IMG/VR virus record: IMGVR_UViG_3300037515_000251
Span: 7,926-71,925 of that record
Direction: 5' to 3' (one strand)
Origin: a virus
DNA length: 64,000 nt
Shown: piece after piece, positions 1 to 64,000 of the stretch
How the letters are laid out: the number at the start of each line of letters is the position of its first letter
Numbering within the stretch: the first letter of the stretch is position 1
Translations under genes and position numbers: made by a program
The notes under the pieces: generated by a model
The model's database searches: none
The model's input: only the letters and a program-made list of their open reading frames with translations
What the model was told of the DNA's origin: nothing

Positions 1-22
1 CGCCCACGTCAACACGACAGCA

Positions 23-688
23 TTGAGCCAATCTGTTCTGCACCGCAGCATCGCCCAAAATGGAACCATGGGAAGCGAGCAGGTGATTGACGCAGACGGC
101 AATGCGCCCGTACTTGGCGACAGCTATGATGCCGGGGGAGGCGTTGTAAAATTGGCGGTACCCTATCTGAGCGATAGGATTACAGGAGACAGGCATTACT
201 TCCGGGTTGCATTGGCCGACTCCGCCGTGGACCCATCGTGGGCCACTGAAACGCCGACCACCGATCCAGTGGTTAGACCCTTTGGACCCACGGAAGATGG
301 CCTTACTGGCAGTGGAGGGGAACGAGGGCCGGTGGCATGGCGCAATGGAGAACTTCACATGGCGATGAGCGCCATATTAGCAGCAAATCTTCCTGGAGTC
401 TTCACCGACCTGGACCTCTATCATGTCAGCCGGTCTGCTGCTGGCGTGTGGGGCGCGCCGACATTTCTTTACAGCTTGGATGAAACCGCCCCGCCTCATT
501 CCGAGGGAGTTTCAGGAGTTCGTATCACTAACATCGACAATGGGGTAGGGATTTTCTTCATGGGCAATGGAGCCGTTCTGTCTGATGACAACCTCATTCC
601 GTGGTATACAGAAGTCGCTTTTAGTGATGCCTGCAATCCGTGCCCGCCAGCGGCCGGCGTCAACCGGGCGTTCTTTTTCGGGAGATAG
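23..688 (+). CDS. hypothetical protein (first gene of virion-type plus-strand block; may extend upstream of window)
   Basis: 221-aa ORF, G/C-rich third positions, co-oriented and tightly spaced with following genes (stop 688 / start 692). Confidence 0.4.
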   Translation: MSQSVLHRSIAQNGTMGSEQVIDADGNAPVLGDSYDAGGGVVKLAVPYLSDRITGDRHYFRVALADSAVDPSWATETPTTDPVVRPFGPTEDGLTGSGGERGPVAWRNGELHMAMSAILAANLPGVFTDLDLYHVSRSAAGVWGAPTFLYSLDETAPPHSEGVSGVRITNIDNGVGIFFMGNGAVLSDDNLIPWYTEVAFSDACNPCPPAAGVNRAFFFGR

Positions 689-691
689 AGA

Positions 692-2431
692 GTGGCTGAA
701 GTAGAAATACTGCCGATCCCAAAGCCTAAATTGACGGCCAACGTCTTCAACGAGACGCCAATCCGTATCCAGACGCAAACCACTCACAGTTTCATAGACG
801 GAGAGGCGGTCTACGGATGTGGCCATAGTGGGAATACTTGCGCCGACGGAGGACCAAATTACAATCACTTTGTTGACGCCGATGAATTCAACCTGACGAC
901 CATAGGAGGATCGCCCATCGTGGGAACCAACCCGCCCTGTGGCGTCTACACCAGTGGAGGGATATACTCGGTTCACCGCGAAATTCAGATGAATGCGGCT
1001 GCTGCGAGCGGGCCGTGGGAGCATAACAACGCGCTGTATTATCTGATCGAAGATCATGCCGGTCTCTCGCAGGGCAGCGCGGCAGACCTCAACGATCAGT
1101 TGTCGATGATGAAACGCCAGCCTGGCGGGACGTGGCTCGCTCTCGACAATGCCAACGCACCTAGCCGCAACACGGGACTACCAGCTACCGAGCGCTTGCT
1201 GCTACTGGCGCATGGGGCGTTCAAGCGCGGGAACACGATCTGGGTTGCCGGAGTCGTCGATAATCCAACGGCGTCGATTGATTTCCAGGTATTCATCCAG
1301 CCATTCGACCTGACTTCCGAAATGTGGGGGGCGAAGATCAACGGCGGAACCGACATAGAAGGTTACAGCGGCGTGGTCGCTGGCGGGAACAGGGCGCAAG
1401 GAATCCGTTGCTGTGTTTCCGCGGATGGAACGAAGATTCTCGTGTTCTCCGCCGGGATTCGAGAAACGATTGCTAGTCAAGGATATGACCGCCCCTACGT
1501 CAGAATCTACGATACCGGCACGGGAACATGGTCCGCTCAAATCATGGCGTTCGGCTCCGCCGATCCCCGCTACTTTGGCCCTGCCGGGTGCGTTATCGAT
1601 GATTCCGACGTGGTTCACCTGTTCGCCCTAGTTGGACGCAACGATGTAACCGTGTTTCCGAACGGATCGGACTGGATCGACGAAGGAGAACTACTGCATC
1701 GCACGATTAGTTTGGCGGGAACCTTGGGTGGCGTGACGACACTGGCCCTTGGGGTTGTTGGCAGCATCAACGAAATCCCGGTTGGGCAGCCGATCTACTA
1801 TCACAACGGGACAGAGGGAAGGCTGGCGATCCCTTACACGAAGGGTTCCCCTGGAGGAACCCCAGGAACGGCCGACACCGCCCCGGTAGCATCGATCAGA
1901 CTTCTCACGGCGGCATCGGCGGTTCTTTCCTGGACGGATGAAGTAGTGACGGCCGATGTAGCTGTTCTTCCGCCGAAGGGCAGCTTACAGGTCAACGCCG
2001 GGATTGGATCGGCGGCAATCAATCCCGTGTACGAACCGGCAACAGGTGAAGTGTGGCTATTCTGGAGTACCGACCAGAATCTCGTAACAGGAGACAACCC
2101 AGCGGAAATTTATTATGCCAGAAGAGCGCCGGTCGCTACGTGGGCCGCTCCGGTGCTATGGAAAAGCGGAAATGGACTCGATCCTTTGTGGGCCACATCG
2201 AGCACAGCTACGATCTTCGAGCCTGGACCGCTCTGGTTCGGAAATCCGCAGCCTGTAGTGTTCGGCGGATTGGTTCAGGTAGCGTACAGCAGGTTCTTTC
2301 AGAACCAAGTTCGTGATTGCCAGACTAGCGGGACGGGAATTCCACAGACAAGAATTTTCGAATTCCCACACTTCGATTTCGTGAATCTCTGCCCCACCAT
2401 CGGCGAAGGCAACTACTCCTACTTCGACTGA
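692..2431 (+). CDS. BNR/Asp-box-like repeat protein, possible tail/receptor-binding beta-propeller protein
   Basis: 579 aa; Asp-box-like motifs S/T-x-D-x-G-x-T-W (YDTGTGTWS, SADGTKI); no catalytic residues verifiable. Confidence 0.4.
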   Translation: MAEVEILPIPKPKLTANVFNETPIRIQTQTTHSFIDGEAVYGCGHSGNTCADGGPNYNHFVDADEFNLTTIGGSPIVGTNPPCGVYTSGGIYSVHREIQMNAAAASGPWEHNNALYYLIEDHAGLSQGSAADLNDQLSMMKRQPGGTWLALDNANAPSRNTGLPATERLLLLAHGAFKRGNTIWVAGVVDNPTASIDFQVFIQPFDLTSEMWGAKINGGTDIEGYSGVVAGGNRAQGIRCCVSADGTKILVFSAGIRETIASQGYDRPYVRIYDTGTGTWSAQIMAFGSADPRYFGPAGCVIDDSDVVHLFALVGRNDVTVFPNGSDWIDEGELLHRTISLAGTLGGVTTLALGVVGSINEIPVGQPIYYHNGTEGRLAIPYTKGSPGGTPGTADTAPVASIRLLTAASAVLSWTDEVVTADVAVLPPKGSLQVNAGIGSAAINPVYEPATGEVWLFWSTDQNLVTGDNPAEIYYARRAPVATWAAPVLWKSGNGLDPLWATSSTATIFEPGPLWFGNPQPVVFGGLVQVAYSRFFQNQVRDCQTSGTGIPQTRIFEFPHFDFVNLCPTIGEGNYSYFD

Positions 2432-3216
2432 ACCGGCTTGATCTCCCCCGACCCCGGCACCGGCTTGATGGTGCCCACGTAGCCGACCCTGTTGCCCGCC
2501 GGCCCAACCTGCGGCGCCGCATTCATCGACACCTTGGCCCTCTGGCCGTCCTCGTGAACGCAGTAGAAGTCCGCGGCGAACGGCTCCCCGGCCTTGACCG
2601 CCTTGATCCAATCGTTGAATACCCGCTCGCGGTCGTTGGATTCGATTCTGATTTTCCAGCCGTGGTTGTTGACCTTCGGCGGGTATGCCCCGATGATCTC
2701 GCACAGCGGCTCGCTCACGCTGGTCCAGCCGCCATCCGGCCCGGCAACGAACGTGGCGATCTCGCTGTAGTCCTCGATGGTCCGCAGGCGCGCGCCGATC
2801 AGCAGCAGGTCGCCGTGCATCTGAGACTGCATTTCGAGTGACTTCTTGAGCAGGACCGGCCCCTGGGCGCAGAGTTTGCCGAAGTCCCAGAGCACCTTGA
2901 TGAACGCAAGCCCGCGTTGCTTGATGAGGTAGATCGACCCCATGAACGCCGCAATCCAAGCGATCGTCTCGGCAAACCCGATGAAGGTCTGCTTCTGGCG
3001 CTCCTGTACGAGTTCGTTTCTCAAGCGGTCCAAATCCTGCGGAGTAACCGACTGCGGGGCGGCGGTGATTGCGGCGAACAGTGCCCAGACTGCCGCCGTC
3101 GCCAGGTGCCGCTGTAGTCCATCTCCGTATTCAAGCAGCCATTCTCTTGTAACTCGCCGTACTCTCAGGCTCCAAAGCCAGATTCTCGCCAGCAGCCTCC
3201 ACGCCACTTTCTGCAT
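2419..3216 (-). CDS. membrane-anchored PAS-domain protein (lone opposite-strand gene, moron-like)
   Basis: two hydrophobic helices near N-terminus, C-terminal PAS-like fold (…NDWIKAVKAGEPFAADFYCVHEDGQRAKVSMNAAPQV…GYVGTIKPV); exact start uncertain. Confidence 0.4.
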   Translation of the reverse strand: MQKVAWRLLARIWLWSLRVRRVTREWLLEYGDGLQRHLATAAVWALFAAITAAPQSVTPQDLDRLRNELVQERQKQTFIGFAETIAWIAAFMGSIYLIKQRGLAFIKVLWDFGKLCAQGPVLLKKSLEMQSQMHGDLLLIGARLRTIEDYSEIATFVAGPDGGWTSVSEPLCEIIGAYPPKVNNHGWKIRIESNDRERVFNDWIKAVKAGEPFAADFYCVHEDGQRAKVSMNAAPQVGPAGNRVGYVGTIKPVPGSGEIKPVQSK

Positions 3217-3332
3217 TGGCTCGTCCTGTTCCTCATGTTTTCGGGAGCGGCCCCTCCCGCGTTGACGCCTATGATACCATTACTGTGAAAACCGCCTAAC
3301 AGGGGTTCCTCGCGGGCGACGAGGACACAACG

Positions 3333-4985
3333 ATGGCATCGTTCGCAAGCCCCCTGCTTCCTCCCGATTACAACTACTACGATCCGCCCCAGCTTCCCGA
3401 CACCCCGCGCAATCCGATCCCCTACAACAACTTCTGGGGAATCCAGGATGCGACGGTCCACGGCCGCCAGCGAGCGGCCGGCGCGGAAGACATGTACGCG
3501 CAGCGCTGGCGCGATCTGGATTACCCCTACTACCAACAGGAGCAGCGTGCCCGTGATATCGGCTACCAAGCCTACGAGCCGATCTTCCGCGGCCAGGGCG
3601 GGTACTCGCCACAAGAGCAGGAATCGTTGCGGCTTTCGCCGGGCGAAGAGCAGGGCATGTACCTGCAAGACTGGGAGCGAGCCGGAATCGAGGGCAACCC
3701 GGAGGAAGCATTCCGCTACTATAACCCCGGCTTGCTGTGGGGCAACGTGGGCGAGACCGAGGCCCGGATGCGCGAGGGGCTGAACGAAGGCGGCATGGGG
3801 ATTCGCGGCGCCTACGGCTACGGCGAAGCGGGCGAGCAAGCGGAATTGGCCCGGTTGCGCGGCGGCCTGGACGTGGCGATCGACCCGGAACGGCTGCGGC
3901 TGTCGGAAGGATTCCAGCAGGACTACCCGCTCAGCGACCAGGAAATTCAGCAGATGGCCGAGTTGTCTGGCCGGGCAGCGGGAATGCGTTATCAGTCCAG
4001 CTACGACGACATCGCCCGGCGGGCGGCTGCTAGTGGGACGACATCGCCGCTGGCGCTTGGAGCGCTGTCGAGCCGGATGACTCGCGAGGGCGCGATCGAG
4101 GGTTCGGACGCGCTGACACGGGCGAAGCTGGGCGGATTGGCCTTGCAGCGCGATCAGATGGCCGAAGGCGAGCGAATGCGCCTGGGGGCCGAACAGGGAC
4201 TCACCGACAGGCAGATCGACGCCGCGATGGGCTACGGAGGTTATGCGCTGAACACCTTCGGGCGCGGGGCCGATCGTAGGATTGGCGGCGAGACAACCCT
4301 GCTTGGCTCGCGGATGGGAGCCGAGAGCGATATTGGCGGGCTGAAGTCGCGGACCGGGGAGTATCTGACGAATCAGGGCATGGACTACCAGCGCTACGCT
4401 GAAGCCGAGCGGGCACGGCGGGCGCAGGACATGGCGTACAACCGCCAAGAGACGAGCCGCTACATTCCGAACGAGCGCTACCGCCGGAACGTGGACATCT
4501 ACGGCCAGCGCCGCGGCGACGAGCAGGAAGCCCGCGAGTATGCCCGCTGGCAGCAGCAGCAGCAGGGCCAGCAGTACCAGCGCGGGGCGGATCGGGATTT
4601 GCAGGCGTGGGGCGAGACAACCGCACGGCAGGGCGGAAACCTTGGTTTGCAGATTCAGAACCGGGGAACGGCGGGGCCGATTGAGAGAATCGGAAGGCAA
4701 TTGATTGCTACGGGCGGAGAAGTAGCCAAGGGATTCGAATTTGCCGAAGGTGGCGTAGTCACCGAGCCGACCGAGGCACTGATCGGCGAAGGTGGCGAAC
4801 CGGAGCTGGTGCTGCCGATGTCGAAGGTTGGCCCCGACGAGTTCAGCCGTTTGGCTGGAATGGTTGGGCCACCCGAGCCTCTGATGGAGACTTCGATTTA
4901 CGAAGAGAAGATCGAATGTCCGCAAAAGCCGACCGTGATGTATTCCGATTACCGCAGCCGGGCAAGCCAGCGGCCAAGCCTGTAG
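3333..4985 (+). CDS. hypothetical Q/R/G/Y-rich protein, likely virion internal protein
   Basis: 550-aa ORF with low-complexity RRxxQQQQGQQYQ segments, operon-like packing with neighbours; antisense 617-aa ORF 3165-5018 judged spurious. Confidence 0.5.
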   Translation: MASFASPLLPPDYNYYDPPQLPDTPRNPIPYNNFWGIQDATVHGRQRAAGAEDMYAQRWRDLDYPYYQQEQRARDIGYQAYEPIFRGQGGYSPQEQESLRLSPGEEQGMYLQDWERAGIEGNPEEAFRYYNPGLLWGNVGETEARMREGLNEGGMGIRGAYGYGEAGEQAELARLRGGLDVAIDPERLRLSEGFQQDYPLSDQEIQQMAELSGRAAGMRYQSSYDDIARRAAASGTTSPLALGALSSRMTREGAIEGSDALTRAKLGGLALQRDQMAEGERMRLGAEQGLTDRQIDAAMGYGGYALNTFGRGADRRIGGETTLLGSRMGAESDIGGLKSRTGEYLTNQGMDYQRYAEAERARRAQDMAYNRQETSRYIPNERYRRNVDIYGQRRGDEQEAREYARWQQQQQGQQYQRGADRDLQAWGETTARQGGNLGLQIQNRGTAGPIERIGRQLIATGGEVAKGFEFAEGGVVTEPTEALIGEGGEPELVLPMSKVGPDEFSRLAGMVGPPEPLMETSIYEEKIECPQKPTVMYSDYRSRASQRPSL

Positions 4986-4992
4986 GAGAACC

Positions 4993-6447
4993 ATGAGTCC
5001 AATTCCACGCATTCGCAATTACACCATGGATCGGCCGCCGTTTTCCTACGATCCGCTCGACCCCTATGCCAATCAGGAGTTCGGGCGGCCAGCGGTGCCG
5101 CCATCGCCTCCGCCGCCCGTTCCGCCGTCGCCAGTGACGCCCGTGAACCCGATGATTCAAGCCATCGAGGAAGGGCGCTTCGAGGAATACGAGCCGCCCA
5201 TTCCGCCGTCCCCGACAGGTGGATTCCAGTACGAAGAGCCTGCCAGCGTGAAGGCGCTCCGCGAGCACTCCCAGGCCATGCCCGAATACGAGAAACCGCC
5301 CTGGTGGAAGACGGCCGCCGGGCTGGCGCTGAGCACGATCAACGTCGCGCCAGCACAGATCGGCGCGCGCAAATTGCTCTACGGCGACTATCCGCGCGAG
5401 ATGGCCGAATGGGAAGCCAAGCGGGGAGCGCTCGAAAAGTCGGCAGGCGAAGAGGCCGGGCTGACCAAGGGCCGCATGACGTTCGAGCAGCAGCGGATGC
5501 AGGATGAATCCGATCTTGCCGAGAAGGGGCTGGTGCAGGTCGATATCAACGACCCCGAGTTCAAGCGTTCCGACTACGAGACGCTGACGACCGTGGGGAG
5601 CAAGGTCTGGGGCAAGCCGAAAGAGCGGGTGACGGCGAAGGAAGTAGCGAAGGATACCCGCCTTGTGCCGCGTTCGGTATTCAAGGCGGCTGGATTGGAG
5701 CATTTGCTTGGCCCGGAAGAACAGAGCCGCCGGATGTCGAACAAGGAAGCGGAGGAACTGTTCGGGTCGTACCTGGAGCAGATCAAGCCGATATCGCTTT
5801 CTCCTGGACAGGTTAGGGTTGGCGGGCCGGAAGGCAAGGAAACTGGCCGTGGATTGCCGCGCCAACAAGTGCTCTATCCAGGAGCGCAGGTAGCCGAAGA
5901 GACCCCAGGCAAAGGCTTGCAATTAACTGGAGTCAAAGTAGCACCGCTGCCGCGAAGGGCTGCCGGGACTACGGACCCATATCAATCGACCAGGAACCAG
6001 ATCGAAGCCGAGTTCCGCCGGAACGTGGAGCGGGTATTGCAGAGCAAAGAGGGCGAAGTTATCACATGGAATGGCATTGAAATCAGCGACGGCAGGGGTA
6101 TGTCCGAGGAAGAGAAGCAAGCGGCTATCCAACGTGCCATCGCCGCTCGCGACGTAGCCTACGAAATGCAGCTTCCAGGCCAAGTCGCCAAGCCGCTCCC
6201 CCCGCAATACCTGGAGATGCTGGGCGTGGAAGCACAGCCGGGAGCGCCAGCCGCTCCGCCACCCCCAGGACCGGCGGTTGGACCGCCCCCGCCGGGAGCG
6301 CAGGCTGGCGCAGAGCGCGTCACCGCCGAACAGGTCCAGTACGGGTTGAAGAATGATCCCGACGCACGGGGCATGACACTCGAACAGTACAAGCAGAAAA
6401 TACGCCGGGATGCGGCGGCGCAAGGCGTGACGGTCGTTTTCGAGTGA
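4993..6447 (+). CDS. hypothetical proline-rich protein
   Basis: 484 aa, PPSPPPPVPPSP and PPPPGPAVGPPPPG tracts; start 8 nt after previous stop. Confidence 0.5.
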   Translation: MSPIPRIRNYTMDRPPFSYDPLDPYANQEFGRPAVPPSPPPPVPPSPVTPVNPMIQAIEEGRFEEYEPPIPPSPTGGFQYEEPASVKALREHSQAMPEYEKPPWWKTAAGLALSTINVAPAQIGARKLLYGDYPREMAEWEAKRGALEKSAGEEAGLTKGRMTFEQQRMQDESDLAEKGLVQVDINDPEFKRSDYETLTTVGSKVWGKPKERVTAKEVAKDTRLVPRSVFKAAGLEHLLGPEEQSRRMSNKEAEELFGSYLEQIKPISLSPGQVRVGGPEGKETGRGLPRQQVLYPGAQVAEETPGKGLQLTGVKVAPLPRRAAGTTDPYQSTRNQIEAEFRRNVERVLQSKEGEVITWNGIEISDGRGMSEEEKQAAIQRAIAARDVAYEMQLPGQVAKPLPPQYLEMLGVEAQPGAPAAPPPPGPAVGPPPPGAQAGAERVTAEQVQYGLKNDPDARGMTLEQYKQKIRRDAAAQGVTVVFE

Positions 6448-6450
6448 TAG

Positions 6451-9400
6451 ATGCCGAACTCGCTGGAATTTATCCGAAGGGCCAAGCCGGAGCAACTACC
6501 GGTCGGCGCCGGGAATTCGCTCGATTTTATTCGCCAGGCGAAGCCGGGCAATTCCCTGGATTTTATTAAGTCGGCCAAAGCATCCGATCCCGTGTCAGTT
6601 TGGCACGGACAGCCCACGCCCGCAACCGCCGTCTCGACCACGCCCTCGCGCCGGGAACTCGGAGCCGAGCCGGAGGGTTTCTCAATCGGCCGCTTTGCCC
6701 GTGGTTTCTTTCGCCCGCCGGGGGATACACAGGAAGCCGAAAACGAGCGCATCAAACGCGCCGTCGTGGGCACGCCGGAGAAGCCGACATGGTTCACGCC
6801 GGAGACCCCGGAGCGCCCCACGACCCCGGCTGGCTACATGCGCCAAGCCTACCAGGAAGGAGGCGCCCTGGGTGCGGCTGGCGAAGTCGCCAAGATGGGC
6901 GTGCTCGGCCCGCTCTACGGCGCATTCAAGCAGCGCGACACGCCGCCGGTCCAGGCGGGCGAGCTATTCGAGCCGGGCACCGAGGCCCGCGGAATCGCTG
7001 AAGCCGTCTCGCATTTCGCCACGCCGACGAATGCCGCGATCATTGCCGGGGCCTCGACACTGACTGGCATACCCGCGATAGCCCTGAGCGCGTACTTCGC
7101 TACCGACATGGGCGTTGGAGCCTACCAGACTGCCGGGGAGATCGCCAAGGCCAAATCCGAGGGCCGGGAAGACGATGCGCGGGAACTCACCGGGCAGTTG
7201 ATGGTGATGATTCCGGCGGCGCTTGGCGCGGCGGGACATGCGGGCAAGAAAACCGTGGGGATCATCGGCGACCGGAGTGGACGAATCAGAAGCGGAGAGC
7301 CGACGACGCAGCCGCCGGAAATCACGTCGGTTGATGCGCCAGCGGTGCCGCCTTCGCCCATCGCCGCGCGTGCCGAGCCGTTGGCTGGAGAGATGACTGC
7401 TTCCCTCCAGGGTGGCCAGCGCACGCTGCCATTTGTAAGTGAAGCGGACCTTCGCCCTCCGCCGCCGCCAGCACCACCAGGAGTACCGCCGCAAGGTCCA
7501 GGCGGTCCCGCGGTTCCGCCCACGCCGCCGGGAGCGGGCCGTCTACCAGAATCCGAATCCTGGGTTCAGAAGCGCATTGATCTTGAAGACCGGCTCTATC
7601 CCGTCAAGGCGATGGAGAAGATGGCCCGTGACCCGCTGAGCATCGAGGAATCCGCCTACCACCGAATGCGGATGTACCCGGCCGTGTTCGCGCGCGCGCA
7701 AAGCCATCTCGAAACGCTCCGCAAGGGACTCAAGCCGATCCGCCAGACGTTCCGCGAGGATATCAAATCGTTCATCACCGACAAGAAGCCAGCCGATCTG
7801 GTGAGCGAGTTCGAACGCTACGCCACGAACGCCCATGAACTCGACGTGCAGCAGGTCTATCCCGAACGCCAGTTCTCGGGCGGACGCACCCGCGAGCAAA
7901 TCATCCAGGAACAACGCGATATTCAGCAGCGCCTTGGCCCGGACAAGATGGCTCGCCTCAATCAGGCGCAGCGGGCATACTCGGAGTTCGGCCACAGAAT
8001 GCTCGACGAGCTTGTGGACGCTGGCGCATTCAGCCGCGACGTGGCCGCCAGGCTCAAGCAGGCGTATCCGCGCTATGTTCCACTGGAGCGCGTGCTGGCG
8101 GAAGCGGAGGGCGTATTGAAGCACCCCGGAACCGGCGGCGGGAGATCCATGTCGGTTTCGACTCAGAACGTCGTCCGCAAACTCACCGAGCAGGGCAGCG
8201 AACTCGAAATCCAGCGAGCACTTGAAACCATGAGCCGTAAGGCGTTCGACGCATTCTCGCTAGCCGAGCGCAACCGGGCCTCACGGGCCGTCTACGATCT
8301 TGCCGGGAAGGAAGAGTTCGCCGGAACGGTAATCCGCCTGCGGCCGGAAGCCGATCCACCGCCGGGCATGGTGCGTTCGTCGGTGCTGATCGACGGCGTG
8401 CGGCACGATTACGCTGTACCACGGCAAGTCGGCGAAGCGATCCAGGGATTGACCAAAACCCAAGCGGACGTGGTGACGGAAATGGCAGGCAAGAGCGCCC
8501 AAGCCCTCCGCGCCGGTGCAACGACCTGGAGCCTGCCGTTCCTGGGTACGAACATCGCCCGCGATTACTACACGGCCTCGATGCGCTCGCCGGTCGGGTT
8601 CACGCCGCTCGACATGATCGCCGGGTTCTACCACGGCCTCAAGAAAGACGCCCTGTACCACGACTACCTGCGCTCGGGCGCCGCCATGTCGGGGTTCTTT
8701 GAGCAATTCAAGACGCCGCAGCGCGAAGCCCGCCATCTGGTCGAAAGCCAAGCGACCAGGAACATGAAGAAAATCCTGAACCCGTTCGAACTTATGTCCG
8801 AGATCGGCCAGGCTGGCGAGAATGCGGCCCGCATCGGTCTCTACCGGCGCGGCAAGCAGGCTGGACTATCCGAGATGGAAGCCGGTTGGCTCGGGCGCGA
8901 TACGACCGTGGACTTCGCCAAGTCCGGGCGGGTGATTCGCGTCCTGAACATCCTGACGCCGTTCATCAACGCCCGCATTCAGGGCAGCGGCAACATGCTG
9001 CGTACCTTCCGCGATAATCCAGGCGAGGCGAGTTTGACTTGGTGGGCATTGATCGGCGGGCCGTTGACGGCGCTCTACCTCTACAACACGCGCAATCACC
9101 CGGAAGCGTACCGGGACATGCAGCCGTACACCGAGGAAGCCTATTACCCGCTCATTACCGGAGACGAAAAAGACGAAGATGGCAGCTATCCTGGCTTCAA
9201 GTTCCCGATGGAAGAGTTCGGGCAACTCGGGGCGCGCAGTCTGCTGGCGGCCTTGCAGCATCTCGATGAGAACGACCCGGTGGCGCTCAATAAGCTGGCG
9301 AGCCGCATGGGCCTCAGCGGGCGCGAGCTTCAGCCGGGGGAAGGCAAGAAAGCGCCGAGCGCGGCCAAAGTTGCTTTCGAGACGGCGACTGGCCTGCTCC

Positions 9401-10194
9401 CGGTCGATGTCACCCCAGGCGGGGACGTTGGCCTGATGCCAGCCTTGCGCGGGACCGCCAGCGGCCTGCTACCGCCGATTGCCCGCGGAGCGCTCGAAGC
9501 GGGGACCGGAACGAGTTTCTTCACCGGACGCCCGATCGGCAAACTTCAGTCCATGCGCGATTTGCCGGAGGCCGAGAAGTACATCCGGGGCGAGACGCCG
9601 GAATGGCTGGTCAGCGTCGGCAAGTGGACCGACACATCCCCAGAACGGCTGAAGCACATCATCGAATCTCAGTTCGCCACGGTGGGGCGGCTGGCAACGC
9701 GCGGAGAAACGCCCACTGGACAGGTAGCCAAGCGGTTCAGCGGAATCCCCGGCGGGGCCGTCGAGAGCAAAGGCTTCCAGCGCACATCGGAATTGCGGGG
9801 CCAAGCCGCGATGGAGCGCATGGAAACCACCGCGCCGGCCGAACAGGCATTCAAGGAACTCAAGGCGATTCCGAAAGACCAGATGGCGGCGGCGTTCCGC
9901 GAGAAGATCGGGCAACTGCCGCGTGAGTCGCGGTTCGTCCTGCTCGATTTGATCGCCAAGGATGCTGGCGGCCTGACACGCGAGGAACAGAGCCTCAAGG
10001 CGCAGTTGATCGGAGTTCGGGCGAAGCGCCTGCTGGAGAAGATGCAGGAACTACCACAGGATCAGATTCAGGGGAACATCAACCGCTGGGCCAAGGGCGG
10101 CCTGCTCACCAAGGACACGCTCAGAATGATGCGCCAGATTCAAGCAGCGGAGGCTCAGGGGGTCGAGCCGAAGTTGCGTCAGCCGCGCCGGTAG
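6451..10194 (+). CDS. large (1247 aa) virion internal/DNA-ejection-like protein
   Basis: longest ORF in window; N-terminal triple repeat NSL(E/D)FI(R/K)xAKP; proline-rich linker; size and position typical of podovirus/siphovirus internal core or tape-measure-like proteins; no enzymatic motif confirmed. Confidence 0.5.
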   Translation: MPNSLEFIRRAKPEQLPVGAGNSLDFIRQAKPGNSLDFIKSAKASDPVSVWHGQPTPATAVSTTPSRRELGAEPEGFSIGRFARGFFRPPGDTQEAENERIKRAVVGTPEKPTWFTPETPERPTTPAGYMRQAYQEGGALGAAGEVAKMGVLGPLYGAFKQRDTPPVQAGELFEPGTEARGIAEAVSHFATPTNAAIIAGASTLTGIPAIALSAYFATDMGVGAYQTAGEIAKAKSEGREDDARELTGQLMVMIPAALGAAGHAGKKTVGIIGDRSGRIRSGEPTTQPPEITSVDAPAVPPSPIAARAEPLAGEMTASLQGGQRTLPFVSEADLRPPPPPAPPGVPPQGPGGPAVPPTPPGAGRLPESESWVQKRIDLEDRLYPVKAMEKMARDPLSIEESAYHRMRMYPAVFARAQSHLETLRKGLKPIRQTFREDIKSFITDKKPADLVSEFERYATNAHELDVQQVYPERQFSGGRTREQIIQEQRDIQQRLGPDKMARLNQAQRAYSEFGHRMLDELVDAGAFSRDVAARLKQAYPRYVPLERVLAEAEGVLKHPGTGGGRSMSVSTQNVVRKLTEQGSELEIQRALETMSRKAFDAFSLAERNRASRAVYDLAGKEEFAGTVIRLRPEADPPPGMVRSSVLIDGVRHDYAVPRQVGEAIQGLTKTQADVVTEMAGKSAQALRAGATTWSLPFLGTNIARDYYTASMRSPVGFTPLDMIAGFYHGLKKDALYHDYLRSGAAMSGFFEQFKTPQREARHLVESQATRNMKKILNPFELMSEIGQAGENAARIGLYRRGKQAGLSEMEAGWLGRDTTVDFAKSGRVIRVLNILTPFINARIQGSGNMLRTFRDNPGEASLTWWALIGGPLTALYLYNTRNHPEAYRDMQPYTEEAYYPLITGDEKDEDGSYPGFKFPMEEFGQLGARSLLAALQHLDENDPVALNKLASRMGLSGRELQPGEGKKAPSAAKVAFETATGLLPVDVTPGGDVGLMPALRGTASGLLPPIARGALEAGTGTSFFTGRPIGKLQSMRDLPEAEKYIRGETPEWLVSVGKWTDTSPERLKHIIESQFATVGRLATRGETPTGQVAKRFSGIPGGAVESKGFQRTSELRGQAAMERMETTAPAEQAFKELKAIPKDQMAAAFREKIGQLPRESRFVLLDLIAKDAGGLTREEQSLKAQLIGVRAKRLLEKMQELPQDQIQGNINRWAKGGLLTKDTLRMMRQIQAAEAQGVEPKLRQPRR
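6592..6606. repeat. genome-wide palindrome copy inside CDS
   Basis: within 5' region of 1247-aa gene. Confidence 0.85.
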
Positions 10195-10198
10195 AATC

Positions 10199-10217
10199 GG
10201 TGCCAAACTGACACCGA
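10199..10217. repeat. genome-wide palindrome copy (cgGTGCCAAACTGACACcg)
   Basis: between convergent gene ends 10194/10218. Confidence 0.9.
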
Positions 10218-10838
10218 TTACTCGTCGTCTTCCTCGTTCGCCAACTGGCGGCACCAGGGATGCAGGTTCGCGTCGGGGATGTCGATCCCGAGTTGTCTGG
10301 TCAGATAAATCTGAAACGTCGAGATCGTGTTGTGCGGGTTGAGCACGAACTTGGCTCCGGGGCCTTCCCAGTAGGGCACAGGCTCCCGCGTGTCGTCGGG
10401 CACGTAGGCGTCGGGGAACTTCGAAATCCAGCGCAGCTCGCCGCGGCCCGACTTGCGGCTGACATGCTGCACGGCGGCAAACTGAGGCAGCCCGGTCGTC
10501 GCCCAGGGATAGTTGCTGCCGTAGACCCGCGCGACTTGCAGGTATTGAAATTCGGTCATGCCCGGAGGAAGGCCCGCTTCGACGAAGTGCGCGTAGGAGT
10601 CGTCCCACTCGCCCTGGATGACATCGCCCTGCCGGTTGGAATAGCCCTTCGCGCGCAATTCCTCGTTGGTGGGCCGCTTGCCCCACAGCTTCTCGAAGGT
10701 CGCCCGGCCGGTGCCGCTGATGATGCCTATCGCGCTGACATCGAAGGTGCCGACTACCTCGGGCGGCTTGGGAGCGCCGCCTGCTGGTTCATTCTCTTCC
10801 ACTTCCGGGCCGAATGGGGTCTTGCGCTTTTTCGCCAT
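10218..10838 (-). CDS. hypothetical protein
   Basis: ORF 10218-10898 with probable start MAKKRKTPF at ~10838; convergent with gene ending 10194, palindromic motif between them. Confidence 0.4.
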   Translation of the reverse strand: MAKKRKTPFGPEVEENEPAGGAPKPPEVVGTFDVSAIGIISGTGRATFEKLWGKRPTNEELRAKGYSNRQGDVIQGEWDDSYAHFVEAGLPPGMTEFQYLQVARVYGSNYPWATTGLPQFAAVQHVSRKSGRGELRWISKFPDAYVPDDTREPVPYWEGPGAKFVLNPHNTISTFQIYLTRQLGIDIPDANLHPWCRQLANEEDDE

Positions 10839-11335
10839 GTTGATTACCTCTGCCCGATTGTAGCAAAAACTTCTCCGCAATATCGATCCTGGCGGCAACC
10901 AGCCGGTCCTTGAACGTATCCGACGCGAACGGATGCTCGGCCTCGACCAGATAGCGGATGAACTTGCCGAGCGTGACGATCTCGCGGGCCAGCGCCATGT
11001 CGCGCAGCGCGATCGGTATGCCGGGCGTCGAACCGTCCACCGGATCGGTCATGGCGACGGCGATCACGGGCTTGATGGGGTCACTCATCGCAAACGTCCT
11101 TTTCATAGTCGAGCGGCAGTTGCTCGCCGCTCAAGGTTAGCCCCGGCAGCAGGTCGATCAACTTGCCCATCCGCTGACGCAGCCTGTTGGCCTGTAGAGT
11201 GCGGCGCTCCAACTCCTGATCGGCCTTGACCAGCAGTGCCTCGAACGCTTCCCGGTCGGGGAACTTCTGGGCGTCCAGCAGGTGCAGGACATCCCGCGTG
11301 AGTATTTGACTCATCAGATTCAGCATGGTTTTCTC

Positions 11336-11791
11336 CTATTCCAATTCATCCAAATCGAACACCGCGCCCCGGCAGAATTTCTGCCCATCATCGTAGATCA
11401 TGAATGGAGCGTGCGGTGCCGTGGTGCGTATCTCCCAACATGCTTCGCTGTCGGGATTGTCGTCATTCTGTTGAGCAAAGTGCAGATCAACCCGATAGGC
11501 ACCCTCGCAGAGCTGCATGGCGGCGTGCAGTAGGCCATAGCGCTTCAGCGAGATCACGTCGTCGGGCAAGACCCACGGTGGCATCACCCGGCCATTCAGA
11601 AGTTTGAATATTATGCCGCCCGGCCCAGTTTCCAGAACATCGTCGATTGCGCCGCGCAGGATGCACCTGTCTTCATCCTGCCCAAACACCGCAACGAGTC
11701 GCGACCGGCGTGCCATGGAGGCTTCTTCGCTGGTAATTTCATGGCCCGGCTCGCGGGCATTTATGAGTCTTGCTAGTTCTTCTTTCAGCAT
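11336..11791 (-). CDS. hypothetical protein
   Basis: 151-aa ORF in co-oriented minus-strand array. Confidence 0.35.
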   Translation of the reverse strand: MLKEELARLINAREPGHEITSEEASMARRSRLVAVFGQDEDRCILRGAIDDVLETGPGGIIFKLLNGRVMPPWVLPDDVISLKRYGLLHAAMQLCEGAYRVDLHFAQQNDDNPDSEACWEIRTTAPHAPFMIYDDGQKFCRGAVFDLDELE

Positions 11792-11800
11792 CGTTTTCTC

Positions 11801-12270
11801 CTATCGAAACAACTCCATCTTCGGCGGGATCGCCCGCCGTAAATCGCCCGCATTGTCCAGCTTCCAGAACAGCGCCCCGTCCCGCCGGCAACGCTCGGCG
11901 AAATCCTTCTGTTCCGGCCGCAACTTCTCGCCCGGCCTCTTCGTCTCGATCCAGCCGATCCGCGCATGGGAGCACGTCTCGATCTCGCCGGTCAAGAAAT
12001 TACGCACTGGCCGGTTGGCCGGAATCATCAGCAGCACGTCGGCGGTGCCCTTGGGGGCGCCCTGGCCCCAACGGGTGCGCTTCTTGTCGTCCCCGTCTTT
12101 CTCATCGTCCCCGCCGGGGAACTTAAACAGCCCACAGACGATGTTCGCCCGCCAGATTCCTTCCCATTCCAAGTAGTCGAGCACCGCTTTCTTGAAATCG
12201 CCCTCAAGAGCTTTCGGCGCCCGCCATGGACGGCTGCCCCAGCGGGGCTTGCGGTTGGGGTTAGCGGCCA
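11801..12270 (-). CDS. VRR-NUC domain nuclease (PD-(D/E)xK fold)
   Basis: GTADVLLMIPANRPV…ETKRPGEKLRPEQKDF…GALFWKLDNAGDL matches VRR-NUC pattern (G-x-PD…E-hyd-K…Q); start taken at MAANPNRKPRW just after HNH stop. Confidence 0.55.
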
Positions 12271-12629
12271 TGCTGCTTCCCATGGCAAGGCTGGCAGCGC
12301 CCCTCGATATTGGCAACCCGATCATCCCGCCCATGACTGCGGAACCTCTTGTGATGGGCCTGCAACGGCTTCATTTCACCGCACCGCGCGCAACGCCAGC
12401 CCTGCTGCTCGAACACGAGCTCGGCATTGCGCTTCAGGTTCCAGTCCACGAACTCCTGCGCCATATCTTTCATCTGCTGCGGCGAAGTGCGCTTCGTGCA
12501 GCGCTTCTTGGTGAGTTCCTTCACCACATCGCCAGCATCGTCCAGGGCAGTCAGCGTGAGGCTATCCGGCGGCTGGAAGATGATCGCTATCTCGTATCCG
12601 GTGATCTGGCTGGCGTGGGAGAGAGTCAT
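12261..12629 (-). CDS. HNH endonuclease
   Basis: CxxC…AHHKRFRSHGRDD…N…CQPCH zinc-finger/HNH motif; palindromic motif 8 nt upstream of ATG. Confidence 0.65.
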   Translation of the reverse strand: MTLSHASQITGYEIAIIFQPPDSLTLTALDDAGDVVKELTKKRCTKRTSPQQMKDMAQEFVDWNLKRNAELVFEQQGWRCARCGEMKPLQAHHKRFRSHGRDDRVANIEGRCQPCHGKQHGR

Positions 12630-12636
12630 GGATTCC

Positions 12637-12651
12637 GTGTCAGTTTGACAC
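12637..12651. repeat. genome-wide palindrome copy (GTGTCAGTTTGACAC)
   Basis: 8 nt upstream of HNH ATG (minus strand). Confidence 0.9.
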
Positions 12652-13844
12652 TAGGTTTCGACGGCCGGCGCGTATTCCTGTTCGGTCATCCCCCAACTCG
12701 CGGCCAATGCCGCGCGCGCCGTGCGGTGTTGTGGATTCGCCCATAGAACGGTCGTCTTTCCGGTAGTGTGGCAAGTGACCGATAACAGGCCCCATCCCAC
12801 GTTGCCGCCAAGATCAAGGGTGTAGAGTTCCGCGAGATGCGCGGCATTCTGGTCGATCAACTTTAGGCGCTTCGAAGACAACAGCTTTCCCTTGCCGTAA
12901 CGCTCGATCATCACCCGCCGCACTTCCGCGTTCGGTTCGGCGAAGATGGCATCCTCGGTGATTGTTTCCGGCCTCTCGATCACGTCTTGCGGCACGCGAA
13001 CTCCGTGCCACGCCCAGATATTCCAGCCGTCGTTGAATTTCATTGCTGGCCCGGTCTCGCAATGCAGGCGGTTGATGCTGCGGTCATCAACCTCCGTATG
13101 GACTTCCGGCCGGGCGGACACAAAACACATATTCTCGAAGAAATAAACCCAGCCGCAAGAACGGCAGAGATCGGCCATGATGCAGAGCCTTGTGGACATC
13201 TCGGGTTCATAGCGGACGCCCAAGTGTTCGCAAAATTTGTAAAAGCACACCCAAAAGGAATCGTGCTGGCCCAAAAAATACGTGTCCCGAAGGCTGGCCC
13301 CAAGGCTGTCCCGAAGGCTGTCCCCAAGGTTGTCCCGAAGGTTGTCCCCAAGGCTGTCCAGAAGGCTGGCCCCAAGGCTGTCCCAAAGGCTGTCCCGAAG
13401 GCTGGCCCCAAGGCTGGCCCCAAGGCTGTCCCGAAGGCTGTCCCCAAGGCTGTCCAGAAGGCTGGCCCCAAGGCTGTCCAGAAGGCTGTCCCCAAGGCTG
13501 GCCCGAAGGCTGTCCCCAAGGCTGTCCCCAAGGCTGGCCCCAAGGCTGTCCCCAAGGCTGGCCCGAAGGCTGGCCCCAAGGCTGTCCCAAAGGCTGTCCC
13601 GAAGGCTGGCCCCTCGGATCGCCGCAATGCCAATCTGGCACGTCAGCGGAGAATCGCACCATACGATTACCGGTGGACCCTTTCCGATGGCGCGATAGGC
13701 CCGATTGATCGCGTCCCTGGCGAGAATTTGATCGCACGGGCCAGCCGCCATCCCAATTCGCAGCCACTCGTCGCGCCATTTGGGAATACTTGCTTCCTGC
13801 TCTGGCGTGAGGGCTTCAATCCGCAACGCTTTTAATGACGGCAT
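12651..13844 (-). CDS. tetrapeptide-repeat protein ((S-L-[GRWL]-[DA])n, ~30 copies) with unique N- and C-terminal domains
   Basis: 397-aa ORF; central ~356 nt is a 12-nt tandem DNA repeat (ggctgtccccaa-type) encoding SLGD/SLRA/SLWD units; overlapping plus-strand and other-frame ORFs are frame artefacts of the repeat. Confidence 0.55.
   Translation of the reverse strand: MPSLKALRIEALTPEQEASIPKWRDEWLRIGMAAGPCDQILARDAINRAYRAIGKGPPVIVWCDSPLTCQIGIAAIRGASLRDSLWDSLGASLRASLGDSLGASLGDSLGDSLRASLGDSLLDSLGASLLDSLGDSLRDSLGASLGASLRDSLWDSLGASLLDSLGDNLRDNLGDSLRDSLGASLRDTYFLGQHDSFWVCFYKFCEHLGVRYEPEMSTRLCIMADLCRSCGWVYFFENMCFVSARPEVHTEVDDRSINRLHCETGPAMKFNDGWNIWAWHGVRVPQDVIERPETITEDAIFAEPNAEVRRVMIERYGKGKLLSSKRLKLIDQNAAHLAELYTLDLGGNVGWGLLSVTCHTTGKTTVLWANPQHRTARAALAASWGMTEQEYAPAVET
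13265..13620. repeat. 12-nt tandem repeat array (~30 units) inside CDS 12651-13844
   Basis: ggctg(g/t)cccc(a/g)aa units repeated head-to-tail; period 12 = 4 codons. Confidence 0.8.
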
Positions 13845-14208
13845 CGGGGGTTTCCTCTGTCTGAATCCGTGCTTCCCAGATACCGTTGAAGCCGGGCACA
13901 GGGATGAGCAGCACGTCGCCCTGCCGCTGTATTGTTGGCCGCGCAGGATCTAGCAGTAACGGCCCATGCCGATCCTCTCCCGGCTCGACGGGAGCCAGAT
14001 TCGACGGGTCTTTGCCGTGGATGATCCGCACCGTCACGTCGTCGCCAACGACGCGGATCAGGGCGCGGGAATCGAGTTCGTACATCTCGACGAGATGTTC
14101 GTCTTGCGTAGCCACGGCGTGCATGTGGCCGGTGACTTCACCGAGGGCCAGCGGGCGCAAGGGAATGCGCTTGGCTCCAGGTGGTACGTGCGCTGAAGTG
14201 TTCTTCAT
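13816..14208 (-). CDS. hypothetical protein
   Basis: 130-aa ORF; palindromic motif and GGAGA-like SD ~20 nt upstream. Confidence 0.4.
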   Translation of the reverse strand: MKNTSAHVPPGAKRIPLRPLALGEVTGHMHAVATQDEHLVEMYELDSRALIRVVGDDVTVRIIHGKDPSNLAPVEPGEDRHGPLLLDPARPTIQRQGDVLLIPVPGFNGIWEARIQTEETPDAVIKSVAD

Positions 14209-14235
14209 GGTGTTCTCCTTTGTCTCAGATTAACG

Positions 14236-14250
14236 GTGTCAAACTGACAC
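14236..14250. repeat. genome-wide palindrome copy (GTGTCAAACTGACAC)
   Basis: ~27 nt upstream of minus-strand start at 14208. Confidence 0.9.
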
Positions 14251-14253
14251 CGG

Positions 14254-14502
14254 CTAACGGCGGTCCCCTGAAATGATCCTGGATACAAGACTCTGGCTGA
14301 CCCCATACGCTTCGGCGATGTCCGACTGGTTGTAGGATTCCGCCAGAATGCAGATTGCCTTTCGTTGGACGGCTGACAACATGCGTGGAGGCCCTGCCTG
14401 ATTGCGGCGTTGCCCCGAACGGTAACGTCCCCACAGCGCCCTCAACTCCTCATCACTGAGGGTTGTAGAGCAGTGGGGGCAGCGAGTGACCAGCAGCGGC
14501 AT
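14254..14502 (-). CDS. small Zn-ribbon/HTH DNA-binding protein
   Basis: CPHCS N-terminus, C-terminal HTH-like ICILAESYNQSDIAEAYGVSQSLVSRII (sigma-r4/LuxR-like). Confidence 0.4.
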   Translation of the reverse strand: MPLLVTRCPHCSTTLSDEELRALWGRYRSGQRRNQAGPPRMLSAVQRKAICILAESYNQSDIAEAYGVSQSLVSRIISGDRR

Positions 14503-14801
14503 TAACTAGCGAGTTGGGCTTCGATGGCCTCGATCTCTTTTCGCAGCGCAGTCTTCTTCTCGGTCGGCGTCTTGAGCAGTTCGAGTTGCTGCCGGGCCTG
14601 CCGCTGGTGCCGGATGAGATCGGCCCGAATGCGGGATTTGATTTCGACGTTCAGCGTCTCGACCGAATGCCCCACCCATTCGGGGGGATCGATCTTGAGG
14701 CGCTTATACTCGTCGGTAAGGCTCTTCGCAAACGCACTCAGGGACACCAAGCCGTCGAGTTCAAGGCGGTCAACATTGACCTGCCGGAGTTGTTCAAGCA
14801 T
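14502..14801 (-). CDS. hypothetical coiled-coil protein
   Basis: 99-aa ORF, start overlaps stop of upstream gene. Confidence 0.35.
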   Translation of the reverse strand: MLEQLRQVNVDRLELDGLVSLSAFAKSLTDEYKRLKIDPPEWVGHSVETLNVEIKSRIRADLIRHQRQARQQLELLKTPTEKKTALRKEIEAIEAQLAS

Positions 14802-16254
14802 ATGCCATCTCCTTTTTCGGTTGTTTCAACACGACTTCGAGCCGCAACAGCGGCGCGGCCATCACTTCGTCGATCAGGCTGTAGCGGTTGGTCCGCATGG
14901 TCTGAACGAGGTTCGGAATCGAATACTGATCGACTCGCTGGTTCGTCAGATCGAACATCTGAAGGTCCAATCCGGCGTGCTGCATGGCCGCTCCGAGATA
15001 GTTCGGGTCGCCCGCCAGCCGGTAGAGATATACCGGAACATCTTTGCCGGTTTTCTGCGAATACTTCTGGAACTCGACAGGGAACGCGGGGACGTTGTTC
15101 TCGCCGCCATCCGAAACGATGGCGATTCCGTCAATCTCTATCCCGCGCTCCATGATGTACTTCAACCCGCAGCCGATCGAGGTTCCGCCTTGCGCCGTGA
15201 CGAATCGCGTGAGGGTGTTGATCTCGTCGAGCGTCTTGCCGGTCACGTCGAGGTAGGTCGGCATCGTGTTGAAGAACACGAGATGGACCTTGCCGGCCGC
15301 CAGCCGTGCCAATACCCCGGCGATCTCGCGGGCGGCGGTAATCGCCGTGTGCATGGACGCGCTTTGATCGGCCAGTACAAGCCAGTCGCCCTCGACACTG
15401 GCTTTCGACAACTTCGCTTCCTGGACGGCCTTCACCTTCTCGCGCAATCCTTCGTCGTCGAGGGATTCGACCGCCTTGGTCAGCTTCAACGCCGACGATT
15501 TGCCGTCCCGCGCCTTCGACAGCGCAGCCTCAAGGGCGGAGCGCAGGGCCGGATTACTCTTGACGCCAAGCCGTTCCAGCATCTTCATGTTGTTGCCGAG
15601 CTCCGCCGGAGTCATCCGGTCGATCAGCGCAAGCAGAACATCGGTATCCTTCAGCCGCGGCCCGATCGCGCCGGCCGCGATCAGAAACGGGATACGGTGC
15701 TCGATAACGGTTGCCGCAGCTTCCGCCGGCGGAAGGTTCTTCAGGTTCGCAATGACGGCGAACACCGAGTTGGGCGGATACGAGCGCTCAAATAGAATCT
15801 TGGCCGCGAACGCCGCTGGCTTGACGTGCAGCATCGCGTAAAGCGACTTCAGGGCGGCCCGGTGCTGGACCGCTGTACGGTTCCATTGCTTGCGATCAGC
15901 TTCAAGAGAACGCAGGATTGATTCCCCGAGGCGCCGTAGCCGCCGGGACCATCGCGCTTTCGTGCCATCGCAACGCAGTGCCCGAATGAATTCGCGCGGC
16001 GGAAGCAACGCCAGATGCGCGGCGGCATTATCGGTGAATTCCGGCGCACTGGGAGATTCCAGCGCAACCAGCGGCAACGCCACCTTGCTGTCCCGCACGG
16101 TGCCCTTGATGCGGTTCCACGAGATCAGGTGAGCGTAGAACTCGGGATCGCTGGCGTGTGCTTCGCGGGCGATCGGGAAGTAGGATGCCAGATCGCGGTG
16201 AGACGACTTGGCGAGATTCGCAATGATTTGCTGCTTGGTGATGCCGGTTTCCAC
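14794..16254 (-). CDS. rsr: Ro60/Rsr-like protein (helical TROVE-like N-terminal region + C-terminal vWA domain with MIDAS motif)
   Basis: C-terminus LADQSASM…GGTSIGCGL…IVSDGGENN…YSQKTGKDVPVYLY parallels Ro60 vWA (ALDVSASM…GGTDCSLPM…FTDNETFAG…YRKKMDIPAKLIV); ~300-aa alpha-helical N-terminal domain; 486 aa. Confidence 0.55.
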   Translation of the reverse strand: METGITKQQIIANLAKSSHRDLASYFPIAREAHASDPEFYAHLISWNRIKGTVRDSKVALPLVALESPSAPEFTDNAAAHLALLPPREFIRALRCDGTKARWSRRLRRLGESILRSLEADRKQWNRTAVQHRAALKSLYAMLHVKPAAFAAKILFERSYPPNSVFAVIANLKNLPPAEAAATVIEHRIPFLIAAGAIGPRLKDTDVLLALIDRMTPAELGNNMKMLERLGVKSNPALRSALEAALSKARDGKSSALKLTKAVESLDDEGLREKVKAVQEAKLSKASVEGDWLVLADQSASMHTAITAAREIAGVLARLAAGKVHLVFFNTMPTYLDVTGKTLDEINTLTRFVTAQGGTSIGCGLKYIMERGIEIDGIAIVSDGGENNVPAFPVEFQKYSQKTGKDVPVYLYRLAGDPNYLGAAMQHAGLDLQMFDLTNQRVDQYSIPNLVQTMRTNRYSLIDEVMAAPLLRLEVVLKQPKKEMAYA

Positions 16255-16400
16255 GGGAACCCCCTTGGAGTTACGGAGAGTCGGGTCAGCGTTTTAGGCT
16301 TTGCAGGCGTGTAGGCTGTCCAGTATCCGTAAAATTAATTCGCGGAATGCCAGTAACCGCCAAACTTGATGCCGGGATGTCGATGAGCAGTTCCGCCTTG

Positions 16401-16472
16401 CGGCGTCGGCTGGATTTGAACCAGCTACCTAAAGTTTTCAAAACTTTCGCTCTACCAATGAGCTACGTGTAT
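16401..16472 (-). ncRNA. tRNA-like RNA (D-arm, anticodon-like arm with loop UUUGAAA, T-arm GCUGGUUCAAAUCCAGC) lacking a pairing acceptor stem; candidate Y RNA (YrlA-like tRNA mimic) or partial tRNA
   Basis: minus-strand sequence …ACACG-UA-GCUC-AUUGGUA-GAGC-G-AAAGU-UUUGAAA-ACUUU-AGGUA-GCUGG-UUCAAAU-CCAGC-CGACGCC-G; 5' heptamer AUACACG cannot pair with 3' CGACGCC; 3' tail forms CGCC-GCAA-GGCG GNRA hairpin; T-arm identical to tRNA at 46386. Confidence 0.5.
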
Positions 16473-16556
16473 GCTCAGCAGTGCCCGGCAAACCATTAAG
16501 TTACCACAACTGCATGATGCTGTCAAGCGCCGATGCAAAAATAATTTGGGGTCTTC

Positions 16557-16571
16557 GTGCCAAACTGACAC
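16557..16571. repeat. genome-wide palindrome copy (GTGCCAAACTGACAC)
   Basis: between gene end 16575 and tRNA-like RNA. Confidence 0.9.
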
Positions 16572-16574
16572 CGG

Positions 16575-17288
16575 CTAATTCCCGATTAAGTGCTGCCGCC
16601 GCGCCTCATCGACTTCGTTGAGGATCGCGCCTTTCATGCAGTCCACCTTGTTGTCGTGGCCGTCGCCGGAGAGTAGCGCGAGTTCGTCCGATTCCAGCAG
16701 GTCGGCGAACGCCTCCGCCGCGTCGGCACTCAGTTTCTTGGCGAACTCCGCGATCCTCTGGACGTGCGGGGCGGCTCCATTCTCGAGAACCCACACCCGC
16801 ACGCAAACCGGGATGTTCGCCCCGGCCGCTACGGCTAGTTGGTGGGTCGGCATGGTCTTCGCCTTCTCGATCAGGTCGGGCTTGATGTGGCCGTTGATCT
16901 GCTCGTGCCGGGCGAGAAAATTCCCATTCGAGACGCTGATCTCGCCGCGATCTTCGGGCGAGAGTTGCTGAAGCGCCTTGCTCGACGCCAGGAACATCGC
17001 CCGCCCGGCGGTGCCCTCGCTGATCCCGAAGTGAGCCAGCCCGGACTTGCGGAACTCGGTCCAGGTCTTGCAGCCGAGTCCCTCGTAGAGTCCGCGGTCC
17101 TGAATCAGCAGCAGCAGGTTGCCGAGCGCGACCCGCATGTTGATCTCGGCGGCCTGAAGGAACTTGTCGGCCTGGCCGAACGCAGTCAGGTAGTCGCGCG
17201 TGGCGGCGGCGTCGAGTTCGGGGATGTTCGCCGCATCCTGCCAGTGGCGGATGACATCGAGCGGTTGGGATTCGGTGAGTTCGGTCAT
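16575..17288 (-). CDS. hypothetical protein
   Basis: ORF 16575-17363, likely start MTELTESQ at ~17288. Confidence 0.4.
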   Translation of the reverse strand: MTELTESQPLDVIRHWQDAANIPELDAAATRDYLTAFGQADKFLQAAEINMRVALGNLLLLIQDRGLYEGLGCKTWTEFRKSGLAHFGISEGTAGRAMFLASSKALQQLSPEDRGEISVSNGNFLARHEQINGHIKPDLIEKAKTMPTHQLAVAAGANIPVCVRVWVLENGAAPHVQRIAEFAKKLSADAAEAFADLLESDELALLSGDGHDNKVDCMKGAILNEVDEARRQHLIGN

Positions 17289-18400
17289 TGGGGTAGTTGG
17301 TTGTGCTCCACGCCGTCGAGCAGGCGGCCGGCGGCGTGCTTGCCGACGCGCTCCATGAACCACGAATGGTCGTCTGGACGATAGATGTCTCCGCTATCTA
17401 CTTGTCCTGTTGGCGAGACACGCACCGTGCGATCCGGTTGAGCCTCAAAGAGAACTGATGGCGTAATGTTGTCCGTGAAAGAATCGGCGCAACCTACTGG
17501 CTGAAACTCGCCCCACTGTTTGAAAAAATGGGCCGTGCCAGCCACCTTGCACTGATCCCTGATACTTCTAAACCAGTCGGGATGCGCGGGCCGTGCGCCG
17601 GGGCCTGACTCGCCGCCGGAGATGATCCAGTCGAGGCGCGGCGGTAGAGCTTCGACGCAGAGATGATGATCCCCATGAGTTGCCGCATCCCTGGTGCCGT
17701 AGCCACACTTGGGGCAATAAAGGAATGCGCTGAAGTCCACCGGCCCCAAAGCTGGCTCGTAGCTCACGAACCGCACGGCAGCCGAGGTCTTCAGCAGCCA
17801 CGGGATACGCTCATCGGCGTACTTCTGGTTCTCGGCGGAAACGCCGAGCCAGACGTTCGGAAGGGGCCAGCCACCGGGAACCATGCCGTCCCGTTGCGTA
17901 GGAAGGATGGCCCCATAATGTGGTGATCCCAATAGCTGTTGTGCGGCTACGTTCAGATCGTGAAAGCGCTCTGCACCGTTTACCCCAGACGCCCATTTGT
18001 ACATCCGCTCCGCCCGCTTGGTCAGCACCATGTGGCGATGCTGCGGGGTGAGCGCCATCACGGCGAAACACTGGTCGATCCACTCGTCGGGCACGAGCGA
18101 CCAGAACATGTCCGTCATCGAGCACCAGAAGTACGCCGTGGGCTTGCGGCGGCGAAGCACCTGCTGAAGCACGGCTTGGTCAAGGTAAATCTCGATTTCC
18201 CCGTTCGTGTACTTCTCCGGGGCTTCGTCGAAACTGGGTAGCCCAAAGCGGTGCTGTTCGCGAGAGCTATAGCAGAACACGCAGCCCGGAGAAACCTTCG
18301 CGCAGGCATGGCCGGAGCGTTTGCCGTGCCTGCGGTCGGCCCATCGCGCCCGGATTGGGTTGATCGTGAACTGGGTCCACTCGATGCTTGATTTAGCCAT
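17285..18400 (-). CDS. DUF5131 / phage Gp37-Gp68 family protein
   Basis: N-terminus MAKSSIEWTQFTINP…SPGCVFCY resembles the conserved IEWT…NP…C..C start of the Gp37/Gp68 family. Confidence 0.5.
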   Translation of the reverse strand: MAKSSIEWTQFTINPIRARWADRRHGKRSGHACAKVSPGCVFCYSSREQHRFGLPSFDEAPEKYTNGEIEIYLDQAVLQQVLRRRKPTAYFWCSMTDMFWSLVPDEWIDQCFAVMALTPQHRHMVLTKRAERMYKWASGVNGAERFHDLNVAAQQLLGSPHYGAILPTQRDGMVPGGWPLPNVWLGVSAENQKYADERIPWLLKTSAAVRFVSYEPALGPVDFSAFLYCPKCGYGTRDAATHGDHHLCVEALPPRLDWIISGGESGPGARPAHPDWFRSIRDQCKVAGTAHFFKQWGEFQPVGCADSFTDNITPSVLFEAQPDRTVRVSPTGQVDSGDIYRPDDHSWFMERVGKHAAGRLLDGVEHNQLPQ

Positions 18401-18603
18401 TTGCCTTCCCCCTCAGCCGTCCGTCCATCGCCTGCCAGCCAGCCACCCAAGCATCGCGCAGGAACCTACTGGCGTACTCGTCCGGGGCCTTTGATTCGCT
18501 ATTCAGCCGTTCCTCGCAGCCGCACGTCCACCACACCCGCTCGATCCCGCCGGGAACGCCAGTGAACACTTCGCCGTTCGATGCCTTGTAGGGCGTGTTC
18601 TCG

Positions 18604-19026
18604 TCACGCGCCATGGGGTTCCCCCTTCAGCTTGCGGAGGGCGTCGCGGGCAGCCTCGAACGCAGAAAGCCCATCAGGTCCGACCAGGGGCCATCCTTCC
18701 AATTCGTTCCGAAAGAACTCTAGCTTCAGCGCCGCCTCCACCACGCGCTTCTCGGCGGCACCAACTTCCCTGTCCTTGGCTGCTCTGGCGTCTTGGGCGG
18801 CCCACTTTTCGCGCTTGGCGGCGTCCCGTTTGTCCCGCTTGGCCTTCACGGTCGGGGGATGGTGGAGTCCGCAGTACCACTTGCCCTTGTGCTGGAGGCT
18901 GGCATTATAGGCGCAGCGTTGATTGCCGAATCTGGAACTCCAGGCTTTGTGCTCGCACGTATGCTTCTCGCTCATGCCCCCTGCCCCTCCACCTTCGCCC
19001 GCAACTGCCCGTAGGGACAGCGGCAA
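18604..19026 (-). CDS. hypothetical Cys/His-rich protein
   Basis: 140-aa ORF; start uncertain. Confidence 0.3.
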   Translation of the reverse strand: MPLSLRAVAGEGGGAGGMSEKHTCEHKAWSSRFGNQRCAYNASLQHKGKWYCGLHHPPTVKAKRDKRDAAKREKWAAQDARAAKDREVGAAEKRVVEAALKLEFFRNELEGWPLVGPDGLSAFEAARDALRKLKGEPHGA

Positions 19027-19508
19027 TGGACAAGAGCCATGTACTCACGCACCCTGCCAGTCTCCACGTTGCGCTGGTGGAACTTCTTCGGCTCGCGCCC
19101 CAGTCCGTCGCAGAACTCGCAGTTCTCGGCCTCCCGGCGTAGCACGGCGAGCCGCGTCATGTCGCTTGCCGACCAAGCCTTTTCATCGGCAGCGGTGCGG
19201 ATGTCGAACTCGGTTGGGGTCCACTCCCCGGACGTGGCGAAGTGCTCGACGCAGGCTGCGATTGCCTCGGCATTGGTGCAGTAGCGTAGCACGGCATCGA
19301 TCAGCGTCTTGCGGATGGCGGGATCAGTGGGCCAGTTCTTGAGAGTAGCCCAACGGGTAATCCCATTGATCGCTTCCTGTTCGGCGGGACTGAGTTTGCG
19401 CTTCTCAGGCGCCGAGGCTTTGGATGTACTCGGCGATCCCGTCCGTCTTGCTTGGTTTGGCTTGGCGGCGCTGCTGTTCAGTAGTGAAGAAACACTCGAT
19501 AATGGCAT
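18972..19508 (-). CDS. hypothetical protein
   Basis: 178-aa ORF with CxxC…CxC cluster. Confidence 0.3.
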   Translation of the reverse strand: MPLSSVSSLLNSSAAKPNQARRTGSPSTSKASAPEKRKLSPAEQEAINGITRWATLKNWPTDPAIRKTLIDAVLRYCTNAEAIAACVEHFATSGEWTPTEFDIRTAADEKAWSASDMTRLAVLRREAENCEFCDGLGREPKKFHQRNVETGRVREYMALVHCRCPYGQLRAKVEGQGA

Positions 19509-20510
19509 CGGCTGAAACTCCTTTCATGTGATCGGCGGCATGTTTTTCGAACGTCCCAATCAACCTCGTCTCGAAACCTGGCTTGTCTTGCAGGTACATC
19601 GCTTCGAGCAGCGCGATCTTCCAGGCTGGCAGGTGAAGATCAACCCACTGCACAACACCGTTTCCGGGCGGCAATGCGCGTAAACGGCAGGCATTCACCA
19701 CCGAGATGATGACCCCGGCTTGCGGGCGCGGATCCAGCTTCGTGTCAGTTTGGCACCGATTGGGCCGGGAGAACGCCTCGGATGGCTGGCGCGATCTGGT
19801 AACCCCGCCATTCGGCCGACGCGGACGCCCTGGGACCCCGACCAGGGCCAGCACGTCGTCGGTCACATTCCCGCCGTCCCCGGAGCGCTCGTCGAGTAGC
19901 GCCGCGATCCGCTCCCGCAACTCCGGCGAATCAGCCTCGGTGAGCAGCCGCCGCTTCGACCCCGTGGTGATCCGTAGCGACAGCCCCAGGCTCCGCGCTT
20001 CGTCCGCCGCCCACTTGTCGATGGGGCGCTCCATTTCCGCGGAGTTCTGTTTTGGTAAGGGGGTAGGGGGATTATCTCTTTCTTTAGTATTTTCTTTAAG
20101 AGAAGAATCTATAAGGACGGGATCGGGGTTGACCGTCGCATGGGTGCGACTGTCACCGTCGCATGGGTGCGACTGTCGAGCGGAATCGACCGTCGCATGG
20201 GTGCGACTGTCGAACAGGATCGAGTAGCTGACTGGGAAGCCTCCGCCGTTCGGACTTTTGGCGATCAAGCCGCGCTCAATGAGTGAGTTTACTGCTCGGT
20301 GAAAGGTGGCGACGTTGATCTGCGACCACCCACAAATCGTGTCCCTGTCAACCGTGACGACTTGACGCTGGAACCCGATCGTGAGCCGGTAGATCGACAG
20401 GTAGACCTTCATCTCCGAGGACGATAAATCGCCCATGATCTGCTCGATGAAGTCGTGATTGAGTTGGCTGAAGTTGCCTGAAGGCGGCCGGTTCGGCCTG
20501 GATTTCATGG
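19405..20510 (-). CDS. replication-initiator-like protein (winged-helix N-terminus) with origin-like iterons inside its coding sequence
   Basis: probable start MKSRPNRPP at ~20510 (GAGG upstream); N-terminal MKVYLSIYRLTIGFQ…INVATFHRAVNSLIERGLI helix-turn-helix-like; ORF reads through palindromic motif at 19742 without a stop, so 3' boundary uncertain. Confidence 0.4.
19742..19756. repeat. genome-wide palindrome copy (GTGTCAGTTTGGCAC)
   Basis: inside/at 3' end of initiator-like ORF. Confidence 0.9.
20132..20211. repeat. three 23-bp direct repeats (accgtcgcatgggtgcgactgtc; iteron-like) next to an AT-rich patch (20075-20115): candidate origin of replication
   Basis: copies at 20132-20154, 20155-20177, 20189-20211; flanking ttatctctttctttagtattttctttaagagaagaatctataagg is strongly AT-rich for this genome. 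Confidence 0.6.
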
Positions 20511-20745
20511 CGTGCCTCGCTTTACGGAAGTGTTCTGTCGCCGGTACCCGCGGCAGACAGAGAACAGTGTACGCCAAGACGAGCGAGAACCGCAAGCCTA
20601 AAAGGGTGCGGCCCGGACTTGTGGGTACGCCGGGCCGCTGCGAACTTCCAGTAAAGGAGGTTGTTTTTGTCGGTTTGTGTCCTGAGTATAGCACGGCAGT
20701 CAAGGAAAAGTCCCGGCCCGGAGGAGAGACGGGCCGGGCACCGCA

Positions 20746-22629
20746 TCAGGCGGCGGGAGATACCGCTTTCACCGCCCCATCGGACAAAAAGAAAACCTTG
20801 GCCCCGTGGTTCAGCCAGCCATCGGGAACGTCAGCGACCACGCACTCGATCACCTGATGCCCGCTGGCCTGCAATTGGCACGAGATGTCGTAACGGAACG
20901 CATCCGTCATCGGCGCCAGATCGTCCACGGCCACGATGCCCACGCCGGTCACGGTCGCCACGGCAACCTTGAACGCGGCCTCGAACATCATTGCCTTCTG
21001 GCCGTCAGAGAGCAAGTCGGCTCCCCGGCCCGTGCAGACGAATCCGCCATCGAAGGTATACTCGACACCCTCAATCCCGAACGGCTCCAGGAACCCAGCC
21101 ATGATGCCCAGGAATTGCTCCAGCCGCCCGCCGACCATGGACTTGCGGAGTGCGAGCAGGTCGTCTACGATCTTGCGTTCCCGGTCGATTGCGGCGGCTT
21201 TGGCGGCCACGTTGTCGCGCCACTTGCGAACCGCTTCCGCCTTGGCTTGCCACTCCCGGTATCCCTCGACGGCCGTGGTGTGGGTGTCGCGCAACTGCTG
21301 GCACTTCTCGATGTCGGAGCTGATCTTGTCGCGCCGCGCGCGGGCTTCGTCCAGCGAGTTGCGGGCAGTGTCGGCTTCGGTGTGGATCGCGGCCAGCCGG
21401 TTGGCTTCGGTGTTCAGTTCACGCAGCTCACCGGACTTCAGTTCGAGGGTTTGCCGGGCCTTGATGGCAACCGCAAGGGATTCTTGGTGCTTGGCCGTCT
21501 TGAGGGCGAGGCTGTTTCGGTCAGTGGTGATCTCATCGCACTCGGATGTGAGTTGCGCCTGCTGTGATTCCAAGCCCAATATCTCGGTATCGGCCTGCTC
21601 AACGAGACGTTCGATGAGCGGACAAGCATCGGCTGGACACTTAATCTTCGGCCGCTCGGAGAGCTCGGCCATGCGCTGACAGATGGAGCGCAAGAGAGCC
21701 TGCTTGGCTTCGTATTTACCGCCAGATTCGCCGAGTAGGTTCATCCCGGTTTGGATTGCCCCGGAAATCTTTGCCTCCGTCTCCCGCGCAGCCTTCAGGT
21801 TCTCGGCGTTCTCGATGATCGCCTTCGTCAACGCCTCGGATTGTTCCGCCGTGGGCCGCGGCCCCGCCTGCTCCGCGCGCCGAATCCGTTCCTCGAACAT
21901 GCCGATGGCGGACGATACGGTTTGCAGTTCCTTGGTCAACGCGACGAACTTGGCATTTAGGCCGTCGAGCAGCTTCAGCCTCGCGTCAAGGTTCACGCCC
22001 TCCGGCTCTTCGCCAGGCTCTTCGGGCGGATGATCGTCGAGAGACTTGGCCTCGCGGTTGAGATCGCGCAGCGTGACCTCTTTGTGGTCCTTCAGCAGCG
22101 ATTCGATGTGCTCGATACCGGAGATCGTCGGAATTCCGGCGTCCAGCAGCGATTGCGGCACGGTGATCTTCGCCGGCCGCAGCACCCGCAGCAGCGCCGC
22201 CCGCTGGTCCTCGATGGGGCGCTCCAGCACGGGGATCGGGTCGAACATCGCCCAGATCGTTTCCGCTGGCAGTTGCAGAGCGTCGAGCAGGCGGGTCTCG
22301 TTGTCGCTCACCTTGTCGCCATCGGCCCATGAGAGCGTGAGCTTGTGCTTCTTGGCGCTCCGCGTGCGCTGGACGGTGCCGTGGGGGTCGAGCGTGAGGC
22401 TGATGGACGATTCGGCGGCGCCGGTGCGGATCAGGCGCTCGAATCCGCGGCCCCGCTTGTCGGTGAGATGGCAGGTTCCGGTGAGGGCGAGCGAGATGGC
22501 CCGCAGTACCGTGGACTTGCCGGAGCCGTTCGTCCCGACGATCAGATTGTGGCCGGGCGAGAACGCGAAGGTGACATCGGCGTGAGGGCCGATGTTCTGA
22601 ATGGTTAGGCGGGTGATTCTGAGTGGCAT
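20746..22629 (-). CDS. SbcC/Rad50-like SMC ATPase
   Basis: Walker A GTNGSGKST, long coiled-coil, CPADACP zinc-hook-like, signature LSDGQKAMM, Walker B IVAVDDL. Confidence 0.7.
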   Translation of the reverse strand: MPLRITRLTIQNIGPHADVTFAFSPGHNLIVGTNGSGKSTVLRAISLALTGTCHLTDKRGRGFERLIRTGAAESSISLTLDPHGTVQRTRSAKKHKLTLSWADGDKVSDNETRLLDALQLPAETIWAMFDPIPVLERPIEDQRAALLRVLRPAKITVPQSLLDAGIPTISGIEHIESLLKDHKEVTLRDLNREAKSLDDHPPEEPGEEPEGVNLDARLKLLDGLNAKFVALTKELQTVSSAIGMFEERIRRAEQAGPRPTAEQSEALTKAIIENAENLKAARETEAKISGAIQTGMNLLGESGGKYEAKQALLRSICQRMAELSERPKIKCPADACPLIERLVEQADTEILGLESQQAQLTSECDEITTDRNSLALKTAKHQESLAVAIKARQTLELKSGELRELNTEANRLAAIHTEADTARNSLDEARARRDKISSDIEKCQQLRDTHTTAVEGYREWQAKAEAVRKWRDNVAAKAAAIDRERKIVDDLLALRKSMVGGRLEQFLGIMAGFLEPFGIEGVEYTFDGGFVCTGRGADLLSDGQKAMMFEAAFKVAVATVTGVGIVAVDDLAPMTDAFRYDISCQLQASGHQVIECVVADVPDGWLNHGAKVFFLSDGAVKAVSPAA

Positions 22630-22952
22630 GAGGTCTCCTGCGGTTCGTAGTAGAGTTCGTTCGGCACCTTGATTTCGCAGCGCGTGGGCTTGTAGGCGTC
22701 CACCACGAGGGTCTTGCCGCGAAGTTTCATGGCGTAGTTCTGGATTGCTTCGTTGGGCGTGTGGCCATCGCCATACGCGCCACTCAGGAATGGACCTTCC
22801 TTTATCTCAGTGCCAGCGAACGAGGCGTGGTATCGCGAGGCTGGCGAGCACGGCATGGACCGCTCATCGACCACCAACTCCAAGCCGTGCTTGTCGGCGA
22901 ATTCCTGCAAGGAATCCGGCCCATCGCCGAAACGGTTGATGGTGACTTTCAT
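22605..22952 (-). CDS. hypothetical protein
   Basis: 115-aa ORF. Confidence 0.35.
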   Translation of the reverse strand: MKVTINRFGDGPDSLQEFADKHGLELVVDERSMPCSPASRYHASFAGTEIKEGPFLSGAYGDGHTPNEAIQNYAMKLRGKTLVVDAYKPTRCEIKVPNELYYEPQETSCHSESPA

Positions 22953-23182
22953 TTCCCGCCTCCCTCTTCCGGCTCCACCGCCTCGTAGCGGTAGCTGCCC
23001 TTGATCGACTGATTGAACTGACGGCCCGTGCTTGGGGCCAGGATGAGCTCCGCGTAAACGTCGGCGGGAACCTCGAAATACTGGTAGACCTTGCCGGTCT
23101 TGAACTCGATCTCCAGGATTCTCTTATCGGGGTCGTAGCCGACCGATGCGATCTGCGACGATTTCACTTCTGCTCGTTCCAT
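22949..23182 (-). CDS. KTSC-domain protein
   Basis: IASVGYDPDKRILEIEFKTGKVYQYFEVPADVYAELILAPSTGRQFNQSIKGSYRY fits KTSC domain pattern. Confidence 0.5.
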   Translation of the reverse strand: MERAEVKSSQIASVGYDPDKRILEIEFKTGKVYQYFEVPADVYAELILAPSTGRQFNQSIKGSYRYEAVEPEEGGGK

Positions 23183-23191
23183 GGGTTACTC

Positions 23192-23479
23192 CTATTGGAT
23201 AACACTTCGTTCTGAGTGATGCTGGCTGCTTAGCCGCAGACCTATTTCGTATCCGACATGAAGCGCCGTCAGAACCAACGCCTCAACTTCGCCCATCTTG
23301 CCTTTATATGGACGGGACACAGTAATACCCATCATTCGCCTGTCCCATTCACGTCCAAACGCTGATCGGGCTACGGCTTCAATAACATCCCCGGCATGCT
23401 TGGGAATGGCATCGCCAACTTCTTTGAGTGTTAGGTCAGCGTAGGTCTCGGAAACAATTTTGTCGAGATTATCTTTCAT
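23192..23479 (-). CDS. hypothetical protein
   Basis: 95-aa ORF. Confidence 0.35.
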   Translation of the reverse strand: MKDNLDKIVSETYADLTLKEVGDAIPKHAGDVIEAVARSAFGREWDRRMMGITVSRPYKGKMGEVEALVLTALHVGYEIGLRLSSQHHSERSVIQ

Positions 23480-23982
23480 TATGTCCCCTCAATGCCAAGG
23501 CCAGGCGTATAGACTAGCAGCGTGGTCCGGCCTGGATACCACCATGACGGGAAGCACAGATCATTCCCAAGCTGGTAGCCAATTCGGTATCGGAAACAGA
23601 GTTCCTCGGCGAGGTCGGTGACATGCGGCCAGTCGTATAAATGCACTGCAATAGCTGCTGGATGATACGGGCGCTGCCGCTCGCGGAAGTAAAATGGATG
23701 ATCCAAGACACTTGCGTGGCTGCCAAAAACTTCAAAGGTTTCGGTGTTGCGTTGTTGATTAGAACGCCGCCCAAGCTGTCCTGGATGAATCCATGTTCTT
23801 GTCAACTTCCAGTTATAGCGACTACCGAATTCAGTCGCCAAGAGTTTCTGTAGTATTGCGACTTCATGCTGTAGAATCTTGATGCGGGAGTGATGTCCTT
23901 TAGTGTTTGCCATCAATTCCGCGATCACCCTATCCGAGTCCATCATCTTCTCCACGATTTCGTGAACTTGATTGTCGGTCAT
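23479..23982 (-). CDS. hypothetical protein
   Basis: 167-aa ORF; motif + GGAGG SD upstream. Confidence 0.4.
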   Translation of the reverse strand: MTDNQVHEIVEKMMDSDRVIAELMANTKGHHSRIKILQHEVAILQKLLATEFGSRYNWKLTRTWIHPGQLGRRSNQQRNTETFEVFGSHASVLDHPFYFRERQRPYHPAAIAVHLYDWPHVTDLAEELCFRYRIGYQLGNDLCFPSWWYPGRTTLLVYTPGLGIEGT

Positions 23983-24000
23983 TTCTCGGCCTCCGGCTCC

Positions 24001-24015
24001 GTGTCAAACTGACAC
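24001..24015. repeat. genome-wide palindrome copy
   Basis: 19 nt upstream of minus-strand ATG at 23982. Confidence 0.9.
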
Positions 24016-25050
24016 GGGAAAACGTTTCATCGCGATGAGGTCCATTAGCAGTTCCTCGGCTACCTCGCGGCTCGGCTCCAGCGGCAGCATAGAACGGTCC
24101 CGAGCGGCCTTCGCCTCCGCGAACAATTCCTCGGCGCATTCTTTCACTGTCTCGATGGACCACTCCCCGCGCTTGATGGCGAGAAGTTCATCGGCATCCC
24201 GCTCGCGGTAGACGTTGAGCGTGCCCGAGTCGAGAAACTCCCGGCACATCCTCAGCAGCCGAATGCAATGAGCGGCGTGCTTGGTGTCGTATCCGCGCTC
24301 CAGGATCAGGCGCTTGCGCTTCTCACCCAGGTAGCCGAGATTCGAGTTCTTGGAATGAAACGCCTTCAACTTATCGCGGAGATGCTGATCTTCGTGGAAC
24401 GCGAAAATGGTGGTTTCCTCAACCGGGAACTTCTCGCCGCGATGCTGCGGATGAATCCCGCGTTGCTTCATCTCGGCAACGAGTTCAAGGTAGTCCTGCA
24501 ATGTCGCCCGGTCGAGGCATTCCATCCGTTCCAACTGCCCCGCCGCGTATCCGGCGAACGGCTTGTAGACATGGCGACCGATGAACAGCGCGCGATTCGC
24601 TATGAGCAAATTGCTGAGTGGGGAAGCGACAATCCGGTGTTCGGGCCTTGTCCACAGTGAGCTCATGATGTTGGGATTCCCGGCCAGCAGCAGCGAGAAA
24701 GCCTTGCGGAGTTCGTAGAACAACAGGTCGAACTTGCCCTGCTTGGTTTCCTTGGTGCCGCGAGAACCCCATTCGGTGAGGCCGATGTAGTGCGCTTTCG
24801 GGGCCACGGCAAACCCGATCACGTCCACGTCGTCCACCGAATGCGGATCGCTCTCGGGCAGATACATGCCGTGCGCCACTGAGCCTCGAAAGGCCGCGAA
24901 GATCACATCGTCCGGCAGGATTGCGCTGAACCCGTCCATGTGTGGGATAAACGCTCGGGTGCTGGCCCCGAGTCCAGGACTCGAACCTGGATTCTCCGGT
25001 CCACAGCCGGGTGTCTTAACCTGTTGAGACGAACTCGGGATTTCATTCAT
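24004..25050 (-). CDS. pol-beta superfamily nucleotidyltransferase (GS-x9-DxD) with helical C-terminal domain
   Basis: FRGSVAHGMYLPESDPHSVDDVDVIGF minimal NTase motif; palindromic motif + GGAGA SD 11 nt upstream of ATG at 25050. Confidence 0.55.
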   Translation of the reverse strand: MNEIPSSSQQVKTPGCGPENPGSSPGLGASTRAFIPHMDGFSAILPDDVIFAAFRGSVAHGMYLPESDPHSVDDVDVIGFAVAPKAHYIGLTEWGSRGTKETKQGKFDLLFYELRKAFSLLLAGNPNIMSSLWTRPEHRIVASPLSNLLIANRALFIGRHVYKPFAGYAAGQLERMECLDRATLQDYLELVAEMKQRGIHPQHRGEKFPVEETTIFAFHEDQHLRDKLKAFHSKNSNLGYLGEKRKRLILERGYDTKHAAHCIRLLRMCREFLDSGTLNVYRERDADELLAIKRGEWSIETVKECAEELFAEAKAARDRSMLPLEPSREVAEELLMDLIAMKRFPVSV

Positions 25051-25061
25051 GGTTTATCTCC

Positions 25062-25076
25062 GTGTCAAACTGACAC
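25062..25076. repeat. genome-wide palindrome copy
   Basis: 11 nt upstream of NTase ATG (25050), SD GGAGA between. Confidence 0.9.
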
Positions 25077-25078
25077 TG

Positions 25079-26305
25079 CTAAAACGGCGGTTCCTCTTCA
25101 AACTCTTCCGGCGGCTCGTCCCCCGGCTCCCGGCCCAGGAACCGCTCCGTCTCGGCTACCGGGTCCATGGCGTCCACGAACTCATCGGCGCTCTCGGCTT
25201 TCCCGCCCTGCGTGGCGACCGCCTTGCTCGCCGCGCCGTAGTCGTCGGGGTTGACGCCTTGGACGACATCGACCCAAGGATTAGCGGCCCGGACATGATC
25301 GGGGATTGGGGCGGAGTTGGCCTGCGGCGCCGGCGCGGGAGCCTGCGGCTTCGTGGCGGGCTGAGCGGGTGGCTCTGGTTCTGGTTCCGGCTTTGGAGCG
25401 CCCGCCATCTTGCGGGCCGTGGACTTCGCCTTGGCCGCGTCCCGGTTTTTCTTGTAGACTTCCAGCCACGGGTCCAGAATCTCGTTCACGGCTTTCTTTC
25501 GGCCCGCTTCGTCGAGTGAATCCCACTTGGCCGACAACTCGGCGATGTGTTTATTGGCGACCGCCTGCTCCACGTTGACCTTGTGGGAGGCGTCCCGAAT
25601 AGACTGCATGATCTCGGCGGGCACATTCGATTCCGGGGCGGTGAGCACCGCCGTCGCCATGCGCTGCTGGAGGACTTCGGGCGGCGCATCGTTGTCCATC
25701 TGGTGCAACTCTTCGGCGATGTAGAGGCCGCGCAGGTTGCGCGGGAATGCGCGGCGCAATCCGCCTGCTTCAGCGCATTTGGCGATCTGTCCCTCCGGCA
25801 TTGTGTTCCAGAGACCGGCAGGTTCGCGCCGGTTCGTCTGCCTATTGAAATACGATTGGCAATAACTCGAAAATTTAACGGTATGAACCAGTGGTTCGGT
25901 GAACCCGTGACGCAGGATTTCAATTTTGGCGGCGGCGGGAGCCTCGTCTTGAAGCCACACGTCTTTCCAGACGCCATCTTTGCCGCACCAGAACGGCCCG
26001 CGCTGGCCCGCGTACTGGCCCGTGCTTTCGGCCTGTGTGCGTAGGCCGTCAATGCCAACTTGGATTGTCGGAACATCCCGCTGCTCCTTGGCGCTGAACC
26101 GTTTGACAAGATGGATTTCCCGCCGGAAGGGATCGAACCCAGTGGCCTTGCAGACCGCCAGGAAATAGTCCAGTTCTTCATCGGTCGCACCCTTGGCGAT
26201 GGTGTCCTTGATGACCTGAACCTGCTTCGGGGTAAAGCTGAGTTCGACTGGCTTGGATACGGCTTGCGGCTGGATCACCGCGACTGCTTTCGTTTCTTTG
26301 CTCAT
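25079..26305 (-). CDS. recT: RecT-family single-strand annealing recombinase
   Basis: FLAVCKATGFDPFRREIHLV…IQVGIDGLRTQAESTGQYAG core typical of RecT/Bet; acidic proline-rich C-terminal tail. Confidence 0.65.
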   Translation of the reverse strand: MSKETKAVAVIQPQAVSKPVELSFTPKQVQVIKDTIAKGATDEELDYFLAVCKATGFDPFRREIHLVKRFSAKEQRDVPTIQVGIDGLRTQAESTGQYAGQRGPFWCGKDGVWKDVWLQDEAPAAAKIEILRHGFTEPLVHTVKFSSYCQSYFNRQTNRREPAGLWNTMPEGQIAKCAEAGGLRRAFPRNLRGLYIAEELHQMDNDAPPEVLQQRMATAVLTAPESNVPAEIMQSIRDASHKVNVEQAVANKHIAELSAKWDSLDEAGRKKAVNEILDPWLEVYKKNRDAAKAKSTARKMAGAPKPEPEPEPPAQPATKPQAPAPAPQANSAPIPDHVRAANPWVDVVQGVNPDDYGAASKAVATQGGKAESADEFVDAMDPVAETERFLGREPGDEPPEEFEEEPPF

Positions 26306-26315
26306 AAATGGTCCG

Positions 26316-26735
26316 TCAAACCTCGTCTTCGATGCTTTCTTTCGGTGACTCTGGCAAGGTTTCCAGATAGGCTATTGTTTGGTTAATATAATCACGCAAG
26401 TCTCGCAGATGCCTAACAACATGTCCCGACACATTTGCTGATGATGGATGTCTTCCGTAGGGGCTATCATCGCTTGGTTCCCCGCCGAGTTCATCCCATA
26501 TCACCTGCTCAATCCCCCCTCGGAACGTGCAGCATTCGTACAACTCAACATCCTCATCCTGCCACGGATCATCCAGCCAATCGTTGTTCAGTCTGGTATA
26601 GAAGTGGATTCCTTGCGTCGGAGAACAGAGAACAGAGAGTTGAGAGTGCTTTATCCATGAAGGCCGCTCTACTTTATTCCCGTTTCCATCGTCTAGCCAG
26701 TGGGTGTCATCGAAGAGGTCTGCGTTGTCGGCCAT
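26316..26735 (-). CDS. hypothetical protein
   Basis: 139-aa ORF. Confidence 0.35.
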   Translation of the reverse strand: MADNADLFDDTHWLDDGNGNKVERPSWIKHSQLSVLCSPTQGIHFYTRLNNDWLDDPWQDEDVELYECCTFRGGIEQVIWDELGGEPSDDSPYGRHPSSANVSGHVVRHLRDLRDYINQTIAYLETLPESPKESIEDEV

Positions 26736-26747
26736 ATTGTTTTTCCC

Positions 26748-27584
26748 CTAAACCTCGATCAATCTGGTAGCGACATCCTGGCTCGACACGATCACCGCGT
26801 CGAGCCGCTTGCGGCGCCGGGCGTTCGCCTCGGCCATGATGCGCCGCACGAGCTCGGGGTCGTTGTTCTCGCCCGACAGGTGCAGGGCCACGACCGTATG
26901 CGCCGTTTCCGGCAAACTCTGGATCGCCAGCGCCGCTTGGTCGTTGTTGACATGCGTTGACCACGTCCGCTGATTCACCGTCTCGGGCCTGTCTGGGTTC
27001 TCCAAGCACGCCGTCTGATCGTGGTTCATCTCGATTCCGTACACCTGCGCCCCGAGGCCCGCCTTCCACATTTCGGCCGTGATCTTGCCAGTCTCGTTCC
27101 AGATCGCTATCTTGCGGCCGGAGTAATTCTTCAGGCAGAACGTCATCGCGCCTTCGGAGTTGTGCTCGCAGGCCAGCCCGATGCCCGTGAACAGCTTGGC
27201 ATGGTCCCGGCTGAGTGCAAATGGCTTACCGAACTCGACGGCGCGCGCATCGCCGGGGAACGGTTTCTTCTCGCCGAGCTTGTCGCGCATTGTCTTGAGC
27301 GTGGCCGCGTGGGCGTAGACGATTGCGCTGGGACAGTGTTTCCAGAACGGCAGCAGCGATTGCCAGTGATCGCCGTGGGCGTGCGAGATGAGGATCGCCT
27401 TCACATCGGCCGGGGCCATCTTGAACTGTTTGAGGTCGGCGGCGATGTTTGCCGCGGCGAGGCCGCAGTCGATCAGCACGGCCCAGGGCAGCGGCCAAGG
27501 CTGGTTGTTGGCGGCGAGCGGAGCAGGCTCCCAGATCAGGATGGCGTTGCCCTTGGAGCCGGAGCCGAGTACGCAGAGGTTCAT
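26748..27584 (-). CDS. metallo-beta-lactamase-fold hydrolase
   Basis: VLGSGSKGNA…ILISHAHGDHWQSL (HxHxDH motif). Confidence 0.6.
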   Translation of the reverse strand: MNLCVLGSGSKGNAILIWEPAPLAANNQPWPLPWAVLIDCGLAAANIAADLKQFKMAPADVKAILISHAHGDHWQSLLPFWKHCPSAIVYAHAATLKTMRDKLGEKKPFPGDARAVEFGKPFALSRDHAKLFTGIGLACEHNSEGAMTFCLKNYSGRKIAIWNETGKITAEMWKAGLGAQVYGIEMNHDQTACLENPDRPETVNQRTWSTHVNNDQAALAIQSLPETAHTVVALHLSGENNDPELVRRIMAEANARRRKRLDAVIVSSQDVATRLIEV

Positions 27585-27789
27585 TAGATGTAATCCCTGT
27601 CAACCTGCACGATGGAACGTCTGTCGCAGTGCTCAATTAAGCCGTTGGCGCGTGTATAGGCTGGTTCCCCGGCTGCAAGCCAGTCAACATCGGTGATTTC
27701 GAAAGCCGTTGTGTCGCCGAAGCCGACGGCCATGCAGGCTGTCGCGTCCAGCGGGAACGCTTGGAGTTTGTCAATCAACTGTTCAACCG

Positions 27790-28077
27790 TCATAGCTGCT
27801 CCCCAAACACAGACTTGACGAAAGCCAGCAAGCGCCCCGGCTTGACCTTGCCTTTCCTGCCGGTCATAGAATGGTGGTAATTCCGCCAAGATGGGTAGAA
27901 GTTCAGCACGCCGTTGATCTGGTAATGATACTCGGTACACTTCTTCACCGTGAAACCAGCGTCCTCCACGGCCTTGATCTCCGCCCCGACTTTGGCCAGA
28001 CGCGCATCGCGGCGCACGGCGGCTTCTTGTTTCCGCATTCGGGAGATGGCGATTACATCGTCGAGCGATTCACCCAT
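27790..28077 (-). CDS. hypothetical protein
   Basis: 95-aa ORF, ATGA overlap with downstream small ORF 27584-27793. Confidence 0.3.
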   Translation of the reverse strand: MGESLDDVIAISRMRKQEAAVRRDARLAKVGAEIKAVEDAGFTVKKCTEYHYQINGVLNFYPSWRNYHHSMTGRKGKVKPGRLLAFVKSVFGEQL

Positions 28078-28092
28078 TTGGTTGCTCCTTCG

Positions 28093-28371
28093 TCATCTCC
28101 CCAATCCCTCCAGTTCCTCGACTTCCCGAATCGCCTTGCCGAGGTGAATGCCGACGAACAAACCCCGGCAGAGCGAACGGCTAGCGAGCGCCAGCATGGG
28201 TGGAGTTTCAGGAAGCGCGGAAAATTCCGTCGTGATTTCATCGAACATTCTCGTTTTCCTCAACGCTTCCAGGAAATGCGGTATGCCAGCGAAATCGGCG
28301 GATCGCCCCGCCGGTTGATCTATCTCATCCCACACCTTGTCGATGATGGCGGCGAGTTCGGGGGCGGTCAT
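28093..28371 (-). CDS. hypothetical protein
   Basis: 92-aa ORF. Confidence 0.3.
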   Translation of the reverse strand: MTAPELAAIIDKVWDEIDQPAGRSADFAGIPHFLEALRKTRMFDEITTEFSALPETPPMLALASRSLCRGLFVGIHLGKAIREVEELEGLGR

Positions 28372-28553
28372 TCGGGATCTACCTTTGGCGCAGGTTGTGT
28401 GCTGGATGGGGAATCCACGAGTTGCCAGACACCGACTGAAATTACGACTCCGGCGTTAAACGAAACGTCCCCGCTCACGATGGTCGCGATGATAGAGCCG
28501 ACCAGCAAGGTTAGGCGGCATTTTCCTGCGATGGTCACTGGCAAATTCTCTCC

Positions 28554-28568
28554 GTGTCAAACTGACAC
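28554..28568. repeat. genome-wide palindrome copy
   Basis: upstream of small minus-strand membrane ORF. Confidence 0.9.
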
Positions 28569-29168
28569 TGAAATTTCAGATTCCGTTTGGGTCATCGCCA
28601 CATCCGGATAACCCCGATAACCCAGGAGCCGAAGATGCACCCAAGGGCGAACGCAAGCCACCAGCGAAGTCTATCGCAGCGCCGGTGCAACGCCTTGATT
28701 TCCTTCATCGCCGGGTAGAGGATATCCCACTTGTCGAGCCGAATACCGTCGCCCTGATCGGGCATGTTGGGCATTCCACGGGCCATCTCGTATCTGAACT
28801 GCTCACGTTCCTTGTCGGTCATCGTTTCACCTTCGGCCATTCCTTCTCGATCCAGGCGCCCATGTCGGGGTGCTGGCTGCACGACCAATCCCTATCGCAG
28901 CTTTCATTCAAATTCACGCGACTTGGTACCGGCACAAACTGGCAACTCCCGGTCTGAGGCGGCGTGTCTTCGCCCTCCGGCAACTCTACCCAGTGCGGGC
29001 ACGTCCCGCACGTTGGGCGCGGGGCAGGGGGATCGTGCCTGCACTCAATCTCTAGCGCTTCCTCCGCTGTGTACTGACGTAGGTAGTCCCAGTGCCAATA
29101 CAGGCCAGACGTGTGTTGCTTCCAGCCCTTCTCCCGTAGAATGTCTTCCGTTGTTCGCGCCGTCATCT

Positions 29169-29660
29169 TCATCGCTTCCCCCTGTCAAGGTTGCAGACGG
29201 CGCGGACCCGATCTGCCAACGTCTGAAGCATCAGGGCAAGCCTGATTATTTCGCAAGCGGGATCGACGGCGATTGCATTTGCCCCTTCCATCGCGTCCTC
29301 GCAGTGCTTCAGCAGCCGCGACTTCCGGTACTCCCATCCGTCCAGGTCGTAGGCTCTGGCAAGGCAGGCGGTGGAGCATACGCCCGCATTCTGGAGCGGT
29401 TCGAACCTGAGCGCCGATTGAGCGCAATCGACGAACGAAACCACGCCGGCCGCGGCCATCTCGACACAGCAATTCTCACAGAGCGCTTCTCCGCAGACCT
29501 TGCACACGAGCCAATTCTGAGCGACGGCGTTTTCCTCGAATAGTTCCGCCCGGCAGCCCTTGCAGGTCCAGAACGGGCGCTTCTCTTCCGCCGCCTCATG
29601 GGCACGGAGATCGGCGGCAACGCGGTCGGGAGTTTCGCTCATATCGTCCCCCTCTGCCAC
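29169..29660 (-). CDS. Cys-rich putative zinc-binding protein
   Basis: multiple CxxC pairs (CKGCRAELFEEN…CKVCGEALCENCC). Confidence 0.35.
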   Translation of the reverse strand: MAEGDDMSETPDRVAADLRAHEAAEEKRPFWTCKGCRAELFEENAVAQNWLVCKVCGEALCENCCVEMAAAGVVSFVDCAQSALRFEPLQNAGVCSTACLARAYDLDGWEYRKSRLLKHCEDAMEGANAIAVDPACEIIRLALMLQTLADRVRAVCNLDRGKR

Positions 29661-30037
29661 TTGGTCTGATTATTGTGGTTCCGCTCGTGGGTCAGAATGT
29701 GATTGACCCACTTCGGCTCCGTCTTGCCGCACATCCGGCAGCGGTACAGGCCGTCCGGGTCCAGCCGCCACATCGTGCGGTCGCTCTTGAGCATGGCGAT
29801 GTCCCGGTACTGCCCGGCGAACAGGCGCCGGTCGAACTCTTCCGGCTCCAAGCCGACCGCGTAGGCAAGGTCGGCCCGGAACCCCGGCGTGGCGTGCCGC
29901 TTCAGTTCGAGCACTTCGTAGATGCCCGGCTGGCCGTGTCCCGTGGCTTTTGCCAGGTCGTTCGAACCCCACGGCTCGCGGACCCTGGTAATCAGCCCTC
30001 CGTCTGGCCTGAATCGCACGATTTCAAGGTAGCACGC
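29639..30037 (-). CDS. hypothetical protein with C-terminal CxxC
   Basis: ORF 29639-30115, likely start MACYLEIV ~30037. Confidence 0.3.
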   Translation of the reverse strand, partial: ACYLEIVRFRPDGGLITRVREPWGSNDLAKATGHGQPGIYEVLELKRHATPGFRADLAYAVGLEPEEFDRRLFAGQYRDIAMLKSDRTMWRLDPDGLYRCRMCGKTEPKWVNHILTHERNHNNQTKWQRGTI

Positions 30038-30134
30038 CATAATCCGGCCTGTCAACACTAATGTTGCATTATTTTCGTTTGCTACACTGTGGACGATGCG
30101 AAGGTCGCTACCCAAGAGACGTTCGAAATGCGAG

Positions 30135-30797
30135 ATGCACCCGCAGGTGGAAGCCCTGTTTCAAGCTGTGACCGAGGGCGAGCCGATGAATTCGATCCTG
30201 CGCTGGCTCGATCCGCCGGTTTCCCGGCCGACGCTGACGAGATTCAGGGACGACGTATTGGGGAACCGGATCAAGACACAGGGGTTGGGGCGGGCGGAAC
30301 CGGCCAAGGCCGCGGAGATGGTGCCCGCGCGGCAACTGTCGATGAGCGCGCCGCGGAGCCGGGAAGCGATGGTTGGCCCGCCCGAACGCGCATTCGATGT
30401 GGAAGTCGAGCCGCAGCGGTTGGCGGCTGTGCGGCGCCGGGTCGAATTGGTCGAGCGTTTCTACGAGGACAGGGCGCTGACGGTCCATGAGGAGCAGCTC
30501 GGCGCGGTGCGGCAGTTGACCGGGATGGCGGCGGACCCGGCTTGCGATCCAGTCCAGCGCGTGAAGTTGCTCGAACAGGCCACGAAGCTGCTCAACGGTG
30601 GGGCGTTGGAGCGGTCGCTAGGGGAAGCGGCCAGCTATGCCAACGTGCAGCGCAGCCAGTCGAAGCAAGGCGGCGGGCGGTCGCTGATCGAGATGAATTA
30701 CATGGTGATGCCAGCCGCGCAGGTGCCGATCAACCACACGCTGCCGATGCCAAGACCAGCACCGGCCCTGATTGAGTCAGAGCCGGTGAAAAAGTAG
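30135..30797 (+). CDS. hypothetical protein (plus-strand moron inside minus-strand block)
   Basis: ORF 30096-30797, probable start MHPQ at 30135; AT-rich divergent spacer 30037-30135; palindromic motif at its 3' end. Confidence 0.4.
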   Translation: MHPQVEALFQAVTEGEPMNSILRWLDPPVSRPTLTRFRDDVLGNRIKTQGLGRAEPAKAAEMVPARQLSMSAPRSREAMVGPPERAFDVEVEPQRLAAVRRRVELVERFYEDRALTVHEEQLGAVRQLTGMAADPACDPVQRVKLLEQATKLLNGGALERSLGEAASYANVQRSQSKQGGGRSLIEMNYMVMPAAQVPINHTLPMPRPAPALIESEPVKK

Positions 30798-30802
30798 CGG
30801 CG

Positions 30803-30817
30803 GTGTCAGTTTGGCAC
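30803..30817. repeat. genome-wide palindrome copy
   Basis: between convergent genes 30797/30822. Confidence 0.9.
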
Positions 30818-30821
30818 GGAA

Positions 30822-31488
30822 TCACGGTTCGCCGGGTTCCCCTTGTACCGCGACCATCGCATTGAAGTCGAGCACAAACGAGCACGGCCCTGGACGGTAG
30901 GGCCGGTAATCGTCCTCGTGGCCGTGCTCTTCGCGCCATTCGCGGATCGGGATGCCCCTGGACTCGGCCCACTCGTCCCAGGCCATCGCCCATTCGTCCA
31001 TCGGCTCGTTGTACATCCCGGCGTCAAGCCCGCTGATTACGATTTGCGGAAGAGAGCCAACCGGGATGCGTGCAATGTCGTCGTAGCTGTCGTCTCGCAG
31101 GACGATTCCAAGTTCTTCGGGTGATGTCCAACACCCGTATGGCTTCACGTCGAAGCTGTATTCGCTCTTCGGAAAGCCCATCCGTTCCTGGTTATGCCAC
31201 AGCGCTTGGGCGATGGCGCACTGGCTGCAACTGCGGGCCTCGCCGTCGCTGATGTGCTTGCGCGTGACCCGGATGGCGAACAGGCAATGCGATTCGAGTG
31301 CCTTGATCCGCTTCGCGGCTGCTGCCCTGGCGGCGCGGGCGAGAACCGTATCGCGGTCTGGCCCCAACTCGATTCCGGCCACTCGCCCGCCGTGGCGCAT
31401 GATGATCTGGTACTGGGCGAAAGATCGGCCGTCACCGTAACGGATACGGCCGATCTCGGTTTCGAATGTGATTCTGTCTGGCTTCATG
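30822..31488 (-). CDS. hypothetical protein
   Basis: ORF 30822-31574, likely start MKPDRITF. Confidence 0.4.
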
Positions 31489-31752
31489 CTCCCACCGCCT
31501 CTCTTCGGAACGCAACCCGGCGGCTGGCCCGGATGCGCGGGATATTCGCTTCGACCACTTGCGCGTGGAGCCATGACCCGGCCACGCTGACTTGCCTGCG
31601 CTGAGTCGGCAGGCCCTTGGGGTAGACGTAGGCCACGCCATCCCAGATTTCCAGGATGACAGGCCGGTTTTTACCGCTGGCGAACACGGTTTCGGCGAGT
31701 TCGCGGCGGGTACGTGATTTCGTGATTGGCATTGGTTTCGCTCCTGTGTTCG

Positions 31753-31767
31753 GTGTCAGTTTGGCAC
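31753..31767. repeat. genome-wide palindrome copy
   Basis: between 31732 start and 31775 end. Confidence 0.9.
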
Positions 31768-31774
31768 TGCCATA

Positions 31775-32026
31775 TCAGTTGGCAGGCAGGTTTCGCCCGT
31801 AGTATTCGAGAATGCTGCGGGCGGCGGTGATGGAGAACTCAGGGACGCGCGAACCAAGCCGGACCATCTGTTCGGCCCGGTTCACGATGTCCTCCGGTTT
31901 CCCCTTGTCGGCGATGATGACATTCCGGCTGACCGGGTAGCCCTCGTCGTCGGTTTTGACGGGGCCGCGCACGATGTGCCCGGCCCTGGTTGGGTGAGTC
32001 GCTGAGTAGACGTAGATAAAGTCCAT
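31775..32026 (-). CDS. hypothetical protein
   Basis: 83-aa ORF; palindromic motif just upstream (31753). Confidence 0.35.
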   Translation of the reverse strand: MDFIYVYSATHPTRAGHIVRGPVKTDDEGYPVSRNVIIADKGKPEDIVNRAEQMVRLGSRVPEFSITAARSILEYYGRNLPAN

Positions 32027-32098
32027 GGGTGCTCCTGGGGAAATCCCCGCCTGTGGCCGGAGCGGTGGTCTGCCCCGGCCCTGGGCGCGAATGTCCGG

Positions 32099-33154
32099 TT
32101 AGGCGACTGCCTCAACCTCGATCGGCGCCGGTTCCGCAGGCCCGGCGGTTGCCTGCTTTGCTTTCCGCAGCTCGTCAAGTACCCAGTTCCGCTCAGCCTG
32201 AAGGTTGCGGTATTCCCTGAGTTCCCCGGCCCAGTCCCGATGACGGTCGCTGACACCCCAGCCGTACAACTGGCCGTGGTACTCATCGAGTTTCGGCGGT
32301 CGGCTCTGCCCGCCCGCGAATCGCCAGAGTTGGCGGACGTACCCGGCCAAGCTCAGATAGCGGTCGTTATTGGAGCGTGAGCGGCCCTGCTTCGCTTCGC
32401 CCATGGTCGTCACGCTGAACCCGGCGGCCCGCAGCATATTGTACAGTTTCGCTTCGGACTTCCCGCCCGTCGAAAGCCAGGCCCGCCAGATTCGGCCCAA
32501 CTGCCGGCGCGCCGGTTTCCCCTTGCGCCAAGCGGACCATGATTGCCGGTCGCTGTCGTCGAATGTCCCGCGTTCGCGCCGCGGCCAAAGCCGTTCGGGA
32601 AACTTCAGCGGGTCGTAAGTCCGCTCCCATTGCTTCTCGATGCGCTTTAGGTGAGCGGTCCAGGTCTTTTCGGCCGGGGTCATCTTGGCGATGACTTTCA
32701 CCTTGCGGCGGCTCTCGCCCCACTTGGCATTACCTACCAGCACGCCGCCCATGTTGCGCTCGAAATGGCGGCGATTGCCCCATCCGGCCTTGTGGACGTT
32801 GCCCCAGTTATAGCCCGCCGCGGCTTGAGTGAAGCGGTAGACCGCGTAACCCGGCCAGCGAACGCCTTGCCGGTAGCCCTTGACGACCAGCCTGGTAGCG
32901 GCTTCATTCTGTGGCATTGTGCCGCGCCAATTGCCCGGCGGCCCGTCGTCAGCGGCTTCGAACCCGATACTCGTGATGGTTAGCCCTTCCAGCGCGATTG
33001 ACGCGCGCCCGGAATCGACTACCCAGGGATGCTCCCCCGGCCTTGGGATACCCAGGACCGGCGGACAGCCGCGCCCGTTGCGCTTGAGCGCTTGGACGAA
33101 ACCGCGAAAGCCCGTTGGGGCTTCGCCTTGAATTGCGAGGGGATCATTCAGCAT
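32099..33154 (-). CDS. hypothetical protein
   Basis: 351-aa ORF, W/R-rich, no recognisable motif. Confidence 0.4.
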   Translation of the reverse strand: MLNDPLAIQGEAPTGFRGFVQALKRNGRGCPPVLGIPRPGEHPWVVDSGRASIALEGLTITSIGFEAADDGPPGNWRGTMPQNEAATRLVVKGYRQGVRWPGYAVYRFTQAAAGYNWGNVHKAGWGNRRHFERNMGGVLVGNAKWGESRRKVKVIAKMTPAEKTWTAHLKRIEKQWERTYDPLKFPERLWPRRERGTFDDSDRQSWSAWRKGKPARRQLGRIWRAWLSTGGKSEAKLYNMLRAAGFSVTTMGEAKQGRSRSNNDRYLSLAGYVRQLWRFAGGQSRPPKLDEYHGQLYGWGVSDRHRDWAGELREYRNLQAERNWVLDELRKAKQATAGPAEPAPIEVEAVA

Positions 33155-33737
33155 GGCCGGTCCCTCCGCTGTTCAGCGTGCCAAGCAGTTCAATCGCCCG
33201 GTTCAGTGACGATCCGGGGTTGCTGTCGTCCAACTCATCGCTGAGTGCAAGCAGACCCGCCACGATATCGCCGATGTTGGCTGGTAGCGGATCAGGCCCG
33301 CAGTTCAGCCGTTCGCAGAGAACGTCGATCTGCTTGGTTGAGGGGCAAAGCACACTCTCCCCGATGAAATGATCCCAAGCGGTAGACATCGCGCCAGGGC
33401 CGTAGCGCTCAACGTCGCGCTGAAGCATTCGCAGGCCGACCAGCACGGCCGCGAATTCCTGCTTGGTGAGGTTGAGCGGTCCGTGGGCGAGGTCTTCGGG
33501 GTCGGCTGGCTCGGCTTCGATGAAATACCGCATATCGCTCACGCGGGCGTAAGCGTGGGTGCCTTCGCAGATGGCGCGGTCAGGGCCTTCACTCGTAATG
33601 GGGAATTGCTTGCTCCATGCCGGGTAATTGAGCCGGAGCGCGTCTGCGGCGTTCTCGGCTGTCACGGTGTCGCGGGCGAGCTCGGTATGCTCGGCTCCGG
33701 GGCCTTCGGTGTACTCGATGACGTTGTAGGCTTTCAT
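33144..33737 (-). CDS. hypothetical protein
   Basis: 197-aa ORF overlapping next gene start. Confidence 0.4.
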   Translation of the reverse strand: MKAYNVIEYTEGPGAEHTELARDTVTAENAADALRLNYPAWSKQFPITSEGPDRAICEGTHAYARVSDMRYFIEAEPADPEDLAHGPLNLTKQEFAAVLVGLRMLQRDVERYGPGAMSTAWDHFIGESVLCPSTKQIDVLCERLNCGPDPLPANIGDIVAGLLALSDELDDSNPGSSLNRAIELLGTLNSGGTGHAE

Positions 33738-33834
33738 GGTCTGGTATCTCCCTTGCCGCGCTCAGCGTTACCCATCCTCACCACTTGGCGGTGGCGGCTT
33801 TGAGGACTGGCCCGGATTGTCCGGGCCGATTCAA

Positions 33835-34278
33835 CTACAACCACTCATGCCGGAAAGCGTATCCGCCGTCGGAATGCCAATGGGGATTGCTCTTGCTGTG
33901 CTGCACGCGGCTAAGGTCGCCGTTTGTGTGGTCGTTTGATTGGTAGTTTTCGCCAGAGCACCCAACACCTTTGGGATACAGCGTGCGGCCAAGATTGTAA
34001 ACGATTTTGAAGCCCATATCCATACCGCAATCGCCGATTTTGATCCCCTCGGGGCGGCCCGTGCTGAAGGTGAATCCGCAGGCTTTCGCAATCCAGTACG
34101 AGAGCCAGGACCGCTCAACCTTGCCGCGTTTCGCCCGGAAGTGGTAAACGTCAATCACGCGGCTCATGCCGGTACGTGAAACTTGCCGGAGCACGGTGTG
34201 GAGCGTGTCGCCAGGTTTCAGCGTCGCGCGAAGTTTCGAGATGTACTCGTCCCGTTCGGACTGCTGTTTTTTGTTCAT
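33835..34278 (-). CDS. hypothetical protein
   Basis: 147-aa ORF. Confidence 0.4.
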   Translation of the reverse strand: MNKKQQSERDEYISKLRATLKPGDTLHTVLRQVSRTGMSRVIDVYHFRAKRGKVERSWLSYWIAKACGFTFSTGRPEGIKIGDCGMDMGFKIVYNLGRTLYPKGVGCSGENYQSNDHTNGDLSRVQHSKSNPHWHSDGGYAFRHEWL

Positions 34279-34722
34279 GGTTCCCTCACTTGCCGGGTTG
34301 ACCGGCCTGCGTCCCCGTGGACCGCTTGCGCGGTGGCCGCCTACGCCTTCGCACGGCCTTATCTGGGGTTTCGGCCCAGCGTATCGCCCTGGGCCTGCCC
34401 GGCGCGCATCGCCGGGAGCGCTCCACCGCGAGATGGAGTGCGGGGGAGGTCACAGGATTTTTGTCGCCACGCCTTGCTCGTCTTGGTAATAGAGTGGCAG
34501 TCCCTCGATTTTGGCGAGCTTCCTGCCCGACGCTTCGGCATCTTTCCGGTGCTCGAAAATTGCGATAGTGTCGCTCGATTCATCGTCGCGGCTGACGATC
34601 CAAGCGGGTCCCGCGAAAGCATCACCAGGCATTGTGTCATCCGGCCATACCGTGATTCTTTTTTCTGTTTTCATCTCCATCTCCTGCCGGGGGCTGCCCG
34701 GCTAAAACAAGTACTCCGTCGT

Positions 34723-34737
34723 TTGTTCCGCCGTGTC
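34723..34737. repeat. genome-wide palindrome copy
   Basis: intergenic 34680-34751. Confidence 0.9.
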
Positions 34738-34750
34738 AAACTGACACGGG

Positions 34751-35026
34751 TTAAAAGTGGATGTCCTGCTTCGGATAGGTGAATCCGATTGCCTTGCGGA
34801 CCTTGGCGGCCTGCTTGTTCTGATGCTTCACGGCCGCCGCGTGTCCATCATCTCCGCAGCCGTCGCCGGAACGCCTCATCAGATAGGCGGCCATGCGGAC
34901 GGCCCGCACTGCGATTGCGTCAAGCTCTTGCGCCGTCTCGTCCAATTCAGACGCCTTGCGGCGTTTGCAATAGGCGTCAAGGTCGGCAAGCGCCTTTGTG
35001 TTCAGCAGGGTAAAAGCCTTTTTCAT
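34751..35026 (-). CDS. hypothetical protein
   Basis: 91-aa ORF, motif at 34723 immediately downstream. Confidence 0.35.
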   Translation of the reverse strand: MKKAFTLLNTKALADLDAYCKRRKASELDETAQELDAIAVRAVRMAAYLMRRSGDGCGDDGHAAAVKHQNKQAAKVRKAIGFTYPKQDIHF

Positions 35027-35854
35027 GCTGCAACCTCCATGTCCGCCGGTTCCCCGGTCAGTCCGTCGATGATCCGCGTCGCGGCCCGATAGATCGCGCT
35101 CAGCGAGTCGCTGAGGGCTTTCGGGTCGCCAGCCATGTGGATGTAATCGGCGCTATTCGCCCCGCACTCCACGCCGGCCGCCGCGCAAACCGCCGCAGCC
35201 ACAGCCTGAGCCTCAGTTTCCTTTAGCGCCGCGGTCATCTCCCGGCGCCGCTCCAGCGGGTGTAATAGCTCATGGCCGAGCTCATGCGCCAGCACGTCAA
35301 ACTCGTAAGCAGGCTCAAGGCCCGGTTTGATGGTGATGCGCCCGCCGGCGGACGTTCCGAGTGTGCCCGAGACGTGCTGATAAACGATCTCGATTCCCTG
35401 AGCCACGGTCCACGCCTTGAGCCGTTCCAGCAGTTCGCCGGGTTCCCCTTGGGGCTTGGCGATCTGGGGTAGTGGTTCGCCTTCGGTTTGGGTCACGTCG
35501 AACACGTAGACGCCGCGAAAGAACGTCACCCGCTCCGGTTCGCCTTGCTCGGGTTCGCCCGTTTCCCCGTCCGATTCGCCCTTGACCTTGCAGAGCATCG
35601 GGGCGAGAATGAGAATACCGTGCTCGCCCTTGCGGACGTGGCGGCCAAGCTGCAACCAGGTCCGAAAACCCGCCACGTTCGTAGCGCCCGGACATTGCAT
35701 GGCAATCATCATGCAATTGCGCCACGAGTAGCGCCTGAAACGGCGCATCGTTTCGAGATAGGCCGTGAGCCGTTCAGACTTGCCGGCCGCAAGGTCCGCG
35801 CTCAGCTCCCGGAGAGCTTGCGCGGCACGTTCTTTGGCATCGGCGGGGGTCATC
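35023..35854 (-). CDS. ArdC-like antirestriction protein (N-terminal ssDNA-binding domain + C-terminal HExxH zinc metallopeptidase)
   Basis: N-terminal ERLTAYLETMRRFRRYSWRN…AGFRTW pattern; C-terminal LAHELGHELLH; start taken at MTPADAKERAAQ. Confidence 0.55.
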
Positions 35855-36367
35855 GGGTCACCTTCCGGCTTCCGGTGACGGCGCACGAACCGAGGCGGTT
35901 CCCGTTGATATCGTGGATACTCCAATTGTCGGAAGGCGTCAGATGATTCAAACGATCTTCGTCCAGAGTTGCGAGTTGCGTTGCAACGTTGCGCAATACT
36001 CTGGCGATATCCTCGCCGGTTCGCATCGCATCGATTTCGATCTCAAGTGTGAATTTCATGGTCGGTATCTCCAGGGGAAACGTCCCCGCAAGGGGAACGG
36101 ACGGCGCCCGCCCGCTCCCTATGCGCGAAGGTCTCAGTTTTGGGCGCCAGCCAAAGCCACAACCGCCCGTGCCAATCGGCGAACCTCCGCCGCGCGATCG
36201 TCCACCACGGCAACCAGTGGCTTCAGGTCTGTTTCGCCCGCGTGCCAAGCATCGCGCCAACGCATGACGGCAGAGCACAACGCGGATTGTGCGCGATCAA
36301 GATCAAACCGCGAACAGGCTAACTCGAATTTTGTATCTGATTGATTCAGCATGGTTTACTCAGTTTC

Positions 36368-36382
36368 GTGTCAGTTTGACAC
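36368..36382. repeat. genome-wide palindrome copy
   Basis: edge of control region. Confidence 0.9.
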
Positions 36383-36879
36383 GGGGTTAAATCAGCTTGT
36401 CAGTGGAACGATGCGGCCTAACTCTCCGCTCCGTCCCTACCATTGCCAGCGAGAACGCCAGCACGATAACTGCGGTCAGCGGGTCATCCGTATTCAGGAT
36501 CGCCACCACCGCCGCCACGATTGAGAGGGGGATTAGGGTCGTCATCTGGAAACCTCGTCGCTGGTCCAGAGGTCTGTCCCAGCCTCGTAGAGCCGTACCC
36601 TGATTCGCTCCAGTAAATTCCATGCTCTGTGCTTGGCCCCACGTTGCAGGCGGTCCACGATGTAGAGCGCCTGAGCCGTAGCCGATTCACGATTGATGAA
36701 TTGTGGTTGAGCTTTCATGGCATCTCCTTTGGTTTCAACGGCTTTGGTAGCATAGAGCCTCGGCTCATCGGATCGTCTCGGCGAAACGGCCGGCCCAGCG
36801 TTCGTCCCGCCTGCCAGCCTCTTACCACCGATTGATCCGCCACCCATACCGCTACATCCCGGCGAGCCATTCGAACCGC

Positions 36880-37700
36880 TATGCTCGCCAGTCATAATGC
36901 AATACTAGCATTGCATTTCGGGGCTAGTCAAGCGGATTATGATAATTATTGGCGATTCGGCGAAGATTTTACAATTAGTACACTCGTGTTGACAGTAGAG
37001 TGTCAGAAAAATCTGACAGGTGTCAGAAAAATCTGACAGTTTGGGGATTACGACTGTAAGGATTTATGACAGTCGGAGGTCTTTCCCTTGGGGTGTGAGA
37101 CACTCGTTAGACACTTTATGGCGCAAAGTGTCTCATGTGAGACAGTCTATTGCTCGGCCCTCCGAATCAGCACTATCGGCGCCGCCGGCAGCAGTGATGG
37201 CAGGCCCGCCGCAGCGTCAGGACCGCACCAGGTCGAATCGCTGGCAGGGTTGATAATGTCGTATAACATGTATTGTGTAAACTTCTGAAATCGAAACTAA
37301 CTACTGTGCTGTCATACAGATACAGCGATATGCCGGAATTATGGAACACCCAGGAAAATAGGCAACCACAACATGTTGTGGTCAGTGCTACTGGTGGAGT
37401 GCTGCTGGTCGAGCGGTCGAGCGCGTGGCCGGAGCTGGTGGAAGTGGACGAGTCGCGGCCCGTGCGGTGGGTGTGGTGGCCAGGCTCGGTCGGTGGCGCG
37501 GCTGGCAGTGGTGGACCTCGTGCGCGACCCCCATGCCCCCTTTTCACAGGAATGGGTTCCCATCTGCCCGTGGTATCACGATTCTCCGTCCACATACATC
37601 CCGATTCCTGCGACCATGGTACACGAGTTGTATTTTCAACGACTTACGGGAGGCAAAAACATGGTGCGATTATGGTACGGGTTTATGCGATAATGGTAGA
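36880..37700. promoter_or_regulatory. low-GC divergent control region between minus-strand early block and plus-strand regulator block; contains TTGACA box and several operator-like palindromes
   Basis: AATGCAAT-N6-ATTGCATT (36886-36907); TTGACA (36999-37004); tandem TGTCAGA-AAAA-TCTGACA at 37011-37028 and 37031-37048; GTGAGACAC … GTGTCTCA … TGAGACAG inverted set (37095-37145); no convincing ORF across 36900-37690. Confidence 0.6.
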
Positions 37701-38113
37701 AGTATGGATGAATTTAGCCAAGAATCGTTGACGCCGTTCCAGGAGATCGCGATGTGGAGACATAAGGGGAAGGATGGGCGGCTAATGAGCCGGGAGAGGC
37801 GGTCGGCGGTGATGCGGGAGTTGGGGAAGCTGAGGCGGGGGCGTGGAGGGCGGGAGGCGACGGTGTTGCACGCGCCTGGGCCGAGAGGGGGGTGTCGGTG
37901 TGCGGAGTGCCGGCGGGGAGGTGGGTCGGCGGACAGGGGGAAGGGGAAAGAGCATGCCCCTGGGAGCGCCGGGCAGGCGCAGAAGCCGGTTTCGGTGGAG
38001 TTCGAGCGGGCGGCGGAGGGGGAATGGGAGTGAAGCCGCTGGCGCGGTACATCGCGAGGGCGTTTCGGCCGGGTTGACAGGGACGGGCCGGTTATGCAAC
38101 ACTGCTGTTGACA

Positions 38114-38784
38114 TGGCGGATGGTGCCAGACTGACACGGCGGGACGGGCGGATCGTGGAGATGCGGGCCGGGGGGATGACCTTGGCGGCGATTGGGCTTG
38201 AGTTTGGGGTAACGCGGCAGCGGGTGCGGCAGATAATCGAGAAGGCGTGCAGGGGCCGGCTGTGCGTGCGGTGCCGGCTGCCGGATGGGCGGCTGGACGG
38301 GGACGGGCTGTGCGGGAAGTGCGTGCGGCTGCTGGAGATCGTGGCGGACGATTCGCTGGCTTGCGAGGAAGCAGGCCAGAAGGCGGGTGTTTCTGGTGCG
38401 GTTGTTCAGCAGACTCGCCGGAAGTTCGGGATTCGGCATCAGTACCGGAAGCATTTCAGGGACGGTGTGCCGGAGGATGTATTCGATCCGCGGGCGAGCG
38501 CGTTGGCGCTGACACGCAAATACGGAGTTGGCAAGGGCGTTATTCAACACTTGCGAAAGAAGGCTGGGCTGGCTGGCCTACAGCGGAAGAAGCTGTTCCC
38601 ACAAAAAAGCTGGACGACTGACGAAGATCGTGTGCTTGTGGAGATGCGCCGGGCTGGCAAGACCTGGGCGGAGATTGGGGAGAGCCTGGGGCGGTCGCCT
38701 CAGGCGTGCCGGACAAGGCAGATCAACCAGCGGCGGAAGGGGATCGAAATGGGCGCGTGGCCGGAGGTCGCGGCGCCGTGCTGA
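38114..38784 (+). CDS. multi-HTH transcriptional regulator (sigma-r4-like HTH + SANT/Myb-like C-terminal repeat)
   Basis: LAAIGLEFGVTRQRVRQI HTH; C-terminal WTTDEDRVLVEMRRAGKTWAEIGESLGRSPQACRTRQ Myb-like; variant of the genome-wide palindrome (GTGCCAGACTGACAC) overlaps codons 4-8. Confidence 0.45.
38123..38137. repeat. variant palindrome copy (GTGCCAGACTGACAC)
   Basis: overlaps start of regulator gene 38114. Confidence 0.7.
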
Positions 38785-38848
38785 TCGAGGCGAACCCGGA
38801 GTACGTCAGGCTGATCCGCAAGCGCCTGGCGCAGGAGGTTTTGTTCGG

Positions 38849-39613
38849 ATGAAAGAGCACCCCATGATTTGTGCCGACGCCGAAATGCGGGCCTTCCTGG
38901 ATGGCCGAAAGACTCAGCACCGGCAGATCATCTCCGCCAAGAACTCCACGGTGAACGGGGAAATCCCGAATACCAGCCGCTCGGCGAAGGAGTTCACGGA
39001 CGGCTGGCGCGATCTCGATTTTGAGGGAACCGGCGGACTACGCCCTTACGCCGATGGACACCAGAGCGAATGCCCGTGCGGATCGTACTTGCATGTGCCG
39101 TTGGCCGGTTACGGCGTGGATGGCGATCATCGAGTCTTCAGGGTACGCTCGCGGGTTGAACCCGGCGACTTGATCTGGTGCCGGGAGAACGGATGGGAAC
39201 GCCCATTTAGGACCGCCACGGACATGCGGGAAGGTGCCGACACATGGGAGAAATTCTACTACGATGCGGACGGTTTAACTGAATCTGATCGGGACGATTT
39301 CAAGCGCTGGCGATTCAAGCGACGCCACTCCACCCAGATGCCCAAGTGGGCTTCGCGCTGCCGTCTCCGCGTGCTCAGCGTGCGCCCAGAACGCGTCCAG
39401 GACATCAGCGAAGAGGATGCACGGGCGGAAGGTATCAGGATGTTCGACAACTCCGGCATGTATGCCGGTAGAAGGGGGCCGGGACGCAAGGTAACGCCCT
39501 GGTGGACGGCCCGCGAAGCATTCACCGATCTATGGGACACCCGCCACGGCAGTGGCGCATGGCTGCGTAACGACTGGGTTTGGCTCTACGAGTTCGAGAA
39601 GGTGGAACCATGA
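38849..39613 (+). CDS. hypothetical protein (possible ASCH/PUA-like N-terminus)
   Basis: start MKEHPMICADAEMRAFLDGRKTQ; weak resemblance only. Confidence 0.3.
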   Translation: MKEHPMICADAEMRAFLDGRKTQHRQIISAKNSTVNGEIPNTSRSAKEFTDGWRDLDFEGTGGLRPYADGHQSECPCGSYLHVPLAGYGVDGDHRVFRVRSRVEPGDLIWCRENGWERPFRTATDMREGADTWEKFYYDADGLTESDRDDFKRWRFKRRHSTQMPKWASRCRLRVLSVRPERVQDISEEDARAEGIRMFDNSGMYAGRRGPGRKVTPWWTAREAFTDLWDTRHGSGAWLRNDWVWLYEFEKVEP

Positions 39614-41475
39614 AAAAACGACAGACCAAAACCGAGAAGATTGAAGCCGAGAAGTCGGCGTTGCGGCTGAGGCTGTACGATCTGGCTTGCGGGGCGTTCG
39701 GGCAGGGATTCACTGAAGACAGCCTGGATGACCTTGGCGGAGAGCTGATTCACATCACCGACATCGAAGGCTTCGGTCGCTGGCTGTGCGCCATCAGGGA
39801 AGTTTTCGAGCTAAACGACAGCGTCGAAGGCCAGCACAAGGCGTACATGACGCATCCGCAGTGCCTTCACAAGTTCGCCACGCTCGACTCGGCAACGGAA
39901 TTCCTGTACGAGCGTGGCATCCGGGCAACGGACTGAAAGGGTGAAATGACTGACCTTCGGAAGATGACGCTGCGGGAGTTGATCTCCAGGATTCCGTCCC
40001 ATGCTGGTGCGTTGCCAGAGTTACAGCGCCGTGCCCCGATGCTTGAGGCGGCGGTGGAGCTGGCGGAAGAAGTCTCCAAAAAGGATGGGGCCGGTTACAA
40101 CTTTGACGACCATACCTGGATAGACCATATCTGTACTTTGGGTGATGCCTTCCGCAACGCCAAGGAGCAATCCGATGACGCAAAGTGAGATCGACTCGGC
40201 TAACGAGGCCGTATTGTATTGGGTGAGTCTGGCTGGCGCGTCAATTCCACCTACGCAAAGTGGGATGGATGAAGCGGAAGAAGCTGGACGGGAAGCCCTC
40301 GAACGCCTCTGCGAAGCCGCCAAGCCCGCCGAGGATTTGGTGGGGCGGATTGGCCGATGGGAAAATGGTGATCGATCCAAGTTTGAGATCATCGCCGGAG
40401 ATGGGACATGGTTTGTCGTGCGACCCTTTGGGACAGATATGCGTGAGGTCGCATCGCGTGGCGACTTCGACCTTCTCCCCGACGCCCCGGAAGACGAACG
40501 GAGGGAGCCATGTGGACCATAAGGGTTAGTCGCAATTTCGGCGGTAGGCGGCCCCATTGGGAGGTGCTGCCTGGCCGGGGAGCGAACGGGCCGTGGGTGA
40601 TCCAGAAGGCTTGGCCGGATGAGCACGGCTATCGGTACGATCCGCCGATTCACAAGAACATCAAAACAAAGCGGGAAGCCATGGAGATCAAGAGGACGTT
40701 GCCATGAGAGATCCGGACAAGATTGACGAAGGCGGATTCGCCACTTTCGGCGATTTCATAATCAGCAACGGGTACGTGCTGCTGTCGTTTGCGGTTCCCC
40801 GCATCATGCGAATCGATAAAGCCCGCAAGCTCCACGCCGATCTCGGAGCAGCGCTTGAGCGGGCCGACGCGTTGGCGAAGGAAGGTAAGGAATGAACGCT
40901 CTTGAGATCGTGCGCGAACACTTGAAGGCCAACGGCTACGACGGCCTGTTCAACTGTAGGGGCGATTGCGGCTGCGAACTGAGCGGCCTGTCTCCTGGCA
41001 ACTGCCTGACTGAGTATTGCGCTCCGGGCTACAAGGTGCCTTGTGACCCGGAAGATTGCCCCGCAGAGGGGCAGTGTGAATGGCACATTGCCCCTCAGAA
41101 GGTGAGGAATGACCCCCGCTGAAACCACCACCGACCGCACCCCCGAGCAGTGGGCCGAGTTCTGCGCCCGCGAGGTCATGGGGTGGGAGCAACGAGACGG
41201 ACAGTGGTGGGCGAAAGGGTCACTAGATTTTTCGGTTCATGTGCGGTATGTCTGCGACTGGTCCCCAATCGACAACCTCGCCGACGCGCGGGTAGTACTG
41301 GAGAAGCTGGCGCAAAGGAAATGCATCGGCGAATGGTACATCTACCACCAATCCGAGGGCTTTTTCGGGGTAGTTCTGGGGCCGATGGAGGCGGATTCGC
41401 CCTGGGCTGAGGCTACCGGCCCCCACGAAGGCCCGGCGATTTGCGAGCTAGCCGAGAAGATTCTAGGAGCAAACC

Positions 41476-41850
41476 ATGCACAAAACCAAGGAAGTATCTA
41501 AACTGACCGGCCTCAGCGTCCGGCAACTCCAATACTGGGATGAGCACGGCTACGTCGTCCCCAAAATCGAGCGGCACCGCAGGCTCTACGACGACCGGCA
41601 GTTGCGCGGGCTGATGGTCATCGCCGCCCTGAAGCGCCGGGGAGTCAGTCGCAACGACGTGCTCGCCCAGGTCAACGAGGGGTTCTGGAGATTCATTGGG
41701 TACATTCAACTGGAAGCAGGTGGCTGGCTGCTGTGGGACCACTATGGCGGCGCTGAGCCGCTACGGTGGTGCCCCACCGAGAAGTTGCTGGCCGATGTCG
41801 CGGCAAAAGCCGAAGGCCCCGTGACCATCGTGGAGTTCAAGGCCGCATGA
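41476..41850 (+). CDS. MerR-family HTH regulator
   Basis: MHKTKEVSKLTGLSVRQLQYWDEHGYVVP N-terminal MerR-type HTH. Confidence 0.55.
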   Translation: MHKTKEVSKLTGLSVRQLQYWDEHGYVVPKIERHRRLYDDRQLRGLMVIAALKRRGVSRNDVLAQVNEGFWRFIGYIQLEAGGWLLWDHYGGAEPLRWCPTEKLLADVAAKAEGPVTIVEFKAA

Positions 41851-42117
41851 TCGACACGTCGAAACTCAATTCCGGCTGCATCGGCCGCAAGGTGGCGGTG
41901 AAAATTGTCACCCGCGAACCGGCTACCGGCGCCGCTGTCGGTGTCTCGACGACGGTTTACCGGCTGGCGGATTGGGATGAACGGGAAGTGTGCGTGCTCG
42001 ACGACTCGGTTCCCGGCGGCGAACGCTGGATCGACAAGGAATCCGTCGAGCCGTTCGAGCCGTTCCCGAAGACGCTCCCGCCGGAGCCGCGGAAGAAGAG
42101 GTTTTGGACGTAGAGCG

Positions 42118-42132
42118 GTGTCAGTTTGACAC
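42118..42132. repeat. genome-wide palindrome copy
   Basis: upstream of XRE-like gene. Confidence 0.9.
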
Positions 42133-42205
42133 GGGGCCACAACACGGACGTTGACAGGATGAATCGCCATGAGCAATACTGGTGTTGCATGACCAAGGAC
42201 TGCCG

Positions 42206-42436
42206 ATGAACATTACCGAAGCGCTTCGCCAGGCCCGCCGGTCGGTTCCCCGGAGTCTCGCGGGCGTGGCCGAAAAGATGGGCGCGACCACCCAGGCCGC
42301 CAGCCGCATCGAGCGGGACGCCGGGCGGGCGAACTTGCTGACGCTGGCGAAGTACGTCAAGGCGCTCGGCGGGAAGCTGATTGTCGAGATCAGGATGCTG
42401 GGCAAGGACGAGCGGACGTTCCGGGGGGATGTATGA
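42206..42436 (+). CDS. XRE-family HTH regulator
   Basis: MNITEALRQARRSVPRSLAGVAEKMGATTQAASRIERDAG HTH_3-like; motif ~75 nt upstream. Confidence 0.45.
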   Translation: MNITEALRQARRSVPRSLAGVAEKMGATTQAASRIERDAGRANLLTLAKYVKALGGKLIVEIRMLGKDERTFRGDV

Positions 42437-42619
42437 CTATTTTCCTGCGGGTTGCGGCGACGGTAATTCTGGTTCTGGTCAGCCTGCGGCTTGCATCCGT
42501 AGCGGCCGAATTGATGACGATGGCCGAGGACATGGCCGTTCTCGCAGGCGTGGCGATTCTTCTCGGAATAGTCGCGGCATGGGTGTTCACAGTCAGAGTC
42601 TTTACAAGGAGACAGAAGG

Positions 42620-43477
42620 ATGCTGAAGACAATTTGTATCGCCGTTGGGGTGCTGTTCGGCCTCATCGTGTTGACCCAAAGCTGTACTCGCGTGGACGTT
42701 GGACATGTGGGGATCAAGGTCAACTACGCTGGTAGCGACAGGGGCGTTGACGACTATCCCCCGACAACCGGGTGGGTGTTTTTCAACCCATTCACATCAA
42801 CCGTGCTGGAGTACCCGACGTTCATGCAAACAGCACAGTGGACCGCTGGAGAGGACGAAGGCTCCACGGCCAACGAGGAACTATGCTTCAACTCGAAAGA
42901 GGGCTTAGTGGTTTGCGGCGACATCTCGCTGAGTTACCAACTCAGGGACGATAAAGTGCCGGCTTTTTACGTGAAATTCCGCAACGATGACCTGCGCGTG
43001 TTCACGCATGGGTTTCTGCGGAATATCGCCAGGGATTCGTTCAACGAAGTCGCGTCCACCTTCCCCGTGGATGAGCTCTACGGACAGCGCAAGGAAGAGT
43101 TTTTGAACGCAGTGAGGTCCAGAGTAAACGCCGAAGTGGCCGCGATTGGAGTACAGGTCGAGCAATTTGGTTTCATTGGGGCAATGCGGTTGCCGCAGGG
43201 TGTGGTGGATGCTCTCAATTCGAAGATCGCCGCAACGCAGAGGGCGATCCAAGCCGAGAATGAATTACGGCAAGCTGAAGCTGAAGCGCAGAAAGCGATT
43301 GCCAAGGCCAGGGGCGAGGCCCAATCGAACGAAATTTTGACGAAATCGCTGACATCCTCGCTGTTGGAATGGCGCCAACTGGAAATCCTAGACAAGAAAT
43401 GGAACGGCGCATACCCGCTCTACGTGGGCGGTGGTGGATCGCCAGTGCCGATGATTCAACTTCAGAGTGGACGATAG
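42620..43477 (+). CDS. SPFH/band-7 (stomatin/prohibitin-like) membrane protein
   Basis: N-terminal TM helix then VDVGHVGIKVNYAGS…GDISLSYQL…coiled-coil AENELRQAEAEAQKAIAKARGEAQS typical of SPFH domain proteins. Confidence 0.55.
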   Translation: MLKTICIAVGVLFGLIVLTQSCTRVDVGHVGIKVNYAGSDRGVDDYPPTTGWVFFNPFTSTVLEYPTFMQTAQWTAGEDEGSTANEELCFNSKEGLVVCGDISLSYQLRDDKVPAFYVKFRNDDLRVFTHGFLRNIARDSFNEVASTFPVDELYGQRKEEFLNAVRSRVNAEVAAIGVQVEQFGFIGAMRLPQGVVDALNSKIAATQRAIQAENELRQAEAEAQKAIAKARGEAQSNEILTKSLTSSLLEWRQLEILDKKWNGAYPLYVGGGGSPVPMIQLQSGR

Positions 43478-44223
43478 CATGAAATCCGAAGCCGCCATCC
43501 GCAAGCTGCACGACCGGCTGGACAAATTCATGGTATCCGGTGACGTCAAGGGACTCAGTGCGAACGACCCGGAGTTGTGGAGCAAGATGCTCGGTGTCTG
43601 GGTGACGCTTAAATGGGTGCTCGACATCCGTACATCCTGGTATCAGTACTGGGGCATCAGCGCGTTGCGCCGGATCGCGCGGAGGAAGAAATGAGCGGAT
43701 CGCGGACCAAACTACTCCGAAAGGCGTTCAGGCTGGCCCACGGCCAAGCGCCGACCAAGCGCGAGTGGCTGCTGTGGAAGCGCGAGGCGAACAGGCGGCG
43801 CGTCACGGCCCTGGAGCCGTCGAAGGTGCGTTCCATCGCCACGGCTGGCCGCAAGCGGGCCGAGCGCATCAAGCTCAGGATGGTGGAGCGCAAGCGGCTG
43901 GAGGCTGGCAAGAAATGAGCATTCGCAACAGTTTAGAGGACTGGCAAGTCGGCGAACGGGCCGACTACAAGGAAGGTGCGGACATCTTCCGTGTCGAGAT
44001 TCTGGAGAAGAAGATTGGGCCGCTGAAGGAAATCATGCCGCGCTACACGAAGGACGAGAGAAGGTTTATCAAGTTTCGATTGCGGAATCTCAGGATGGGT
44101 AGCGAGTTCGATGTGTACTCATCGCTTGAACCGCTGGACCAAAGCTGCATTATCTGGCGCTTGTTTCAAGAAGGCGATTACACGCTGATGGATGAGAGTT
44201 ACCCGGAAATCGGAGGCAAGGCG

Positions 44224-44238
44224 GTGTCAAACTGACAC
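44224..44238. repeat. genome-wide palindrome copy
   Basis: overlaps stop of 43917-44235 ORF, upstream of ligase-like gene. Confidence 0.9.
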
Positions 44239-44379
44239 GGACATCGAAGCAGGCGGACCGTGGGCATGAATCGCACGGTGGTTCGACGACTAACCGGCGT
44301 CCGCGGCCCGTCTGCTTGGGCGTCCAGCCCGGACCCCTGAATCCGGGCGCGGCTGGCAGAGCACGGGCGCCCAACTGAA

Positions 44380-45102
44380 ATGAACGAATCGGTCAAACCG
44401 CTCGGCAAAAAGGCTTACGGCAGCATCCCGCACCTGCCGGGTAGCCGCCGTGGGCCTGGCGACCATCACTGCCATGAGGGCCAGGCGCTCATCTGCACCG
44501 AGAAGACGCGCGACAAGCACGATATCGTCAGCGTGACCGTCAAACTCGATGGCTCATGCGTGGCTGTGGCCAAAATCAATGGCCAGATCGTGGCGCTCGG
44601 CCGCGCTGGCTGGCCGGCGCAATCGTCACCCTACGAGCAGCACCAGTTGTTCGCCCACTGGGTCAGGCAGCATCACGATCGATTCAGCGGCCTGCTTGCC
44701 GAGGGGATGCGCGTCTGCGGCGAGTGGCTGGCTCAGGCCCATGGGACGCGGTATGAGTTGAATGGGCGTCAGCCGTTCGTTGCGTTTGACGTGTTCAGCC
44801 GGGATAACGAGCGGTTGCCAACGGAACATGCGCTCGACTTGATTCTGTCGTCCGGGTTGGCCGTTCCCAAGCGGCTTCAACTCTCGAATGATCCCTTGTC
44901 GATCGATGCCGCGATGGCTCTGATCGCAAACGAGTACCGCCGTGGCTATGGAGAACTCGACGAAGTAGAGGGCGCGGTCTGGCGCGTGGAGCGCCGCGGG
45001 AAGTTCGATTTTCTCGCCAAGTACGTTCGCCCAGACAAGATTGACGGGTTGTACCTGCCTGAGATTTCCGGCCAGGAACCGATTTGGAATTGGCGTCCAT
45101 GA
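44380..45102 (+). CDS. ATP-dependent RNA/DNA ligase-like nucleotidyltransferase (KxDG motif I)
   Basis: VTVKLDGSCVAV motif I; downstream EGAVWRVERRGKFDFLAKYVRPD motif V-like lysines; 240 aa fits minimal RNA-ligase size. Confidence 0.5.
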   Translation: MNESVKPLGKKAYGSIPHLPGSRRGPGDHHCHEGQALICTEKTRDKHDIVSVTVKLDGSCVAVAKINGQIVALGRAGWPAQSSPYEQHQLFAHWVRQHHDRFSGLLAEGMRVCGEWLAQAHGTRYELNGRQPFVAFDVFSRDNERLPTEHALDLILSSGLAVPKRLQLSNDPLSIDAAMALIANEYRRGYGELDEVEGAVWRVERRGKFDFLAKYVRPDKIDGLYLPEISGQEPIWNWRP

Positions 45103-45793
45103 AACTGACCGAGCACACCCCGGAAGTTCCGAATTCCCCATGGCGGACGGCGCTCTGCTACCTTTTCGGGCCGCTCTACGGCCTGATCGGCGCGATGGAC
45201 GACATCGGCGGCATCGTGGGCTTCGTGCTCGGAGCGCTGGCGATGGCGGTATTTGCAATGTGGATGCTCGGATGAGCCAGTGCCCGAAATGCGCTGGATT
45301 CGACGGGTTCCACTGGCTCGGCTGCCCGAAACTGTTCGAACAGCCTGCGCCGCATCCCGATGGAGCCGTGCTCGACGGCCCGGCTGGGCTGGTGCGGTTC
45401 CGGCAAGGAGTGAAACCGGATGAAACTCGAATGGCCGATCCTATTAGCGATTGTCGGTGCCATGTTAATCGGCTTGGCGCTGGGCGTGGTCACGGGGAGA
45501 CGTTTCCCAAAGCAGAACAAGTCGGCTCAATCAGACTGCAAAATCGAGGCCATGAACCGATTGGGAACGATCGTCGTCCGGCTCGACCAACCAGCCCCCT
45601 GCGACCCGGCCGCGATGGCAATCGAGGCTGGCACCGCCGTTAAGGCGGCGACGGAGGAATCCCAGTGAAAGCCTACAACGGATTCTATTTCGACATTCTC
45701 TGTGCTGTGGCCGCCATCGGAGGGCTTTGGCTGGCGGTGTTCGGGTGGTTGGTTGGCCTCAAGGTAGCGATGTAATTTTTCAAAAGGAGCAAC

Positions 45794-46378
45794 ATGTCAC
45801 GTAAAACACCTATCACCACAACAGTGACCGACCCCACGGGCCGCGTCCTCGCCGAAGACAAGGGCGACGGGCAGGGACTCCAGGAAGTCGGCGACAACCT
45901 CAAACAGAGCATGGCCGAGATGGTTGGCTTGCCCACCAGGTGGGTACTCTACGACGAGCACGGTGGAGAAATACTCGTACCCACCGGCCAGGACGGGAAG
46001 ATCGTCTTCAACCGCACCGGCACCGAGATGCTGAAGCACGATTTCAGCGACAAGGAACGCGCCGAGTTGTCGGCGCGCGCCGGTCAGATCGACAAGAACG
46101 CTTCCGAGTTGGAGGCGCGGCTGTCGTCACTCAAAAAGCAGATGCAGGGAGAGATCGACTCCGACCGTGCCGAAGTCTCGAATATCCTCCAGAAGTGCCG
46201 CGACGGCTACGAGTTCCGTGATTTCAGGACCGGCACGATCCTGCACTGCCCGACGAAGGGCAAGAAGATCATCGTTCGGCTGGATAACGAGCAGGTCGTC
46301 AAGGTGCTCGACATGGCTCCGCACGAGTTCCAGACGGAGATGTTCGCCGAGACGCCCGCTGAGGGTGTGGGAGAATAA
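45794..46378 (+). CDS. hypothetical protein
   Basis: 194-aa ORF immediately upstream of tRNA pair. Confidence 0.4.
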   Translation: MSRKTPITTTVTDPTGRVLAEDKGDGQGLQEVGDNLKQSMAEMVGLPTRWVLYDEHGGEILVPTGQDGKIVFNRTGTEMLKHDFSDKERAELSARAGQIDKNASELEARLSSLKKQMQGEIDSDRAEVSNILQKCRDGYEFRDFRTGTILHCPTKGKKIIVRLDNEQVVKVLDMAPHEFQTEMFAETPAEGVGE

Positions 46379-46385
46379 AGGTCTT

Positions 46386-46466
46386 CGGGGCGTAGCTCAG
46401 TCAGGCCGAAGGAGCGCTCGGTTTGGGACCGAGAGGCCGCTGGTTCAAATCCAGCCGCCCCGACCA
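46386..46466 (+). tRNA. tRNA, anticodon UGG (Pro) predicted, genomically encoded CCA, unusually long D-loop
   Basis: CGGGGCG-UA-GCUC-(13-nt loop)-GAGC-G-CUCGG-UUUGGGA-CCGAG-AGGCC-GCUGG-UUCAAAU-CCAGC-CGCCCCG-A-CCA; 7/7 acceptor pairs. Confidence 0.65.
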
Positions 46467-46476
46467 TTCGATGTAC

Positions 46477-46547
46477 TGCGGGGGCGGTGGTCGCAGCCGA
46501 GACCCATAATCTCAGCATCGCCGGTTCGATTCCGGCCCCCGCTACCA
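46477..46547 (+). tRNA. tRNA-like gene with CAU anticodon loop (Met/Ile2-like), non-canonical 5' half, encoded CCA
   Basis: T-arm GCCGG-UUCGAUU-CCGGC, 3' CCCCGCU-A-CCA, anticodon arm CGAGA-CCCAUAA-UCUCA; I could not fit a canonical D-arm/acceptor by eye. Confidence 0.4.
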
Positions 46548-46774
46548 ATCCCGTGGTAGGATATAACTTCGGCATGAAATTTGATGCCAATGATCGCGGC
46601 GAAAGCCCGGCAGCCTGAGAAGAGCGAGCGCGCCCACTACGAGAAATCGTAGCGCCACACGGCGACCCGTGGCCGGGGCGTGGAAAAGTCACAGCCAGCA
46701 ATGGTCGGCCATGTCGCCTAACCGGGTAACTGTGGGGGCTGCCGCCAAACTTTCCGGCCTACGAGACCAACCCC

Positions 46775-46789
46775 GTGTCAAACTGACAC
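46775..46789. repeat. genome-wide palindrome copy
   Basis: between tRNAs and structural block. Confidence 0.9.
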
Positions 46790-46999
46790 CGGATGTGCTA
46801 GGCTGGACTCAAGAATCGGCATTCACATGCTGGTTTCCTCCCAACGAATCAGAGTACATCGCCAAATGGCCCGGCCCACCAGCCGGGCCTATTTTTTGGT
46901 AGGATTGGAATGCACGTAAAGTCTCCTCGATAAAAACGGGACTCTGGGCCGTGGTTGTAGACGAGATCGCGATCGGCCGCGGCCCAGAACCAACAGACC

Positions 47000-47401
47000 A
47001 TGACCGGCGACCAGATCACCGACCAGGCGGCATTGGCGGTATTCTTCACCTGGGCTTTCCAGCACATCAAGGCCGCGCCGTGGGCCTCGTTCGTCGGCGA
47101 TCACGCCCCAGGCATGAGCCGTGCGCTCTCGACGGCGTTCGCCGCGCTGGTCGGTGCGGGCTTCACCTACGAGTGGACCGGCAGCGCGGAGGCGGGCTGG
47201 ACAGGATCGATCTACATCCCGCCGCTGGCCGTGCTGACGCAGTTCGGGACAACTTTCGCGATCCAGTGGTTCGGCCAGAAGGGCGCCTACAAGATCATGT
47301 ACGGGATTCCGGGCAAGCCGGAGCTGCCGAAACCCCCCGAACAGCCCAAGCAGCCGATGATTATCACCACGACGGGAGCGGCCATTCCATCGCAGCCTTG
47401 A
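47000..47401 (+). CDS. hypothetical hydrophobic protein (possible membrane/holin-like)
   Basis: 133 aa with hydrophobic segments; overlapping longer ORF 46951-47457 in other frame. Confidence 0.3.
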   Translation: MTGDQITDQAALAVFFTWAFQHIKAAPWASFVGDHAPGMSRALSTAFAALVGAGFTYEWTGSAEAGWTGSIYIPPLAVLTQFGTTFAIQWFGQKGAYKIMYGIPGKPELPKPPEQPKQPMIITTTGAAIPSQP

Positions 47402-47554
47402 CACCGCCGCCCGGCGGTGTTACCTTCATCGATAAGGACTCCCAACCGGCGGGATAGTTCGGGGCGGAACCCTCCAAGTAACACGCCTGCCGGGTCCGGT
47501 AAGCGCTTAGCACGAATTCCTGTAGCCCTTCGGGGCACGTAGGAGGCAAGCGCC

Positions 47555-47917
47555 TTGGGAGCAAACAACACGGGCCGTCACACGGTCGATGTCACGATCC
47601 CGATCAACACCGCCCTCTCGAACGCCATCCAAATCACCTTCACCGACATCGTTGGCTTCTACATGCCCGCCGCTTGGACGGCCGCCGACATCGGATTCGA
47701 GGTTTCGCACGATGGCGTAACCTACTACATCGTCAGCGATTCGGCTGGCGCCCTCGTCACGATTCCCGTTGCCGCCGACGACTTTATCACCCTGCCGGAC
47801 GGCTTCGTTCAGGGCAATAAATGGTGCCGCGTGCGGTCTCAGAACGGCGGGACTGGAGCGGCAGTCAATCAACTCGCCGCACGCACAATCAAACTCGTGA
47901 AGCGCGATCTGCGGTAG
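47555..47917 (+). CDS. hypothetical protein
   Basis: 120-aa ORF preceding large fibre-like gene. Confidence 0.35.
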   Translation: MGANNTGRHTVDVTIPINTALSNAIQITFTDIVGFYMPAAWTAADIGFEVSHDGVTYYIVSDSAGALVTIPVAADDFITLPDGFVQGNKWCRVRSQNGGTGAAVNQLAARTIKLVKRDLR

Positions 47918-47926
47918 GAGAACGCC

Positions 47927-50668
47927 TTGAAACGACTGCTTGCCGCTGTTCTCCTGATCGCCGGTAGCCTGTTCGGGCAGAACCCGAACGACGCCCAATA
48001 CCCCGACTCGGTGCTCACCGAGCTTCAGGCCACGATTCAGTCGAACGAGGTCGTCACCGGCCAGATGGCGCTTTCGGCCGGCCACAACTCGACCGCGCTG
48101 ACGATTTCGCTGGTGGACGCCACGAACCTGATCGTGCCGTCGTCTATCCAGGTTGGCAACGAGATCATCCTGATTCAGTCGAAGGCGGCGAACGATCTGA
48201 CCGTGTTTTCGTCGTCGCTGACGGCGAACGACTGCACCAACGCAACGCCGATCGTGGTCACTACGACCACGGCGCACGCGCTGACCGGGCGGGAGCGGGT
48301 GACGATTACCGGCGTTACCGGCAACACGAACTGCAACGTGACGGCCAACGCCATCGCTGTGCTTTCGACGACCACCTTCTCGCTGACCGGCGTGAACGGC
48401 AATGGAGCCTACCTCGCGGGCGGCGCCGTGACGGCCACGGGGCGCGGCTTCGACGGCTCAACCCCGGCCTCGCACGTCACCGGGGCGCTGGTCGAGCCGA
48501 ATATCGTGGCTCATCATGTCAACCAGCACACCGCAGAGATTCGGGCGATGCAGTCCGAACTCGGTGTCAGTTTGGCCAACGTGGCCGTGCTGAATCGGTC
48601 GAATGTGTTTACCGGGGTGCAGCAGACCTTTACATCGTCGGCCACGCGCGCGGCGGCGAGAATCCTGTGCGCGGCGCTGCCATCGGCCCCGGAAACCGGC
48701 GACGTGGCCTGCGATTCGGGGGATTCGAACATCTTCAAGGTGTGGAACGGGTCTGCATGGGTTTCCCTTGGCGGAGCATCGACCCACGATTTGCTCAGCG
48801 CTACCCACACCGATACAGCCGTGGGCACGGTGGTTCGCGGCGATCTGATTACCGGACAGACGGCCACACCGGCATGGACCAGGCTGGCGATCGGGGCGGC
48901 GAACCGTTATCTGTCTTCCGATGGAACGGATGTAGCTTGGGGACAGGTGGCTTTCTCGCAGCTTTCCGGGGCTGCAACCCTCTCGCAATTGCCGTTCGGG
49001 ACGGCGAACCAGGTTCTCGGCACCAACGCCGGGGCGACTGCTCAGGAGCACAAGACGCTCGGCGTGGGCACTACCGGGACCGACTTTGCCATCGCCCATG
49101 CCGCGAACTCGATTGTCTTCAACCTGCCGACCGCCAGCGCCTCGAATCGCGGGGCACTTTCCACGGCGGACTGGAGCACGTTCAACGCCAAGGCCGCTGG
49201 AACCCACGCCAGCCAGCACACGGCGGGCGGGGCCGATATCGTCACGGTCGATGGCACCGACGCCGGGGCTGGAACGACGCGGACGGCATGGAACCCGATC
49301 AAGATCTCGCGCCACGATACCGACTGCACATCCCTGACGGATGGAGCGGCTGGCGAGCCGTGCTACGAAGAGGACGCCGACACGCTTTATGTCTGCGAGC
49401 CTACGGCTGGCGGCTGTGACACGGCGGCGGAATGGCGGCTGGTAAGCGGGGCTGGATCGGCCATCGACGTTCAAAACAGCGACGTATCGATCTCGAACCC
49501 GGCCTCGGTGCTCGATTTCTCAGCCGAGTTCACCGTGACCGAATCGCCCGCCGGAGAGGCGAATATCGCGCTTGCTGGCGGCGGAATCGGAAACACCCGC
49601 AACTATACGACACTGTTCACTTCGACGACCAGCGTCACGGTCACCGGAACGGCCCATGGATTCAATCATGGGGCCATCATCGTCCAGTGCTACGACCAGG
49701 CGGTTCCGAAAGCGAAAGTAGAACCGAACACGGTTACCATCGCTCCGGCGACCTACAACGTCACGATCACGTTCTCGACGGCCCAGTCTGGCGAGTGCAT
49801 CCTGGCGGCCTCGGGGGGTGGCACGGCGGATTCAGCCTATGCCGGACTCTACATCTCGACCCCCGCCGCTACGGGACCGTTTGCCGCTGGAACTTACGTC
49901 AAACTCGCCGGAACGTACTCGAATCTGAGCGCCGGGCCGGATGACTTCGATGAACCCGTGGATGGGCGCCTGCGCTACATCGGGGCACGCACCCTGGTCT
50001 TCAACGCCTACGTGTCGGTCTCGTTGTCGATCGATGCGGCGGCCACAGTCAGCGTCCGCCTGGCCCGCAACGGAACCACGATCGCCGATTCCCAGCAAGA
50101 CGTGAACATGGCCACGGCCAGTGTGGCCTATCCGATTTCGCTGCATACCCAGGTGGGCTTGGCGACGAACGACTACCTCGAAGTATTTGTCGATCACGAC
50201 TCGGGTTCCGCCAAGACCGTAACCGCCGAACTGCTGACGATGACGGCGACCCCGGCCACCGGAGTCGCGAACAACGAAGGCAACCCCTGCTGGCAGAAAT
50301 ACACGATCGACGAGACGGCGCTGACCGACGCGGACACGAGCGAGGACGAGACGCTGTTCACCTGCTCGCAGTTCTGCAAGATTCGCGGCGCGGTCGTCAA
50401 GCACTCGGAGGCATTCACCGGCGGAACGCTTTCGGCTATGACGGTCAGCGTGGGAACCACTGGCACGCCAACGAGGTATACGAGCGCATTCGATATTTTC
50501 CAGGCGGCTGCCGACACGACCTTTCAGGACACCGACCTGATGAAATCGGAGACGATGGCGGCGGCGGGGCACAGCGTGATCGCTCAGTTCGTTTCGACCG
50601 GCGATAACGTGGTGAATGCGACGGCCGGGAGTGTCGATATCTGGGTTTGCTCGGAGACAATCCAGTGA
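47927..50668 (+). CDS. tail-fibre-like / receptor-binding protein (913 aa) with signal-peptide-like N-terminus
   Basis: MKRLLAAVLLIAGSLFGQ hydrophobic N-terminus; T/S/A/G-rich beta-rich composition typical of fibres; N-terminus paralogous to 51093 gene. Confidence 0.4.
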   Translation: MKRLLAAVLLIAGSLFGQNPNDAQYPDSVLTELQATIQSNEVVTGQMALSAGHNSTALTISLVDATNLIVPSSIQVGNEIILIQSKAANDLTVFSSSLTANDCTNATPIVVTTTTAHALTGRERVTITGVTGNTNCNVTANAIAVLSTTTFSLTGVNGNGAYLAGGAVTATGRGFDGSTPASHVTGALVEPNIVAHHVNQHTAEIRAMQSELGVSLANVAVLNRSNVFTGVQQTFTSSATRAAARILCAALPSAPETGDVACDSGDSNIFKVWNGSAWVSLGGASTHDLLSATHTDTAVGTVVRGDLITGQTATPAWTRLAIGAANRYLSSDGTDVAWGQVAFSQLSGAATLSQLPFGTANQVLGTNAGATAQEHKTLGVGTTGTDFAIAHAANSIVFNLPTASASNRGALSTADWSTFNAKAAGTHASQHTAGGADIVTVDGTDAGAGTTRTAWNPIKISRHDTDCTSLTDGAAGEPCYEEDADTLYVCEPTAGGCDTAAEWRLVSGAGSAIDVQNSDVSISNPASVLDFSAEFTVTESPAGEANIALAGGGIGNTRNYTTLFTSTTSVTVTGTAHGFNHGAIIVQCYDQAVPKAKVEPNTVTIAPATYNVTITFSTAQSGECILAASGGGTADSAYAGLYISTPAATGPFAAGTYVKLAGTYSNLSAGPDDFDEPVDGRLRYIGARTLVFNAYVSVSLSIDAAATVSVRLARNGTTIADSQQDVNMATASVAYPISLHTQVGLATNDYLEVFVDHDSGSAKTVTAELLTMTATPATGVANNEGNPCWQKYTIDETALTDADTSEDETLFTCSQFCKIRGAVVKHSEAFTGGTLSAMTVSVGTTGTPTRYTSAFDIFQAAADTTFQDTDLMKSETMAAAGHSVIAQFVSTGDNVVNATAGSVDIWVCSETIQ

Positions 50669-51092
50669 GAGACACAAGAACCACCTTTCAAGAAAAACGA
50701 CGGCCGCGACTTTTCTGGAAAGTCGTGCTTGTGATTATCGGCACGGCGGCTGCCCTGGCGCTGCTTGACGCGATTCTGCCGAAGGCTCCCGGCCAGCGCT
50801 CGGAAATCAGCAACCTGGATAACGCCTTGCGCGGGGGCATGGGAGCCGAGTTGGCGAGCGCAACGACGATCATTCCGACGAATCAAGTCCACGCGGTTAG
50901 CGGGATCGCGGCGATCAGCACAATCACCGCTCCATCCGGCATAAGGCCCGGAGATGTTCTGATCCTTATCCCCAAGGGCTTAATCACCTTTACTGCGACT
51001 GGCAACATCGCAATTGGAGTTACGGCCGTCGTCAATAGGGCTTTGATTCTGGTGTGGGATGGTACGGACTGGATTCCGAGTTATTTGCTATG

Positions 51093-51908
51093 AGATACGC
51101 ACGGTTCATCGCTCTTTTGTTGTTCGGTGTCAGTTTGGCACCAGGTCAGGCGGTCATCAACGGAGCGCGGGTGATGCCGGAGATCAGCTCTCCGTCCAGC
51201 CCGGCGGCGAACAGCTTGGCGGTTTACGTCTGCGACGACGCGGGAACCACGAAACTCTGCTCGAAGGATTCGGCGGGGACCGTGTCGATTGGCATCGGCA
51301 CTGGCGGAAATGGCGTGGCGCAGGGAGGCACCGGCCAGACCAGTTATACCAAGGGCGACCTGCTGTGCGCCACGGGGGCGACGACGCTCGCTAAACTTGC
51401 CGTTGGCACGGACGACCAGGTGCTTACCGCCGACAGCGCCGAAGCCTGCGGGGTGAAATGGGCGGCGGCGGCGGGCGGTGGCGCACAAACAGCCCAGCGG
51501 GCGACCATGTGGGCCGATGAGTTCACTCCGGGGGCTAGCTGTGCATCCATTACTACAACAATAGACGCGGCGCAGAATTATGCCTTTTATTCAAACTGTG
51601 CCGACAATGCCGATGGAGACGATTTCACAACATCATTTTCATTGGCTGCTGGCACCTACACAGTTTATGTGCTCGGCGTGACTTTCAATAATCGGGCGAT
51701 ACTCGACTGGGAAGTGGACGACGTATCGGTAGAGACGGGACAGGATTGGTATTCTGCTGGAGTTGTAGCTGGTGCCGTCAAAACATTCCCGATCACCGTA
51801 ACTGACGGATATCACAAACTCGAAGGAATCGTGAACGGCAAGAACGCATCGTCCTCGGCATTCATTGTCACACTTACAAAGATTTGGATCAAACCAGCAG
51901 CGGATTAG
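51093..51908 (+). CDS. tail-fibre-like protein with signal-peptide-like N-terminus
   Basis: MRYARFIALLLFGVSLAPGQA; G/T/A-rich; C-terminal ~90 aa has a frameless paralogue immediately downstream. Confidence 0.4.
   Translation, partial: RYARFIALLLFGVSLAPGQAVINGARVMPEISSPSSPAANSLAVYVCDDAGTTKLCSKDSAGTVSIGIGTGGNGVAQGGTGQTSYTKGDLLCATGATTLAKLAVGTDDQVLTADSAEACGVKWAAAAGGGAQTAQRATMWADEFTPGASCASITTTIDAAQNYAFYSNCADNADGDDFTTSFSLAAGTYTVYVLGVTFNNRAILDWEVDDVSVETGQDWYSAGVVAGAVKTFPITVTDGYHKLEGIVNGKNASSSAFIVTLTKIWIKPAAD
51127..51141. repeat. genome-wide palindrome copy inside CDS
   Basis: within signal-peptide-like coding region of 51093 gene. Confidence 0.9.
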
Positions 51909-51935
51909 GATTACATTATTATGCTCAAACCTGAA

Positions 51936-52212
51936 GACTTAGCACCAGTACAGCGCCGGGAACCTACGAGTTTTCGGCTCTCGGGCCACAGTTCACCAAT
52001 CGCGGAATCATCGATTGGTACATCGACGACGTACTGATCGGAACACAGGATTGGAATGGGGGCTTGGCATACAACGTCGTCAAGACCATCGGAGGCGTTG
52101 CACTCGAAGGTGGACGGCACACGCTCAAGGGAGTCATTAACGGCAAAAACGAAGCGTCGTCTGGGTTCGCGATGACGCTCACGAAATACTGGCTTCTTCG
52201 GACTGGTGATTG
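51936..52212 (+). pseudogene. start-less paralogous copy of the C-terminal domain of gene 51093-51908 (alternative fibre-tip cassette or gene remnant)
   Basis: translation GTYEFSALGPQFTNRGIIDWYIDDVLIGTQDWNGG…GVINGKNEASSGFAMTLTKYWLLRTGD aligns with …GTYTVYVLGVTFNNRAILDWEVDDVSVETGQDWYSAG…GIVNGKNASSSAFIVTLTKIWIKPAAD; in-frame stop at 51933-51935 and no ATG. Confidence 0.5.
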
Positions 52213-52275
52213 ATCGGTGAATGCCCTACCAGCACACGACCTGGCCCACCCTGAAGATAGCGCTGCCCGATAGCA

Positions 52276-53103
52276 ATGCACTATGACACCGACCGCCTGC
52301 GTGAGCAGATCGCCGCCCGCCGCGAGGCGAAGCAGAGGTTGTTCGTGCGGCGCGTCGTTTTCGTGGGCTTGATGACCTTGTTTGCATTGGCGTTGCTCTA
52401 CTTCTGGCCGCCGCGAGCGCTTGGGGCCGACCTCACATTCTCGTTCCACCGCCAGCCCGACGAGGAAAAGCACACGCCCTGGTATCTCTGCGTCGAGAAC
52501 CTGTCTCCCGAACCGGCCCGCGTGCGGCTGGCGGACATCTACCGGGCGGCTGGCGGAAACGTGGCGCTCTACGACCCCGGCAAGCTGTCGAACGTTATGC
52601 GCCACAAGCCGCGGGCGAAGTGGCTCAGGGCGCTTGGGATCGCCGGGGCCGCGGCCTCGATTGTGATTCCGCTGGCCGGGGTGAAGGAAATCGGCGTCAA
52701 CCTGATTGGGCCGGCCCTGAGCGGCGGAACCGCCATCGCCGTCCCGGCCATTGAGGCAAACCAGCGCTTTGAAGTCGGGATTGAGGGCTACTGGACGACC
52801 GATCACCTGCTCGACGCCCGCGAGGCCCGCTGCTCTCGCGTAATGTCGGCACGGTCGAAGGATACTCTGGCGACGTTCACATTCGAGAGCCGGGATGTGC
52901 GGGCGGAAATGTTCCACGAAGCACAACACGAGCAGGATGAATTGATTCCATTCAGCAGCCTGAAGGTGGAGCACGGCGGGGCCTACACATTGCCCGGCGA
53001 TTGTGTTTCGTGCCAAACTGACACTGCCATGTTACAGCCGCCGTGCAGGCCGTCCGCCGTGGTTGAAGAGGATGGAGTCGAGCCGTGCGCTTGGGTAGAC
53101 TAG
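52276..53103 (+). CDS. hypothetical membrane-anchored protein
   Basis: 275 aa, TM helix near N-terminus, strong GC3 bias (antisense 350-aa ORF rejected); palindromic motif lies inside its 3' end. Confidence 0.4.
   Translation: MHYDTDRLREQIAARREAKQRLFVRRVVFVGLMTLFALALLYFWPPRALGADLTFSFHRQPDEEKHTPWYLCVENLSPEPARVRLADIYRAAGGNVALYDPGKLSNVMRHKPRAKWLRALGIAGAAASIVIPLAGVKEIGVNLIGPALSGGTAIAVPAIEANQRFEVGIEGYWTTDHLLDAREARCSRVMSARSKDTLATFTFESRDVRAEMFHEAQHEQDELIPFSSLKVEHGGAYTLPGDCVSCQTDTAMLQPPCRPSAVVEEDGVEPCAWVD
53010..53024. repeat. genome-wide palindrome copy inside CDS 3' end
   Basis: within 52276-53103. Confidence 0.9.
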
Positions 53104-53107
53104 CGGT

Positions 53108-53614
53108 ATGCCCCAGAACCCAGCCACGTTTTCCGGCACGCCCTACGGCCCGCTGGCGGAAATCGGGAACACGATCCCGCAAGGCAGGCTGGCCCTAGCC
53201 CCGAACGCGATCATTCCCTACGGTGTACTCGCCATGCCAGATTCCGGCAACTACCTCCACATGACCAGGGGAGACGGCTTCCCGATCCCGATCGACGTTT
53301 GGATCGGCGTGGACTCCTATGATCTCACTGCGCACGATATCTGGGCGACGTTCAAGAGCGATCTGCTGCTGACCGACGCCCAGGCCGAGATTCAGAAGAC
53401 GCTTGGCGCCGGGATCGCGGTCTCGACCAACGTGGATACGCAGGTCGATCAGCGGCTCACGATCACGCTGGTCGAGGCCGACACGAACCAGTTGCCGAAC
53501 GTGGACACCTACCTGCACATGGACGTACAGATCAAGCAGCCGGGCAGCGACGATCCCTGGACGATCTATCGGGGCATTCTGGAAATCCGCTCGGAAGTGA
53601 CGCTGAGTTCGTAG
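53108..53614 (+). CDS. hypothetical protein
   Basis: 168-aa ORF. Confidence 0.4.
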   Translation: MPQNPATFSGTPYGPLAEIGNTIPQGRLALAPNAIIPYGVLAMPDSGNYLHMTRGDGFPIPIDVWIGVDSYDLTAHDIWATFKSDLLLTDAQAEIQKTLGAGIAVSTNVDTQVDQRLTITLVEADTNQLPNVDTYLHMDVQIKQPGSDDPWTIYRGILEIRSEVTLSS

Positions 53615-54091
53615 ATGAACAAGCCGATCGACACCATTGAAGCCCGTGGTAGTTTAGGGGGGCAACCTTTTCACGGCAATGAATCTGGGCTTTGCTGGCT
53701 GATTGAAGACGCCACGGGAGAGTGCCGGATCGCCCACAAGCCGTGCCGGTTTCACCGTGGCGGTGGATATCACGGTGGGGTACTGCCTGAATTCTGCCCG
53801 CTCCGCGAGGGGCCGGTAACAATTTCTCTTCATTCCTGGCACTACGATGAGACTGTCCAGCGGGACAACCCAACCGTGGAGCAACGCATCGCGGCGATCC
53901 CAATCGAAGCGCAAATCGACGAGGCTACGGAGGCTGAGTTGCGTAAGGCCGGAAATCCGTTTTGGCGGCTGGACGACGAGTTGGAGAGGGAAGGCAAGTA
54001 CGCGCAATTCGCCGCCGAAACCAGACACAAGGTTGCCTGCGGCCTCCATGACCGCAACCTGGAGCAGTTGATCTCAAAGAGTGCCGTCTAA
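53615..54091 (+). CDS. hypothetical protein
   Basis: 158-aa ORF abutting terminase gene. Confidence 0.4.
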   Translation: MNKPIDTIEARGSLGGQPFHGNESGLCWLIEDATGECRIAHKPCRFHRGGGYHGGVLPEFCPLREGPVTISLHSWHYDETVQRDNPTVEQRIAAIPIEAQIDEATEAELRKAGNPFWRLDDELEREGKYAQFAAETRHKVACGLHDRNLEQLISKSAV

Positions 54092-56366
54092 GCCTAAATA
54101 CCGCGCCGAGAAGCTGTCCGCCGATGGGGTCCGTAAGCGGCAGGCGTGGACGCGCCCGCCAGAGGCGATCGTTCTCGACTCGCTCACCTACGACTCGCTC
54201 AAGCACGAACTCCACAACAAGCCAGTCTGGGAAGCGAACGCCTGCTACCTCTGCACAGGCCATCAGGTTCTTTCCCGCTACACGGCGCTGCTCCATTTCC
54301 AGTGGATGCACATCGACATCCTCAACGGCGGCCCGGCCACGCCCGAGGACGAAGCCGGTATCCGCAAGCTGGTAGGGGCGATCCGGCAGGAGTATGGGGT
54401 CGATGCGCCCTGGCCGAAGGGCGATCCGGTGATCTGTCCGGCCTGCGGAGGGACCGGGAAGGGGCCGCAGCATTTGGCGCTGACGACGTTGGCGGATGAA
54501 ATCTTCTTCGGCGGCGAAAAGGGCGGCGGCAAGACGTCCGCCATGACCTTTTGGATGGTCCACGGCAACCCGGATCAGCCGCAGTATGACGACCAGGGAC
54601 GGGCGATCTGGCACAACCAGGCGTATTATCATCACCCGGCGTACCGCGGCTTGGTGGTCCGCAAAAACCAGGAGGATTTGAGCGGCTGGCTGAAATACGC
54701 CATCCCGTTCTACCAGAAACTCGGGGCGGAATACCTGAAAGCCGAGGGCACATTTGAATGGGCTTCGGGCGCCGTGATCTGGACCGGACACCTGGCGGAC
54801 GCCAAATCGTATCAGAAGTACATGGGCAAGCCCGAGCTTCACCGGCTGGCTATCGAGGAAATCACGCAGTTGCCAGAGGAAGAGTTGTACGAGCAGATGC
54901 GCTCGAACGTGCGGACGACGCACCCGGAGTTGCACCCGCAGATTTTCAACTCGGCGAACCCGATCGGACCAGGTAAGCAGTGGGTCGCCGACCGTTTCGT
55001 GCGGATGAAAGACGAAAACGGCAATCGCATTCCGCGCAAGACGCTGGCGACATTCTTCGTGCCTAACCCGTTCACCGGCAAGAAAATGCCCCGCACGCGC
55101 ATCTTCATCCCGGCCGGCCTGCGCGACAACCCGCACATCGACAAGGGCTATCTGGGCGTGCTGGCCGGCCTGTCGCCGCGGCTGCAAAAAGCGTACCTCC
55201 AGGGCGATTGGGAGTCGATGGAAGGGCAATACTTCCACACGTTCCGCGATCCAGATGCACAGAACTTGGCTGCATACAACGAACCCGAGAATGCCTGCCA
55301 TGTGATTAAGCGCCGCAAGGAACCGCCGTTCTACCCGAAACTGGACCACTGGTGGGCGCGGCAAATGGGCGGCGACTGGGGTAGCGAGCATGAAGCATCG
55401 TACCACTGGGGCTGCCGCGATCCGTACACGTCCCGGCTGCACGTCTACCGGGAGTTTGTGTGCTCGAAGACGACAGCGGTATCGCAGGGCGTCCGCATTG
55501 CCGAGTTGAGCCGCGACGACCTGGAGCGGCTACCGGATCACTCGATGACGCTGTGGTACTCGCGAGATGCCTTCATTCAGCGTTCGAACGACGAAGGAAT
55601 GACCAGTCTGGTCGAATTGCTTGCTCGTGGAATCGCCATGGTGCTCGGCCCGGACGCGATCTCGGTTCCGGGATTACAGCAGCTTGCGGCCAGCACCCAA
55701 GATTATTCCTGGGACGACCGGCCCCGGTTCCGCCAGGAATTCAATGAGTTTCAGCAGTCGTTGGCAATCCAGAAGAGTTCGGGCATCACAATCCGCATGT
55801 GCAATTCCAACCGCGTACTCGGCTGGAACTACATTCGGGAAGGTTTCGAGTGGCTGGACCCCGTGGCGGCCGATGGCGAGTACAGCCAGGAGCTTGAGCT
55901 GAAGATCAGCCGCGAGTTCGGCATGGTCGAGGCCGAGCGCTACCGCAACCGCTTCAACCGCCAGAAGGTAGTTCGCCCGTGGCTTCAGATTTGGGATACC
56001 TGCCCGCGGCTGCGGGCGGCCATTCCGCGTGCGCAAGCTGACGACCGCAACCCCGAGGATGTGAGCAAGAAGCACTTCACGGGGGCCGACGTCATCGATA
56101 GTTTTCGCTACCTTGTAGTTGGCTTCCGCGACGACCCTTCGCCGATTCCGCCGGAAGTCCAGAAGATGCACGCGATCGATGCGTTCAAGGCGACTAATCC
56201 GAACCACACCTTCGATGACCTGGTGCGGTTCAACGAAGCATTGGAGCGGGCCGAAAAAGCGACTGGCGGGCCGTTGCATTATGCTACATTAGGACGCAGG
56301 GCGACCATGGCGGGCCGGATTCTGAAGCAGGCATGGGGCCGCCGGCCGCAAGGGAGTTTGCAGTGA
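54081..56366 (+). CDS. terL: terminase large subunit (ATPase + nuclease) with N-terminal Zn-ribbon extension
   Basis: Walker A-like GGEKGGGKTSAM, Walker B LAIEEITQL, RNaseH-like C-terminal half (…DVIDSFRY…); CPACGGTG upstream of ATPase. Confidence 0.65.
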   Translation: MPSKPKYRAEKLSADGVRKRQAWTRPPEAIVLDSLTYDSLKHELHNKPVWEANACYLCTGHQVLSRYTALLHFQWMHIDILNGGPATPEDEAGIRKLVGAIRQEYGVDAPWPKGDPVICPACGGTGKGPQHLALTTLADEIFFGGEKGGGKTSAMTFWMVHGNPDQPQYDDQGRAIWHNQAYYHHPAYRGLVVRKNQEDLSGWLKYAIPFYQKLGAEYLKAEGTFEWASGAVIWTGHLADAKSYQKYMGKPELHRLAIEEITQLPEEELYEQMRSNVRTTHPELHPQIFNSANPIGPGKQWVADRFVRMKDENGNRIPRKTLATFFVPNPFTGKKMPRTRIFIPAGLRDNPHIDKGYLGVLAGLSPRLQKAYLQGDWESMEGQYFHTFRDPDAQNLAAYNEPENACHVIKRRKEPPFYPKLDHWWARQMGGDWGSEHEASYHWGCRDPYTSRLHVYREFVCSKTTAVSQGVRIAELSRDDLERLPDHSMTLWYSRDAFIQRSNDEGMTSLVELLARGIAMVLGPDAISVPGLQQLAASTQDYSWDDRPRFRQEFNEFQQSLAIQKSSGITIRMCNSNRVLGWNYIREGFEWLDPVAADGEYSQELELKISREFGMVEAERYRNRFNRQKVVRPWLQIWDTCPRLRAAIPRAQADDRNPEDVSKKHFTGADVIDSFRYLVVGFRDDPSPIPPEVQKMHAIDAFKATNPNHTFDDLVRFNEALERAEKATGGPLHYATLGRRATMAGRILKQAWGRRPQGSLQ

Positions 56367-56670
56367 GCGAAGTCTGGAAGACGACGATTCCCGATCTGAT
56401 TCTTTGGCAGGTGGTCAAGCCAGGAGAGGTCGCCGAAGTATCGGTGTCGGTGCATCGCGACGCGCTGACAGGGAAGCGCTCGATCTCGGTACAAATCAAC
56501 GAACGTGATATGGCGTTCGATCTTGATGATGGCAAACCCCTTGGTTCTGGGATTGCCGTGTACTGGGGGCCATCGAAGGACTGGGCGCGTGAATTCGACA
56601 GAGTTAATCAGGGAGCTACTGGAATCGAACCGATTCGAAGCGGTACAAGATTGTCAGGGGGCCTCCGATA

Positions 56671-57072
56671 ATGTGGTTCCAGCGCGACGACACGGTTTAC
56701 CGGGAACGGGAAGAATTGCGGGCACGCAACGCCGAACTGCACGCCGCGAACGGGCAACTGCGCGAAACCATCGAAGGCTTGCGCCAGCAGGTTGCCGAGT
56801 TGCAAGGGCGGATTATTGAGGATAACCACCGCATCATCGATCACTTCGCCATGCGGGCCACGAACAGCCCGGTATTCGCCAACCCGCCGGAGCAGCCGGC
56901 GCCGGTCATGCAGGCCGACCCCAGGCCGCGGCTTGAAGATATCGCCGAGCGGGAAACGCGCAAGTTTTACCAGAACCACCGGATTGCCGGGCTTGGCCTT
57001 CCGCTGACCCCCCAGGTAGCGCCGGCCGATATGAACGCCAGAATGGCCGACCCCATAGCACAGGAGCAATAG
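56671..57072 (+). CDS. hypothetical coiled-coil protein
   Basis: 133-aa ORF. Confidence 0.35.
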   Translation: MWFQRDDTVYREREELRARNAELHAANGQLRETIEGLRQQVAELQGRIIEDNHRIIDHFAMRATNSPVFANPPEQPAPVMQADPRPRLEDIAERETRKFYQNHRIAGLGLPLTPQVAPADMNARMADPIAQEQ

Positions 57073-57076
57073 AAGA

Positions 57077-57490
57077 ATGCGTACCAGGCGTGAAATGTTC
57101 ACAATTCCAGCACTCTCGATCGCTGCGGGAACGATGGTGATCGCTCAAAATACGGTAAAATCACCAGAGACAGCCCATCTTTACGAGTCATTCGACGCAC
57201 AAGATTGGGCCAAGGCGTTCGTCTCGATCGCAAAGGCCAATCCGTCCGTGCCGTTCGATGAAGAAACTATGGTGACATGGTTCGCCAGCGCGCTGATGCG
57301 AGGCTACGATGAGCACGCTAGCGAGGTGGAAGCGCAGGCCAGGATCGCCGGAAAGAGCGTTCACGAACACCTATCTCAGATCGAGCTTCGCGGCCGCGTT
57401 GCTCAGGGATGGTGCTCGGAGAAGAATTCCCACAAGGTGATGGACGGCGACTTGGCTGAGGCAATCGTTGAGCGTTTGATGGATGCCTGA
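57077..57490 (+). CDS. hypothetical protein
   Basis: 137-aa ORF. Confidence 0.35.
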   Translation: MRTRREMFTIPALSIAAGTMVIAQNTVKSPETAHLYESFDAQDWAKAFVSIAKANPSVPFDEETMVTWFASALMRGYDEHASEVEAQARIAGKSVHEHLSQIELRGRVAQGWCSEKNSHKVMDGDLAEAIVERLMDA

Positions 57491-59937
57491 TGACCCCGCA
57501 ATCTCCGCTCAGTCCGCTACTCAACGCCCTGACGCCGAACAGGTTCGGGGCCGATAACGCCACGGGACTCGATGGCGATCTCACCGATCTTTCCCCCGAA
57601 CAATTCCTGGAACGGGCCGAGCCTGAACTGAAGCGGCTGATCCAGGAACACATCAACGAGCAAGTCGAGCCGGAAAAGCTGGAGCAGTACGCCAACATCA
57701 GGCGCAATGACGCCTACTGGCGTAACCGCAAACTCCAGATTCCGATGCTCACCGAGCAGGGGTTCCTCGATTTCATCCCCGTGAACGGTGGGATGCTGCC
57801 GCGCTCGAACGAGGGCGCGGAGGGCGATACCGGCTTCGACGACTACGACACGGCCATCTTCAAGGGCGAGCTCCGCAAGCTGATCGCGGTAATCGGACAA
57901 CGCTCGCCGGGAGTGACGGCCGCCGCATTGCGACCCTCCGATGAAGAGCAGATCGCGCGCGCGAACAAGGCCGATGAGATCGCTGGCCTGCTGCGGGCGG
58001 TGTGGATCGCCGACAAGCGCAACCGCCAGATCACGCTGAAGCTCGGAAAGAACGGCGTGGTCTTCGTGCGGACCCGCTTTGTCACCGATTCGAGCACCTA
58101 TGGGCTACATGAAGAGCCGATTCTGCGCGAGGTCGAGCGTGAGATACCTGGAACCGGAGTGGGCACCTGCCCCGGCTGCGGGAAGCAATCCGCGGAAGAG
58201 TTCGGGACGGACGAGCTTGGATCGCTGATCTGCGAAGAGTGCGGCATGACGATCCCGCCCGAGATGGTCAAGCGGGAGAAGTATACCGATGTCGAGCAGG
58301 ACGGCTCGCGGTTCTACGCCCGAGGCAATGTCGAGATCAAGATCAAATCCGCCCTGGAAGTCACCACGCCAGGAGGGATCGAAGACCTTTCGGAAGCCGA
58401 TTGGCTGCGGGATGAATACGAGGTCAGCAAGGGCAAGGCGCTGGCGGCCTATCCGATCCTTCGGGAGAAGAACCCGGACAGCGGCTCGGGGACCTACCTG
58501 TCGAGCAGTGCCGAGTACGGCGCCGAAGTCCGCGAGCAGGTCAAGTCGTTCGCGCTCTATCAGTCGAACTACCGGCTGAATCGCTGGCGGGCGACCGATA
58601 TCTGGATTCGCCCCTGGATGTTCGAGTTGATCGAGTGGGAGAAGCCGCAAAGCCCGCTGCGGGATGCGTTCAAGGACCGCTTCCCGATGGGCGTCAAGAT
58701 CACCGCCATCGGCAACGTGCTGTGCCAGGTGGAGCATGAATGTCTTGACGAGGTTTGGACCGCGATCTCGCCCGAGGAAGGCGAGTCGATGTACACCGAC
58801 CCGTACCTCGACACGATGATCGAGGGCGACGACAAGACGAACATGCTGATGAACATCGCCTCCGAGAGCGCGGAGAAGTCGGTGCCCATCACGATCGCCG
58901 ACCCGCAGATTATCGACCCGCGCTCGGTGAAGCGAATCGGCCGCAATATCGCCGAGATGCTGTTTTCGAACCCCGGCAAGGGAGCGCAATTCGCCCATGG
59001 GTTCTACAAGTTGCAGCACACCGAGCCGCGCCCGGACCTGATGCAGTTGGCCCGCGAGGAATTGGACATCCAGCGCTCGATTTCCGGGCTGACGGACCCC
59101 GTGGTGGGATTGGGTGGGCCGTATCAGACCTTGGGCGAGGCCGAGATGGCCCGCAATCAGGCGCTGCTCGTGCTCGGGCCGCTGTGGTCGCGGATCGGCG
59201 AAGGATGGGAAGGCGTCTACTACCGGGCGGTGATGCAGTTCTGCAAGCACTCGCCCGATGGACGTTTCGTGATTCCGCTGCCGACCCGCACCGGCCAGCA
59301 GATTATCGAGATGGGCGATGTTTCGGAATTGCTTCTGGGGGGCTGGTATTTCAAGGCCGAGGAAGCTATGCCGATGGCCCCGAACCAGATACGGGCATAC
59401 CTGAACGAATTGCTCACCCAGTCGAACCCAGAAGTGCAGAGCGTGCTTGGCATTCTCGATCCGGCGAACGGCGAGCGGTTCTCGAAGGCGCTTGGCATTC
59501 CGGGCTGGAAGATTCCCGGCAACGACCAGCGCAAGGCGATCCAGGGATTGATTCGCGAACTAACGAAGGGCCAGCCGATGCAGCAACTCGACCCCTTCGG
59601 AATGCCCTTCATGGCCCCATCGATTCCGCCCGATCCGTTCTTGCATGACCCGATGCTGGCAGCGAATACTGTCAAGGATTGGGCGAACTCCGAGGAAGGA
59701 ATGCAGTTGCAGGGCACGCCGGGCTACGAGAACGTGTACCTGTGGGGCAAGGCGAACTTCGACATCGCGCAGGCGCAAATGGCCGGAGGCCCGCCGCCGC
59801 CGGAGGGCGGAGGGGAAGAGCCGCTACCGCCGGGACCGCCGCCCACGGGTGAGGGGATTCCGGGCGAAGGCGGGCCGCCGCCGCTGCCGGGATCTCCGCC
59901 GGAGGGCTTGCCGGAAGGCGCGGGGATGATTCAGTGA
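57490..59937 (+). CDS. portal-like protein (815 aa) with internal Zn-ribbon and C-terminal G/P-rich tail
   Basis: position after terL, size; CPGCGKQ…CEECG; C-terminal GGPPPPEGGGEEPLPPGPPPTGEG; portal assignment by synteny only. Confidence 0.4.
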   Translation: MTPQSPLSPLLNALTPNRFGADNATGLDGDLTDLSPEQFLERAEPELKRLIQEHINEQVEPEKLEQYANIRRNDAYWRNRKLQIPMLTEQGFLDFIPVNGGMLPRSNEGAEGDTGFDDYDTAIFKGELRKLIAVIGQRSPGVTAAALRPSDEEQIARANKADEIAGLLRAVWIADKRNRQITLKLGKNGVVFVRTRFVTDSSTYGLHEEPILREVEREIPGTGVGTCPGCGKQSAEEFGTDELGSLICEECGMTIPPEMVKREKYTDVEQDGSRFYARGNVEIKIKSALEVTTPGGIEDLSEADWLRDEYEVSKGKALAAYPILREKNPDSGSGTYLSSSAEYGAEVREQVKSFALYQSNYRLNRWRATDIWIRPWMFELIEWEKPQSPLRDAFKDRFPMGVKITAIGNVLCQVEHECLDEVWTAISPEEGESMYTDPYLDTMIEGDDKTNMLMNIASESAEKSVPITIADPQIIDPRSVKRIGRNIAEMLFSNPGKGAQFAHGFYKLQHTEPRPDLMQLAREELDIQRSISGLTDPVVGLGGPYQTLGEAEMARNQALLVLGPLWSRIGEGWEGVYYRAVMQFCKHSPDGRFVIPLPTRTGQQIIEMGDVSELLLGGWYFKAEEAMPMAPNQIRAYLNELLTQSNPEVQSVLGILDPANGERFSKALGIPGWKIPGNDQRKAIQGLIRELTKGQPMQQLDPFGMPFMAPSIPPDPFLHDPMLAANTVKDWANSEEGMQLQGTPGYENVYLWGKANFDIAQAQMAGGPPPPEGGGEEPLPPGPPPTGEGIPGEGGPPPLPGSPPEGLPEGAGMIQ

Positions 59938-59946
59938 TGTAAACTC

Positions 59947-59961
59947 CGTGTCAAACTGACA
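59947..59961. repeat. genome-wide palindrome copy
   Basis: between portal-like and scaffold-like genes. Confidence 0.9.
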
Positions 59962-60080
59962 CCGACTTGCCTTTACATGTAAAAAAAGCGTACAGTATCA
60001 GTGAGCCGGATATCCCGTATTCCGTACCCCGTAGGGCCGACAGGCCCATGTAGGCTCCCGATGAGATACCGAGAGAACAC

Positions 60081-61622
60081 ATGGGCGCTTCGCCATCCGC
60101 AATTCCAGCCGGGGCACCGGCTACCCCCCCGTCGCCGGTAATTCCCCCAGACTCCACTCAGGGAGCCGCACCGGCCGACGTTCTGAGCACCCTGGAATCG
60201 CTACTCCAGGAAGACGATCATCCCTCTCCAGGAACTCCCGAACCGGAACCGCCGGCCGCCGAGCCACCAGCGGAAACCAAGCCAGCGGCGGACGCCGGCC
60301 CGGAGTTCCCGCCCGACGACGAGAAGAAAGCAGCGCCGGAACTGCCCGACGAGATCACCTTCCCCGGCGAGGAGCCCGAAGGCGAAGCCGATGGCAACAA
60401 GGCCGAGCCGGAAGACAAGCATCTCGACGGACTCACAAAGCAGCGCGACGAGCTTGCCGCCAAGGGTCAGACCGACAAAGACCTGGACGACAAAATCCGC
60501 GGCGCGTTCCTGAGCAAACCGCGCGGCCAGCGCATGATGGAGCGGGACAAATACGCCCGCGAACTGCAATCCGAGTTTGGCCAACTCCCTGAAATCAAAG
60601 ACCTCAAGGAAATCCGCCAGAAGGCCGATGCCGTCGAACGGATGCTCGACGACTTCCATGAGGCCGACGAATCGCCCGGCAACGCGCAGACGTTTCTCGA
60701 ATACTGGTTGACGCCGGTAGTTGAGGAAGGCCGCCAGCCGGAATTGCGGCCCGGCGCGGTGAGCGTCATTCGGACGCTGCCGGGATTTCTGGCGGCGAAT
60801 CCAGCCACGCAGCAATTGTGGTATCGCGAGATTGTGCCTTCGGTGGCGATGAGCCTTTCCGATGCGTTCTACGCCATGTCGCGTAAGGCTACCAGCGACC
60901 GCGAGAAGGCCGGGATGCACGCCACGGCGCAATGGCTCGACCAGCATTTTCTCGGCAAGGTCCGCAGCCAGGCGCTCGATGAGCCGCCGAAGTCGCGCGT
61001 GAACGGATCGGACGGCAAGCCCGACCCGGAAATGCAGCGCATCGTGGCCGAGCGCGATCAACTCAAGCAGCGCTTGGGATGGCAGGAAACTAATCGCTTC
61101 AACAGCTTTGTCGGCACGGTGATGAATGCCGCCGACCGGCACATCGAAGCCGATATCGAGCATGTGTTCAAAGAGATTCGGGGACAGGTTGCTCCCCGCT
61201 TGTTCAAGAGCTTCACCAAGGATTTACAGGCCGAGATCGCCAGCGCCCTGGCCGGGGACGACGATTTCTACCGCAATTTCGAGCGCGGGGTTCGTGGCGC
61301 TCACAAAGCACCACCAGGGGATCAAGGGGCTGCCATTGATCGACTGAGCAAGTCCTACCGCGACAAGGCGCGCGCGTATGTTCGGAAGAACTACCAAACG
61401 CTGAGAGCGGACCTCGTGGGCGGCACTTCCGCCAACGGGATTTCGGCGGCTTCCCAAAAGGTCGCCGATTCGGAAAAGCGGCACGCGGCGCACGCCAAGG
61501 CGCAAGAGCGGAAGGGGCCGGAGGGCGGAACCGCCACGCCCGGTATCCGCATGGCGCCCGTAAGCGACCGCCGCCCAGGGGAATCCAAAGAGGACTACCT
61601 GCTGCGTGAAATGAGCAGTTAA
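60081..61622 (+). CDS. scaffold-like acidic protein
   Basis: 513 aa, acidic/proline-rich N-terminus, helical; position between portal-like and capsid-like genes. Confidence 0.3.
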   Translation: MGASPSAIPAGAPATPPSPVIPPDSTQGAAPADVLSTLESLLQEDDHPSPGTPEPEPPAAEPPAETKPAADAGPEFPPDDEKKAAPELPDEITFPGEEPEGEADGNKAEPEDKHLDGLTKQRDELAAKGQTDKDLDDKIRGAFLSKPRGQRMMERDKYARELQSEFGQLPEIKDLKEIRQKADAVERMLDDFHEADESPGNAQTFLEYWLTPVVEEGRQPELRPGAVSVIRTLPGFLAANPATQQLWYREIVPSVAMSLSDAFYAMSRKATSDREKAGMHATAQWLDQHFLGKVRSQALDEPPKSRVNGSDGKPDPEMQRIVAERDQLKQRLGWQETNRFNSFVGTVMNAADRHIEADIEHVFKEIRGQVAPRLFKSFTKDLQAEIASALAGDDDFYRNFERGVRGAHKAPPGDQGAAIDRLSKSYRDKARAYVRKNYQTLRADLVGGTSANGISAASQKVADSEKRHAAHAKAQERKGPEGGTATPGIRMAPVSDRRPGESKEDYLLREMSS

Positions 61623-61652
61623 CGCTTTTCCGGCTGACAGGAGATCGCCACA

Positions 61653-62999
61653 ATGGCCGTGACCGCAGTAATCTCCACCCATCTCGAAAAGGTGGAGCCG
61701 AAACTTCAGGTTCTCTACGACAAAACCGACATGACGCTGGCCTCTCGGATCAAGCCGAGCAAAAAGGTCCAGCCGGTCAATCGGTATCTGTACCGCATTC
61801 CGCTGGAGTTGTTCCCGGCGGGCGCGTTCCACAAGTACAGCGCCAACGGTTCGAGCCTCGGGCGCGGATCGACGCTTTCGACGACCCACATGACCGCCGG
61901 TTACATCTACGCCACGCTGGCATACGAGATGACCGACGAGGAACTGGATACCACCAAGGGCGGCGCCGGCGCGGTGATCGACGTGCTCAACAAGGCCCTG
62001 GCGGAAGCCATCCCGGTCTACCAGGAGCACGACAACATCACCCTGCACACGGACGGGACGGGCACGCTGACGGCCGATTCGACCGCGAGCGCGGCCAACT
62101 CGCTGACTTTCACCGACACCGCCCTGGGCGTGAACCGCTTGCGCGAGGGCATGGAAGTTGACGTTTGGGCCTCGGGCGGCGCGACGAAGCGCGCCTTGGC
62201 GGTTGGCGCTCCGCTGCTGATTACGCGAATCAACTACGCAACCGGGCTGGTGACGTTCAACCAGAACGTGACCGCCATCGCCACGACCGATTTCCTGGCA
62301 TTCGCCGGACTGGACGCCTATGGTCCTGCCGCGCTGACCTCGTTCAGCGCAACGTGGCCGCCGTCGCCGGAGACATCGGTTGCGGCCGGGCTGGGCGGAG
62401 ACTCGTTCCGGCACGGGCTGTACTACGCGAACGACTTCACGGCCGCCAATTACCATCTTGGCGTCCAGAAGTCCACGGTGCCGCAACTGCTGGCCGAGCA
62501 GGTGGATGCCTCCGATGCGCTGAATTTCGCGCACGGGCTGAAACTGGCGGAGCAGCTTCTTCAGCGTATGCCCGAGGAAAGCATCAAGGGGATGCGCTGG
62601 GTCTTCCATATGAAGCAGATCCGGCAGGTGTTCAACATCGGCATGGGTTCGGTGAACATCGACGTGAACGGCGGCTCGTTCGGGCGGATGCCCGACCTGG
62701 CTCCCGACCGCGTGGACCGTAGCGGAACGCTGACCTTCGCCGGGTTCCCGGTGGACGTTTCCAAGCGCCAGTACAACAACCGCGTCGATGCCTGGATTCC
62801 CGAGAATTGGGGCCGGGCCGTGGCTCGCGATCTGAGTTTCTACGACGACGGCAATGGCGGCAAAATCTTCAAGGGCCGCAGCATCACCGATGGCACCGTG
62901 ACCAGCGTGAACAACTTCTATGTTCGCGCCGCCATGGACTTTTTCTGCAAAAACCCCGGCATGGGCGGGGCAATCACCAACCTGGACATCCCGGCCTAA
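61653..62999 (+). CDS. major capsid-like protein
   Basis: 448 aa, position after scaffold-like gene; by synteny/size only. Confidence 0.4.
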   Translation: MAVTAVISTHLEKVEPKLQVLYDKTDMTLASRIKPSKKVQPVNRYLYRIPLELFPAGAFHKYSANGSSLGRGSTLSTTHMTAGYIYATLAYEMTDEELDTTKGGAGAVIDVLNKALAEAIPVYQEHDNITLHTDGTGTLTADSTASAANSLTFTDTALGVNRLREGMEVDVWASGGATKRALAVGAPLLITRINYATGLVTFNQNVTAIATTDFLAFAGLDAYGPAALTSFSATWPPSPETSVAAGLGGDSFRHGLYYANDFTAANYHLGVQKSTVPQLLAEQVDASDALNFAHGLKLAEQLLQRMPEESIKGMRWVFHMKQIRQVFNIGMGSVNIDVNGGSFGRMPDLAPDRVDRSGTLTFAGFPVDVSKRQYNNRVDAWIPENWGRAVARDLSFYDDGNGGKIFKGRSITDGTVTSVNNFYVRAAMDFFCKNPGMGGAITNLDIPA

Positions 63000-63074
63000 G
63001 CGGGTGTCTGAAACAGCGGACGGGGCCGGAGGGACGCGGGAGTTCAACCGGCCCCGCCGTCAAGGAGAAACGAG

Positions 63075-63803
63075 ATGGCCTATGGATCGTTCCAGTCCGA
63101 CAGCGCGGGCATGAAGCCGCGAACCGAGATGGTGAAGCCTCCCAACCCATTCGAGCAGCGCTTGCTCCAGCCGGAACCGGCCCCGGCACAGCATCCCGGC
63201 CTCAATCCGGCGTCGTTCCGCTCGAATCCATTCGCCAGGATGGGCGGCATGGGAGCGCGTGCCGCGATGGGCGGAGGGCAGCCGCAGCCACCGCCGCAGG
63301 CTCCGGCGTATGGGCTGCGGGAACGTTTATCAGGGGGGATGCGCGGGCTGCCGCCGATGATGGATCGCGGCGGCGGTGGTTACAACCCGAACGCGCCAAG
63401 CCCGGATATGCAGCGGCGAATGCGAATGCCGGAGGATTATCGACGCGGGGCGGACGAAGCGTTTTCCCGTGCCAGTTTGGCACCGCCGCCGACTGGAATG
63501 CCCGGCGGAATCATGGGCGAGCGTAGCGGCATGGACCGGCTGCGAGCCGCTGGCGGACAAATGCAGGGAATGCCCACCGACCCGATCCGGCAACGCCTGA
63601 TGGCACAACGCGGCGGTGGAATGCCGCCGCCACAGCCAGCGCCGCCAGCTTGGGCTGGCGGCGATCCGAGATTTCCGCCGCAAGGACGGCCTGGATCGGC
63701 CAATCCATTCTTCGATCGCCTGTACGCCCAGGATCAGCCGTCGCTTCAGCGGCCAGCGCCAATGCAACAAAACTGGAACCTGCCTCCGGAGATGTACCAG
63801 TAG
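63075..63803 (+). CDS. low-complexity P/G/M/Q-rich protein
   Basis: 242-aa ORF, repeats of MGG/PPP/QRP; contains a palindromic motif copy at 63469. Confidence 0.3.
   Translation: MAYGSFQSDSAGMKPRTEMVKPPNPFEQRLLQPEPAPAQHPGLNPASFRSNPFARMGGMGARAAMGGGQPQPPPQAPAYGLRERLSGGMRGLPPMMDRGGGGYNPNAPSPDMQRRMRMPEDYRRGADEAFSRASLAPPPTGMPGGIMGERSGMDRLRAAGGQMQGMPTDPIRQRLMAQRGGGMPPPQPAPPAWAGGDPRFPPQGRPGSANPFFDRLYAQDQPSLQRPAPMQQNWNLPPEMYQ
63469..63483. repeat. genome-wide palindrome copy
   Basis: inside 63075-63803 ORF. Confidence 0.85.
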
Positions 63804-64000
63804 CCCATGCGAACCATCGGAGAGTTGAATAATCTGCTGCGCCGGGAACTCGGCGAACGCGATCATTGTCATGCCTGGATGCGCATGGACGATGAGCGCC
63901 TGCTGATCCCCATGCAGCAGTTTCAGTTCGTGGACGGCAGGAGCATCCCGGTCTACGACTATTTCTGCGTCTGTGGGAAAAATGTGCAAATCCACCGGCC

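Follow-up and report, generated by a model that had tools for sequence, protein, structure and literature searches.

The genome of this uncultured phage carries 23 nearly identical copies of a near-palindromic 15–19 bp repeat that is genuine and most likely bound by a phage regulatory protein. The explanation that we favour, with moderate confidence, is that the copies are sites in double-stranded DNA for a phage-encoded protein, and that their genome-wide coverage would serve to set roadblocks or insulators.

Sequence and copy number of the repeat

The window (the whole 64,000-nucleotide stretch that was analyzed) contains 21 copies of GTGYCAAACTGACAC, where 0.06 are expected, and the initial annotation of at least 20 genome-wide copies far above chance is borne out. 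A search with GTGTCAAACTGACAC allowing up to two mismatches returns 21 matches in the window as compared with a mean of 0.06 in dinucleotide shuffles, and none of 100 shuffles reaches 21. The closed phage genome is circular with a length of 71,798 bp, and the 7.8 kb outside the window contain two further copies, giving the total of 23. All positions listed initially exist, but four are slightly off, among them 10200 (not 10201), 34733 (not 34723) and 59948 (not 59947).

The repeat unit is C-N-GTG(T/C)CA-AAC-TGACAC-N-G. Within the 15-mer core, 14 of 15 positions vary little or not at all across the 23 copies, the exception being position 4; twelve copies in the window are perfect with T at this position (T-type), seven have C (C-type), and 38123 and 63469 are double variants. 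The central AAC, which would be the loop of a hairpin, is kept in 22 of 23 copies, and the flanks are conserved with C at −2 in 18 copies and G at +17 in 21. However, complementary bases at −1 and +16 are seen at just seven sites (9.4 expected); the flanks lack the covariation of a stem, and the repeat is not often extended to a 19 bp palindrome as first described. The T-to-C change is always in the arm 5′ of AAC (P = 0.004); it is the sole tolerated change, and the repeat is intrinsically asymmetric. This argues against a simple symmetric homodimer as the binder, and of the dimeric protein site proposed initially it is the protein site that is favoured. Conservation is all-or-none with two discrete subtypes, and neither graded weak sites nor enriched half-sites are found in the phage genome. 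Such a pattern is not typical of an operator regulon, and recent copying would fit it as well.

Sites and related sequences in the window are as follows.

6592–6606, minus strand: C-type, inside the 1247-aa LPD38 gene, where it reads V-S-V-W-H; fills the largest gap between intergenic sites
10200–10214, plus: C-type, in a 23 bp convergent junction, 5 nt past the stop at 10194 and 3 nt past the 10218 stop of the minus-strand gene; arms extend to a 25 bp palindrome
12637–12651, minus: T-type, fills a 21 bp spacer; overlaps the TAG of gene 12651–13844 (minus), with ATG 12629 7 nt on
14236–14250, plus: T-type, 3 nt past the TAG of HTH ORF 14254–14502 (minus); start 14208 is 27 nt on
16557–16571, plus: C-type, 3 nt past the TAG of gene 16575–17288 (minus), at the head of a 320-nt spacer that then has a TTGACA promoter-like sequence and a tRNA-like gene
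19742–19756, minus: C-type, inside the O-like replication initiator gene, encoding CQTDT; fills a gap
24001–24015, plus: T-type, its internal TGA being the stop of gene 24004–25050 (minus); start 23982 is 18 nt on
24963–25039, minus: tRNA-His
25062–25076, plus: T-type, 2 nt past the stop of RecT (25079); tRNA-His is 22 nt downstream
28554–28568, plus: T-type, 23 nt past the stop at 28592, in a 220-nt spacer
30803–30817, minus: C-type, in the second convergent junction (24 bp), with the two stops 5 and 4 nt away
31753–31767, minus: C-type, 7 nt past a TGA; ATG 31732 is 20 nt on; sense RNA predicted without the motif hairpin
34733–34747, plus: T-type, 3 nt past a TAA (34751); next start 52 nt on
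36368–36382, minus: T-type, 4 nt past a TAA (36387); ATG 36352 is 15 nt on
36999–37039, plus: two tandem 20 bp units GTGTCAGAAAAATCTGACAG in the main divergent control region
38123–38137, plus: variant GTGCCAGACTGACAC (13/15 matches), at codons 4–9 of the multi-HTH gene; fills a gap
42118–42132, minus: T-type, 4 nt past a TAG (42113), followed by a TTGACA-18-AATACT promoter-like sequence and the XRE gene
44224–44238, plus: T-type, its internal TGA being the stop of gene 43765–44235
46775–46789, plus: T-type, in a 621-nt spacer with a tRNA; a canonical terminator (46868–46889) lies 80 nt downstream
48564–48578, minus: degenerate copy CCAAACTGACAC with 12 contiguous matches, inside a 913-aa gene; left out of the 23-site count
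51127–51141, minus: C-type, at the middle of an 80-nt spacer
53010–53024, plus: C-type, inside gene 52276–53103, encoding CQTDT; fills a gap
59948–59962, plus: T-type, 10 nt past the stop of an 815-aa gene (a putative portal by position), followed by a TTGCCT...TACAGT promoter-like sequence ahead of downstream late genes
63469–63483, minus: symmetric double change GTGCCA...TGGCAC, inside gene 63075–63803; fills a gap

The degenerate copy is the half-site reported earlier, one base from its first position of 48565. The GTGTCAGAAAAATCTGACAG units have the half-site GTGTCAG/CTGACA in common with the dispersed motif, though spaced differently. The recurrent peptide CQTDT, attributed before to spurious ORFs, is also read in frame in two real genes (sites 19742 and 53010).

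Location relative to genes

Eighteen of the 23 copies are intergenic in a genome with just 7.8% non-coding sequence (P = 3e-16), in agreement with their first description as chiefly spacer elements. Their reference point is the end of the preceding gene: the upstream stop codon is no more than 10 nt away at 13 or 14 of the 18 intergenic sites and is overlapped by the site in three. The next start codon is 7–27 nt downstream at only about eight of the 18, and the earlier statement that most copies lie 8–25 nt before starts does not hold. One example given for it, an ATG at 25050, is doubtful, as tRNA-His occupies 24963–25039 and one public gene call starts the ORF at 24939. In long spacers the site is at the stop end (Fisher combined P = 0.001), and among spacers of 20–45 bp eight of ten carry a site, the short spacers being little more than the repeat itself. 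Sites are present at both convergent gene junctions and at none of the three divergent ones. They are placed at least cost, in the few bases that separate a stop codon from the ribosome-binding site or promoter that follows.

Site orientation bears no relation to that of transcription, as had been proposed from the appearance of the center as either AAC or GTT: codirectional intergenic sites are split evenly (eight AAC-sense, eight GTT-sense). Promoter-like sequences are present 3′ of sites 16557, 42118 and 59948, and most sites have no promoter after them.

Spacing and intragenic copies

The sites recur at intervals of roughly 1–8 kb around the whole 71.8 kb chromosome and are more evenly spaced than under random or spacer-constrained nulls (coefficient of variation 0.53 vs 0.94–0.99; P = 0.0008), with a smallest spacing of 950 bp (P = 1e-4). 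The five intragenic copies are distributed so that each of the five largest gaps between intergenic ones has a single copy (P = 0.002). They are in frame and without indels, in three different reading frames and both orientations; where no suitable spacer is used, the sites within genes are of the tolerated C variant.

A site in double-stranded DNA for a protein is favoured because conservation is base-specific over 19 bp, including the center and the non-pairing flanks, and because there is no strand bias, three reading frames are used within genes, and spacing is even genome-wide.

Possible RNA structure and promoter activity

The proximity to stop codons and the presence at both convergent junctions would also be compatible with an RNA hairpin at gene 3′ ends acting as an attenuator or terminator, in RNase processing or stability, or as a modulator of termination-reinitiation, possibly with a phage RNA-binding protein as its reader; a hairpin with an 8 bp stem had been offered at the outset. 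Stems of 8–11 bp (−11 to −15 kcal/mol) are predicted at sites 6592, 10200, 14236, 24001 and 34733, the long spacers have promoter-like sequences after the site, and a different palindrome in a relative, L081 (see below), is predicted to form a strong hairpin of −17 kcal/mol. However, the 15-mer core here reaches only −5.1 kcal/mol, and the C-type core in the AAC sense has a C-A mismatch and no fold (0.0 kcal/mol), which concerns the intergenic sites 31753 and 70273. Because the stem is weak and C-type sites are unfolded in sense transcripts, the RNA hairpin is disfavoured, and we consider it improbable. Predicted structures of intergenic sites 31753, 70273 and 30803 show the motif hairpin as a vestige or not at all, and the codirectional intergenic C-type sites are split 2:2 with no bias to the strand that would provide a G-U wobble. 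The invariant loop and the lack of covariation in the flanks likewise speak against a hairpin.

The sites also lack the surroundings of a terminator. No U-tract follows them, the sequence 3′ of them is rich in A, the terminator-like hits are all located elsewhere, and a canonical terminator comes 80 nt after site 46775. A hairpin 0–7 nt past a stop codon would be covered by the ribosome as it terminates, and terminators so near have almost no activity (PMC4824070). An intrinsic (Rho-independent) terminator is therefore rejected, given the energy of the core, the lack of a T-run, the A-rich downstream sequence and the lack of coincident terminator hits. Any RNA hairpin would in addition leave the intragenic copies and the even spacing unaccounted for.

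On the GTT strand, T-type sites include TTGACA, a perfect −35 hexamer, which raises the prospect of the phage promoter suggested initially. The hexamer is present in all 12 T-type sites, with CTGACA on the other strand and TTGGCA in C-type sites. However, a −10-like hexamer at 16–18 nt accompanies only one site, where it is antisense into the 815-aa (putative portal) gene; the orientation relative to genes is 8:8, and several sites are 7–20 nt from the next start or convergent to it. A promoter element is thus very improbable, and a sigma-70 promoter is rejected on the single antisense −10 partner and the 8:8 orientation.

Occurrence in other genomes

The motif is absent from all of the relatives defined by TerL, and no relatives were found at an intermediate distance at which conservation of sites and flanks could be compared. 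Strain variants are 99.5–100% identical over shared sequence, except for one replaced segment in L205, and no presence/absence polymorphism of sites is seen among them. Seventy-four IMG/VR contigs contain the motif, each in single copy, and no viral contig in IMG/VR other than this phage has two or more. A scan of 185,579 species genomes for the 15-mer gave at least 120 matching stretches, and each of the matches listed, which cover a minority of the genomes and a small part of the hits that chance would give for a 15-mer, has a single copy.

Another possibility is that the repeat belongs to the host, being either bound by a host regulator or nucleoid protein of which the phage makes use, or an acquired repeat of the REP type. 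The genome matches listed are a small part of the hits due by chance to a 15-mer, and L081 provides an example of a palindrome that is widespread outside its own phage. Against this, the motif is single-copy in every genome stretch listed and in the 74 viral contigs, and the lack of any other multi-copy viral contig is not expected if phages of the same host share a host-factor site. The sequence was not found as a described site in the literature searched. To our knowledge it is also unlike the consensus sites of LexA, CRP/FNR, matS, parS and the Pho box, and differs from TnrA in spacing. Among the matches listed, a host origin has little in its favour and is considered unlikely.

Relative L081 (TerL 40% identical) offers a parallel case with a different dispersed palindrome, TGTCCGGAWTCCGGACA, which lies ~6 nt past stop codons and also at the convergent junction of that genome. 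Its conserved unit has a stop codon and a GTAG tag ahead of the 27 bp palindrome. The palindrome is present in 59 IMG/VR contigs where about two are expected, and many other viral contigs have iteron-like arrays of its half-site.

Possible spread by copying

The repeat could instead be a selfish or recombination-spread miniature palindrome (REP- or MITE-like, or a PeSL-like boundary) that marks cassette joints without a dedicated regulator. The two discrete subtypes, the all-or-none conservation and kept asymmetry, and the short spacers with little beyond the repeat would suit such an element. Sites 24001 and 63469 share 12 of 14 flanking nucleotides in different reading frames, where 0.01 such pairs are expected, which is a hint of copying. 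The phage encodes RecT, and in the Cluster O phages recombination between comparable repeats has given rise to indels (PMC4351075). The L081 unit with its stop codon and GTAG tag resembles the GTAG-tagged REPs (PMC3733652).

REPs are extragenic palindromes directly 3′ of genes, in either orientation and with kept stem imperfections (PMC3733652, PMC3333891), and are in these respects similar to the phage repeat. However, they are GC-rich and GTAG-tagged, 20–40 bp long, and chromosomal with hundreds of copies, whereas the unit here is 15–19 bp, has a weak stem and is phage-borne, with no RAYT; GTAG occurs within 5 nt ahead of only three sites (10200, 30803 and 42118). Precomputed Pfam hits of the phage genes include no Y1/HUH or RAYT, transposase or integrase domain. 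The PeSL cassettes of T4-type phages also have a repeated element at gene-cassette boundaries, a stem-loop followed by an early promoter (PMC2839356), much like sites 16557, 42118 and 59948 with their promoter-like sequences. However, PeSLs are composite, oriented, and defined by structure plus promoter rather than by one invariant 15-mer. Random insertion predicts neither the even spacing (P = 0.0008) nor the gap-filling (P = 0.002) nor intragenic copies kept in frame in three frames without indels, and strain variants show no gain or loss of sites. We consider spread by copying unlikely.

Candidate binding proteins

Under the favoured reading of a protein-bound DNA site, four phage proteins are candidate binders, and all of those named initially do carry HTH signatures.

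41476–41850, plus strand: MerR-type winged-HTH protein (gp41476-41850), the leading candidate
38113–38784, plus: multi-HTH protein whose N-terminus resembles sigma-70 region 4, with a zinc ribbon and a Myb-like C-terminus; its gene starts at 38113, not at 38114 as annotated before
42206–42436, plus: small XRE/HTH_3 protein
14254–14502, minus: 82-aa ORF missing from the gene calls, its C-terminal HTH scoring below the Pfam cut-off

None of the four has a counterpart found in L081. We infer that the motif binder is a phage HTH regulator, with the CvkR-like gp41476-41850 as the best candidate from sequence and model comparisons. It matches MerR_1 (E = 2e-13), and GlnR and CvkR are the PDB entries closest to it in sequence. 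CvkR appears closest in both sequence and predicted fold, with an RQLQYW helix in common; the AlphaFold model of gp41476-41850 matches CvkR over its full length (E = 1e-4), the model being built from a two-sequence alignment with one of five models confident.

CvkR, the repressor of a type V-K CAST, is an atypical MerR homodimer without a coiled coil, and the dimer binds a 15-nt inverted repeat of 7-1-7 architecture (PMC9938897). The phage motif is consistent with such a MerR/CvkR-type inverted repeat of ~15–17 bp (7-1-7 or 5-7-5), within the low depth of the gp41476-41850 model. It differs in sequence from the CvkR sites (AnnACATnATGTnnT), which overlap two promoters at one locus and are not dispersed (PMC9938897). 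GlnR and TnrA read 17 bp palindromes with TGT, and the base matching the variable position 4 of the phage motif is contacted only hydrophobically in their sites (PMC4335299). Site 38123, at the start of the multi-HTH gene, could be an autoregulatory site of that gene.

Relationship to other dispersed phage repeats

The closest described analogue is the 17 bp dyad repeat 5′-TGTTCGGNNNCCGAACA of the Cluster O mycobacteriophages (e.g. Corndog), which is present in 34 copies, is of unknown function, and has been suggested to bind a dimeric protein (PMC4351075). Both repeats have invariant inverted arms of 6–7 bp around a 3 bp A/T-rich center, tens of copies throughout genomes of ~70 kb (34 in Corndog, 23 here), a location mostly in short intergenic gaps with a minority in genes (18 and five here), and no clear-cut orientation relative to transcription (8:8 here; PMC4351075). 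The Cluster O repeat is absent from the host and other phages (PMC4351075); the motif here has no multi-copy match in IMG/VR, the relatives or the genome matches listed. Both phages lack an integrase (here by Pfam hits; PMC4351075). However, the repeat sequences differ, and the phage and presumably the host are unrelated. The sites here have an invariant central triplet and a measurable asymmetry, adjoin stops, and are evenly spaced with intragenic copies filling gaps, whereas those of Corndog are denser toward one genome end with one third in coding sequence (PMC4351075).

Stoperators of Cluster A phages (L5 gp71; the TipsytheTRex repressor) are similar in having more than 20 copies located genome-wide in short intergenic spaces, and are phage-specific sites proposed to block elongating RNA polymerase when the phage protein is bound (PMC9283540). 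Their phages are temperate and have an immunity repressor, and the sites are 13 bp, fully asymmetric and monomer-bound with one working orientation relative to transcription (PMC9283540). The near-palindrome here is 15–19 bp with an 8:8 orientation; it breaks the defining orientation rule, and the resemblance to stoperators drawn initially does not extend to membership, which is rejected. No lysogeny module was found in the phage, and there are no integrase or partition genes among the Pfam hits.

Implications

Unexplained repeats of a similar kind are already known from the Cluster O mycobacteriophages; the findings added here to the first description are the asymmetry, the transcription-independent orientation, the conserved but non-covarying flanks, the even spacing and the gap-filling intragenic copies. 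A phage-encoded sequence-specific protein would recognize the 19 bp unit in double-stranded DNA and, once bound, would act as a roadblock or insulator, whatever its orientation, where genes and operons end, including at both convergent junctions and directly ahead of internal promoters. The bound array would curb read-through or keep the genome silent during one infection phase; alternatively, the same DNA-protein array may act in chromosome organization or loading.

Phage genome and relatives

The window (61% G+C) belongs to the genome of a novel tailed phage that has no nucleotide match among GenBank phages by megablast, and whose large terminase subunit (TerL) is at most 27% identical to that of any deposited phage (tblastn). 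A protein scan of IMG/VR found no close relatives, and relatives in a metagenome scan reach a TerL identity of 45% at most. Several metagenome assemblies contain this phage, which was recovered from at least six samples at 99.5-100% identity. The contigs join as a circle (or are circularly permuted), with gene 692-2431 directly continuing the sequence past the right end of the window; the closed genome of 71,798 bp comprises the window plus positions 10927-18724 of L204, another contig of this phage, and a JGI contig has a length of 71,799 bp. Public gene calls placed on the genome give 100 genes, with 7.8% non-coding DNA, in two main blocks.

Main features of the genome
about 37.7-71.8 kb and on to 10.2 kb, plus strand: late block
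54081-56366: large terminase (PHROG terminase hits)
10.2-36.8 kb, minus strand: block encoding RecT, an SbcC-like ATPase and an O-like replication initiator

The precomputed Pfam hits of the phage genes include no integrase, partition or transposase domain, and the phage is probably virulent. Strain variants are 99.5-100% identical over shared sequence, with one segment replaced in the same-phage contig L205 (JGI 3300037522): window positions 56420-57490, holding small genes between the terminase gene and an 815-aa (putative portal) gene, correspond to a shorter segment (L205 3800-4416) that is 90% identical in part, and no motif copy bounds the replacement. Strains also differ in the copy number of a 12-bp tandem repeat (13286-13610; ~27 GGGACAGCCTTG-like units) within the DUF6745-like gene 12651-13844 (minus strand), whose product is 329 aa in one strain and 397 aa in another. 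The O-like initiator gene (19405-20508, minus strand) contains three 23-bp iterons, GACAGTCGCACCCATGCGACGGT, at 20090-20215 (minus strand), each with a GTCGCA/TGCGAC inverted repeat and followed by an AT-rich stretch, and this region looks like a lambda-like replication origin. An 856-bp AT-rich divergent control region (36848-37703) contains two tandem GTGTCAGAAAAATCTGACAG units (36999-37039), which have a half-site in common with the dispersed motif at a different spacing, and four T(G/T)AGACA(C/G) repeats (37093-37147). The N-terminus of a 1247-aa LPD38 protein holds the peptide NSL(E/D)FI(R/K)xAKP three times (6451-6591), directly before motif copy 6592.

Copies and anatomy of the motif

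The near-palindrome GTGTCAAACTGACAC occurs 21 times in the window with up to two mismatches, compared with 0.06 copies expected, and the remaining 7.8 kb of the genome holds two further copies (L204 13844 and 17199; genome 66918 and 70273). Three of the coordinates in the initial annotation were wrong by 1-10 nt. Among the 23 copies 12 are perfect (T-type), nine differ only at position 4, where T is replaced by C (C-type), and two are double variants. Conservation is all-or-none, because allowing three mismatches adds one copy only (48564) and isolated half-sites outside full sites are not enriched. A literature search with the motif sequence matched only an unrelated primer.

Alignment of the 23 copies, each oriented by its AAC centre, shows a conserved unit of 19 bp: C (18/23), any base, GTG(T/C)CAAACTGACAC, any base, and G (21/23). 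Positions -1 and +16 are complementary in seven of the 23 copies, compared with 9.4 expected, so the outer C and G are kept for their sequence and do not extend the stem. The AAC centre is unchanged in all copies except one (22/23). The T to C change lies in the arm 5' of AAC in all nine single-variant copies and in copy 38123 (P = 0.004), and never at the mirror position alone (the mirror variant being GTGTCAAACTGGCAC); copy 63469 has both changes. The motif is thus intrinsically asymmetric.

Placement relative to genes

Eighteen of the 23 copies are intergenic (P = 3e-16), and in eight of the ten spacers measuring 20-45 bp a site takes up nearly the whole length. A site is present at each of the two convergent junctions (10195-10217 and 30798-30821) and at none of the three divergent regions. 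An upstream stop codon lies within 10 nt of 13-14 sites, and at 24001 and 44224 it is the motif's own TGA. The next start codon is 7-302 nt away from the site. Within spacers of at least 40 nt the sites are biased towards the stop end (Fisher combined P = 0.001), with 8/12 closer to the stop. The sites are therefore stop-associated, and their initial description as start-associated is right only in part. One start codon proposed there, the ATG at 25050, is probably not the start of the RlaP ORF, because tRNA-His overlaps the longer version of this ORF. Promoter-like sequence follows the site in three long spacers (16557, 42118 and 59948), and orientation with respect to transcription is evenly divided (8:8).

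TAG is the stop codon of eight of the 16 genes that end no more than 10 nt upstream of a site, compared with 16 of 85 genes elsewhere (Fisher P = 0.02). This enrichment led us to look for suppressor tRNAs; stop-codon recoding was rejected, there being no suppressor tRNA or recoding apparatus among the tRNA genes, which are as follows.

tRNA and tRNA-like genes
46386-46466, plus strand: tRNA-Pro(TGG)
24963-25039, minus strand: tRNA-His(GTG)
16407-16467, minus strand: tRNA-like gene with UGA anticodon and anticodon loop UUUGAAA (Rfam only)

Beyond the motif itself, sites 24001 (24001-24029) and 63469 (63455-63483) agree at 12 of 14 flanking bases, GGGAAAACG(T/C)TTC, despite differing in gene and reading frame; about 0.01 pairs of this kind would be expected. 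This flank identity, the strict asymmetry of a near-palindrome, its two discrete subtypes, the TAG enrichment and the tandem GTGTCAGAAAAATCTGACAG units of the main control region keep alive the idea that the motif has a copy-and-spread component, which we consider improbable.

Spacing and in-gene copies

The even spacing of the sites is a new result. Adjacent sites are 950-8117 bp apart with a coefficient of variation (CV) of 0.53, compared with 0.94 for random placement and 0.99 when 18 of the 41 available spacers are drawn together with five random positions (P = 0.0008 for the CV; P = 1e-4 to 3e-4 for the minimum spacing). Each of the five widest intervals separating intergenic copies holds exactly one of the five in-gene copies (6592, 19742, 38123, 53010 and 63469; P = 0.002). 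All five are C-type or variant, and the T-type copies are intergenic in 12 of 12 cases (Fisher P = 0.014). Because they occupy three reading frames and both orientations, what is maintained in the in-gene copies is the DNA, not the peptide. At site 6592 the T-type would give a stop codon in frame; in two other in-gene frames the T/C position falls on the third base of a Cys codon, where the change is synonymous.

Together these features describe a sequence-specific, DNA-level element at gene ends, selected for evenly spaced coverage of the whole genome.

RNA and promoter readings

The initial annotation had offered a DNA-binding-protein site and an RNA hairpin as alternatives. As RNA the 15-mer folds with only -5.1 kcal/mol, and in the AAC sense the C-type contains a C-A mismatch and has 0.0 kcal/mol; intergenic sites 31753 and 70273 are so oriented, and wobble and mismatch stand at 2:2 among codirectional intergenic C-type sites. 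No T-run is present 3' of the sites, where the flank is A-rich, and none of the terminator-like hits of a scan coincides with a site. Hairpins starting 0-7 nt past a stop codon would lie beneath the terminating ribosome, and terminators in this position are described as almost inactive in one study (PMC4824070). Intrinsic termination was rejected on the weak stem, the absent T-run and the lack of a terminator-like hit at any site. The only strong canonical intrinsic terminator is at 46868-46889 (an 8-bp all-GC stem followed by TATTTTTT), 80 nt downstream of site 46775 in a tRNA-containing spacer.

T-type sites contain a perfect TTGACA, with a -10 partner at one site only and in antisense, and the suggested promoter role was dropped as no -10 partner is properly directed. 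A sigma-54 reading of the C-type TGGCAC was discarded on inspection, there being no TTGC after it. Membership was established for none of the REP, PeSL, terminator and promoter classes. With the fold weak or absent, no T-run, and a -10 partner at a single antisense site only, we favour a protein that recognizes the site as double-stranded DNA over the hairpin, and regard this as somewhat the better bet.

The motif and a second palindrome in other genomes

In IMG/VR the motif is present in 74 contigs at a single copy each, which is the chance level, and among the matches listed at least 120 stretches of bacterial genomes likewise hold one copy each. With low probability, the motif could have come from the host. 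It is absent from all TerL-defined relatives scanned. Six of these (L078, L079, L082, L208, L209 and L217; TerL 34-59%), of which 5-22 kb each are available, contain neither the motif nor another dispersed repeat.

The relative phage L081 (TerL 40%) has a different palindrome, TGTCCGGAWTCCGGACA, in at least five good and two degenerate copies, often lengthened to 27 bp.

Copies of the L081 palindrome (L081 coordinates)
1350, 3902, 9980, 13964, 17357: good copies
12666, 15407: degenerate copies

These copies lie ~6 nt past stop codons, with the upstream TAG stop inside a conserved flank, GTAGTACAATG, and the only convergent junction of L081 holds one of them. The same sequence occurs in 59 IMG/VR contigs (L248-L306) compared with ~2 expected, usually within TTTCCGGACACGG direct-repeat arrays spaced at ~23 bp (e.g. 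L260 3040-3200). These arrays resemble iterons or the operator arrays of a prophage group that is widespread, and the half-site of the palindrome is thus a genuine protein-binding word in other contexts. In the array contigs, Pfam searches of adjacent ORFs were blank and there was no GenBank match. A different palindrome at the same positions in a related phage suggests that site and binder form a modular, exchangeable pair.

Candidate binding proteins

Four HTH products of the window are candidates for the binder.

Candidate binders
38113-38784: protein with sigma-70 region-4-like HTH, zinc ribbon and Myb-like HTH; its first codons contain variant site 38123
41476-41850: MerR_1 protein (E = 2e-13)
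42206-42436: XRE protein; its gene has a promoter-like sequence with site 42118 immediately upstream
14254-14502: HTH protein of an uncalled ORF

No regulator is common to this phage and L081, and the multi-HTH and MerR proteins have no homologue in GenBank phages. The MerR protein, gp41476-41850, appears to be the best lead. It has one homologue among 5.8 billion proteins, so no deep alignment is possible. Among solved structures, GlnR and the MerR-type repressor CvkR are nearest to it in sequence; it includes the RQLQYW segment of the CvkR recognition helix and has no coiled coil. An AlphaFold model (pLDDT 86, from a two-sequence alignment, with one of five models confident) matches CvkR over its full length (Foldseek E = 1e-4). 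CvkR binds as a dimer to a 15-nt 7-1-7 inverted repeat (PMC9938897). GlnR and TnrA recognize TGTNA half-sites in which an Arg hydrogen-bonds the G and the following T is touched hydrophobically only (PMC4335299); the sole variable base of the motif would occupy the position equivalent to this T.

Comparison with known systems and proposed function

Among described systems the nearest is TGTTCGGNNNCCGAACA, a 17-bp repeat with 34 copies in the ~70 kb of Cluster O mycobacteriophages (PMC4351075). Its arms are invariant around an A/T centre, it follows no rule of orientation and it has no known function; the present motif shares these descriptive features. The dispersed intergenic distribution also resembles that of stoperators, the repressor sites of Cluster A mycobacteriophages, but these are orientation-dependent and fully asymmetric (PMC9283540). 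With an 8:8 orientation and a site that is not fully asymmetric, the stoperator reading initially put forward does not hold.

A phage protein bound to the sites could act as a roadblock or insulator irrespective of orientation, located where transcription units adjoin, at convergent junctions and in front of internal promoters; alternatively, it might organize the chromosome. We hold the roadblock function specifically with less confidence than protein recognition itself. A broader and tentative proposal, which we think possible but doubtful, is that protein-bound palindromes, placed at even intervals over the whole genome, divide the phage chromosome into ~3-kb units, with specificity swapped between lineages (GTGYCAAACTGACAC here, TGTCCGGAWTCCGGACA in L081). 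Such an array would be a counterpart of stoperators that is symmetric and works in either orientation, or a chromosome-organizing or loading array, with selection for coverage so strict that copies enter coding sequence where intergenic sites are too distant.

To our knowledge, dispersed phage dyad repeats have been described (e.g. in Cluster O mycobacteriophages in 2015) and never explained. The motif adds quantitative constraints on any explanation: 19 bp are conserved base by base although the stem does not covary, the site is intrinsically asymmetric and free of strand bias, copies abut stop codons and occupy every convergent junction, and their spacing is far more even than random, with gaps filled by in-gene copies. 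Together these point to a coverage-dependent function at the DNA level. The immediate impact is limited because the phage is uncultured; modular exchange of site and binder would bear on how phages insulate or silence their transcription units.

Follow-up and report, generated by a model that had tools for sequence, protein, structure and literature searches.

A 397-codon reading frame followed by a TAG stop (12651-12653), on the minus strand of a phage genome (12651-13844 of the window, the whole 64,000-nucleotide stretch of viral DNA that was analysed), contains a 12-nt sequence repeated head to tail. The locus raises the questions of whether these repeats serve the DNA or the protein, whether their number changes, and what sort of protein carries them. 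The first-pass annotation had noted the array; it had missed the membership of the product in the DUF6745 family, the occurrence of the same type of array throughout a subfamily, and the pairing of the gene with a neighbour in a two-gene cassette. The window is a phage genome, encoding a large terminase (54081-56366) and a RecT-like protein (25079-26305) as well as VRR-NUC, HNH and DUF5131 proteins, an O-like replication protein and a polyvalent-type protein of 1247 aa. The gene sits apart from the structural genes, in a long run of minus-strand genes for replication, recombination and accessory functions.

The predicted product of the 12651-13844 frame is a DUF6745-family protein. It matches PF20530 (DUF6745) of Pfam from aa 191 to 397, profile positions 10-206 of 206, with 101.2 bits (E 6.1e-29), far above the gathering cut-off of 27 bits, and phrog_31813 of PHROG with an E value of 8.7e-22; what is shared with these families, above the curated threshold, is the C-terminal 207 aa. 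A database search returned 312 homologues, and PF20530 is present in all of the best 120 of these, which are 278-573 aa long. Homologues are found in Microcystis phages of the Ma-LMM01 group, in a Mycobacterium abscessus prophage and in many bacterial phyla. In the family, a highly variable insert separates the conserved N-terminal domain (~75 aa) from the DUF6745 domain (~210 aa). In the window, all on the minus strand, the N-terminal domain spans aa 1-79 (13608-13844) and lies outside every Pfam model, the array spans aa 80-187 (13284-13607), and the DUF6745 domain makes up the remaining 210 residues, aa 188-397 (12654-13283). Both flanks lack repeats, as had been noted, and the description of the C-terminal one as Cys/Trp-rich is a fair one, given 8 Cys and 8 Trp among its 210 aa. 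Among 81 aligned homologues, G31 of the N-terminal domain is invariant and L12, T13, D38, R39, W62 and P66 are conserved in at least 90%. The Pfam model covers the C-terminal domain only; the N-terminal domain, the array, its hypervariability and the partner gene are not described there.

Among the long open reading frames at this locus, only the minus-strand frame 12651-13844 has conserved flanks. A plus-strand frame with PKAV repeats (12987-13835) was rejected as a real gene because the Pfam-supported conserved flanks sit in the minus-strand frame. An exact look-up found no identical record for the 397-aa product, a megablast search of window positions 1-25000 against GenBank phages gave no match, and searches by peptide pattern in IMG/VR and JGI metagenome contigs confirmed no close relatives. 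Searches of a literature library for DUF6745, PF20530 or the repeat strings returned no papers.

Tandem Repeats Finder reports a single array at 13283-13613, with a period of 12, 27.6 copies, 85% matches, no indels and a score of 466, far beyond a chance origin for a 12-nt repeat. In the coding frame there are exactly 27 units (13284-13607), and the limits of 13265-13620 proposed earlier are slightly too wide. On the coding (minus) strand each unit reads A[G/A]C CTT [C/G/T][G/T]G G[A/C]C; the unit quoted in the first-pass annotation, ggctgtccccaa, is the plus-strand, antisense reading. The tandem array had been recognised correctly, but it had been counted as about 30 perfect repeats, and it contains eight distinct units: SLGD, SLGA, SLRD, SLRA, SLWD, SLLD, NLRD and NLGD. 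The proposed motif S-L-[G/R/W/L]-[D/A] in a kept frame stands, with the amendment that Asn also occurs at position 1. Units vary solely at nucleotide positions 2, 7, 8 and 11, four of the 12; the four third-codon positions are all invariant, and each difference between units is an amino-acid change. The array is net acidic, with 18 Asp and 8 Arg.

Arrays are present in all of the best 120 of the 312 homologues, with 7-74 units (median 23.5). In these 120, position 1 is Ser at a frequency of 0.68 and Asn at 0.15, position 2 is Leu (0.86) or Val (0.07), position 3 is Gly (0.30), Arg (0.29) or Trp (0.18), and position 4 is Asp (0.39) or Ala (0.32). A tetrapeptide-array subfamily is defined here by an N-terminal domain, then at least seven units of the form [S/N/Q][L/V]xx, then DUF6745; the window protein, with 27 units, belongs to it. 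The insert of the subfamily is an in-frame 12-nt minisatellite encoding [S/N/Q]-[L/V]-[G/R/W]-[D/A]; Gln occupies position 1 in, among others, Paraburkholderia nemoris and a Mycobacterium abscessus prophage, whose array has 46 QL[G/R/W][D/G] units. At the same place, the insert of other relatives consists of degenerate arrays or unique sequence, up to ~650 aa.

Codon usage was analysed in 13 arrays from phages and several phyla, comprising 353 units. The third codon of the unit is almost always NGG, encoding Gly, Arg or Trp (GGG 135, TGG 87, AGG 66, CGG 35, GAG 23, other 7). All 135 of the position-3 glycines are encoded by GGG, which accounts for 27% of the glycine codons elsewhere in the same genes. 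Ser is encoded by AGC, TCG or TCC and Leu/Val by CTT, CTC, CTG, GTG or GTC depending on the lineage, uniformly inside each array, and synonymous variation within arrays is almost absent. The GGG glycines and the scarcity of synonymous variation point to concerted evolution under peptide-level constraint. In such a process, units would be homogenised at the DNA level in each lineage, and selection on the peptide would hold Ser and Leu/Val fixed while maintaining several residues at position 3 (Gly, Arg, Trp) and at position 4 (Asp, Ala); the exclusive use of GGG, CGG/AGG and TGG would follow, because under homogenisation only NGG encodes Gly/Arg/Trp.

The strongest of the alternatives, which is nonetheless unlikely, is that the array is a selfish, slippage-prone repeat residing in a tolerant insert or linker, with a meaningless length and a flexible or disordered peptide. 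The extreme variability of the insert, from perfect or degenerate arrays to unique sequence of ~650 aa, is what such a repeat might be expected to produce, as is the lack of any preferred length or parity in the best 120 homologues (63 arrays have an even number of units and 57 an odd number); the array is also rich in Ser, Gly and Asp, and is modelled with only moderate pLDDT. A tolerant linker does not readily account for the near invariance of positions 1 and 2, or for the restriction of position 3 to Gly, Arg and Trp through NGG in at least 11 independent arrays, which differ in their Ser and Leu codons and have nearly no synonymous variation, or for the retention of at least seven units in all of the best 120 homologues. 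Concerted evolution under peptide-level constraint is the reading preferred here.

The hypervariable length predicted by the first-pass annotation is supported by comparisons between assemblies, mostly of short-read metagenomes in which tandem arrays can collapse: copy number varies among related genomes by whole units in nine clusters. A contig of 71.8 kb (L001; JGI sample 3300037714) covers window positions 2651-23844 with zero mismatches outside the array over 21 kb, and its array has 10 units to the window's 27, an indel of 204 nt or 17 units. Sample 3300037722 supplies a third allele, of 15 units. The N- and C-terminal flanks of the three alleles are 100% identical, and the unit orders of the shorter alleles are colinear sub-paths of the longer array. 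In eight further clusters of homologues at 90% identity, unit counts vary (14/35/48, 18/21/31 and 15/22/23 are examples) and flank lengths are constant; three paralogues on one 2.6-Mb Dehalococcoidia contig have 30, 31 and 33 units. Contig breaks within arrays are frequent, and many of the cluster members are fragmentary. For variation among isolates, close relatives of gp37 and gp38 of Mycobacterium phage prophiGD102-1 were sought, and the record itself alone was matched.

These observations support the gain and loss of whole 12-nt units by the array, so that the reading frame is always kept, and the array is demonstrably by far the fastest-changing site of this phage genome. It may be classed as a variable-number tandem repeat (VNTR), being a tandem repeat inside a coding sequence whose copy number differs, as judged from assemblies, between otherwise near-identical genomes. 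Because the unit is a multiple of three nucleotides, the result is a series of length variants without an on/off switch: no frameshifted allele indicative of reversible phase variation was found, and length alone changes.

It is improbable that the true length of the array is fixed and that the alleles are products of repeat collapse or mis-joining in short-read assembly. The suspicion is a natural one, since all three close alleles are metagenome assemblies, many cluster members start or end within the array, and an array of 324 nt exceeds a typical short read; but collapse or mis-joining would have to yield differences that are always whole units, in an order colinear with the longer allele, and to repeat the pattern in nine clusters from different projects and assemblers. 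The paralogues of 30, 31 and 33 units on one contig also argue for real variation, as does the 10-unit allele, which at 120 nt is short enough for single reads to span. If the gain and loss of units is real, as preferred here, length changes would arise via replication slippage or unequal recombination between units. Hairpins were rejected as the driver of slippage, since the single-stranded array folds less well than its shuffled versions (z = +9.8).

The possibility that the repeats act as a DNA element (iterons, protein-binding sites or G-quadruplex sequence) and that the peptide is incidental is very improbable. It draws on the location of the gene within a replication/recombination block, on 24 runs of at least three G spaced 12 nt apart on the coding strand of the array, and on the fact that all six reading frames are open through the array, but it does not explain why the peptide is conserved when the Ser and Leu/Val codons differ among lineages, nor why conserved protein flanks continue in the same frame; moreover, the strand folds worse than its shuffles, by the z score just given, and a separate and better iteron candidate is located at 20132-20211. 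A CRISPR-like array was considered and set aside. Nor is the array a likely target of a diversity-generating retroelement: its variable sites take G, C, T and A, and across 82 loci of the family there is no conserved neighbour except the His-rich partner described below.

A full-length AlphaFold2 model, built from an 81-sequence alignment, has a pLDDT of 85.5 and a pTM of 0.70. Both flanking domains score ~95 (~94-98 for aa 11-70 of the N-terminal domain), and the DUF6745 domain modelled alone scores 91.4. For the array, the model has a pair of antiparallel helices of equal length, aa 66-124 and 127-185, with pLDDT of 56-74. In the model, the array is most likely a two-helix antiparallel hairpin projecting from a body formed by the N- and C-terminal domains; the pTM and the equal helix lengths suggest that the two domains, drawn together by the hairpin, pack against each other. 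The number of units would then set the length of a stalk, at roughly 3 Angstrom per unit, or ~8-9 nm in the window protein. A variable insert within a conserved body also fits the degenerate or unique inserts of relatives. On the other side, a strict period of four residues (4.0) is ill-suited to a canonical coiled coil, and an array rich in Ser, Gly and Asp is helix-disfavouring and could be flexible instead. Foldseek found nothing significant for the full model in the PDB (best E 0.87), a BFVD fold search matched other DUF6745 proteins only, and a sequence-profile search of the PDB with the DUF6745 protein and its partner gave nothing significant. Pentapeptide-repeat proteins have the consensus [S,T,A,V][D,N][L,F][S,T,R][G]. 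The beta-helical or solenoid spacer that had been suggested, akin to these proteins, is the least probable reading of all, for although the motif resembles that consensus minus one residue and shares its central Leu, the period is 12 nt or 4 aa rather than 5, no pentapeptide-repeat Pfam model matches at E values up to 1, and AlphaFold2 predicts helices only across the array.

Variation of repeat number in frame is an already known kind of feature, and a known route to fast protein variation. The type IC HsdS subunits of EcoR124I/II carry TAEL tetrapeptide repeats as a helical spacer in their central conserved region; like the array, these are encoded by a 12-bp in-frame repeat, and their copy number alters the geometry of the protein via unequal crossing-over or slippage. 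HsdS has 2-3 copies in contrast to 7-74 in the arrays described here, and the proteins with these arrays lack target-recognition domains and are not truly related to HsdS in sequence; in the hairpin model, a change of length would alter a stalk and not the spacing of two domains. Identification of the product as an HsdS specificity subunit was rejected: no Methylase_S model of Pfam matches it, and the only hit of the DUF6745 protein in PADLOC 2.0, Specificity_I, is not significant (E 0.088, 10 bits) and covers the repeat only. The pentapeptide-repeat proteins Qnr and MfpA resemble the array in being net acidic and in repeating a short unit in tandem, with Leu at its centre and small or polar residues beside it, but differ in having a period of 5 instead of 4 and a right-handed beta-helix instead of predicted helices, and their Pfam models do not match. 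In the alpha C protein, M proteins and Mycoplasma Vlp proteins, copy number likewise shifts in frame between near-identical strains; unlike these, the window gene belongs to a phage early region, its unit has four residues, no signal peptide is evident by eye at the N-terminus of its product, and its array type is conserved across phyla with variability fixed at two sites. TAL-effector repeats are also near-identical units that vary at two adjacent residues (positions 3 and 4 in the array), but their units are of 34 aa rather than 4 and fixed in copy number, whereas copy number in the array is unstable and there is no sign of a ligand code. New, as far as checked, are the family-wide tetrapeptide rule, the NGG constraint, the partner gene and the association with STM4011-4015 genes.

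The partner gene (13816-14208, minus strand) encodes a small His-rich protein of 130 aa in the phrog_27831 family, and its 3' end overlaps the start of the DUF6745 gene by 29 nt. By reading of the sequence, both genes have Shine-Dalgarno-like motifs on the minus strand: GAGGA (13853-13857), which falls within the partner coding sequence, 8 nt before the DUF6745 ATG, and AAGGAG (14215-14220), 6 nt before the partner ATG. A copy of this genome's palindromic motif stands on either side of the pair. The upstream copy, GTGTCA-N3-TGACAC (14236-14250), lies 3 nt after the stop codon of the preceding gene; the downstream copy, GTGTCAGTTTGACAC (12637-12651), shares one base with the TAG codon of the DUF6745 gene, an overlap that the first-pass annotation had pointed out. 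Scans for sigma-70 promoters and intrinsic terminators around the cassette found nothing above shuffled background.

Typical partner proteins have ~105 aa and carry the motifs RQGDV, GExTGHxH, HEEH and QREY; their C-terminal Asp is invariant. Throughout the family one Glu and four His are also unchanged, suggesting a metal site. The window partner matches phrog_27831 with an E value of 7e-5 (2e-17 to 7e-19 for typical members), and retains the family-invariant G, E, G, H, H, H, H and G and the C-terminal D; its RQGDV strand is relocated to a later insertion. Searches of Pfam, NCBIfam, PADLOC and the PDB gave no match for the partner.

The neighbourhood of DUF6745 was surveyed by scanning GTDB species genomes with a 10-sequence alignment of the C-terminal domain, taking the best 80 of 214 confirmed matches, from many phyla, and detecting the partner by iterative searches of six-frame open reading frames at ~80 loci. 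The partner is directly adjacent to DUF6745 on the same strand at ~65 of 82 loci, mostly upstream and often overlapping, or downstream in some actinomycete and Dehalococcoidia lineages, and it is the only broadly conserved neighbour. Because it is adjacent in most of the ~80 loci across phyla, the two predicted genes form a cassette, to which the adjacent, same-strand, phrog_27831-like gene of the window conforms. Mycobacterium phage prophiGD102-1 also has the pair, as gp37/gp38, and so does a Manatee Spring phage. The DUF6745 protein may be made together with the small four-histidine protein of the overlapping upstream gene, and probably acts with this partner, itself a probable metal-binding protein. 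The partner has at least 7,900 stand-alone homologues. Look-ups that began from the partner found DUF6745 immediately downstream in two of three cases, both in phage-like early regions; the third partner was solitary. The partner can occur without DUF6745, a point against the account preferred here.

Unrelated phages have the cassette in their early regions, and bacteria have it in chromosomes and on plasmids. The early context of the window copy consists of HNH, VRR-NUC, the O-like replication protein and RecT; in prophiGD102-1 the pair adjoins a RepA-like initiator, and at another locus (L086) YqaJ, RecT and DnaB are encoded nearby. The cassette may thus be a module that phages and other mobile DNA carry for early or accessory functions. 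A complete STM4011-STM4015 cluster, comprising two radical-SAM proteins, a hydrolase, STM4014 and one or two STM4015 family proteins, adjoins the pair and is convergent with it in seven Micromonosporaceae genomes and a Deinococcus plasmid, and STM4013-STM4015 only are found beside the pair in the retrieved stretch of a Streptomyces plasmid. By eye, the Deinococcus STM4015 sequence looks leucine-rich-repeat-like, as does the N-terminus to which Deinococcus has fused the C-terminal half of DUF6745. The window encodes no STM4011-4015 homologue, and the literature searched contained incidental mentions of these genes only, with no function described. The adjacency is a lead on function and not evidence of it. 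Fold, family and literature searches gave no match that would assign a function to the DUF6745 protein; to judge from its context, a role of the cassette in phage-host conflict is most plausible. Against such a role, neither cassette protein has a significant match among the defence-system models of PADLOC 2.0.

The account as a whole, of a DUF6745 protein with a slippage-driven insert that varies in length in frame, probably forms a helical hairpin, and is encoded in a two-gene cassette with a His-rich partner, is considered rather probable. A more ambitious extension, in which the array is a functional and rapidly tunable acidic stalk, ruler or mimic, and its length and its pattern of Gly/Arg/Trp and Asp/Ala set the specificity of the pair in an arms race, is doubtful. 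If it were true, the target could be systems such as the STM4011-4015 radical-SAM cluster, and the restriction to NGG codons would reflect selection for codons that convert Gly, Arg and Trp into one another in a single step, a built-in evolvability. In practice, the array could be used as a strain-typing marker for these phages, and is a likely site of assembly breaks.

Array length, partner binding or metal, and the genomic link to STM4011-4015 provide experimental handles on two families with no assigned function. Variation in repeat number marks, in this case, a whole uncharacterised family that extends across phages and many phyla, and it obeys a strict rule of two variable sites per unit and a third codon that is almost always NGG, in company with a previously unremarked partner gene. 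The array offers a clean natural setting in which to study concerted evolution when the peptide is constrained.

Directly downstream of the DUF6745 gene of the window and its His-rich partner, region 11801-12629 of the minus strand encodes an HNH endonuclease (12261-12629) and a VRR-NUC-like protein (11801-12334), the longest reading frames of which overlap by 74 nt, so that one of the two genes probably uses a start codon further downstream. A 1247-aa protein (6451-10194) has a match to LPD38, of the polyvalent-protein type, which was scored on the copy in contig L001 that is identical to the window across this stretch, and a VWA/CoxE-like protein of 486 aa is encoded near the cassette at 14794-16254. 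The latter two proteins are typical of accessory regions of mobile elements.

A palindrome, GTGTCA-[AAC/GTT]-TGACAC, is present at 20 sites in the window with no more than one mismatch, versus 0.09 expected (for example, at 10200-10214, 12637-12651, 14236-14250, 25062-25076, 34733-34747 and 59948-59962). Seventeen of the 20 copies are intergenic; approximately ten have a stop codon within about 10 nt, a few of these overlap the stop codon, and copies near stop codons are found on both strand blocks. This placement suggests that the palindrome marks the limits of gene cassettes, either as a hairpin at 3' ends or between cistrons, or as a binding site. The same half-sites recur in two tandem 20-nt palindromes (GTGTCAGAAAAATCTGACAG) at the divergent junction of the minus-strand and plus-strand gene blocks (36985-37040), where they follow a TTGACA hexamer and come immediately downstream of an AT-rich stretch; this junction looks like an operator and promoter region. 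Within the O-like replication gene (19405-20703), ACCGTCGCATGGGTGCGACTGTC is present in three copies (20132-20211), each containing the inverted repeat GTCGCA/TGCGAC. These iteron-like repeats could mark a replication origin, as such repeats do in phage lambda.

In the partner protein of the window (13816-14208, minus strand), the RQGDV strand found at the N-terminus of typical family members is missing; a QRQGDVLLIPVP segment is present instead as a later insertion, and resembles a strand that has been relocated or circularly permuted. Among the relatives of the DUF6745 protein, a 941-aa member encoded by a phage-like contig (L088, 4342-7167) possesses approximately 650 aa of non-repetitive sequence at the position of the tetrapeptide array of other members.

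In nine loci (L042, L048, L059, L063, L073, L079, L080, L089 and L090), found on Micromonosporaceae chromosomes and on plasmids of Streptomyces and Deinococcus, the pair adjoins the uncharacterised STM4011-4015 cluster, which comprises radical-SAM proteins, a hydrolase, STM4014 and STM4015. Only STM4013-STM4015 are visible in the retrieved stretch of the Streptomyces plasmid. The Deinococcus protein is a fusion in which an N-terminus that appears leucine-rich-repeat-like by eye precedes the C-terminal half of DUF6745. One Dehalococcoidia contig carries three paralogous cassettes (L017, L019 and L031) that are 95-98% identical across approximately 2 kb and encode 31, 30 and 33 SV[R/G/W/E][D/A] units, respectively. 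This suggests that the cassette belongs to a repeated mobile segment.

What the first reader, a model, noticed from the sequence alone, without database searches (positions are those of the whole stretch)
14794..16254. Phage-borne Ro60/Rsr-like (TROVE-like helical domain + vWA/MIDAS) protein
The C-terminal ~180 aa show a vWA domain with a DxSxS MIDAS motif (LADQSASM). It has colinear similarity to the human Ro60 vWA region (ALDVSASM / GGTDCSLPM / FTDNETFAG versus DQSASM / GGTSIGCGL / VSDGGENN), preceded by a ~300-aa all-helical region as in TROVE proteins. Ro60/Rsr orthologues are sporadic in bacteria and rare in phages. Where present they function with Y RNAs in RNA quality control. Here the gene sits directly downstream of a tRNA-like RNA (see the next finding).
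Basis: partly seen in the sequence, partly recalled or inferred. Interest (0 to 1): 0.8.

Follow-up and report, generated by a model that had tools for sequence, protein, structure and literature searches.

The report
Divergent phage Ro60 with Y RNAs
This phage gene encodes a very divergent relative of the Ro60 RNA-binding ring protein, and it sits with two upstream Y-RNA-like genes and a conserved small partner gene in a module that standard annotation misses.

Summary
ORF 14794..16254 (−) encodes a 486-aa protein with an all-helical N-terminal ~285 aa and a C-terminal vWA domain. The MIDAS residues (D296, S298, S300, T358, D382) are invariant in 40 homologs.

The Ro60 reading is supported by fold and profile evidence, but not by Pfam:
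- No Pfam TROVE hit in 0 of 50 family members tested.
- hhalign against human/Xenopus Ro60 and Deinococcus Rsr gives 95% probability across both domains.

Two Y-RNA-like genes lie upstream on the same strand. One is 119 nt with a tRNA-like module and no acceptor stem (16489..16371). The other is a 60-nt minimal form (16331..16272). Both share the scaffold stem1–YACUG–stem2–UACAYG–module–stem2′–CGACUY–stem1′.

A covariance model finds 62 such elements in related phage loci. All are upstream of the gene, on the gene strand, and show strong covariation. Sister copies with permuted tRNA-like modules match Rfam YrlA below threshold, but the canonical GNCGAA motif is absent (0 of 70).

A 99-aa helical orphan gene follows the Ro-like gene in 49 loci.

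Verdict: a new variant of the known phage Ro60–Y RNA system. Function is inferred, not shown.

The parts
14794..16254 (-). Ro60/Rsr-like protein, 486 aa. The TROVE-like helical ring region is about aa 1-285 and the vWA domain about aa 286-470.
15355..15369 (-). MIDAS DxSxS (D296-S298-S300) of the vWA domain. The remaining MIDAS residues are T358 and D382.
   Evidence: These residues are invariant columns in the 40-sequence alignment. hhalign aligns them to Ro60 DVSAS, GGTD and TDNE.
15817..15834 (-). Near-invariant motif (M)LHVKP, aa 141-146. It aligns with Ro60 (L)SHLKP, which contains H187.
   Evidence: The hhalign alignment places H143, K145 and P146 on Ro60 H187, K189 and P190. These three residues are invariant or >=90% conserved. 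The H187S mutant of Ro60 is reported to lack Y RNA binding (PMC11277228).
16371..16489 (-). Y-RNA-like gene 1, 119 nt. Layout: stem1 GCCGGG/CCCGGC, loop CACUG // CGACAUC, stem2 CUGAGCA/UGCUCA, junction UACACG. These enclose a tRNA-like module in native order (D arm, anticodon-like arm, T arm) plus a GCAA-loop hairpin.
   Evidence: Found by the scanner. CM R1 scores 36.9 bits, E 4e-9, and this RNA was not in the training set. The MFE fold reproduces the layout, z -2.7.
16407..16467 (-). tRNA-like module inside RNA 1. It has no acceptor stem and no CCA end.
   Evidence: Rfam tRNA scores 52.6 bits over model positions 6-65/71. ARAGORN does not call it.
16272..16331 (-). Y-RNA-like gene 2, 60 nt, minimal form. 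Layout: stem1 UACGGA/UCCGUA, UACUG, stem2 GACAGC/GCUGAC, CUACACG, short apical region, CGACUC. It ends 18 nt before the GTG start codon.
   Evidence: Found by the scanner. It is a member of alignment A3, which has an RNAalifold consensus and covariation support. CM R1 scores 54 bits.
14502..14801 (-). Conserved 99-aa helical partner gene. Its ATG overlaps the end of the Ro-like ORF by 8 nt.
   Evidence: tblastn finds it just downstream of the Ro-like gene, on the same strand, in 49 loci. Alignments are A4 and A5. The AF2 model has pLDDT 88.8 and three long helices. There is no Pfam, PHROG, PDB-sequence or PDB-fold relative.
16498..16526 (-). Possible promoter: TTGACA, a 17-nt spacer, then TAACTT, ending 9 nt before the 5' end of RNA 1. 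This is inferred only.
   Evidence: Read directly from the sequence. The consensus scanner does not call it, because the -10 hexamer matches only 3 of 6 positions.

Best explanation
The locus is a three-part phage module on the − strand. It holds two tandem Y-RNA-like genes (16489..16371 and 16331..16272), a highly divergent Ro60/Rsr orthologue (16254..14794), and a translationally coupled 99-aa helical protein (14801..14502).

Shown here:
- The protein has the Ro60 architecture, a helical TROVE-type ring region plus a vWA domain with an intact MIDAS.
- The RNAs belong to a covarying family that always lies upstream of this gene family, on the same strand.
- That RNA family connects to Rfam YrlA through sister copies.

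Inferred from Ro60 biology:
- The protein binds the closing stem and internal loop of the RNAs (YACUG / CGACUY, with the UACAYG junction) on its outer surface. The conserved His143 (equivalent to Ro60 H187) lies within the LHVKP motif.
- The variable modules of the RNAs are tRNA-like in RNA 1. They present a tRNA mimic to other factors.
- By analogy with Rsr–Y RNA–PNPase in Deinococcus and Salmonella, and with Thermus phage phiLo Ro60–Yrl–PNPase, the RNP most likely engages a host 3'-5' exoribonuclease or tRNA-handling enzymes during infection. This would redirect or dampen host RNA decay, or help with RNA quality control and repair.
- The 99-aa protein is probably a clade-specific subunit or adaptor of this RNP.
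For: Protein:
- Foldseek against PDB: the top 13 hits are all Ro60/TROVE over ~490-530 columns, with E 2e-10 to 3e-7.
- hhalign of A1 against human/Xenopus Ro60 plus Deinococcus Rsr: 95.1% probability, E 3.4e-8, 346 columns. Family residues 86-436 align to Ro60 122-524.
- The MIDAS residues are invariant.
- 8 of 40 members weakly hit Pfam vWA_Ro60.

RNA:
- A structure-aware scan gives 86 hits, all upstream on the gene strand. There are 0 on the opposite strand and 0-2 in shuffles.
- There are 70 unique elements with 56 and 64 distinct stem strands. Swapped partners pass both stems only 1.5% of the time.
- RNAalifold predicts 13 pairs, 11 with compensatory changes.
- Covariation score is 0.783 against 0.193 for shuffles (0 of 500 reach it) and <=0.213 for slid controls.
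- CM R1 gives 62 hits at E<=0.01 in 371 kb, all on the gene strand and upstream.
- Only the two copies occur in the 64-kb window.
- Permuted sister elements match Rfam YrlA end to end, with E down to 2e-10 in the ten-locus search and 1.3e-12 when L039 was searched alone.

Context:
- Phage genes are present: terminase, RecT, O-like replication protein, tape-measure-like protein.
- An RlaP RNA-repair nucleotidyltransferase lies about 8 kb away.
- 48 IMG/VR viral contigs carry the gene.

Precedent: PMC4201824 and PMC12135203.
Against: - No Pfam TROVE or NCBIfam hit, and no sequence-level PDB hit to Ro60 even with a family profile. Identity to solved Ro60s is only 12-17%.
- The window's own RNAs do not hit Rfam YrlA or Y_RNA even at E<=10.
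- The canonical GNCGAAN0-1G Ro-binding motif is absent from all 70 elements.
- RNA 2 abuts the ribosome-binding site. No terminator or strong promoter was found, so stable, separately acting RNAs are not shown.
- Ring closure was judged from alignment length and scores, not from inspection of coordinates.
- No binding, expression or host-factor data exist, and no PNPase or RtcB gene was identified in the ORFs scanned.
- The elements in A3 were pre-selected by a scanner that requires pairing. This inflates 'percent paired', although strand, shuffle, swap and CM controls argue against artefact.
Confidence: 0.78

Rival explanations
1. The protein is Ro-like, but the upstream elements are cis-acting leader structures of its mRNA. 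They would serve as processing signals, autoregulatory protein-binding sites or stabilisers, not as stable trans-acting Y RNAs.
For: RNA 2 ends 18 nt before the start codon, with the RBS in between. No terminator separates the RNAs from the ORF, and no strong promoter was found. All 62 CM hits are upstream on the coding strand.
Against: In sister loci the elements occur in 1-5 tandem copies up to ~2.4 kb upstream. They are sometimes separated from the gene by other genes (HNH in L002) or embedded in tRNA arrays. Permuted copies match YrlA. In M. smegmatis, YrlA and YrlB are processed from one precursor upstream of rsr and still act as Rsr-bound RNAs (PMC4201824).
Confidence: 0.1
2. The RNP works mainly as a tRNA-repair or counter-defence platform, not as an exoribonuclease tether. 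The tRNA-like modules would act as decoys or sensors for host anticodon nucleases. The Ro-like ring would hold damaged tRNA ends for phage enzymes such as RlaP. This overlaps with the best explanation.
For: An RlaP nucleotidyltransferase (PF10127, phrog_388) and phage tRNA genes are in the same genome. Sister loci place the module inside tRNA arrays. Jumbo-phage comparative genomics links ROT/TROVE proteins and a tRNA-like partner to RNA repair (PMC7824862).
Against: RlaP lies ~8 kb away and is not part of the conserved module. Only the 99-aa gene is conserved next to the Ro-like gene. No RNA ligase was found among the ORFs scanned. The only biochemical data for a phage Ro60 point to PNPase binding (PMC12135203).
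Confidence: 0.1
3. The protein is a generic CoxE/MoxR-type vWA protein with an unrelated helical N-domain. The nearby tRNA-like sequence would then be a decayed tRNA or an attachment-site remnant.
For: The only above-threshold Pfam hit is VWA_CoxE, and Pfam TROVE is silent.
Against: Full-length fold matches go to Ro60 only. hhalign covers ~240 columns of the helical domain. The RNA scaffold covaries and is strictly linked to the gene family.
Confidence: 0.02

Closest known systems
Thermus phage phiLo phiRo60 with Yrl1/Yrl2 (PDB 9KOP, 9L5Y; PMC12135203)
   Different: Identity is 12-17%. phiRo60 is annotated as a TROVE-domain protein, whereas this family gets no Pfam TROVE hit. The phiLo Yrls were identified through a CGAA motif in a large bulge. 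Here the conserved motifs are YACUG, UACAYG and CGACUY. No 99-aa partner is described for phiLo. PNPase binding has been shown for phiLo only.
Salmonella / M. smegmatis / mycobacteriophage Rsr with YrlA and YrlB (Rfam RF02553; PMC4201824)
   Same: The RNA scaffold is the same: a terminal stem, a small internal loop, a second stem, then a tRNA-like module, encoded upstream of the Ro gene with more than one RNA per locus. Sister-locus elements align to YrlA over 1-114/114.
   Different: Scores stay below the gathering threshold (<=57 against 69 bits), and the window's RNAs do not hit at all. The GNCGAAN0-1G motif is absent (0/70). RNA 1 in the window has D to anticodon to T order, not the permuted T to acceptor to D order of YrlA.
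Deinococcus radiodurans Rsr with Yrn1 (PDB 2NVO)
   Different: Yrn1 keeps both strands of the metazoan-type Ro-binding helix, and this family does not. In Deinococcus the system is chromosomal, stress-induced and partnered with PNPase.
Metazoan Ro60 with Y RNAs (PDB 1YVP, 9NEN)
   Same: The overall fold, the MIDAS, the H-[LV]-K-P motif containing H187, and a GACU element in the 3' strand of the RNA stem are shared.
   Different: The 5' motif GGUCCGA is absent, and metazoan Y RNAs have no tRNA-like module. Identity is 14-15%.

Membership tests
Ro60/Rsr (TROVE + vWA) proteins | Match to the Pfam TROVE domain model (PF05731) | tested here: not met
   There is no hit at E<=10 for this protein. None of 40 aligned homologs hits, and none of 10 more distant members hits. 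NCBIfam also gives none.
Ro60/Rsr (TROVE + vWA) proteins | Helical-repeat ring region followed by a vWA domain, superposable on solved Ro60 structures over the full length | tested here: met
Ro60/Rsr (TROVE + vWA) proteins | Detectable sequence homology across the TROVE region | tested here: met
   hhalign of A1 against A2 (human, Xenopus, Deinococcus) gives 95.1% probability and E 3.4e-8. Family residues 86-436 align with Ro60 122-524. Plain HMM searches against PDB find nothing.
Ro60/Rsr (TROVE + vWA) proteins | MIDAS motif DxSxS...T...D in the vWA domain | tested here: met
   D296, S298, S300, T358 and D382 are invariant in 40 sequences and align to the Ro60 MIDAS.
Ro60/Rsr (TROVE + vWA) proteins | Conserved His equivalent to Ro60 H187, needed for Y RNA binding | tested here: met
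   The LHVKP motif (H143) aligns to SHLKP (H187) in hhalign, and H143 is >=90% conserved. The role of H187 is taken from PMC11277228. This rests on alignment only.
Ro60/Rsr (TROVE + vWA) proteins | Binds Y RNAs on the outer surface and single-stranded RNA ends in the central cavity | not testable with these tools
   This needs EMSA, CLIP or a solved structure.
YrlA-type bacterial/phage Y RNAs (Rfam RF02553) | Reaches the Rfam gathering score | tested here: not met
   The window's RNAs give no YrlA or Y_RNA hit at E<=10. Sister permuted elements score 27.9-57.3 bits against a gathering score of 69, though with E down to 2e-10 (1.3e-12 when L039 was searched alone) and full-length alignment.
YrlA-type bacterial/phage Y RNAs (Rfam RF02553) | The 5' and 3' ends pair into a stem interrupted by an internal loop (the Ro-binding module) | tested here: met
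   RNAalifold predicts 13 pairs, 11 of them compensatory. Covariation is 0.783 against 0.193 for shuffles. The MFE fold of RNA 1 agrees. The same scaffold is seen in the YrlA consensus.
YrlA-type bacterial/phage Y RNAs (Rfam RF02553) | GNCGAAN0-1G motif in the 5' strand | tested here: not met
   0 of 70 unique elements contain it. In its place are a freely varying stem1 and YACUG.
YrlA-type bacterial/phage Y RNAs (Rfam RF02553) | tRNA-like module with T and D arms in permuted order (T, 'acceptor' hairpin, D) | tested here: not met
   RNA 1 in the window has D, anticodon-like and T arms in native order (Rfam tRNA positions 6-65). RNA 2 has no tRNA-like module. The permuted order is present in 13 sister elements.
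YrlA-type bacterial/phage Y RNAs (Rfam RF02553) | Encoded next to a Ro60 orthologue | tested here: met
   All 86 scanner hits and all 62 CM hits lie upstream of the Ro-like gene, on the same strand.
tRNA | Seven-bp acceptor stem with a 3' end that can be aminoacylated | tested here: not met
   ARAGORN makes no call at 16407..16467. The Rfam match covers only positions 6-65/71. The flanks form the Y-RNA stems and an extra hairpin instead.
VWA_CoxE (PF05762) | Pfam gathering score reached | tested here: met
   The score is 28.3 against 26.4 bits, but it covers only aa 281-387, the vWA core. This says nothing about the N-terminal 280 aa. CoxE-type context was not examined.

The most novel reading that the evidence does not exclude
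This would be a distinct, largely phage-restricted Ro60 lineage that has co-evolved a new RNA recognition code (YACUG / UACAYG / CGACUY in place of GNCGAA). It would also have a dedicated 99-aa subunit and a plug-in RNA scaffold. The same Ro-binding stems would carry interchangeable cargo: nothing, native-order tRNA mimics, or circularly permuted tRNA mimics. The RNP would use these mimics to trap or redirect host tRNA-directed or RNA-decay enzymes during infection. It would also imply that the Yrn1-type and YrlA-type tRNA-like arrangements can interconvert within one lineage, and did not necessarily arise independently.
Probability: 0.3. Interest if true: 0.75.

Novelty: new variant of a known kind. 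Interest (0 to 1): 0.55.

Why it matters
Ro60–Y RNA particles are conserved from bacteria to humans, and their mechanisms are only partly understood. Phage versions have only just begun to be studied, with one structure published in 2025.

This clade is invisible to Pfam TROVE and to Rfam YrlA thresholds, so databases label it 'hypothetical protein' or 'VWA_CoxE'. It nevertheless comprises hundreds of sequence clusters in environmental phages.

It offers three things:
- A natural experiment in co-variation between a Ro protein and its RNA-binding site.
- A compact 60-nt minimal Y RNA suited to structural work.
- A candidate new protein subunit.

It also shows native and permuted tRNA mimics mounted on one scaffold. 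That makes the origin and role of the tRNA-like domain directly testable.

Tried and rejected
- Pfam, NCBIfam and PHROGs on the protein gave no TROVE hit. The only PHROG hint was phrog_850 'RNA-binding protein', and it covers the vWA part only.
- phmmer and a family-profile hmmsearch against PDB sequences gave no Ro60 hit.
- Megablast of 20 kb against the phage collection found no match. tblastn found only two distant phage hits.
- Rfam at E<=10 on the intergenic region returned the tRNA hit plus one chance-level sub-threshold miRNA match (mir-928, E 3.8); no Y-RNA family matched.
- The first whole-region fold (161 nt) was not significant (z -1.58). Folding the delimited RNA 1 gave z -2.7. RNA 2 alone gives z -1.56, so its support is comparative, not thermodynamic.
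- The promoter/terminator scan found nothing.
- The 99-aa partner had no hit in Pfam, PHROG, a PDB profile search or Foldseek. A single-sequence database search found only 2 relatives, while a profile search found 60.
- The genome-contig scan returned only 7 MAG contigs and gave no host assignment.
- I had remembered H187S as the cavity mutant. The literature says it loses Y RNA binding, and the text was corrected accordingly.
- The 'plain tRNA or tRNA pseudogene' reading and the 'generic CoxE vWA' reading were both considered and rejected, as described under rival explanations.
Full report
**Observation**

ORF 14794..16254 (− strand, GTG start, 486 aa) is present exactly as described. An identical protein and 754+ relatives of about 490 aa exist in metagenomic data. 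Sources that name them call them 'hypothetical protein'. The family consensus begins at the same Met-Glu, which confirms the start codon.

Pfam finds only the vWA core. VWA_CoxE scores 28.3 bits against a 26.4 cutoff over aa 281-387, and VWA_2 is weak. The MIDAS residues D296, S298, S300, T358 and D382 are invariant in 40 homologs. The N-terminal ~285 residues are entirely helical in the model.

**Is it Ro60-like?**

Sequence HMMs say nothing:
- No Pfam TROVE hit at E<=10 for this protein, for 40 aligned homologs or for 10 more distant members.
- No NCBIfam hit.
- No Ro60 hit in PDB sequences, even with the family profile.
- PHROGs gives only phrog_850 'RNA-binding protein', over the vWA part.

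Structure and profile-profile comparison say yes.
- A template-free AlphaFold2 model built from a 40-sequence alignment has pLDDT 84.6 and pTM 0.73.
- Foldseek against PDB puts 13 Ro60/TROVE chains first: Thermus phage phiLo 9KOP/9L5Y, Deinococcus Rsr 2NVO, Xenopus 1YVR/1YVP/2I91 and human 9NEN. E-values run from 2e-10 to 3e-7 over ~490-530 columns. Only after these come vWA-only hits, at E>=5e-5 and ~260 columns.

It matched 9nen_A essentially exactly. I aligned human, Xenopus and Deinococcus proteins as A2 and ran hhalign against the family alignment. The result was 95.1% probability, E 3.4e-8, over 346 columns. Family residues 86-436 align to Ro60 122-524, which covers about 240 columns of the TROVE helices as well as the vWA.

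The near-invariant family motif LHVKP (H143) also aligns with Ro60 SHLKP (H187). The H187S mutant is reported to lack Y RNA binding (PMC11277228).

**The RNAs**

The Rfam tRNA model hits 16407..16467 (−) at 52.6 bits, but only for model positions 6-65. ARAGORN does not call a tRNA there. The flanks pair with each other.

Comparison with 48 IMG/VR viral loci, 7 MAG loci and several metagenome loci that encode homologs revealed a recurrent scaffold: stem1 (>=6 bp) – YACUG – stem2 (7 bp) – UACAYG – variable module – stem2' – CGACUY – stem1'.

Controls on this scaffold:
- A scanner requiring the motifs and >=5/6 pairs in both stems found 86 elements. All lie upstream of the gene on the gene strand. 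It found 0 on the opposite strand and 0-2 in shuffled sequence.
- The 70 unique elements have 56 distinct stem1 strands and 64 distinct stem2 strands. Swapped 5'/3' partners satisfy both stems only 1.5% of the time.
- On a MAFFT alignment of 20 minimal elements (A3), RNAalifold independently predicts the two stems, with 13 pairs, 11 of them compensatory.
- Pair counting gives 87.3% paired against 55.6% in shuffles. The covariation score is 0.783 against 0.193 (0/500) and <=0.213 for slid partners.
- A covariance model of A3 finds 62 hits at E<=0.01 in 371 kb. Every hit is on the gene strand and upstream. This includes RNA 1 of the window (36.9 bits, E 4e-9), which was not in the training set.

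In the whole 64-kb window only two elements exist: 16489..16371 and 16331..16272. RNA 1 folds, at z -2.7, into the two stems enclosing a D arm, an anticodon-like arm, a T arm and a GCAA hairpin. RNA 2 is a 60-nt minimal version.

One caveat applies. The A3 members were chosen by a scanner that demands pairing, so the strand, shuffle, swap and CM results are the fairer controls.

**Link to known Y RNAs**

The variable module falls into several classes:
- short hairpin: 21
- native-order tRNA-like (D then T): 13
- permuted tRNA-like (T then D): 13
- T arm only: 8
- other: 15

The permuted elements in sister loci match Rfam YrlA (RF02553) over the whole model, 1-114. Examples are L039 at 57.3 bits (E 2e-10), L021 at 49, L029 at 45.9 and L028 at 40.9. 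All are below the 69-bit gathering score.

The alignment shows the same two-stem scaffold in the YrlA consensus. However, the canonical GNCGAAN0-1G motif of YrlA (PMC4201824) occupies the place where this family has a freely varying stem1 plus YACUG. None of the 70 elements contains it. The window's own RNAs do not hit YrlA or Y_RNA at E<=10.

Variant forms of the scaffold occur even where the scanner failed. These include L002 and the 595-kb uncultured phage LR756511, whose protein is only 30% identical. They have a 3' loop GACUU and a junction UACAAACG.

**A third component**

A 99-aa ORF (14801..14502) overlaps the Ro-like stop by 8 nt. tblastn finds it directly downstream, on the same strand, in 49 loci. 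The other neighbours are not conserved.

Its properties:
- about 35% pairwise identity within the family, with an invariant Pro in a PEW motif and a long charged helix;
- 60 database relatives, none with a Pfam domain;
- a confident three-helix model (pLDDT 88.8);
- no relative in Pfam, PHROGs, PDB sequences or PDB folds, with best Foldseek E 0.75.

**Context**

The window is phage DNA. It encodes:
- terminase large subunit (54081..56366)
- a tape-measure-like protein
- RecT
- an O-like replication protein
- DUF5131
- an LPD38 polyvalent protein
- an ArdC-like protein

It also carries tRNA-His and tRNA-Pro genes, and an RlaP RNA-repair-type nucleotidyltransferase at 24004..25050. There is no near-identical phage in GenBank.

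In 185,579 species genomes the family was found only on 7 MAG contigs. An exhaustive profile search finds 386 50%-identity clusters at E<=1e-30 and 1,246 at E<=1e-3. Several sister loci place the module inside tRNA arrays.

**Mechanism**

Shown here: a Ro60-fold protein, a covarying Y-RNA-like family strictly linked to it, and a linked small protein.

Inferred from Ro60 biology (PMC4201824, PMC12135203, PMC11277228):
- The protein binds the stem and loop module of the RNAs on its outer surface.
- The modules, tRNA-like in RNA 1, contact other factors.
- The RNP engages host RNA-decay or tRNA-handling enzymes.

The closest experimental precedent is phiLo phiRo60. It binds two upstream Yrl RNAs and host PNPase, and it attenuates PNPase activity.

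A possible promoter (TTGACA, 17 nt, TAACTT) ends 9 nt before RNA 1. The scanner does not call it. Co-transcription with the ORF followed by processing, as in M. smegmatis, is plausible but untested.

**Novelty**

Phage Ro60 genes with upstream Y-like RNAs bearing tRNA-like domains have been known since 2014, and one was studied structurally in 2025. So this is not a new kind of system. The following points are new relative to what I could find:
- A large clade escapes Pfam TROVE and Rfam YrlA thresholds.
- A different conserved RNA motif set is present, and GNCGAA is absent.
- Native-order, permuted and module-less RNAs share one scaffold, often in the same locus.
- A conserved 99-aa partner is present.

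I rate it a new variant of a known kind, with interest 0.55.

Noticed in passing
window 14502..14801 (−): A 99-aa helical orphan gene is translationally coupled to the Ro-like gene. It is conserved downstream of the gene in 49 related loci and has no detectable relatives of known function or fold.
   Followed up: yes
L028, L029, L039, L021, L033, L016 (upstream of the homolog, e.g. L039:2075-2202): Sister phages carry tandem arrays of 2-5 Y-like RNAs that mix permuted (YrlA-like), native-order and minimal modules on the same stem scaffold. L001:701-~840 has a permuted module that also keeps an anticodon-like arm.
   Followed up: partly
L002:1270-3302 and 6188-8162 (also L003, L004): In one ~163-kb phage contig the Ro-like gene sits inside an array of more than 20 tRNA genes. 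An HNH endonuclease gene is inserted between the Y-like RNA and the Ro-like gene. A 120-nt 'tRNA' hit (3183-3302) appears to contain a YACUG...UACAUG insertion.
   Followed up: partly
window 24004..25050 (−) and 24963..25039 (−): tRNA-His lies inside the 5' end of the ORF call for an RlaP (PF10127, phrog_388) RNA-repair-type nucleotidyltransferase. The Pfam match starts at aa 48, so the real start is probably internal. This puts RlaP immediately downstream of tRNA-His.
   Followed up: no
window 16332..16370 (−): Between the two Y-like RNAs lies GGCGGUUACUGGCAUUCCGCGAAUUAAUUUU. It looks like a half-copy of the 5' scaffold (stem plus UACUG) or a weak terminator. The terminator scanner does not call it.
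   Followed up: no
window 13283..13613 (within ORF 12651..13844, −): A 12-bp tandem repeat of 27.6 copies at 85% match encodes a (D/A)SLG-type repeat tract in a DUF6745 protein.
   Followed up: partly
L005 (LR756511.1, 595-kb uncultured phage) 1780-2270: A jumbo phage encodes a 30%-identical homolog and two upstream RNAs with a variant scaffold (5' loop CCAACG/CCGACAA, junction UACAAACG, 3' loop GACUU). This suggests GACU and UACA...CG are the most conserved RNA features.
   Followed up: partly
window 6451..10194 (+), 35023..35925 (−), 26748..27584 (−): The window also encodes a large polyvalent protein with an LPD38 domain, an ArdC-like anti-restriction/M78 protein, and a metallo-beta-lactamase-fold hydrolase.
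   Followed up: no
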